The position numbers were made by a program, and so were the translations under genes. A stretch of DNA of 32,000 nucleotides from an uncultured Actinomycetes bacterium (GTDB lineage Bacteria > Actinomycetota > Actinomycetes > S36-B12 > CAIYMF01), in NCBI GenBank assembly GCA_963843975.1, contig CAWJMG010000003.1:750001-782000 (forward strand), written 5' to 3'. This document shows, piece by piece, positions 1 through 32,000 of the stretch (its first letter is position 1; the number at the start of each line of letters is the position of its first letter). Under the pieces are notes generated by a model, which did not search any database, was not told the origin of the DNA, and saw only the letters and a list, made by a program, of their open reading frames with translations.

Positions 1-538
1 GCTGGACGATGCGGGTGGCGGCGCTGCTGTCGTCGGGGCGGCGGTAGCCGAAGGTGACCGCGCGGCGGAGTCGGACGGCCTCGTAAAGCGTGGGGAACGA
101 CGGCTCCGCGGTCGCGACCCGGGTCTCGATACCGACCGGGCCCTCGACGATCGTGCCGCCGGCTGCCTCGAGCTTGCGCAGGGCGCTCTGGGCAGCCGGG
201 CCGAGGCTGGCCTGCTCCCACACGCGCGCGGCCAGGCCGACCACGGCGAGCTCGTCGGTCGTGAGCGCGATCTCGGGGAGCGCGTACTCGCTCGCAGCGA
301 CGCGGTAGCCCTCGATGCCGCCGGATCCGTCGGACCCCTCCACCGTCTCGATCGGGACGCCCATCGAGCGCAGCTCCTCCTTGTCGCGCTCGAACATGCG
401 CTCGAAGGCCTCGTCTGAGGGGCTGTCGCGGTAGGCCTCGACGGCGTCGCGCAGGAAGCTCTTGGGCACCGGGCGCGAGGACGCCATGAGCGCGAACAGC
501 AGGTTGAGCAGCCGCTCGGTGCGGTCCTTCTGGCTCAT
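1..538 (-). CDS. pafB: PafB/PafC-type HTH-WYL transcriptional regulator, N-terminal 179 codons (3' end lies beyond the window)
   Basis: Absent from the ORF track because it runs off the left edge. The reverse complement of 1-538 is stop-free from ATG (536-538): MSQKDRTERLLNLLFALMASSRPVPKSFLRDAVEAYRDSPSDEAFERMFERDKEELRSMGVPIETVEG...PVTFGYRRPDD. The HTH N-terminus followed by the start of a WYL-type region is typical of PafB/PafC. It sits downstream of pafA, as in other actinobacteria. Confidence 0.7.
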   Translation of the reverse strand, partial: MSQKDRTERLLNLLFALMASSRPVPKSFLRDAVEAYRDSPSDEAFERMFERDKEELRSMGVPIETVEGSDGSGGIEGYRVAASEYALPEIALTTDELAVVGLAARVWEQASLGPAAQSALRKLEAAGGTIVEGPVGIETRVATAEPSFPTLYEAVRLRRAVTFGYRRPDDSSAATRIVQ

Positions 539-575
539 CGCTCCCCCACGGGTGTCGTACGGCGAGGACCTCGGT

Positions 576-619
576 CTGGATGCGTGGGAGGCACGTGGAC
601 GTGCCTCCCACGCATCCAG
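576..619 (-). terminator. Perfect 21-bp inverted repeat (stem-loop) between the fkbp stop and the pafB start; candidate intrinsic terminator or attenuator without a U-tract
   Basis: Plus strand CTGGATGCGTGGGAGGCACGT (576-596), GG, ACGTGCCTCCCACGCATCCAG (599-619). The arms are exact reverse complements. It starts 23 nt downstream of the FKBP stop codon (642-644) on the minus strand. Confidence 0.45.
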
Positions 620-641
620 TGCGGATCCGGGGCCTGGTGCG

Positions 642-1001
642 TCAGCTGACGCCGAGCAGGTCGATCACGAACACGAGCGTCTTGCCCGACAGGCGGTGGC
701 CGCCGCCCGCGGGGCCGTAGGCCAGGTGCGGCGGGCAGACGAGCTGGCGGCGTCCGCCGACCTTCATACCCGGGATGCCCTCCTGCCAGCCCGCGATGAG
801 GCGGTTCAGCGGGAAGTTGACGGACTGGCCGCGGCCCCAGCTGGAGTCGAACTCCTCGAGGGTGTCGAACTCGACGCCGAGGTAGTGCACGTCGACGGTC
901 GCACCGGGCGTGGCCTCGGCGCCGTCACCCACGACGATGTCGGTGATGACGAGCTCGGTCGGGGCCTCGTCGCCCACGAACTCGATCTCGGGCTTGTCCA
1001 T
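642..1001 (-). CDS. FKBP-type peptidyl-prolyl cis-trans isomerase (cytosolic, 119 aa)
   Basis: Intact ORF with an FKBP core: VHYLGVEFDTLEEFDSSWGRGQSVNFPLNRLIAGWQEGIPGMKVGGRRQLVCPPHLAYG. Confidence 0.9.
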   Translation of the reverse strand: MDKPEIEFVGDEAPTELVITDIVVGDGAEATPGATVDVHYLGVEFDTLEEFDSSWGRGQSVNFPLNRLIAGWQEGIPGMKVGGRRQLVCPPHLAYGPAGGGHRLSGKTLVFVIDLLGVS

Positions 1002-1056
1002 GGTCGGTCTCCTCGTGGGTTCGGCCGTGCTGATGGGGTTGTGCCGGGAGGTCAGA

Positions 1057-1638
1057 TCACTTGGCGGGAGCGGTCTCGCCCGGGTTGATGTAGTTGACCA
1101 TGTCGACCACGAAGACCAGCACCTCGTTCGGCTGGATGTCGGCGCTCGGCGGGTTGGCGCCGTACGCGAGATCGCCGGGGATGATCAGGAGGCGGCGTCC
1201 ACCCAGCTTCATGCCCGGGATGCCCTGCGTCCAGCCGGCGATGACCTGGTCGAGGCCGAACTCCGACGGCTGGCCACGGTCGAACGAGGAGTCGAACTGC
1301 TTCTTCGTCGATGCACCTACGCCGGCGTAGTCGGCGAGCACGGTGGCCCCTGCGAGGACCGGGTCACCGGTGCCCTCGACGAGGTCGACGACCTGCAGCT
1401 GGGTGACGTCCTTGGTCTGGTCGCCGATCGTGATGACCGGCTTCTCGCCGAAGCCGCCCTCGACCTTCACGCCGCTGGCGTCGTTGCCGATGCCTTCCTG
1501 GGCCGGCGCCGAGGAGGTGGCAGCGGGAGCGGACGAGCCGGCTCCGGACTGGGTCTCCGTCGAGCTGCCGCAGGCCGACAGGACGAGCGACACGGACAGG
1601 GCGAGGGTCGCGGGGGCGACGAGGCGGGAGCGCTTCAT
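1057..1638 (-). CDS. FKBP-type peptidyl-prolyl isomerase lipoprotein (193 aa)
   Basis: Intact ORF. N-terminal signal peptide with lipobox LVLSAC. C-terminal FKBP domain [46 protein letters not shown]. Confidence 0.88.
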
Positions 1639-1713
1639 GATCCCCGACCCTAACCCGATCCGACGGCCTTTCCGTGCACGGGACCCCGGCCGAGGGCCGG
1701 TGCCCGGAGACGG

Positions 1714-3085
1714 TCACATGCTCGCGATGAGCTTCTCGACGCGCTCGTCGACGGAACGGAACGGGTCCTTGCAGAGCACGGTGCGCTGCGCCTGGTCGTT
1801 GAGCTTCAGGTGGACCCAGTCGACGGTGAAGTCCCGGCGACGCTCCTGCGCCTTCTTGATGAACTCCCCGCGCAGCTTGGCCCGCGTGGTCTGCGGCGGC
1901 AGCGTCTTCGCCTCGAAGATCGGCAGGTCGCTGCTCACCCGTGCGACGGCACCGCGCTTCTCCAGCAGGTAGTAGAGGCCCCGGCTGCGGGTGATGTCGT
2001 GGTACGCGAGGTCCATCTGCGCGATGCGCGGGCTCGAGAGCGGCAGGTCGTGCTTGGCCATGTACCTCTCGAGCAGGCGCAGCTTGATGACCCAGTCGAT
2101 CTCGCGCTCGACGAGGCCGAGGTCGCCGGTCTCGACGGCGCGGACCGAGCGGGTCCAGAGGTCGAGGACCCGCGAGTGGATGCTGTCCGGGTCGCTCGTG
2201 AGGCCGCGGCGCTCGGCGAAGTCGCGAGCCCGGTCGAGGTACTCCGTCTGGATCTGCAGGGCCGACAGCTCGCGCCCGTTCGCCAGGCGGACCGTCTTGC
2301 GACCGGTCGGGTCGTGGCTGATCTCGCGGATGGCCCGGATCGGGTTCTCCAGCGTCATGTCGCGCAGCACCGAGCCGTGCTCGAGCATGCGCAGCACGAG
2401 GTCGGTGCTGCCCACCTTGAGCATCGTGGTGGTCTCGCTCATGTTGGAGTCGCCGACGATCACGTGCAGGCGCCGGTAGCGCTCGGCGTCCGCGTGGGGC
2501 TCGTCGCGGGTGTTGATGATGGGGCGTGACCGTGTGGTGGCGCTGGAGACGCCCTCCCAGATGTGCTCGGCCCGCTGGCTCACGCAGTAGACGGCTCCGC
2601 GGGGCGTCTGCAGCACCTTGCCGGCGCCGCAGACGATCTGGCGCGAGACGAGGAACGGGATGAGCGTGTCCGCGAGCTCGGAGAACTCGCCGTGGCGGCC
2701 CACGAGGTAGTTCTCGTGGCAGCCGTAGGAGTTGCCGGCCGAGTCGGTGTTGTTCTTGAACAGGTAGACGTCGCCGGCGATGCCCTCCTCCTGGAGGCGC
2801 TTCTCGGCATCGACCAGGAGGCCCTCGAGGATCCGCTCCCCCGCCTTGTCGTGCGTGACCAGCTCGGTGATCTGGTCGCACTCCGGAGTGGCGTACTCGG
2901 GGTGGCTGCCGACGTCGAGGTAGAGGCGGGCACCGTTGCGCAGGAAGACGTTGCTGCGAGCGGCCCCACGACACCACGCGGCGGAACAGGTAGCGGGCGA
3001 CCTCGTCCGGGGAGAGGCGCCGCTGCCCCCGGAAGGTGCAGGTGACGCCGTACTCGGTCTCGATCCCGAAGATCCGCCGGTCCAC
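1714..3085 (-). pseudogene. pafA: Pup--protein ligase PafA, frame interrupted by one extra base at about 2956 (pseudogene or sequence error)
   Basis: Codons 1-43 ([43 protein letters not shown]) lie in the frame of ORF 1364..3085. The rest ([26 protein letters not shown]...[14 protein letters not shown]) lies in ORF 1714..3141. Removing one base gives 456 aa, close to the ~452 aa I recall for mycobacterial PafA. Confidence 0.93.
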
Positions 3086-3165
3086 GTGGCCACCCTAGGC
3101 ACGAGTACGCCGGACGCGCAGTCCGGCGCGCACGGCGTCACGCACCAGTAACGAGCGACGTCCTG

Positions 3166-3913
3166 CTAGGCGGGATCGCCCGCGGCGTCGTCGCTGTCGT
3201 CGTCGACCCCGAGGAGGTCGGCGAGGCGGGGCCCGTTGATGCGGCGGAACTTCCGACGCGGCCGGGCCCGGTCGAGGATCGCGACCTCGAGCTGAGCCGG
3301 GGTGAGCACGCGCGTCTCGCCCTCGGCGCCGTTGCCGGCCACCGGCGCCGAGCCCAGCAGCTCGACTGCGAGCTGCAGCGCGGCCTCGAGCGACATCCCC
3401 TCGCTCCACCGCTCGCGCAGCGCCGTGGTGATCTGGTCGGCCGAGCCGCCCATCGCGACGAAGCCGTGCTCGTCCCCCACCGACCCGTCGAAGGTCAGGC
3501 GGTAGAGCTGGTCGTCGTGCACCGTCTCGCCGATCTCGGCGACGACGATCTCGACCTCGTACGGCTTCTGCGTCTCGGTGAAGATGGTGCCGAGGGTCTG
3601 GGCGTAGGCATTGGCGAGGCTGCGGCCGGTGACGTCGCGGCGGTCGTACGAGTAGCCGCGCAGGTCGGCCAGGCGCACGCCCGCGACTCGGAGGTTCTCG
3701 AACTCGTTGTACTTGCCGACCGCGGCGAAGGCGATGCGGTCGTAGATCTCGCAGATCTTGTGCAGCGCGCGGGAGCGGGTTCTCGGCGACGAACAGCAGT
3801 CCGTCGGCGTACTGAAGGACGATCACACTGCGGCCGCGGGCGATGCCCTTGCGCGCGTAGTCGGCCTTGTCCTTGATGACCTGCTCGGGCGAGACATAGA
3901 ACGGGACGCTCAT
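3166..3913 (-). pseudogene. prcA: Proteasome subunit alpha PrcA, frame interrupted by one extra base at about 3775
   Basis: [46 protein letters not shown] lies in ORF 3095..3913. It continues as [51 protein letters not shown]... in the frame of ORF 3166..3678. The repaired length is 248 aa. Confidence 0.93.
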
Positions 3914-3916
3914 GGC

Positions 3917-4778
3917 TCACTCCCCTCCGGCGGTCAGCGGCGCGTTGGGACCGTCCGGCCGGGTCTGGCGGGCGGCCACGACCGAGCGGACGAGCGGGTC
4001 GAGCTCGGCCTCGGAGAGGCGGCGGTAGCCGTCGACGTCGACCATCGCCACCACCGGCAGGATGCCGCGGGCGAGGTCGGGGCCGCCGGTGGCCGAGTCG
4101 TCGTCAGCCGCGTCGTACAGGCTCTCGATGACGACGCGCACGGCCTCGTCGGGCGTGAGGTCGTCGCGCCAGAGCTTCTTGAGCGCGCCCCGCGCGAAGA
4201 GGGATCCGGAGCCGACGCTGTGGTGGCGGTGCTCCTCGTACCGACCGCCGGTGACGTCGTAGCTGAAGATCCGGCCGCCGCTGGTCTCGGCGTCGTACCC
4301 CGCGAACAGGGGCACGACCGCGAGGCCCTGCATCGCCATGCCGAGGTTGCCGCGGATGCAGGGTCGCGAGGCGGTTGGCCTTGCCGTCGACCGAGAGCTG
4401 CGCGCCCTCGATCTTCTCGTAGTGCTCGAGCTCGACCTGGAACAGCTTCACCATCTCGACCGCGAGGCCTGCGGTGCCGGCGATGCCGACGCAGCTGGAC
4501 TCGTCCGCCGCGAAGACCTTCTCGATGTCCTTCTGCGCGATGATGTTGCCCATCGTGGCGCGGCGGTCGCCGGCCATGACCACGCCGCCCGCGAAGGTCA
4601 GCGCGACGATCGTGGTGCCGTGCACCGACTCGGGGACCGATCCCGCCGGGAGCGACCGGCCGCCCGGGAGCAGCGTGGGGTCGTGCGTGGCCAGGAACTC
4701 GGCGAAGGACGACGAACCCGTCGCGGTGAACGCCGACGACAGGGTGCCCCCGAACCGTCCCTGCTGCGCTGAGGTCAC
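3917..4778 (-). pseudogene. prcB: Proteasome subunit beta PrcB, frame interrupted by one extra base at about 4358
   Basis: ORF 4104..4778 holds the propeptide and the mature start (...VHG|[21 protein letters not shown]...[12 protein letters not shown]). It continues as [22 protein letters not shown]...[13 protein letters not shown] in ORF 3917..4339. The GTG start overlaps the pup stop (GTGA). The repaired length is 286 aa. Confidence 0.93.
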
Positions 4779-4990
4779 TGTCCGCCCTTCTGGACGAAGC
4801 CGCGGACGAACTCCTCGGCGTTGGTCTCGAGCGCCTCGTCGATGTCCTCGAGGATCGCGTCGATGTCGGCGTCGAGCGCCTCCTTGCGCTCGGCGAGGTC
4901 GCTCGTCGCAGCCGTGGTCTCCTCGACCTGGTCGACGTCGGCGTCCGTGCGGCTCTTGTGCGCGTGCTCGCCGGTGTCCCGGGTGGGCAT
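4775..4990 (-). CDS. pup: Prokaryotic ubiquitin-like protein Pup (71 aa, intact)
   Basis: [71 protein letters not shown]. It has the canonical C-terminal GGQ and sits between dop and prcB. The start is taken at the internal ATG (4988-4990) of ORF 4775..5050. Confidence 0.92.
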
Positions 4991-5153
4991 GGTGCCTCCA
5001 CGAGGTGTGACCCGACGTCCGAAGTCGGGGCTGGTCTCGACCCTATACACGGCGGTCGCCGCACGCGCTCCGGTACACCCCGCGCCGTGAACCTGATCGA
5101 TCCGTCGCCTCCCGGCCCGGGAAGCAGCGGATTGATCAGTGCGAGCGGTGGGG

Positions 5154-6670
5154 TCAGGTGTTCAGGGCGTGCAGGAGGTCGGCTGCCGTGGGGCTCGCGT
5201 CCAGCAGGGGGCCGACGGCTGCCCGGGTGCCGCGCAGGGGCTCGAGGGTGGGCACGCGCTGCAGCGCGTCGCGACCGGGCACGTCGAAGATGACCGAGTC
5301 CCACGACGCCGCGGCGACGTGGTCGGCGTACCGGCGCATGCACTCGCCGCGGAACCAGGCTCGCGTGTCGGCCGGCGGGTTGGCCACCGCGGCCTCGACC
5401 TCGGCGTCGGTCGTGATCCGCTCCAGGCTCCCCGCGCAGCTGCAGCCGCTGCGCCAGGCCCTTGTCGGGCCGCACGTCGCTGTACTGCAGGTCGACGAGG
5501 TGCAGCCGCGCGTGGTCCCACTCGATCTGGTCGCGCGAGCGGTAGCCCTCGAGGATCGCGAGCTTGGCGATCCAGTCGAGCTCGGACGACAGGCTCATCG
5601 GGTCGGTCTCGAGCCGGCCCAGCACCGACTCCCACCGGTCGAGGACGTCGGCCGTCTGCGCGTCGACGTCGTCGCCGAGGGTGTTCTCGACGTGCTTTCG
5701 TGCCTGCTCGAGGAACTCCATCTGCATCTGCACCGCGGTGATCCGCCGGCCCGACCGCAGCGTGAGCAGGTGCGTCAGCGACGGGTCGTGCGACACGCGG
5801 TGCATCTCGCGCACCGGCTCGTCGAGCACGGCGTCGATCTCGAGCGTGCCGGCCTCGATCATCGCGAGGACGAGCGAGGTGGTGCCCATCTTGAGGTACG
5901 TGGACACCTCGGCGAGGTTGGCGTCGCCCACGATCACGTGCAGCCGCCGGTACTTCTCCGGGTCTGCGTGCGGCTCGTCGCGCGTGTTGATGATCGGTCG
6001 CTTGAGCGTGGTCTCGAGGCCGACCTCGACCTCGAAGAAGTCGGCGCGCTGGGACACCTGGAACCCGTGGGTGCGGCCGTCCTGGCCGATGCCGACACGA
6101 CCGGCGCCCGTGACGACCTGGCGGGAGACGAAGAACGGCGTCAGGTGCCGCACGATCTCGGCGAACGGCGTGCTGCGCGCGCATGAGGTAGTTCTCGTGC
6201 GTGCCGTACGACGCGCCCTTGTTGTCGGTGTTGTTCTTGTAGAGGTTCACGGGCTGCGCGCCCGGGAGGTCTGCGGACGAGGTCGGTGGCGCGGGCCATG
6301 ATGCGCTCGCCGGCCTTGTCCCAGATCACGCCGTCGCGCGGGTTCGTCACCTCGGGGCTGGAGTACTCCGGGTGGGCGTGGTCGACGTACAGCCGCGCCG
6401 CCGTTGGTGAGGATGACGTTGGCCAGCCCGAGGTCGTCGTCGGTGAGCTGGCTCGGGTCGGCATCCGCCCGCGTCATGTCGAAGCCGCGTGCGTCGCGGA
6501 GCGGGTTCTCCTCGTCGTAGTCCCAGCGCGCGCGCGGGCGCCCCGCGCGACCGAGGCGGCGTACGACGTTGACCACCTGAGAGCTGCGTCATCATCGCGT
6601 TGACGTGCGGGTGCCCGGGCACCGAGACGCCGTACTCGGTCTCGATGCCCATCACGCGATGGACGCTCAC
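5154..6670 (-). pseudogene. dop: Pup deamidase/depupylase Dop, frame interrupted by five extra bases (about 6586, 6398, 6273, 6175, 5434)
   Basis: The segments run [28 protein letters not shown] / [36 protein letters not shown]...LANVILTNG / [41 protein letters not shown] / [31 protein letters not shown] / [28 protein letters not shown]...[19 protein letters not shown] / [29 protein letters not shown]...PTLEPLRGT. They lie in successive frames (ORFs 6347..6967, 6247..6576, 6141..6464, 5162..6250, 3934..6153, 5154..5387). The repaired length is 503 aa. Confidence 0.92.
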
Positions 6671-6684
6671 GTGGCACCGCCGCC

Positions 6685-8339
6685 TTAGAGGTACTGGCCG
6701 GTGTTGGCGACCGTGTCGATCGAGCGCCCTGCCTCGGTGCCCTGCTTGCCCTGGATGAGCGTGCGGATGAACACGATCCGCTCGCCCTTCTTGCCCGAGA
6801 TGCGGGCCCAGTCGTCGGGGTTGGTGGTGTTGGGCAGGTCCTCGTTCTCGCGGAACTCGTCGACGCAGGCGGCGAGCATGTGCTGCACGCGGATGCCGCG
6901 CTGGCCCGTGCTCGAGGAGGTCCTTGATCGCCATCTTCTTGGCGCGGGCCACGATGTTCTCGATCATCGCGCCGCGAGTTGAAGTCCTTGAAGTACAGGA
7001 CCTCCTTGTCGCCGTTGGCGTAGGTGACCTCGAGGAACCGGTTCTCCTCGGTCTCGGTGTACATCCGCTCGACGGCGCGCTGGATCATCCCGCGGCACGT
7101 CGCGACCGGGTCGCCACCGTGCTCGGCGAGGTCCTCGGGGTGCAGCGGCAGGTCGGGCGTCAGGTACTTGGTGAAGATGTCGCGCGCGCGCCTCGGCGTC
7201 GGGGCGCTCGATCTTGATCTTCACGTCGAGGCGGCCCGGGCGCAGGATCGCCGGGTCGATCATGTCCTCGCGGTTCGAGGCGCCGATGACGATGACGTTC
7301 TCGAGGCCCTCGACGCCGTCGATCTCGCTGAGCAGCTGCGGGACGATCGTGTTCTCGACGTCGCTGCGACACGCCCGAGCCACGGGTGCGGAAGAGCGAG
7401 TCCATCTCGTCGAAGAACACGATGACGGGCATGCCCTCGGACGCCTTCTCGCGCGCCCGCTGGAACACCAGCCGGATGTGCCGCTCGGTCTCGCCGACGT
7501 ACTTGTTGAGCAGCTCCGGGCCCTTGATGTTGAGGAAGAACGACCGCCCCTCGGCCTTCCCTTCGACCTCGGCGACCTTCTTGGCCAGCGAGTTGGCGAC
7601 GGCCTTGGCGATGAGCGTCTTGCCGCAGCCGGGCGGGCCGTAGAGCAGGATCCCCTTCGGCGGCTTGAGCTCGTGCTCGCGGAAGAGGTCGGCGTGCAGG
7701 TACGGCAGCTCGACGGCGTCGCGGATCTCCTCGATCTGCGCGGCGAGTCCGCCGATGTCGCCGTAGTCGATGTCCGGGACCTCCTCGAGGACGAGCTCCT
7801 CGACCTCGGCCTTCGGGATCTTCTCGAACACGTAGCTGCGAGCGCGCCTCGAGCAGCAGCGAGTCGCCGGCGCGCAGCGTGCGCGCCGATGAGAGGTGCT
7901 GCGAGGCGGACGACGCGCTCCTCGTCGGAGTGCGCGATCACCAGGGCGCGCTCGCCGTCCTCGAGGATCTCCTTGAGCATGACGATCTCGCCGTGACGCT
8001 CGAACTCGCGCGCCGCGACGACGTTGAGGGCCTCGTTCAGCACGACCTCCTGGCCGGGGCGCAGCTCGTCGGACGTCGACGCCGGGGCTGCACGACGACA
8101 CGCATCTTGCGGCCCGCGGTGAAGACGTCGACGGTGCCGTCGTCGAAGCGTTCGAGGAAGACGCCGTACCCGTTCGGCGGCTCGGCAAGCCGGTCGACCT
8201 CCTCCTTGAGCGCCACGATCTGGTCGCGGGCGTCCTTGAGGGTGGAGACCAGGCGCTGGTTCTGCGCGGACGCCGCCGCCAGCTCGCTCTGGAGCTGGGT
8301 GACGCGCGGATCCGGCGCGCGCTCGTCGGAGTACGTCAC
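6685..8339 (-). pseudogene. arc: Proteasome-associated AAA ATPase ARC/Mpa, frame interrupted by eight extra bases (about 8090, 8071, 7881, 7838, 7366, 7186, 6975, 6905)
   Basis: GTG start at 8339 preceded by GGGAGG. N-terminal coiled coil: [61 protein letters not shown]. Also present: Walker A GPPGCGKT, Walker [10 protein letters not shown], and a C-terminal ...TVANTGQYL (the proteasome-docking GQYL tail). The segments are spread over ORFs 8037..8834, 6964..8409, 7160..8188, 6474..7088, 6347..6967 and 6685..6888. The repaired length is 548 aa. Confidence 0.92.
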
Positions 8340-8512
8340 GGTGCTTACCTCCCGTGCGTCCGCCCCGGTGGGGTCCACCGCGGCTGGGCCGTTTCTCGAC
8401 CCTACCCACGTCGACCGGTTCTGCGCGCGCGCTGAGGGACGAGCCGCGCGTCGCAACGAAGACGTAACCCGCCGGGCACGCTGGCCAGACGTCCGGAATC
8501 CGTCCCGGCCGG

Positions 8513-9427
8513 CTACGTGGTGGGGAGCTCGTAGTCCTCGCCGTAGGCGCCCTTGGCTGGGCGGGTGCGGCGCGGGGGCAGCACCGTGCCGTCGGCGAGG
8601 CGGCGGCTGCGGATGAGGAAGCCGGTGTGGCCGTTCATCGTGTGGTCCGGGCGTACGGCGAGACCCTCGAGGTGCCACGTGCGCAGCAGCAGCTCCTGGG
8701 CGTAGGGCTCGGTCCAGCGGCCGTCCGTGCGCATGGTCTCGACGGTGCGCGACAGCTGGGTCGTGGTCGCGACGTACACGACCAGGACGCCGCCGGGGGT
8801 CAGCGCCTCGGCCGCCACCTCGACGCAGTCCCACGGCGCGAGCATGTCGAGCACGATGCGGTCGACGCCTGTGTCGAGGCCCTCGGCCATCCGGGCCCGC
8901 AGCGTCGGGACGAGGTCGCCGACGGTCAGCGACCAGGCCGGGTGCTCGGACCCGAAGAACGTCTCCACGTTGGTCTTGGCGACGTCGGCGAAGTCCTGCC
9001 GGCGCTCGTACGACGACAGCCCGCCCTGGTCGCCCACCGCACGCAGCAGGGAGATCGACAGCGCGCCCGAGCCGACGCCGGCCTCGATCACGCGCGCGCC
9101 GGGGTAGATGTCGGCCAGCCCGACGATCGCCGCCGCGTCCTTGGGGTAGACGATCGTGGCGCCCCGCGCCATCGACAGGACGAAGTCCGACAGCATCGGG
9201 CGCAGGGCGAGGTAGGGGACGCCCTGCGTCGAGCTGACGATCACACCCTCCGGGCCGCCGATGAGCTCGTCGTGCTTGATGGCGCCCTTGGCGGTGTGGA
9301 ACTCCTTGCCCGCGCCCAGCGTGATGGTGTGCATCCGCTTCTTGGGGTCGGTGAGCTGCACGCGCTCGCCCTCGCGGAGCGGGCCACGGCGGTTGTCGGC
9401 CCCGGTGGGGACGTGGTCGGAGGTCAC
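8513..9427 (-). CDS. trmI: tRNA (adenine(58)-N(1))-methyltransferase TrmI-like SAM-dependent methyltransferase
   Basis: Intact. Likely GTG start at 9427 ([37 protein letters not shown]...) within the longer ORF 8513..9712. SAM-binding motif [12 protein letters not shown]. Its position next to arc matches mycobacterial synteny. Confidence 0.85.
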
Positions 9428-9499
9428 GGTCGGCAAGGATAGGCGGGTCCGCGGCGTACGCCGTCGGCGCATCCGTACGGCGGGACCGCGAGGAGACCG

Positions 9500-9889
9500 G
9501 TGGCAGCCACGACCTCCGACGTGGGCACGTTCCTCGCGACGTCGGCGCACAGCAGGCTCGACGAGGTCCGCGCCCTGCGCCAGGCGCTGCTGGACGGGAT
9601 CCCAGGACTCACCGAGCGCATCAAGTGGAACGCGCCGAGCCTCGGGCCGGACGGCACCGACCGCCTCACGTTCCGGCTGCAGCCGGGCGACCGCGTCGAG
9701 CTGGTGCTGCACCGAGGCGCGGCCGTGCGCGGTGCGGACGGCTTCGCCTTCGATGATCCTGACGGCCTCATCGCCTGGTCGACGCCCGACCGCGGGGTGA
9801 TCGTCGTGCGCGATGCGGTCGACCTCGCCGAGCGCACGACGTCGATCGTCGCGACGTGCCGCCGCTGGGTCGAGGCGACCCGCGACTGA
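9500..9889 (+). CDS. DUF1801 (YdhG-like) domain protein, 129 aa
   Basis: Intact ORF with a GTG start. LRQALLDGIPGLTERIKWNAPSL is typical of DUF1801 proteins. Confidence 0.65.
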   Translation: MAATTSDVGTFLATSAHSRLDEVRALRQALLDGIPGLTERIKWNAPSLGPDGTDRLTFRLQPGDRVELVLHRGAAVRGADGFAFDDPDGLIAWSTPDRGVIVVRDAVDLAERTTSIVATCRRWVEATRD

Positions 9890-9896
9890 CCGGCCG

Positions 9897-11033
9897 TCAG
9901 ACGCCGAGGGCCTTCTCGACGTCCCTCGTGGTGAGGATGCCGACGACTGTGCCCGTGTCGTCGTGCACGGTGTAGTCGGTCGCGGGCACGTCCTGCATCG
10001 CGCGCAGAAGCGGGTCTCCGCTGAGCGACACGTGCAGGCGGGCCTGCGGGTCGAGGGTGGACGACACCGACGACACGGAGACCCACGGCCGGCGCTCGAG
10101 CGGGACGGCGGAGACGGCGTCCTCCTGGGCCACGGCCACCACCGTGCCGCTGCCGTCGGCGACGGCGACGGCGCGGGCTCCGGAGGCCTCGAGGCGCCGC
10201 AGCGCCTCGGCCAGCGGCAGGTCGTGCGGCACCACCACAGCGGGGCGCACGAGGGCGCCGGCCTGCAGCGCCGGGACCTTGGACATCAGCCGCGCGCGCT
10301 TGAGGGCGTCCGACGCACCGGCGAAGAGATAGGCCGCGATCAGTGCGCTGAACACCACTGAGCCCATGCTGGGCTGACCGCCACGCTGGAGGACCAGCAG
10401 CAGCGGCACGGCGAAGGCGAGGACCGCGACGACCCGCCCTGCCCAGGCGGCGATGACCGTCGACCGGTGCTCGTTGCCCGTGATGCCCCAGATGATGCTG
10501 CGCAGCACGTTGCCACCGTCGAGCGGCAGGCCCGGTAGCGCGTTCCAGATGCCCAGGAAGATGTTGGACACGGCGAGGGCGTACGCCACCCCGTCGACCC
10601 GCGGGTCGACCGCCACCGGGGAGTTGGCGACCCCCAGCCACACGAAGCCGATGAGCACCGACGACACCGGCCCCGAGCCCGAGATGACTGCGTCCCGCCA
10701 CGCCGACGGGATGCGGCGCTCGAAGGACGTGTAGCCGCCGAACACCCACAGCGTGATGCTGTGGACGGGGAAGCCGAACATCTTCGCCGTGAGGGCGTGC
10801 GCGAGCTCGTGCCCGAGGATCGACAGGTAGAACAGGACGGCGAACACCAGGGAGAGGACGAGCACCTCGGTCGGCTGCGACCGGTCGGCCCCGAGGTTGT
10901 CGCGCCACAGGAACGCCACCACCAGGATGCCGAGCAGGCCGCTCCAGGGCATCGAGACCGGGATTGAGCCCAGGCGGAACGCGATGCCGCCGGCCCGTCG
11001 TCGGGTCGGCGCCGTCTGCTCCTCGCTGCTCAC
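9897..11033 (-). CDS. Site-2 protease family (M50) zinc metalloprotease with C-terminal CBS pair
   Basis: Intact 378-aa ORF. It has multiple predicted TM helices, an HExxH motif (GHELAHALTA) and a C-terminal CBS-like region ending ...VGILTTRDVEKALGV. Confidence 0.82.
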   Translation of the reverse strand: MSSEEQTAPTRRRAGGIAFRLGSIPVSMPWSGLLGILVVAFLWRDNLGADRSQPTEVLVLSLVFAVLFYLSILGHELAHALTAKMFGFPVHSITLWVFGGYTSFERRIPSAWRDAVISGSGPVSSVLIGFVWLGVANSPVAVDPRVDGVAYALAVSNIFLGIWNALPGLPLDGGNVLRSIIWGITGNEHRSTVIAAWAGRVVAVLAFAVPLLLVLQRGGQPSMGSVVFSALIAAYLFAGASDALKRARLMSKVPALQAGALVRPAVVVPHDLPLAEALRRLEASGARAVAVADGSGTVVAVAQEDAVSAVPLERRPWVSVSSVSSTLDPQARLHVSLSGDPLLRAMQDVPATDYTVHDDTGTVVGILTTRDVEKALGV

Positions 11034-11140
11034 CGCCCCACCGTAAGCGGCGTACGCCGGGACGGCCCGTCCGCCTCACCCGGCCGTGTCGTGCGCGTCC
11101 CGCCCGCACGGCGTCGGACCCGGCGCCTACTGTCAGCCCC

Positions 11141-12028
11141 ATGAGCACGAGCGCGCCCGACTCCCCCTCCCCCGTCGCCGGCGACCCCGCCGAGGCCTGG
11201 GAGGGCGCGGCCACCCGCACGGGCTCGCTGTCGCCGTCCCGGGCGGGCGACTTCATGACCTGCCCGCTGCTCTACCGCTTCCGCACGATCGACCGCATCC
11301 CCGAGAAGCCGAGCCCGGTCGCGGTGCGCGGCACCGTGGTGCACCAGGTGCTCGAGGACCTGTTCGACCTCCCGGCTGAGCAGCGCACGCTGGAGCAGGC
11401 GGCCTCCATGCTCCCTGCCGCGTGGGACGTCGTGCAGCGCGAGGACGAGGCCGCGGCCACCGAGCTCTTCGGCACCGCTGAGGAGGCCGACGAGTGGCTC
11501 GCCTCGGCCGTGCCGCTGCTGGAGACGTACTTCCGCCTCGAGGACCCGAGCCGTCTCGAGCCTGCCGAGCGCGAGCTGCGGGTCGAGACCACCCTCGACG
11601 ACGGCCTCGTCCTGCGCGGGTACGTCGACCGCCTCGACCGCAACGCCGCGGGCGACACCCGGGTGGTCGACTACAAGACCGGCAAGGCTCCGGGCGAGGG
11701 CTACGAGCAGAAGGCGCTGTTCCAGATGCGCTTCTACGCCCTGGTGCTGTGGAAGGCCACGGGCACGCTCCCCCGGCTCCTCCAGCTGCTCTACCTCGGC
11801 AACGAGCAGATCCTGCGCTACGAGCCCGACGAGACCGACCTGCTCGCGACCGAGCGCAAGATCAAGGCCCTGTGGCGGGCGATCCAGCAGGCGCAGGAGA
11901 CCGGCGACTGGCGCCCCAACCCGTCCCGGCTGTGCGACTGGTGCGACCACCACGCGATCTGCCCGGCGTTCGGCGGCACACCGCCGCCCCTGCCGACGCT
12001 TCCTGTGCCGGTCGTCCCACCCGTCTGA
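11141..12028 (+). CDS. PD-(D/E)XK nuclease family protein (RecB-family exonuclease-like, with C-terminal Cys cluster)
   Basis: ATG at 11141 inside ORF 10964..12028. Motifs: GSLSPSRAGDFMTCPLLYRF, GYVDRLD...VVDYKTGK (D...D/ExK core) and C-terminal CDWCDHHAICPAF. Confidence 0.78.
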   Translation: MSTSAPDSPSPVAGDPAEAWEGAATRTGSLSPSRAGDFMTCPLLYRFRTIDRIPEKPSPVAVRGTVVHQVLEDLFDLPAEQRTLEQAASMLPAAWDVVQREDEAAATELFGTAEEADEWLASAVPLLETYFRLEDPSRLEPAERELRVETTLDDGLVLRGYVDRLDRNAAGDTRVVDYKTGKAPGEGYEQKALFQMRFYALVLWKATGTLPRLLQLLYLGNEQILRYEPDETDLLATERKIKALWRAIQQAQETGDWRPNPSRLCDWCDHHAICPAFGGTPPPLPTLPVPVVPPV

Positions 12029-12086
12029 CGGCCCGATCGGGCACGGCGGAGGGGTACGCCCCCGCGTCGCGGGTTAGCGTGGCGGG

Positions 12087-12830
12087 GTGACGACCACGAC
12101 CTCCGCCGCCCGCGCCACCGCCCTGTCCAAGATCTACGGCAACGGCGACACCCAGGTCACCGCGCTCGACGCCGTCGACGTCGAGATCCAGGGCGGCCGG
12201 TTCACCGCGATCATGGGGCCCTCCGGGTCCGGCAAGAGCACGCTCATGCACTGCCTCGCGGGCCTCGACTCCATCAGCGGCGGCCAGGTGTGGATCGGCG
12301 AGACCGAGGTCTCGGGGCTGTCCGACAAGGCCCTCACCCAGCTGCGCCGCGACTCGGTCGGGTTCGTCTTCCAGGCCTTCAACCTGATCCCCACGCTCAC
12401 TGCGCTCGAGAACATCACGCTCCCGCTCGACATCGCCGGCCGCAAGGCCGACCCGGCCTGGCTCGACACAGTTATCGACACGGTCGGCCTGCGCGACCGC
12501 CTCACGCACCGCCCGAGCGAGCTCTCCGGCGGCCAGCAGCAGCGCGTCGCCTGCGCCCGCGCGCTCGCGAGCCGGCCCACGATCGTGTTCGCGGACGAGC
12601 CCACCGGCAACCTCGACTCCCGCTCCGGCGCCGAGGTGCTCGGCTTCCTGCGCCGCAGCGTCGACGAGTTCGGCCAGACGATCGTGATGGTCACGCACGA
12701 CCCCGGTGCGGCGTCGTACGCCGACCGCGTGCTGTTCCTCGCCGACGGCCGGATCGTGGACGAGATGCTCGATCCCACGGCCGAGCGGGTCCTCGAGCGG
12801 ATGAAGGCGTTCGAGCAGGCGCGAGGCTGA
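12087..12830 (+). CDS. ABC transporter ATP-binding protein (MacB/LolD-like)
   Basis: Intact. Walker A GPSGSGKST, signature LSGGQQQRV, Walker B IVFADEPTGNLD. The stop lies 1 nt before the permease ATG. Confidence 0.92.
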   Translation: MTTTTSAARATALSKIYGNGDTQVTALDAVDVEIQGGRFTAIMGPSGSGKSTLMHCLAGLDSISGGQVWIGETEVSGLSDKALTQLRRDSVGFVFQAFNLIPTLTALENITLPLDIAGRKADPAWLDTVIDTVGLRDRLTHRPSELSGGQQQRVACARALASRPTIVFADEPTGNLDSRSGAEVLGFLRRSVDEFGQTIVMVTHDPGAASYADRVLFLADGRIVDEMLDPTAERVLERMKAFEQARG

Positions 12831-12831
12831 C

Positions 12832-15384
12832 ATGCTGCGCGCCGCGCTCCGCTCGCTGCTGCAGCACAAGCTGCGGCTCTCGCTCACCCTGCTCGCCGTC
12901 GTCGTGGGCGTCGCCTTCGTCGCGGGCACCTACATCTTCACCGACTCGCTCAAGAAGTCCTTCGACGCGCTGTTCGACGCCCCTCAGCCCGACGTGTCCG
13001 TCTCGGTCGACACCGGGGTGCCGGTGGGTGGCGGCGGCGGCGCGCCGGGCGGGCTCGACCAGGCCCCGACCCTCGCCGAGTCACTGGTCGCCAAGGTCGC
13101 TGCGGTCGACGGCGTCGCCGCGGCGTACGGGTCGGTCGGCTCCGACGGTGCGCTGGTCATCGGCTCCGACGGCAAGGTCGTCGGCGAGAACGGCCCGCCT
13201 GCGAGAGGTGGCACGTTCATCGGGGACCCGGCGATCTCCGCGCTCACGATCGCCGCGGGCCGCGCGCCGTCCGGTCCGACCGAGGTCGCTCTGCTGGAGT
13301 CGACGGCCACCGCTGGCGCGATCTCGATCGGCGACACGGTCAGGATCGACACCCCGGCAGGCGGTCTCGTCGACCTCACGATGGTCGGCATCGTCACCCG
13401 CGGGATCTCCGGCAGCGACGGCAGCACCCTGGCCGTCTTCGACCTGCCGACCGCGCAGAAGCTCATGCTCGGCAAGGCCGACCGGGTCACGAGCATCGCG
13501 GTGCGCGCCGAGCCCGGCGTCGACCAGGACACCCTCGCCGCCAGCATCCAGAAGGTGCTCCCGAAGGGCACCAAGACCCAGACCGGTGCCCAGCGCAGCG
13601 CCGACATCGCCGAGCGGCTCGCGACCACGTTCCAGTTCATCAACACGTTCCTGCTGGCCTTCGCCTTCATCGCGCTCTTCGTGGCGATCTTCCTGATCTT
13701 CAACACGTTCTCGATGCTCGTGGCCCAGCGCACCCGCGAGCTCGCGCTGCTGCGCGCGGTCGGCGCGAGCCGGGGCCAGGTGCGGCGCTCGGTGCTGGCC
13801 GAGGCCGCTGTGCTCGGCCTGCTCGCAGCCATCCTTGGCGTGCTGGGCGGCATCCTGGTCTCCCAGGGGCTTCGCCTGCTGCTCAAGGGTTTCGGCGCCG
13901 ACCTCCCGGCGGCGCCACTGGTCATCGAGCCACGCACCATCGTCGTCTCCCTCGTCGTCGGGCTCGTCGTCACGCTCGTGTCGGCATACCTTCCGGCCCG
14001 GCGCGCCGGCGTCGTCCCGCCCGTGGCCGCCATGCGCGACGAGATCTCTCTGCCGGTGCGCTCGCTCCGTGTGCGGACGGCCCTCGGCGCGGTCCTGCTG
14101 ATCGCGGCAGCGGTGTCCGCATGGGTCGCCCTGCGCACCGTCGACGACGGCGAGCGCGCGGCGAGCCTCGCGGGAGTGTCCGCGCTCTGCGCCCTCATCG
14201 CCGTGATCGCCCTCGCACCGATGATCGGCCGCGCGGTGCTCGTGGTGCTGGCGGCGCCGTTCAGCGGGTCGACCATCGGGCGCCTTGCCCGTGAGAACGG
14301 CCGACGCAACCCGCGGCGCACCGCAGCGACCGCGAGCGCGCTCGCGATCGGGCTCGCCCTCATGAGCGCGATCGGCGTGATCGCCGCCTCGACCAAGGCG
14401 TCGGTGTCGGCCGTCATCGACGACACCATCGGCGCGGACTTCGTGGTCTTCGGCGTGAAGTTCCAGCCCTTCAGCCCGGACGTGTACGACGCCGTGAAGG
14501 ACACGCCTGGCACCCGCACGGTGACCTACGTGCGGCAGGTGCCGATCGAGGTCGAGGGCGACCGCACCGCGCTGACGGGCGTCGACCTCGGGGCGTTCCC
14601 CGACGTCGTCGACCTCACGATGCAGTCTGGTGCGGCCGTGCCGTCGCTCGGCCTGGGGCAGGCGATCGTCGACGACAAGACCGCCGCCGACCTGGGGCTG
14701 AAGGTGGGCGACACGGTCCCCGCGACGTTCGTGAACGGCAAGTCCACCCTGGCGCTGCGCGGCATCTACACCGCCGCCGGCCCGTACCAGGGGTGGATCA
14801 CCGGCCTGCCCACCCTCACCTCGATCGGCGCGCGCGAGCTCGACTCGGCCGTCTACATCCGCCTCGACGACGGCGCCGACCTCCCCGCCGTCCAGGCACA
14901 GCTCGAGTCCGAGCTCGAGGCGTTCCCCAGCGTCGCGCTGCAGGACCAGGCGAGCCTCAAGGACCAGATCGACAGCCAGTTCGACCGCGTCTTCGGCTTC
15001 ATCTACGCGCTGCTCGCGCTGGCGGTGATCGTGGCCTTCATCGGCATCGTCAACACGCTCGCCCTGTCGGTCCACGAACGGCGCCGCGAGGTCGGCCTGC
15101 TGCGCGCGGTGGGCACCTCACGCGCACAGGTCCGCCGCATGGTCGTGCTCGAGGCCGTCATGATCTCGGTCTTCGGCGCGGCGCTCGGAGTCGTGCTCGG
15201 CGTCGTCTACGGCTCGCTGCTGCAGAAGGTGCTCGAGCCGCAGGGCGTCACCGAGCTCGCGGTGCCCGTGGGCCAGATCGGCTGGTTCCTGCTCCTGGCC
15301 GTCGTCGGCGGCTTCGTCGCCGCGCTGTGGCCGTCGGTGACCGCGAGCCGGCTCGATGTGCTGAAGGCGATCGCGACCGACTGA
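12832..15384 (+). CDS. ABC transporter permease, FtsX/MacB-type with two FtsX domains (850 aa)
   Basis: Intact 2.55-kb ORF. It has two repeats of the FtsX-like 4-TM module (…LVAQRTRELALLRAVGASRGQVRRSVL… and …SVHERRREVGLLRAVGTSRAQVRRMVV…). Confidence 0.88.
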   Translation: MLRAALRSLLQHKLRLSLTLLAVVVGVAFVAGTYIFTDSLKKSFDALFDAPQPDVSVSVDTGVPVGGGGGAPGGLDQAPTLAESLVAKVAAVDGVAAAYGSVGSDGALVIGSDGKVVGENGPPARGGTFIGDPAISALTIAAGRAPSGPTEVALLESTATAGAISIGDTVRIDTPAGGLVDLTMVGIVTRGISGSDGSTLAVFDLPTAQKLMLGKADRVTSIAVRAEPGVDQDTLAASIQKVLPKGTKTQTGAQRSADIAERLATTFQFINTFLLAFAFIALFVAIFLIFNTFSMLVAQRTRELALLRAVGASRGQVRRSVLAEAAVLGLLAAILGVLGGILVSQGLRLLLKGFGADLPAAPLVIEPRTIVVSLVVGLVVTLVSAYLPARRAGVVPPVAAMRDEISLPVRSLRVRTALGAVLLIAAAVSAWVALRTVDDGERAASLAGVSALCALIAVIALAPMIGRAVLVVLAAPFSGSTIGRLARENGRRNPRRTAATASALAIGLALMSAIGVIAASTKASVSAVIDDTIGADFVVFGVKFQPFSPDVYDAVKDTPGTRTVTYVRQVPIEVEGDRTALTGVDLGAFPDVVDLTMQSGAAVPSLGLGQAIVDDKTAADLGLKVGDTVPATFVNGKSTLALRGIYTAAGPYQGWITGLPTLTSIGARELDSAVYIRLDDGADLPAVQAQLESELEAFPSVALQDQASLKDQIDSQFDRVFGFIYALLALAVIVAFIGIVNTLALSVHERRREVGLLRAVGTSRAQVRRMVVLEAVMISVFGAALGVVLGVVYGSLLQKVLEPQGVTELAVPVGQIGWFLLLAVVGGFVAALWPSVTASRLDVLKAIATD

Positions 15385-15403
15385 CGCAGCCAGCCCGCGC
15401 CGC

Positions 15404-16101
15404 CTAGGAGCGCGGCGACCAGTCGTGCGACCAGGCGCCGAGCATCGCCGGCGTCACCTGCACCAGCGACTCGACCACGTGCAGGCCGTCGGTCCCCTCG
15501 ATCGGCACGAGCGACGGGATGGCCACGACCAGCGCCCCGCTGGCCACTCCGGCGGCGACGCCGGTGTGCGAGTCCTCCAGCACCACGCAGTGAGCGGGGT
15601 CGACGCCGATGCGCTCGGCGGCCAGGAGGTACGGGTCCGGGAACGGCTTGGTACGCTCCCCCTCGTCACCCGCCACCGAGGTCGCGAACATCTCGTGCCC
15701 GACCTCGTGCAGCACCGCGTCGTGCACGGCTTCGACGAGCCGGCGCCAGGACGCCGACACGAGCGCGCACGGCACCCCGGCGTCCTCGAGGGCGAGCAGC
15801 AGCTCGCGCGCCCCCGGGCACCACTCGACGGGTCGGGTGCGCAGGTTGCGCTCCATCGTGTCGAGCAGCTGGGCCATCATCTGCTCGTGCGTCAGGGCTC
15901 CGCCGGTGTGGCGCACCATGTAGTCGACCGCAGTCTCCAGGGGTCCGCCGACGAGCTGGGCCTGGTGGTCAGGCCCCCACTCGACGTCGAGCGCGGCCAT
16001 GATCTCGGCCTCGGCGTCGTACCAGAGGTCCTCGGTCTGCGACGAGGGTGCCGTCCATGTCGAACAGGACGGCGGCCGGCAGCAGGGTCAGGCTGTCGAG
16101 C

Positions 16102-16105
<4 letters not shown>
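15404..16105 (-). pseudogene. HAD-superfamily hydrolase (phosphatase-like), frame interrupted by one extra base at about 16039; 5' end uncertain
   Basis: ORF 15404..16000 holds the cap and motifs II-IV (…VSASWRR…, KPFPDPY, LEDSHTGVAAG). HAD motif I (AAVLFDMDGTLV) lies upstream in another frame. The junction is CTC GTC G[C]AG ACC GAG GAC. The only ATG (16103-16105, overlapping the metH stop as ATGA) is in a third frame, so a further lesion or an unusual start is needed. Confidence 0.75.
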
Positions 16106-19653
<3,548 letters not shown>

Positions 19654-19796
19654 GATGAGGCAAGCCTATCCGCGAGGGCCGGGATCGCCTCAGCGCGTAC
19701 TCAGCGTGCCGGTGGCGCGCCGCCTCGCGGACGGGCGTAGGTTGGCCAGATCCCCGGCCGACGGGGGCCGTCCGACTCGAGTGCGAGGAGCCGCCG

Positions 19797-20660
19797 GTGA
19801 TCGAGTTCGAGGGCCTCCCCGAGGCGCTGCCCGACCTCGTCAACCCCGTGATGCTGTGCGCGTTCGAGGGCTGGAACGACGCCGGCGACGCCGCGAGCGG
19901 TGCGGTGCTCCACCTCGAGGAGGTCTGGGGCGCCACGCAGATCGCCGAGATCGACCCCGAGGACTACTACGACTTCCAGGTGAACCGTCCCGAGATCGTG
20001 ATGGAGGACGGCAAGCGCGAGGTCGTCTGGCCGACCACGCGGCTCTCGGTCGCCCGGATCCCCCTCGCCACCCGCGACGTCGTCCTGGTGCACGGCATCG
20101 AGCCGTCGATGCGCTGGCGCACCTTCACCGCCGAGCTCCTGGGTGCGGCCCGCGACCTCGGCGTCGAGATGGTCGTCACCCTCGGCGCTCTGCTCGCCGA
20201 CAGCCCGCACACCCGGCCGGTCCCGGTGAGCGGCACGTCGAGCGACCCCGACATCGCGCTGCGGATGGGCTATGAGCCGTCGTCGTACGAGGGGCCGACC
20301 GGCATCGTCGGCGTGCTGCAGGACGCCTGCGCCAGCGCCGGCATCCCCGCGGTGTCGCTCTGGGCCGCAGTCCCCCACTACGTCGCGCAGCCGCCGCACC
20401 CGAAGGCCACGCTCGCGCTGCTCGGGCGCATCGAGGACCTCCTCGACGTCCCCGTGCCGCTCGGCGACCTCCCCGAGGAGGCCAAGGCCTGGCAGCTCGG
20501 CGTGGACGAACTCGCGGCCGAGGACGACGAGATCGCGGCGTACGTGCGCACCCTCGAGGAGGCCGTCGACACCGCAGAGCTCCCCGAGGCCAGCGGCGAC
20601 GCGATCGCGCGGGAGTTCGAGCGCTACCTGCGCCGCAGGAACGTCGAGCCCCCGAAGTAG
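19797..20660 (+). CDS. PAC2 (proteasome assembly chaperone 2-like) family protein, 287 aa
   Basis: Intact ORF with a GTG start. NPVMLCAFEGWNDAGDAASGAV...GPTGIVGVLQDACASAGIPAVSLWAAVPHYV is typical of actinobacterial PAC2-family proteins. It is divergent from metH, as I recall for the mycobacterial orthologue. Confidence 0.8.
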   Translation: MIEFEGLPEALPDLVNPVMLCAFEGWNDAGDAASGAVLHLEEVWGATQIAEIDPEDYYDFQVNRPEIVMEDGKREVVWPTTRLSVARIPLATRDVVLVHGIEPSMRWRTFTAELLGAARDLGVEMVVTLGALLADSPHTRPVPVSGTSSDPDIALRMGYEPSSYEGPTGIVGVLQDACASAGIPAVSLWAAVPHYVAQPPHPKATLALLGRIEDLLDVPVPLGDLPEEAKAWQLGVDELAAEDDEIAAYVRTLEEAVDTAELPEASGDAIAREFERYLRRRNVEPPK

Positions 20661-20670
20661 CGGCCCGCGG

Positions 20671-22338
20671 TCAACGGCCGCGGAGGCTGCGGTAGCGCAG
20701 GGCCAGCGCGGCAGTGCTCGGGTCGAAGTGCGCGAGGTCCGGGACGTCGTCGCTCGTCAGCGCGGGCAGCAGCTGGCCGGCCATCACCTTGCCGAGCTCC
20801 ACGCCCCACTGGTCGAACGGGTTCACGCCCCACACCACGCCCTGGGTCAGGACGAGGTGCTCGTAGAGGGCGACCAGCGTGCCGAGCGCGTACGGCGTCA
20901 GCGTCTCCAGCATGAGCGTGGTCGACGGCCGGTTGCCCGGCATCACCTTGTGCTCGACCAGCTCCTCGGGGACGCCGTCCGCGCGGACCTCGTCGGCGGT
21001 GCGGCCGAAGGCCAGAACGTGCGCCTGTGCGAGCACGTTCGAGATGAGCTTGTCGTGGTGGTCGCCGACGCCGTTGACGGGCTCGGCGAACAGGATGAAG
21101 TCGCTCGGCACGAGCGTCGTCCCCTGGTGCAGCAGCTGGTAGAACGAGTGCTGCCCGTTCGTGCCCGGCTCACCCCACCAGATGGCGCCGGTGTCGACAC
21201 CGACCGGGGCGCCGTCGAGCGTCACCCTCTTGCCGTTGCTCTCCATCGTGAGCTGCTGCAGGTACGCCGGGAAGCGCTCGAGATACTGCTCGTACGGCAG
21301 CACCACGTGGGTCTGCGCACCGAAGAAGTCGCGGTACCAGACGCCGAGCAGCCCCATGAGGACCGGCAGGTTGCGGTCGAGGTCGGTGTGGCCCAGGTGC
21401 TCGTCCATCGCGTGGAAGCCGGCGAGCATGTCGTGGAAGGCGGTCGGGCCGACGGCCAGCATGAGCGAGAGACCGATGGCCGAGTCCATCGAGTAGCGCC
21501 CGCCGACCCACTCCCAGAAGCCGAACATGTTCGCGGTGTCGATGCCGAACCGCTCGACCGCGTCGGCGTTGGTCGAGACGGCGACGAAGTGCTTGGCCAC
21601 GTCGGCATCCGGTCCAAGACCGGAGACCAGCCACGAGCGCGCGGTGAGCGCGTTGGTCATGGTCTCCTGGGTGGTGAAAGTCTTGCTCGACACGATGAAC
21701 AGAGTCGTGGCCGGGTCGAGGTCGCGGGTGGCCTCCACGATGTCCGTGCCGTCGACGTTGCTGACGAAGCGGAACGCGATGTCCCGCCGCGAGTAGTGCC
21801 GGAGCGCGCGATAGGCCATCACGGGGCCGAGGTCGGAGCCGCCGATCCCGATGTTCACGACGGCCTCGATCGGCTTGCCGGTGGTGCCTGTCCACTCACC
21901 AGAGCGCACCCGGTCGCAGAACGCGGACATCTGGTCGAGAACAGCGTGCACCTGGGCGACGATGTCCACGCCGTCGACGAACACCGACGACCCGCGCGGC
22001 ATGCGCAGCGCATGGTGCAGCACCGAGCGGTTCTCGGTGGTGTTGATGCGCGCGCCCGTGGCCATGGCGTCGATGCGCTCAGGCAGGCCCCGCTCCTCGG
22101 CCAGCCGGACGAGCAGCGAGAGCGTCTCATCGGTCACGAGGTGCTTGGACAAGTCGGCGTGGATCCCGGCGGCGTCCACGGTGATGCGGGTCGCCCGTCC
22201 ACGGTCCTCCGCGAAGAGCTGCCGGATGGTCCGGTCGCCCCACGCGGCCCGGTGGGCGGTCAGGTCGGCCCAGGCCGCCGCCGAGGTCACGGGCCCCTGC
22301 TCGGTACGCCAGTCCTCGGTCACGTCACCCTCCACCAC
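20671..22338 (-). CDS. pgi: Glucose-6-phosphate isomerase
   Basis: Intact 555-codon ORF. Motifs: [54 protein letters not shown]. The exact start is uncertain (GTG at 22338, 22335 or 22323). Confidence 0.93.
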
Positions 22339-22432
22339 TCGCCGCTCGGGACGATCTGCCGTCCCCTAGTCTCCTTCCACGACCCTACCGAGGGCCTCTG
22401 TGCCGTCGGACCCCGCACGCACGACGAAGGGC

Positions 22433-23473
22433 ATGACGATGGCCACGCAGTCCCCCCTGCAGATCGGCATGGTCGGCCTCGGCCGCATGGGCGCGGGGCT
22501 CGTCCGCCGCCTGATGCGCGACGGACACTCCTGCGTCGTGTTCGACGTCAACCCGGACGCCGTTGCCGCCCTGGTCGCCGACGGCGCCACCGGTGCGGAC
22601 TCGTACGCGGACCTCGCCGCCAAGCTCACCGGCCCGCGCGCGGTCTGGATCATGGTGCCCGCCGGCGCCATCACCGAGTCGACGGTGACGGCCGTGGCCG
22701 AGCACCTCGAGGCCGGGGACACGATCATCGACGGCGGCAACTCGTACTACCGCGACGACATCCGGCGTGCGGCCGAGCTAGGTGCGAAGGGGATCCACTA
22801 CCTCGACGTCGGCACGTCCGGCGGCGTCTACGGCCTCGAGCGCGGCTTCTGCCTGATGCTCGGCGGCGACACCGGCGCCGTCACCCGTCTCGCACCCGTG
22901 TGGCAGACCATCTCCCCCGGCGTCGAGACCGCGCCGCGCACGCCGGGCCGCACCGGCGACATCACCCCCGAGGAAGAGGGCTGGCTGCACTGCGGGCCGG
23001 CCGGTGCCGGCCACTTCGTGAAGATGGTCCACAACGGCATCGAGTACGGCGCCATGGCGGCGTACGCCGAGGGCCTCAACATCCTGGCCAATGCCAACGA
23101 GGGCCTGCGCACCCGCGCCCAGGACGCCGAGACCGCGCCGCTCGACCACCCCGAGTTCTACTCGTACGAGATCGACATCCCGGCCGTCACCGAGGTGTGG
23201 CGCCGGGGCTCGGTGGTCGCCTCCTGGCTGCTCGACCTCACCGCCGCCGCCCTGGTCGAGTCGCCGCAGCTCGAGGAGTTCTCGGGCCGCGTGTCCGACT
23301 CCGGCGAAGGCCGCTGGACTGCCATCGCTGCGATCGAGGAGGGCGTCCCCGCGCCCGTCCTCACGGCCGCGCTCTACCAGCGGTTCTCGAGCCGCGGCAA
23401 CGCGACGTACGCCGACAAGGTGCTGTCGGCCATGCGCAAGCAGTTCGGCGGCCACCACGAGAAGAAGGACTGA
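22433..23473 (+). CDS. gnd: 6-phosphogluconate dehydrogenase (decarboxylating), short-form
   Basis: ATG at 22433 preceded by GAAGG. Rossmann motif IGMVGLGRMGAGL, then IIDGGNSYYRDD, then GTSGGVYGLERGFCLMLGG. The longer ORF 22400..23473 contains it. Confidence 0.88.
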   Translation: MTMATQSPLQIGMVGLGRMGAGLVRRLMRDGHSCVVFDVNPDAVAALVADGATGADSYADLAAKLTGPRAVWIMVPAGAITESTVTAVAEHLEAGDTIIDGGNSYYRDDIRRAAELGAKGIHYLDVGTSGGVYGLERGFCLMLGGDTGAVTRLAPVWQTISPGVETAPRTPGRTGDITPEEEGWLHCGPAGAGHFVKMVHNGIEYGAMAAYAEGLNILANANEGLRTRAQDAETAPLDHPEFYSYEIDIPAVTEVWRRGSVVASWLLDLTAAALVESPQLEEFSGRVSDSGEGRWTAIAAIEEGVPAPVLTAALYQRFSSRGNATYADKVLSAMRKQFGGHHEKKD

Positions 23474-23479
23474 CCGCCC

Positions 23480-24823
23480 TCACCAGCTGAAGCGGTCGCG
23501 CCCGGCGTTCTTGGCCCGGAAGAGGGCCTCGTCTGCACGTCGGACGAGGTCGTCGACGCCGCCGATCCCGTCGTCCCGGACGAGGCCAACGCTCACGCTG
23601 AGCGGTCCGGCGTCGTCGACCCGGAGCGACCGCACGCCGTCGAGAACGGCGGACGCGCGGTGCTCGACCGCCGAGATGTCGGGCGACGCGCGCAGCGCCA
23701 GCACGAACTCGTCACCACCCGTGCGGGCGACCATGTCGTCGTCGCGCACGGCGCGGGACAGCACCCTGGCCACCGCCGCGAGCACCCGGTCCCCGACCGC
23801 GTGGCCGTAGGTGTCGTTCACGCCCTTGAAGTGGTCGACGTCGACATAGAGGACGGCCAGCCCGCGATCGGCGAGGCGTGACTGCGCGATCTGCGCACGC
23901 AGCCAGGCGTAGGCGCTGTCGCGGTTGAGCAGACCTGTGAGCCCGTCATGGTGGGCCATGTGGGCCAGGGCCTCGCGGCGCACGACGTCGGCGTGCACGT
24001 CGCGAAAGGAGACGAGGACACCGTAGTCCTCGCCCTTCGGCCCGCGCATGACGCGCCACACCGCGTTCATCCAGAGCAGGTCGCCGTCCGCGGTGCGCAG
24101 GCGCAGCTCCTCCCGCCCCGACGTCTCGTCGGCGTCCATGAGGGCGCGTGCCCGCGCCCTCGCGGTCTCGCGGTCGAGGTGGTGCACGAGGTCGACCACG
24201 GGTGTGCCCAGGATCCGCTCGGGGTCCCAGCCCAGCACCTCGCGCACCGAGGGCGAGGCCCACTGCACTGTTCCGTCGGTGCCCGCCTCGAGGATGACGT
24301 CGCTCGAGCTCTCGACCATGGCACGCAGCCGCTCGCTCTGCGCTGCCGACTCACGGGCCATGGTGCGGTACGACCGGATCAGCCTCTGCGTCGCCCGGCG
24401 TCCCGCCGGGGTCTCGGACACGTCCCGGAACGTCGCCATCACGCCGAGGGGCTTGTCGTGCTCGTCGAGCAGCAGGTCGGTGTCGATCTCGAGCCAGACG
24501 AACGTCCCGACGTCGTCCGGCGTCGACGCCTCGACGCCCATCGCGAACCCGCGTACCGGGAGGCCGGTGGCCAACGTCCTCATGGACGGGTGCTCCTCGC
24601 CCGGGATGTCCGAGCCCTCGGGCGAGCACGCCTGCCAGCGCGGGTCGAGCGAGCTGACGCCCGTGACGTCGTCCCAGGTCTGGTGCAGGAGCGCCAGCCC
24701 CAGGTCGTCGGCACCGACGATCCTGCCGAGCACGTCCTGCACGACCTGGCCCTCGCCGGGCGCCGCCTCGATGGCCGACGCCGCACGTCGGAGCGCCTCG
24801 TCCACCCCCGGATCCCAGCGCAT
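23480..24823 (-). CDS. Sensor diguanylate cyclase (N-terminal PAS/GAF-like sensor region, PAS, GGDEF)
   Basis: Intact 447-aa ORF. The C-terminal GGDEF domain has an intact active site (DGLTGLLNR...VDVDHFKGVNDTYGH..ARTGGDEFVLAL). A PAS-like segment is AGTDGTVQWASPSVREVLGWDPERILG. Confidence 0.85.
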   Translation of the reverse strand: MRWDPGVDEALRRAASAIEAAPGEGQVVQDVLGRIVGADDLGLALLHQTWDDVTGVSSLDPRWQACSPEGSDIPGEEHPSMRTLATGLPVRGFAMGVEASTPDDVGTFVWLEIDTDLLLDEHDKPLGVMATFRDVSETPAGRRATQRLIRSYRTMARESAAQSERLRAMVESSSDVILEAGTDGTVQWASPSVREVLGWDPERILGTPVVDLVHHLDRETARARARALMDADETSGREELRLRTADGDLLWMNAVWRVMRGPKGEDYGVLVSFRDVHADVVRREALAHMAHHDGLTGLLNRDSAYAWLRAQIAQSRLADRGLAVLYVDVDHFKGVNDTYGHAVGDRVLAAVARVLSRAVRDDDMVARTGGDEFVLALRASPDISAVEHRASAVLDGVRSLRVDDAGPLSVSVGLVRDDGIGGVDDLVRRADEALFRAKNAGRDRFSW

Positions 24824-24923
24824 CGCGCCCAGCCTCTCCCCGCCGCTGTGGTCACGACGACCCTAGCGACGACCACCGGGGCGTAGCAGCGCGAAGATCG
24901 CGGCTACCGCAGCCGGGCCGGGA

Positions 24924-26162
24924 TCAGAGCGTGACGCCGAGGAGCGCCTCGGCGAGGTCGCGCACGACCGCACCGGCAGCGGCGTCCTCATGTCCCGCTG
25001 CCCCGCCGCGCAGGCGCGTGGCCTCGGACCAGCGGTCGATGGCCGCGAGGGCACCGGGGGCGTCGAGGTCGTCGGCGAGGCAGGCGCGGACCTCGGAGAG
25101 CACGTCGTCCGCGGGCGCTGAGAGCGGCGCGGCCACAGCCTCGCGCCACGCGGCGAGCCGTGCCTCGGCCTCAGCCAGGCCCGCGTCGGTCCAGTCCCAG
25201 TCGTGGCGGTAGTGGTTCGCGAGGATCGCGAGCCTGATCGCGGCCGGGTCGGTGCCGGCGAGGCGGATCTTCGAGACGAACGCCAGGTTGCCCTTGGACT
25301 TGCTCATCTTCTCGCCGTCGAGCCGCACCATGCCGGCGTGCGTGTAGTGCCGGGCGTACGGCCACGCACCGGTCGCGACGTGGGCCTCGGACGCACCCAT
25401 CTCGTGGTGCGGGAACGCGAGGTCGCTGCCGCCGCCCTGCACGTCGAGGGGTGAGGCGAGGTGGTCCAGCGCGATGGCCGTGCACTCGATGTGCCAGCCG
25501 GGGCGGCCGCGGCCGAACTGGCTGTCCCACGCCGGCTCCCCCGGCCGCTCGAGCTGCCACAGGAGGCAGTCGAGAGGGTGCTGCTTGCCCGCGCGGTCGG
25601 GGTCGCCGCCCCGCTCGGAGAAGATCTCGAGCATGCGGTCGAGGTCGAGCCCGGCGACCGAGCCGAACCGCTGGTCGGCGTGCACCCGGAAGTAGAGGTC
25701 GCCGTCGACCGAGTAGACCGCACCGGCAGACTGCAGCTTCTCGATGTAGGACAGCACGGCGGGGATCGACTCGACCGCGCCGATGTAGTGCTTGGGCGGC
25801 AGGACGTGCAGAGCCGTCATGTCCTCGCGGAAGAGCTGGGTCTCGCGGTCGGCGAGGGCCATCCAGTCGTCGCCGGTGTCGAGGGCGCGCGCGAGCAGCG
25901 GGTCGTCGACGTCGGTGACGTTCTGCACGTAGTCGACCTCGTGGCCGGCGTCGAGCCACACGCGCTGGACGAGGTCGAACGTGATGTAGGTGGCCGCGTG
26001 GCCGATGTGGGTCGCGTCGTACGGCGTGATCCCGCAGACGTAGATGCGGGCCACCGGACCGGGCGCGGTCGGGCGCACCTCTCCGGTGGACGTGTCGTGC
26101 AGGCGCAGCGGGAGCCCGTGCCCCGGCAGCGTCGGGACGTCAGGGGCAGTCCATGCTCGCAT
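24924..26162 (-). CDS. mshC: Cysteine--1-D-myo-inosityl 2-amino-2-deoxy-alpha-D-glucopyranoside ligase (mycothiol biosynthesis)
   Basis: Intact 412-aa ORF with a class I tRNA-synthetase-like fold. HIGH-type motif ([14 protein letters not shown]) and KMSKS ([10 protein letters not shown]). The N-terminus [29 protein letters not shown] is typical of MshC rather than CysS. Confidence 0.9.
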
Positions 26163-26226
26163 GGGCGCGATCCTATGCGCGCTGCGCCGTGGCCACCCGG
26201 GCGGTGCCTCGACCGTGGCGGACAGC

Positions 26227-27053
26227 TCAGAACGCGGGCCAGGGCAGCGACGGCCAGCCGTCGCCCGGCAGCGGGTGCGCGCCCTCGCGGATGCGCCGCA
26301 TGACCCGCTGCTTGGTGCGCGCGAGCTCGCGTCGCGTGAGCAGCTCCGACACCTCGGTGCCGAGGTCGCCGTCGAGGGCGTCGAGGAGCCGCTCGAGATC
26401 GTCGGACATCCCCTCGTCGAGCGGCTCGCCCGCCCAGCCCCACAGGACCGTGCGCAGCTTCTCGTCCTCGCTGAAGGTCACTCCGTGGTCGACGCCGTAC
26501 GTGCCGAGGTCGGCGCCGTCCTGCACGCGTCCGCGGAGCACGTGACCGCCCTTGCGGTCGGCGTTGTTGACCAGCGAGTCGAAGACCGACATCCGGCGCA
26601 GGTCGGCGTCGTCGGCGTGCACCAGCGTGACGGGCCGCCCGCCCTCGCCGTGCGCGTCGATGACCTCGAGCCAGCCCGTCGGGACCAGGCCGCGGTCCAC
26701 GACGTCCACCAGGCCCCCGCCCGGCTCCATCTCTCCCCCGCCGTCCGGCGTGACCCACGCCTGCGCCATGCCCTGGCCGAAGGGTCCCTCGTCGCGCCAC
26801 ACGGTCGGCGGGACGAGGTGCCACCCGAGCGCGTCGCTGACGGCGTACGCCGCGACCTCGCGCATCCCGAGCGTGCCCTCGGGGAAGTCCCACAGCGGGC
26901 GCTCCCCGGCCGTCGGCTTGTAGACGGCCGTCAACGTGACCCCCTCGAGGACGCAGCTGGTCAGGAGCGTGGCGTTGCTCGCGTCGACCAGACGGCCCTC
27001 GACCGTCAGCGCCCCGTGCCGCAGCACCTCGAGCAGGTCGTCGTGGGTCAGCA
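26227..27053 (-). CDS. SCO1664-family protein (PI3/PI4-kinase-like fold, function unknown)
   Basis: GTG at 27053, 5 nt after the DUF3090 stop, inside ORF 26227..27192. Kinase-like catalytic-loop sequence [16 protein letters not shown] followed by GVDHGVTF. Confidence 0.72.
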
Positions 27054-27058
27054 CGGCG

Positions 27059-27616
27059 TCAGCGGCGGTAGCCGTTGGCCCGCGGGCAGATGTGCCCGCT
27101 CGGCTCGAGCGGGAGGTTGCAGAAGGGGCAGGGCGGCCGTCCGGCCGCGACCACCGACAGCGCCCGCTTGCAGAAGGCGCGGCCCTGCGCACCGGTGAGG
27201 CGCACGCGCAGGACGGTGGGGCCGTCGTCCGGGTCCTCCTCGAGGTCGGGCACCTCGTCCTCGTCCTCGACGACCTCGTGGGCCTCGATGATCAGCAGCT
27301 CGTTGTCGCCGTTCCAGCCGAGGCCCATCGCCCCGACGCGGAACTCCTCGACCACCGGCGGCTCGAGCGGGTCGAGGTCGTCGCTGCCGATCGGGGCGGT
27401 GGCCGGAACGGACGCCTCGCCACCGGTACGGCGCACGACCTCGTCGAGGAGTGCGTCGACCCGCTCCGCAAGCACCTGCACCTGGGACTTCTCGAGCGCG
27501 ACCGAGACGACGCGCGCGCCGTCTCGGGCCTGGAGGTAGAACTGCCGCTCACCGGGCTGGCCGACGGTGCCCGCCACGAAGCGCTCGGGCTGGTCGAAGA
27601 GGTGGACCTGACGCAC
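27059..27616 (-). CDS. DUF3090 domain protein (185 aa, function unknown)
   Basis: Intact ORF. MRQVHLFDQPERFVAGTVGQPGERQFYLQARDG..., an acidic central region, and a C-terminal Cys/His cluster CPFCNLPLEPSGHICPRANGYRR. Confidence 0.75.
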   Translation of the reverse strand: MRQVHLFDQPERFVAGTVGQPGERQFYLQARDGARVVSVALEKSQVQVLAERVDALLDEVVRRTGGEASVPATAPIGSDDLDPLEPPVVEEFRVGAMGLGWNGDNELLIIEAHEVVEDEDEVPDLEEDPDDGPTVLRVRLTGAQGRAFCKRALSVVAAGRPPCPFCNLPLEPSGHICPRANGYRR

Positions 27617-27652
27617 CCGCCGACCCTATCCCGGGCCCGTCGCGGGTGCCTT

Positions 27653-28378
27653 TCAGTGCGGTGAGGCGCCGGAGCCGCCGCCGACGACCGCGTCCGAGCT
27701 GGCCGCCTTCGAGCGCCGCCCCGGCTTCTTCTTCGGCGGCACGAGCCCTGCGACGTCGCCCCCGGTGTCGTTCTGCCGCAGGACGAACGGGCGCAGATCG
27801 GTGTACCTGACGACCGTGACCGAGCACGGGTCGATCGCGATGCGCTGGAAGGAGTCGAGGTGCATCCCGAGCGCGTCCGCGACGATCGCCTTGATGACGT
27901 CTCCGTGCGAGACGACGGCATACGTCACGTCGGGCCCGTGCTCCGCCGTGAGCCGTGCGTTCCAGTCGCGCACGGCGGCGACCGCGCGCGCGGACATGTC
28001 CGCGAGGCCCTCGCCCTCGGGGCCGGGGAAGACCGCAGCGCTCGGGTGGCTCTGCACCACCTTCCACAACGGCTCCTTGGCGAGGGTCTTCAGCTCGCGG
28101 TTGGTCCAGTCGCCGTAGCGGCACTCCCCCACGCGCTCGTCGACGTGCAGGGCGGGCAGCGGGTCTCGTCCTGCCAGCAGGTGCTCGGAGGTCTCGCGGG
28201 TGCGCTCGAGCGGGCTCGTGACGACCGCGGCCAGCGGCACGGGCAGGAGGCGGGCGCCGACGGCCGCGGCCTGGGTGCGGCCGACATCGTCCAGCGAGAT
28301 GCCCGGGGTCCAGCCGGCGAGGACGCCGCCCGCGTTCGCCGGGGTGCGGCCGTGCCGCACGAGGATCACCGTGGCCAT
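27653..28378 (-). CDS. Histidine phosphatase superfamily protein (MSMEG_4193-type putative phosphomutase)
   Basis: Intact 241-aa ORF with the RHG catalytic motif at the N-terminus (TVILVRHGRTPANAGGVLAGW). A second His motif is VVSHGDVIKAI. Confidence 0.8.
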   Translation of the reverse strand: MATVILVRHGRTPANAGGVLAGWTPGISLDDVGRTQAAAVGARLLPVPLAAVVTSPLERTRETSEHLLAGRDPLPALHVDERVGECRYGDWTNRELKTLAKEPLWKVVQSHPSAAVFPGPEGEGLADMSARAVAAVRDWNARLTAEHGPDVTYAVVSHGDVIKAIVADALGMHLDSFQRIAIDPCSVTVVRYTDLRPFVLRQNDTGGDVAGLVPPKKKPGRRSKAASSDAVVGGGSGASPH

Positions 28379-28428
28379 GCGCCGACCCTACGGGCCTCCG
28401 GGTCTTCTGGCCCGTGGGCTGACACGAT

Positions 28429-29458
28429 GTGGTGGTGATCAGAGGAGTAGGGCTCTACTGCGACGGCAAGCCGCGGCCGGACGGCGTCGTGCCGATCGTC
28501 GCCGGCACCTCCTTCGACGAGGCCGACGCCCGCGTGCTCGCCTCGCTCTGGCAGGAGGCCAAGGACGCCGGGCCCGCCAGCTTCGTCTGGCTCGGCCTGC
28601 GCAACGTCGACCACGACGAGCTCGACCCGCGCGGCCGACGTCCTCGGGCTCGACGAGCTCCTCGTCGAGGACGCCCTGTCGGTCACTCAGCGTGCGAAGG
28701 TCGAGGTGGACGGCGACCGCGTGACCGCCGTGTTCAAGATCCTCGGCTACGTCGAGGCGACGTCCGACGTCGAGACCGGGCAGATCGCGGTCTTCGTCGG
28801 CCCGTCGTTCGTGCTGTCGGTGCGCATGGGCGAGCCCGGCGACCTGCGCGACATGCGAGCACGGCTCGAGGGCGACACCGAGCTGCTCGCGGCCGGGCCC
28901 CTGGCGGTGCTGCACGGCATCCTGGACGTCGTCGTCGACGGGTACACGGTCGTGGCGGAGGAGCTCGGCGTCGACATCGAGCAGGTCGAGGAGCAGGTCT
29001 TCTCCCCCGTCCGCACCGACGATGCCGAGACCATCTACAAGCTCAAGCGCGAGAACCTCGAGCTGCGCCGCGCGGTCGAGCCCCTGACCCCGGTGGCCGA
29101 CGACCTGCTGCGGGGACAGCTCATCGAGATCCCCGACGTGCTCCGGCCTTACTACCGTGATCTGGGCGACCACCTCCTGCGCGCGAGCGACCTGTCCACC
29201 CAGCACGACAACCTGCTCGGCGCCGCGCTGGAGGCCTCGCGCTCGCGCCAGGCGGTTCAGCAGAACGAGGACATGCGCAAGATCTCGGCCTGGGTCGCCA
29301 TCGCCGCGATCCCCACCGCCATCGCGGCGATCTACGGCATGAACTTCCAGGACATGCCCGAGCTGCGCTGGGAGTTCGGCTACCCCGCGGTGATGATCGT
29401 GATCGGCGGCAGCATGTTCGCCCTCTACCGCGCCTTCAAGCGCAGCGGCTGGCTCTAG
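28429..29458 (+). pseudogene. corA: CorA-family Mg2+/Co2+ transporter, frame interrupted by one extra base at about 28630
   Basis: ORF 28429..29160 gives MVVIRGVGLYCDGKP...FVWLGLRNVDHDELDP. It continues as AADVLGLDELLVEDALSVTQRAKVEVDGDRVTAVFKILGY... in ORF 28706..29458, ending with the YGMNF (GMN) motif and two TM helices. The repaired length is 342 aa. Confidence 0.88.
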
Positions 29459-29471
29459 CCCCCGGCGGCGC

Positions 29472-30302
29472 TCAGGTGGCGGCGATGACCCCGCCGTACA
29501 CGAGGCCCAGGATGATGATGCCGACCACGACGCGGTAGGCGCCGAAGACCAGCATCGAGTGGCGGGTGAGCCAGCGCAGCAGCCAGGCGATCGACGCGTA
29601 GCCGACGACGAAGGCGACGACCGTGGCGATGATGGTCGGCAGCAGCTCGGGGCCGCCGCCGTCGCCGATCTTGCGGGCCTCGAACAGGCCCGACAGCACC
29701 ACGGCGGGGATCGACAGCAGGAACGAGAACCGGGCGGCTGCCTCGCGGGTGAAGCCGAGACCGCGGCCGGCGGTGATGGTCGAGCCGGAGCGCGAGACGC
29801 CCGGGATCAGCGCGAGCGCCTGCGCGAGGCCGAAGAGCAGTCCGTCGCGCAGGGAGAGGTCCTCGGTCTCCTTGCGCTGCGGCGCGAAGCGGTCGACGGC
29901 CCACAGGATCACGCCGAACACGATGAGCACCCAGCCGATGAGGCGGAGATCGCGTGCGCCGGTGGAGATCTGGTCCTTGAACACGAAGCCGAAGATGCCG
30001 ATGGGGACGGTGCCGAGGACGATGTACCAGCCCATGCGGGCGTCGAGGGTGCCCCGCAGCTCGGGCGTCCACAGCGACCGCGCCCAGGCCGAGATGATCC
30101 GCACGATGTCGCGCCAGAAGAACAGCAGGACGGCGGCCATCGTGCCGAGCTGGATGACGGCCGTGAACGCTGCTCCGGGGTCGTCCCAGCCGAGGAGCGC
30201 CGGGACGATGCGCAGGTGCGCGGTGCTGGAGATCGGCAGGAACTCGGTGAGGCCCTGGATGATGCCGAGGACGATCGCCTGGAAGATGTTCACGCCGCTC
30301 AC
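29472..30302 (-). CDS. uppP: Undecaprenyl-diphosphate phosphatase
   Basis: Intact 276-aa polytopic membrane [20 protein letters not shown] and [10 protein letters not shown] are signature motifs of UppP/BacA. Confidence 0.92.
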
Positions 30303-31348
30303 TCACTGAGGCCGGATGCGTCGAGCACCTCGGCCGTCGTCCGAAGGGTCTCGATCCGCTCGTCGAGCGAACCGGCGTACGTCGCGATCGTCAGCGTGGT
30401 GACGCCGGCGTCGGCATATGCGTGCAGCCGCTCCTGCACCCGCTCGCGCGGGCCGATCAGGGAGGTGCGGTCGATGAACTCGAACGGCACCGCGGCACCT
30501 GCGCCTGCGTAGTCACGGGCGAGGTACTTCTCCTGCACCTCCGCGGCCTCGGCGTCGTAGCCCATGCGCACCGCGAGCTGGTTGTAGAAGTTCTTATCGC
30601 GGCTGCCCATCCCGCCGATGTAGAGCGCGCTGTAGCCGCGCATCGCGTCCGCACACGCCGCCACGTCGTCGCCGTACGCGATCGGGACTGTGGGGACGAC
30701 GTCGAAGCCCTCGAGCGTCTTGCCGACCTTGGCGCGGCCGGTGGAGATCGAGGCGAGGTGCTCGGACGCGTGCTCGGGCGAGAAGAAGATGCCGAGCCAG
30801 CCGTCGGCGATCTCGCCGGTGAGCTCGAGGTTCTTCGGGCCGATCGCCGCGAGGTAGACCGGGATGTGCTCGCGCACCGGGTGGACGGTGAGTGTCAGCG
30901 CCTTGCCCGGGCCGTCGGGAAGAGGCAGCGTGAAGAACTCGCCGTCGAAGCTGACGCGCTCGCGGCGCAGCGCCTTCTCGACGATCGCGACGTACTCACG
31001 GGTGCGGGCCAGCGGCTTGTCGAACCGGACGCCGTGCCAGCCCTCGGACACCTGCGGGCCGGAGACGCCGAGGCCGAGACGGAAGCGTCCGCCCGAGAGC
31101 GTGTCGAGCGTCGCGGCCGTCATGGCGGTCATGGCCGGCGTGCGGGCGGGGATCTGGAAGATCGCCGAGCCGACGTCGATCCGCTCGGTCTGGGCCGCGA
31201 CCCAGGCGAGGACGCTGACGACGTCCGAGCCGTAGGCCTCGGCGGCCCAGGCGACGGCGTAGCCGAGGCGGTCGGCCTCGCGCGCGAGGGCGAGGTTGTC
31301 GGCGTCGTTGCCCGCGCCCCAGTAGCCGAGGTTGATGCCGAGGCGCAT
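30299..31348 (-). CDS. LLM-class F420-dependent oxidoreductase
   Basis: Intact 349-aa ORF with a luciferase-like monooxygenase fold: [13 protein letters not shown]...[34 protein letters not shown]. Its stop overlaps the uppP start by 4 nt. Confidence 0.82.
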
Positions 31349-31529
31349 GCACTCGCCCTTCCAGGTCGTCGGCCCACCCCGAGATCGTCCGGAGCAGGTG
31401 GTCGCCCGGAGGCCGTGCGACCGCTCCGAGCGTAGTCGGGCCAGGTAAACGGTCGGTCATCCGACGCACCCGTCCGGCCCCGGCTCGTCGCGCCGGAACT
31501 CGGCGGGCCGGGCACTACTGTCGTGGACC

Positions 31530-32000
31530 ATGGAGCTCCGCCCCCTCGGCCGTTCGGGCCTGCACGTGTCCCGTCTCGCGCTCGGCACGATGACCTGGGG
31601 CCGTGACACCGACGAGCACGAGGCCCGCGACCAATTCCTCGCCTTCGTCGAGCAGGGCGGCACCCTCGTCGACACCGCCGACGTCTACGCCGACGGCCTC
31701 TCCGAGCAGATCGTCGGCCGCCTCGTCGCCGAGGTGGGCCGCGACTCCGTCGTCGTCGCCACCAAGGCGGTCTCGCGCGGCGGCACGGCCCGCCGGTTCG
31801 ACGCGTCGAGGGGCCACCTGCTCCGAGCCCTCGACGGCTCCCTCGCCCGCCTCGGGCTCGACCATGTCGACGTGTGGCAGCTGCACGCCTGGGACCCGCT
31901 CACCCCGCTCGAGGAGACCCTCGCTGCGGTGGACGCGGCGGTGGCCTCGGGCAAGGTGCGGTACGCCGGCATCAGCAACTACAGCGGCTGGCAGACCGCC
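31530..32000 (+). CDS. Aldo/keto reductase family oxidoreductase, N-terminal 157 codons (3' end beyond window)
   Basis: Absent from the ORF track because it runs off the right edge. ATG at 31530: MELRPLGRSGLHVSRLALGTMTWGRDTDEHEARDQFLAFVEQGGTLVDTADVYADGLSEQIVGRL...LDHVDVWQLHAWDP...GKVRYAGISNYSGWQTA. This is a typical AKR N-terminal half. Confidence 0.85.
   Translation, partial: MELRPLGRSGLHVSRLALGTMTWGRDTDEHEARDQFLAFVEQGGTLVDTADVYADGLSEQIVGRLVAEVGRDSVVVATKAVSRGGTARRFDASRGHLLRALDGSLARLGLDHVDVWQLHAWDPLTPLEETLAAVDAAVASGKVRYAGISNYSGWQTA

Follow-up and report, generated by a model that had tools for sequence, protein, structure and literature searches.

Indel errors in consensus sequences from 454, Ion Torrent and Nanopore R9 are tied to homopolymer runs, and many of them are deletions. 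Real gene decay, as in Mycobacterium leprae, is accompanied by substitutions and stop codons, is biased towards deletions, and is common to the genomes of the same species. A further source of apparent frameshifts was described for the PacBio assembly of the diploid Trypanosoma brucei, in which collapsed alleles introduce INDEL errors; the INDEL and complex errors of such a mosaic consensus truncate open reading frames and vanish on correction or phasing (Cosentino et al. 2021, PMC8445201). The window analysed here, a 32,000-nt stretch of DNA from an uncultured actinobacterium, resembles each of these cases in part. As with the platform errors, single-base indels fragment otherwise conserved genes, but the indels of the window are depleted in homopolymers. 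As in M. leprae-type pseudogenisation, many conserved genes are frameshifted, but there is no excess of substitutions, insertions outnumber deletions 47:2, and two alleles stand in tandem. The likeness to T. brucei would lie in a two-haplotype mosaic consensus that results in ORF-truncating errors, with the difference that T. brucei is a diploid eukaryote, whereas the second haplotype of the window would be that of a co-occurring strain or relative; also, the T. brucei study blames nearby variants and repeat-length differences, and does not report a tandem-allele signature (PMC8445201). Judged from the sequence and its relatives, the extra bases of the window are likely consensus artefacts that arose when reads of two related populations were collapsed.

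Lesions were positioned by MAFFT alignment of the window with 2-8 relatives and, as a second method, by frameshift-aware protein-to-DNA alignment with the orthologues of Longivirga aurantiaca as queries, the closest relative among the 5-8 relatives aligned (87% nucleotide identity). Together, these analyses gave 47 insertions and 2 deletions of single nucleotides that are specific to the window and break eight conserved genes (Table 1). A previous sequence-only reading had placed such lesions by tracking the reading frame, and the alignments found all of them within ~5 nt of the positions listed there and confirmed the switch of frame at each junction; only the pairs 16525/16538 and 18167/18174 aligned here as 2-nt gaps. 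The inserted bases are gaps in all 2-8 aligned relatives, all of which, including L. aurantiaca, carry the orthologues as uninterrupted single-frame ORFs. A contig of the same species was not found, the best matches being only 87-90% identical, and three intact proteins of the window had no database record. Beyond the 49 events, 3-4 further lesions were detected in dop and at the 5' end of the HAD gene. Those in dop, an insertion of an A at ~6569 and an addition of two bases in a (GC)n tract at ~6540, form a frame-neutral set and were therefore overlooked by frame tracking; the sequence of the window at 6569 combines, as a chimera, two allele classes that are present among the relatives. The claim that no extra A or T is required thus holds for the 47 listed insertions but fails for this additional A. 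The 5' end of the HAD gene, which had been left open, is explained by a second lesion.

Table 1. Genes of the window, their lesions and the corresponding frame-corrected proteins (identities refer to the L. aurantiaca orthologue).
Gene (product)	Position	Strand	Lesions	Protein
pafA (Pup ligase)	1714..3085	-	one insertion, 2956; window TC[GC]AGC, codon TCG or TCC in relatives	456 aa; Pfam Pup_ligase 1-441 of 441
prcA (proteasome alpha subunit)	3166..3913	-	one insertion, 3777	248 aa; 94.9% identity; Pfam Proteasome
prcB (proteasome beta subunit)	3917..4778	-	one insertion, 4359; window CT[GC], codon CTC or CTG in relatives	286 aa; Pfam Proteasome
pup	4775..4990	-	intact	71 aa; GGQ C-terminus; Pfam Pup, 84 bits
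dop (depupylase)	5154..6664	-	net +5; insertions 5428, 6181, 6271, 6396, 6586	501-503 aa; 93% identity; Pfam Pup_ligase 1-440 of 441
arc/mpa (proteasomal AAA ATPase)	6685..8348	-	eight insertions, 6910, 6975, 7190, 7367, 7835, 7877, 8073, 8090	551 aa; Prot_ATP_ID_OB_N, Prot_ATP_ID_OB_C, AAA
ABC permease	12832..15384	+	frame unbroken (internal control)	88% amino acid identity over residues 1-850
HAD-family hydrolase	15404..16105	-	insertion 16039-16040, window C[GC]A; second lesion ~16090-16100 (-1 or +2); ATG overlaps metH TGA	HAD_2 over 1-177 of 178
metH (cobalamin-dependent methionine synthase)	16102..19653	-	29 inserted bases, 16378 to 19555; 2 deletions, 18041 and 18512	1174-1175 aa; 94% identity
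corA (Mg2+ transporter)	28429..29458	+	one insertion, ~28627-28630; window CC[GC]	342 aa; Pfam CorA 2-292 of 292

Once the frames are corrected, the proteins are full length, 88-95% identical to their L. aurantiaca orthologues, have full-length Pfam matches throughout and contain no in-frame stops. The database relatives of MetH are at most 90% identical and have all five MetH Pfam domains. The corrected lengths agree with those derived before, except for ARC, for which 548 aa had been given. Little substitution decay had been noted in the broken genes, and this was borne out, as, bin by bin, window-specific singleton substitutions in the clusters are no more frequent than the singletons of other lineages. 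The neighbouring coding sequence, previously described as untouched, is unbroken over the ~15 kb that could be aligned: coding frameshifts are absent in 1-1713, 8525-9400, 10050-15400, 20675-23460 and 24930-26650, and within 10050-15400 there is no window-specific 1-nt coding indel. The pup gene is likewise unbroken, though it is situated within the affected stretch. Apart from a few isolated events, all lesions fall into two clusters, and the positional nature of this clustering, another point of the sequence-only reading, is evident from the fact that 29% of the aligned length holds 46 of the 49 events (p = 1e-21). The limits of the clusters disregard gene boundaries, since HAD and metH were struck together and pup was spared inside its operon.

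The bases themselves carry the more specific information. Taken together, an inserted base and its neighbour represent two alleles of one variable column among the relatives in 30 of 45 events, as compared with an analytic null of 16.6% (p = 9e-14). When random insertions were simulated in metH and re-aligned, tandem alleles were obtained in 25.5% of cases (maximum 12/30), and the window has 20/30; overall, the share in the window is 64-67% against a null of ~17-25%, with relatives at 80-90% identity serving as stand-ins for the variants within the sample. At one position, the relatives have GTG and the window has GATCG, which corresponds to GTG and ATC interleaved. C/G accounts for 24 of the 30 tandem pairs (80%), compared with 58% of natural substitutions, and transition-type pairs are depleted. 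The inserted base is identical to its neighbour in 10/46 cases (22%), where 55% would be expected (p = 5e-6), and only 3/46 insertions lie inside runs of 3 or more; homopolymer-type platform error was rejected on these grounds. This avoidance of homopolymers and the tandem alleles at variable columns indicate a consensus of two related populations. Events are denser where nucleotide conservation across lineages is higher (Spearman 0.53, p = 4e-5), yet the 500-nt bins at 12500, 20000-21000 and 23000 are equally conserved and free of events. About one third of the events do not have both alleles represented among the relatives, a few are at invariant codons (e.g., ATG|TGG at 16738), and adjacency to third codon positions is not significantly enriched (33/44 vs 2/3 expected).

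The same signature is found in one of the relatives, contig_1292 of the public Nanopore Flye+Medaka MAG MFD09730.bin.2.34; MFD MAGs are Nanopore assemblies made with Flye --meta and one round of Medaka (PMC12313526). In 12 kb, this contig has 77 insertions and 9 deletions that are specific to it and not multiples of three. Its single-nucleotide insertions (n=76) show both alleles in 58% of cases against a null of 22%, and equal their neighbour in 32% where 58% would be expected. Like the window, it is therefore dominated by insertions in mostly non-homopolymer contexts, with a comparable proportion of tandem alleles, but its errors occur throughout all genes examined, including the ABC transporter region, whereas those of the window are localised.

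How such insertions could come about is our own reasoning on consensus likelihoods, and we found no paper that explicitly describes tandem-allele insertions. Reads of two related populations, either strains or co-occurring close relatives, would have been piled together over long, highly conserved stretches such as dop-arc and metH. At sites where the populations differ, the assumption that both bases are present and each read misses one may have been cheaper than a substitution, and the consensus would then write both alleles in tandem, resulting in a +1 insertion, and now and then neither allele, resulting in a -1 deletion. Differences between G and C would be favoured, presumably since the error model gives G<->C substitutions in reads the lowest likelihood. 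Both the exact consensus step and the source technology, likely long reads in a probably metagenomic assembly, are inferences.

The main competitor of the collapsed-population explanation is that the insertions are random residual errors of low-depth, noisy long reads or of raw-read gap filling in a single genotype. This would agree with the strong insertion bias, the positional clusters and the lack of a substitution excess, and low-coverage Nanopore MAGs are known for poorer consensus quality (PMC12313526; PMC9262707). However, random errors should match their neighbour and form allele tandems at the null frequencies given above, and neither is observed. Moreover, platform noise tends to concentrate in homopolymers, which are depleted here. 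We thus regard random error as rather unlikely, and of the earlier proposal of local consensus error, caused for example by low depth or gap filling, the first part stands, while noise alone does not suffice, as the insertions are non-random.

A real and recent loss of the Pup-proteasome, MetH, the HAD hydrolase and CorA, either by pseudogenisation or by localised insertion mutagenesis, is very improbable in our view, even though the bases stand in the submitted sequence and many lesions fall in a functionally coherent operon, pafA-prcAB-pup-dop-arc. Bacterial indels that arise by slippage show the reverse of the insertion bias and homopolymer avoidance seen here, and the clusters ignore gene boundaries. 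Against true pseudogenes, constraint is not relaxed between the lesions, and the indels lack the spectrum typical of mutation, in which slippage occurs in runs and deletions are no rarer than insertions. The view that the pattern is unlike gradual pseudogenisation is upheld by the intact orthologues and the extreme insertion:deletion ratio, and also by the same pattern over all genes of an unrelated MAG whose pipeline is error-prone. Localised insertion mutagenesis, which had been offered as the alternative, is unsupported because the inserted bases mirror alleles of other lineages, to which a mutational process would be blind. Programmed recoding by ribosomal frameshifting or transcriptional slippage could account for the seamless resumption of the protein in another frame at every junction, but up to 31 shifts would be required in one gene, the junction contexts are heterogeneous and without a shared slippery motif, and the single-frame orthologues in all relatives effectively refute this idea, to which we attach almost no probability. 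Two more speculative readings are, taken jointly, also highly improbable. In one, the extra bases are real: recombination with a diverged donor was followed by an undescribed process in which heteroduplex mismatches became tandem +1 insertions, and a living lineage would thereby have had its Pup-proteasome operon and metH inactivated. In the milder one, the bases are artefactual and the clusters faithfully mark stretches in which strains or species are truly mixed, so that the consensus could directly reveal the two alleles of every SNP. In conclusion, the absence of the lesions in relatives, the normal constraint between them, the presence of both alleles at polymorphic sites and the recurrence of the signature in an independent assembly of known pipeline type argue for the collapse of two populations in the consensus.

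The lesions thus contain no biological novelty, and their value is solely that of a quality-control signature. This signature, which consists of mostly G/C, non-homopolymer +1 insertions that place two alleles in tandem at variable sites and cluster in long conserved genes, tells collapsed-population errors from random read noise and from true pseudogenes without recourse to the reads, and long-read MAGs could be flagged or automatically corrected with its help. Taken at face value, the annotation would deprive the organism of a working Pup-proteasome, a cobalamin-dependent methionine synthase and CorA, and such a misannotation, which is averted when the lesions are recognised as artefacts, would distort metabolic and evolutionary inference in a poorly sampled actinobacterial lineage.

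The frameshifts that interrupt eight genes of the window are an assembly-consensus artefact and not a biological feature, and the artefact is most likely of the collapsed-population type. The sequence-only reading had placed 47 single-base insertions and two deletions in these genes, and its positions were recovered within ~5 nt by two approaches, namely by block-by-block alignment of the window (G+C ~71%) with two to eight relatives, in which columns with a base or a gap in the window alone were called, and by frameshift-aware protein-to-DNA alignment against the orthologues of Longivirga aurantiaca (Table). L. aurantiaca (L001) is the closest relative in the genome collection and is collinear with window positions 2822-23476 at 87% nucleotide identity, followed by several 'Nanopelagicales'/Actinomycetota MAGs at 78-90% identity. 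Its ORFs are uninterrupted. After correction, the proteins of the window have 248-1175 residues, PrcA, PrcB, Dop, ARC and MetH are 88.5-95% identical to their L. aurantiaca counterparts, and full-length Pfam matches are obtained for all eight corrected proteins, with Pup_ligase (twice), Proteasome (twice), Prot_ATP_ID_OB together with AAA, HAD_2 and CorA; all five MetH domains are present in the MetH relatives.

Table. Inserted and deleted bases in the interrupted genes, and two intact reading frames of the window
Feature	Strand	Position (nt)	Observation
pafA	-	2956	inserted base
prcA	-	3777	inserted base
prcB	-	4359	inserted base
dop	-	5428, 6181, 6271, 6396, 6586	inserted bases
arc	-	6910, 6975, 7190, 7367, 7835, 7877, 8073, 8090	inserted bases
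HAD hydrolase	-	16039	inserted base
metH	-	between 16378 and 19555	29 inserted bases
metH	-	18041, 18512	deletions
corA	+	~28628	inserted base
412-aa gene		24924-26162	intact; named mshC in the sequence-only reading
349-aa ORF		30299-31348	intact

In a GC3 frame plot, the coding phase steps repeatedly across 5.4-8.4 kb and 16.0-19.7 kb and is steady elsewhere, and 46 of the 49 events lie within 29% of the aligned sequence (p = 1e-21). That neighbouring coding sequence is untouched, as had been claimed, holds for 8525-9400, 10050-15400, 20675-23460, 24930-26650 and 1-1713, all of which are free of coding frameshifts; the last of these lies downstream of pafA and was searched specifically for further lesions. 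It contains the beginning of a pafB-like HTH gene and two intact FKBP-type PPIase-like genes, which were recognized from sequence motifs only and one of which bears a lipoprotein-like signal; none of the three has a frame break. The indel observation is accurate and statistically overwhelming. A separate difference is the 1.45-kb segment at 23477-24923, which encodes an intact 447-aa PAS + GGDEF diguanylate cyclase; it is missing from L. aurantiaca, whose alignment jumps from 23476 to 24924, and is present in another relative (L002).

The alignments also revealed lesions beyond those listed initially. In dop, there is an additional insertion at ~6569 and a +2 change at ~6540 in a (GC)n tract that exceeds its counterpart in L001 and L002 by 2 nt, and as a pair the two are frame-neutral. 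The HAD gene carries another lesion (-1 or +2) at ~16090-16100, as a result of which the DMDGT motif is not in frame with the ATG that overlaps the metH TGA. This overlap of start and stop codon (ATGA, 16102-16105) is kept in L001-L007, and in L008 the HAD gene apparently starts 8 nt upstream in another frame. Window-specific length differences of 1-2 nt occur at 3913 and 4993, shortly ahead of the start codons of prcA and pup, and at 11099 and 26216; all four are apparently intergenic, the latter two as judged from ORF coordinates only, and either natural variation or the same artefact could explain them.

The inserted bases are far from random. Only 10 of 46 are identical to a flanking base, where 55% would be expected from local composition (p = 5e-6), and only 3 of 46 lie in runs of at least three; this avoidance of homopolymers is the opposite of what replication slippage or a homopolymer-type platform error produces. 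At 30 of the 45 events, an inserted base forms with its neighbour a pair of different alleles that both occur among the relatives at one variable column, against an analytic expectation of 16.6% (p = 9e-14). As a guard against gap-placement bias, the metH insertions were deleted, random bases of the same composition re-inserted and the sequences re-aligned 25 times, which gave such tandem alleles in 25.5% of cases (189/742; maximum 12/30), compared with 20/30 observed. In almost every case, the affected 'codon' has four bases and can be split into two plausible codons, most often in the form XX[GC] or XX[CG]; TC[GC], CT[CG], GG[CA] and CA[TC] are examples. The isolated corA insertion fits the pattern with CC[GC], as does that of pafA with TC[GC], where the relatives carry both TCG and TCC, and in one case GTG of the relatives corresponds to GATCG in the window, an exact interleaving of GTG (Val) and ATC (Ile). 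In dop 6540-6575, two allele classes, set apart by a compensated indel (GTCA-CGTCGTAC vs GTCAACGCC-TAC), occur among the relatives, and around 6569 the window is a chimera of both classes. C/G pairs make up 24 of 30 tandems, compared with 58% C<->G among the natural substitutions of these blocks (p = 0.01), and transition-type pairs are depleted (2/30 vs 22%, p = 0.026). Enrichment next to the third codon position was not significant (33/44 vs 2/3), and several events fall on the first or second base of the codon of a variable residue; we relied instead on the allele-based and neighbour-identity tests. Exact-protein look-ups with three intact genes of the window, namely those of the ABC permease, the 412-aa protein and the 349-aa protein, gave no match. 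Scans of the genome collection and of metagenomes and a protein search with the corrected MetH yielded nothing closer than 87-90% identity; as the collections contained no same-species sequence, within-sample variants were approximated by relatives at 80-90% identity.

The same signature is found in a public Nanopore MAG among the relatives, the Microflora Danica long-read bin MFD09730.bin.2.34 (L016, contig_1292), which has ~86 specific non-3n indels in 12 kb, 77 of them insertions and 9 deletions (arc 10 vs 2, ABC-transporter region 20 vs 3, metH block 47 vs 4). Among its 76 single-base insertions, 58% show both alleles (22% in the null; p = 9e-12) and 32% equal the neighbouring base (58% expected; p = 3e-6), and the window gives essentially the same figures (64% vs 22% and 25% vs 57%). 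The isolate-derived L. aurantiaca sequence and the short-read MAGs have 0-3 such events per block. One of the indels specific to this MAG shifts the frame near the C-terminus of its corA (L016 ~22250-22300). Microflora Danica MAGs were assembled from Nanopore reads by Flye (--meta --nano-hq) with one Medaka round (PMC12313526), and the authors noted that consensus quality is lower at low coverage and that microdiversity plays a role (PMC12313526; see also PMC9262707). For diploid T. brucei, a PacBio-based study reported that allele collapse introduced INDEL or complex errors as well as apparent frameshifts, which vanished after correction or phasing (PMC8445201).

The number of events per 500-nt bin correlates with how closely the bin matches eleven relatives on average (mean nucleotide identity; window 2500-29500; Spearman 0.53, p = 4e-5), and a cross-lineage identity of ~87-92% extends furthest in dop-arc and metH, where the long reads of a related population would still align. 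Conservation alone does not fix the error sites, because some conserved bins are clean (12500, 20000-21000 and 23000). GC content does not distinguish the clusters, as values just as low or as high occur in pgi and other clean regions, and gene function does not account for them, because HAD and metH are affected together while pup is spared. A comparison of 'extra' and 'aligned' alleles across relatives was uninformative for naming a contaminating lineage, as progressive alignment forces the aligned base onto the closest clade.

Random low-depth noise from a single genotype would account for clustered events with an insertion bias, but it leaves the allele tandems and the depletion of homopolymers unexplained, and we regard it as unlikely. 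That the insertions are real mutations is highly improbable, as this is contradicted by the indel spectrum, by the allele content of the insertions and by the parallel in the Nanopore MAG, and also by the absence of decay: window-specific substitutions, i.e., columns in which all relatives agree and the window alone differs, are not more common within the clusters than elsewhere, nor do they outnumber the corresponding singletons that L001, L003 or L008 have in the same bins, which bears out the initial impression of many frameshifts without other decay. Programmed recoding is excluded, because the orthologues are single-frame and one gene would need 31 shifts.

The extra bases are unique to the window, where they sit at variable sites, avoid homopolymers and represent two alleles; the same pattern is seen again in a known long-read MAG. 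In a collapsed population, reads of two related populations would have been merged over conserved segments, and a likelihood- or graph-based consensus may have treated 'XY, one base deleted per read' as cheaper than 'X, half of the reads substituted', especially for G<->C differences, which read-error models would consider rare. We found no explicit description of such SNP-to-tandem insertion by DAGCon- or POA-type consensus in the literature, and this part of the mechanism is what we infer. The rare deletions would be sites at which both alleles were dropped, and the replacement of AAG by CG at 18512 would fit an AAG/CGG mixture. The value of the finding is that it provides a read-free diagnostic for the collapsed-population class of consensus error.
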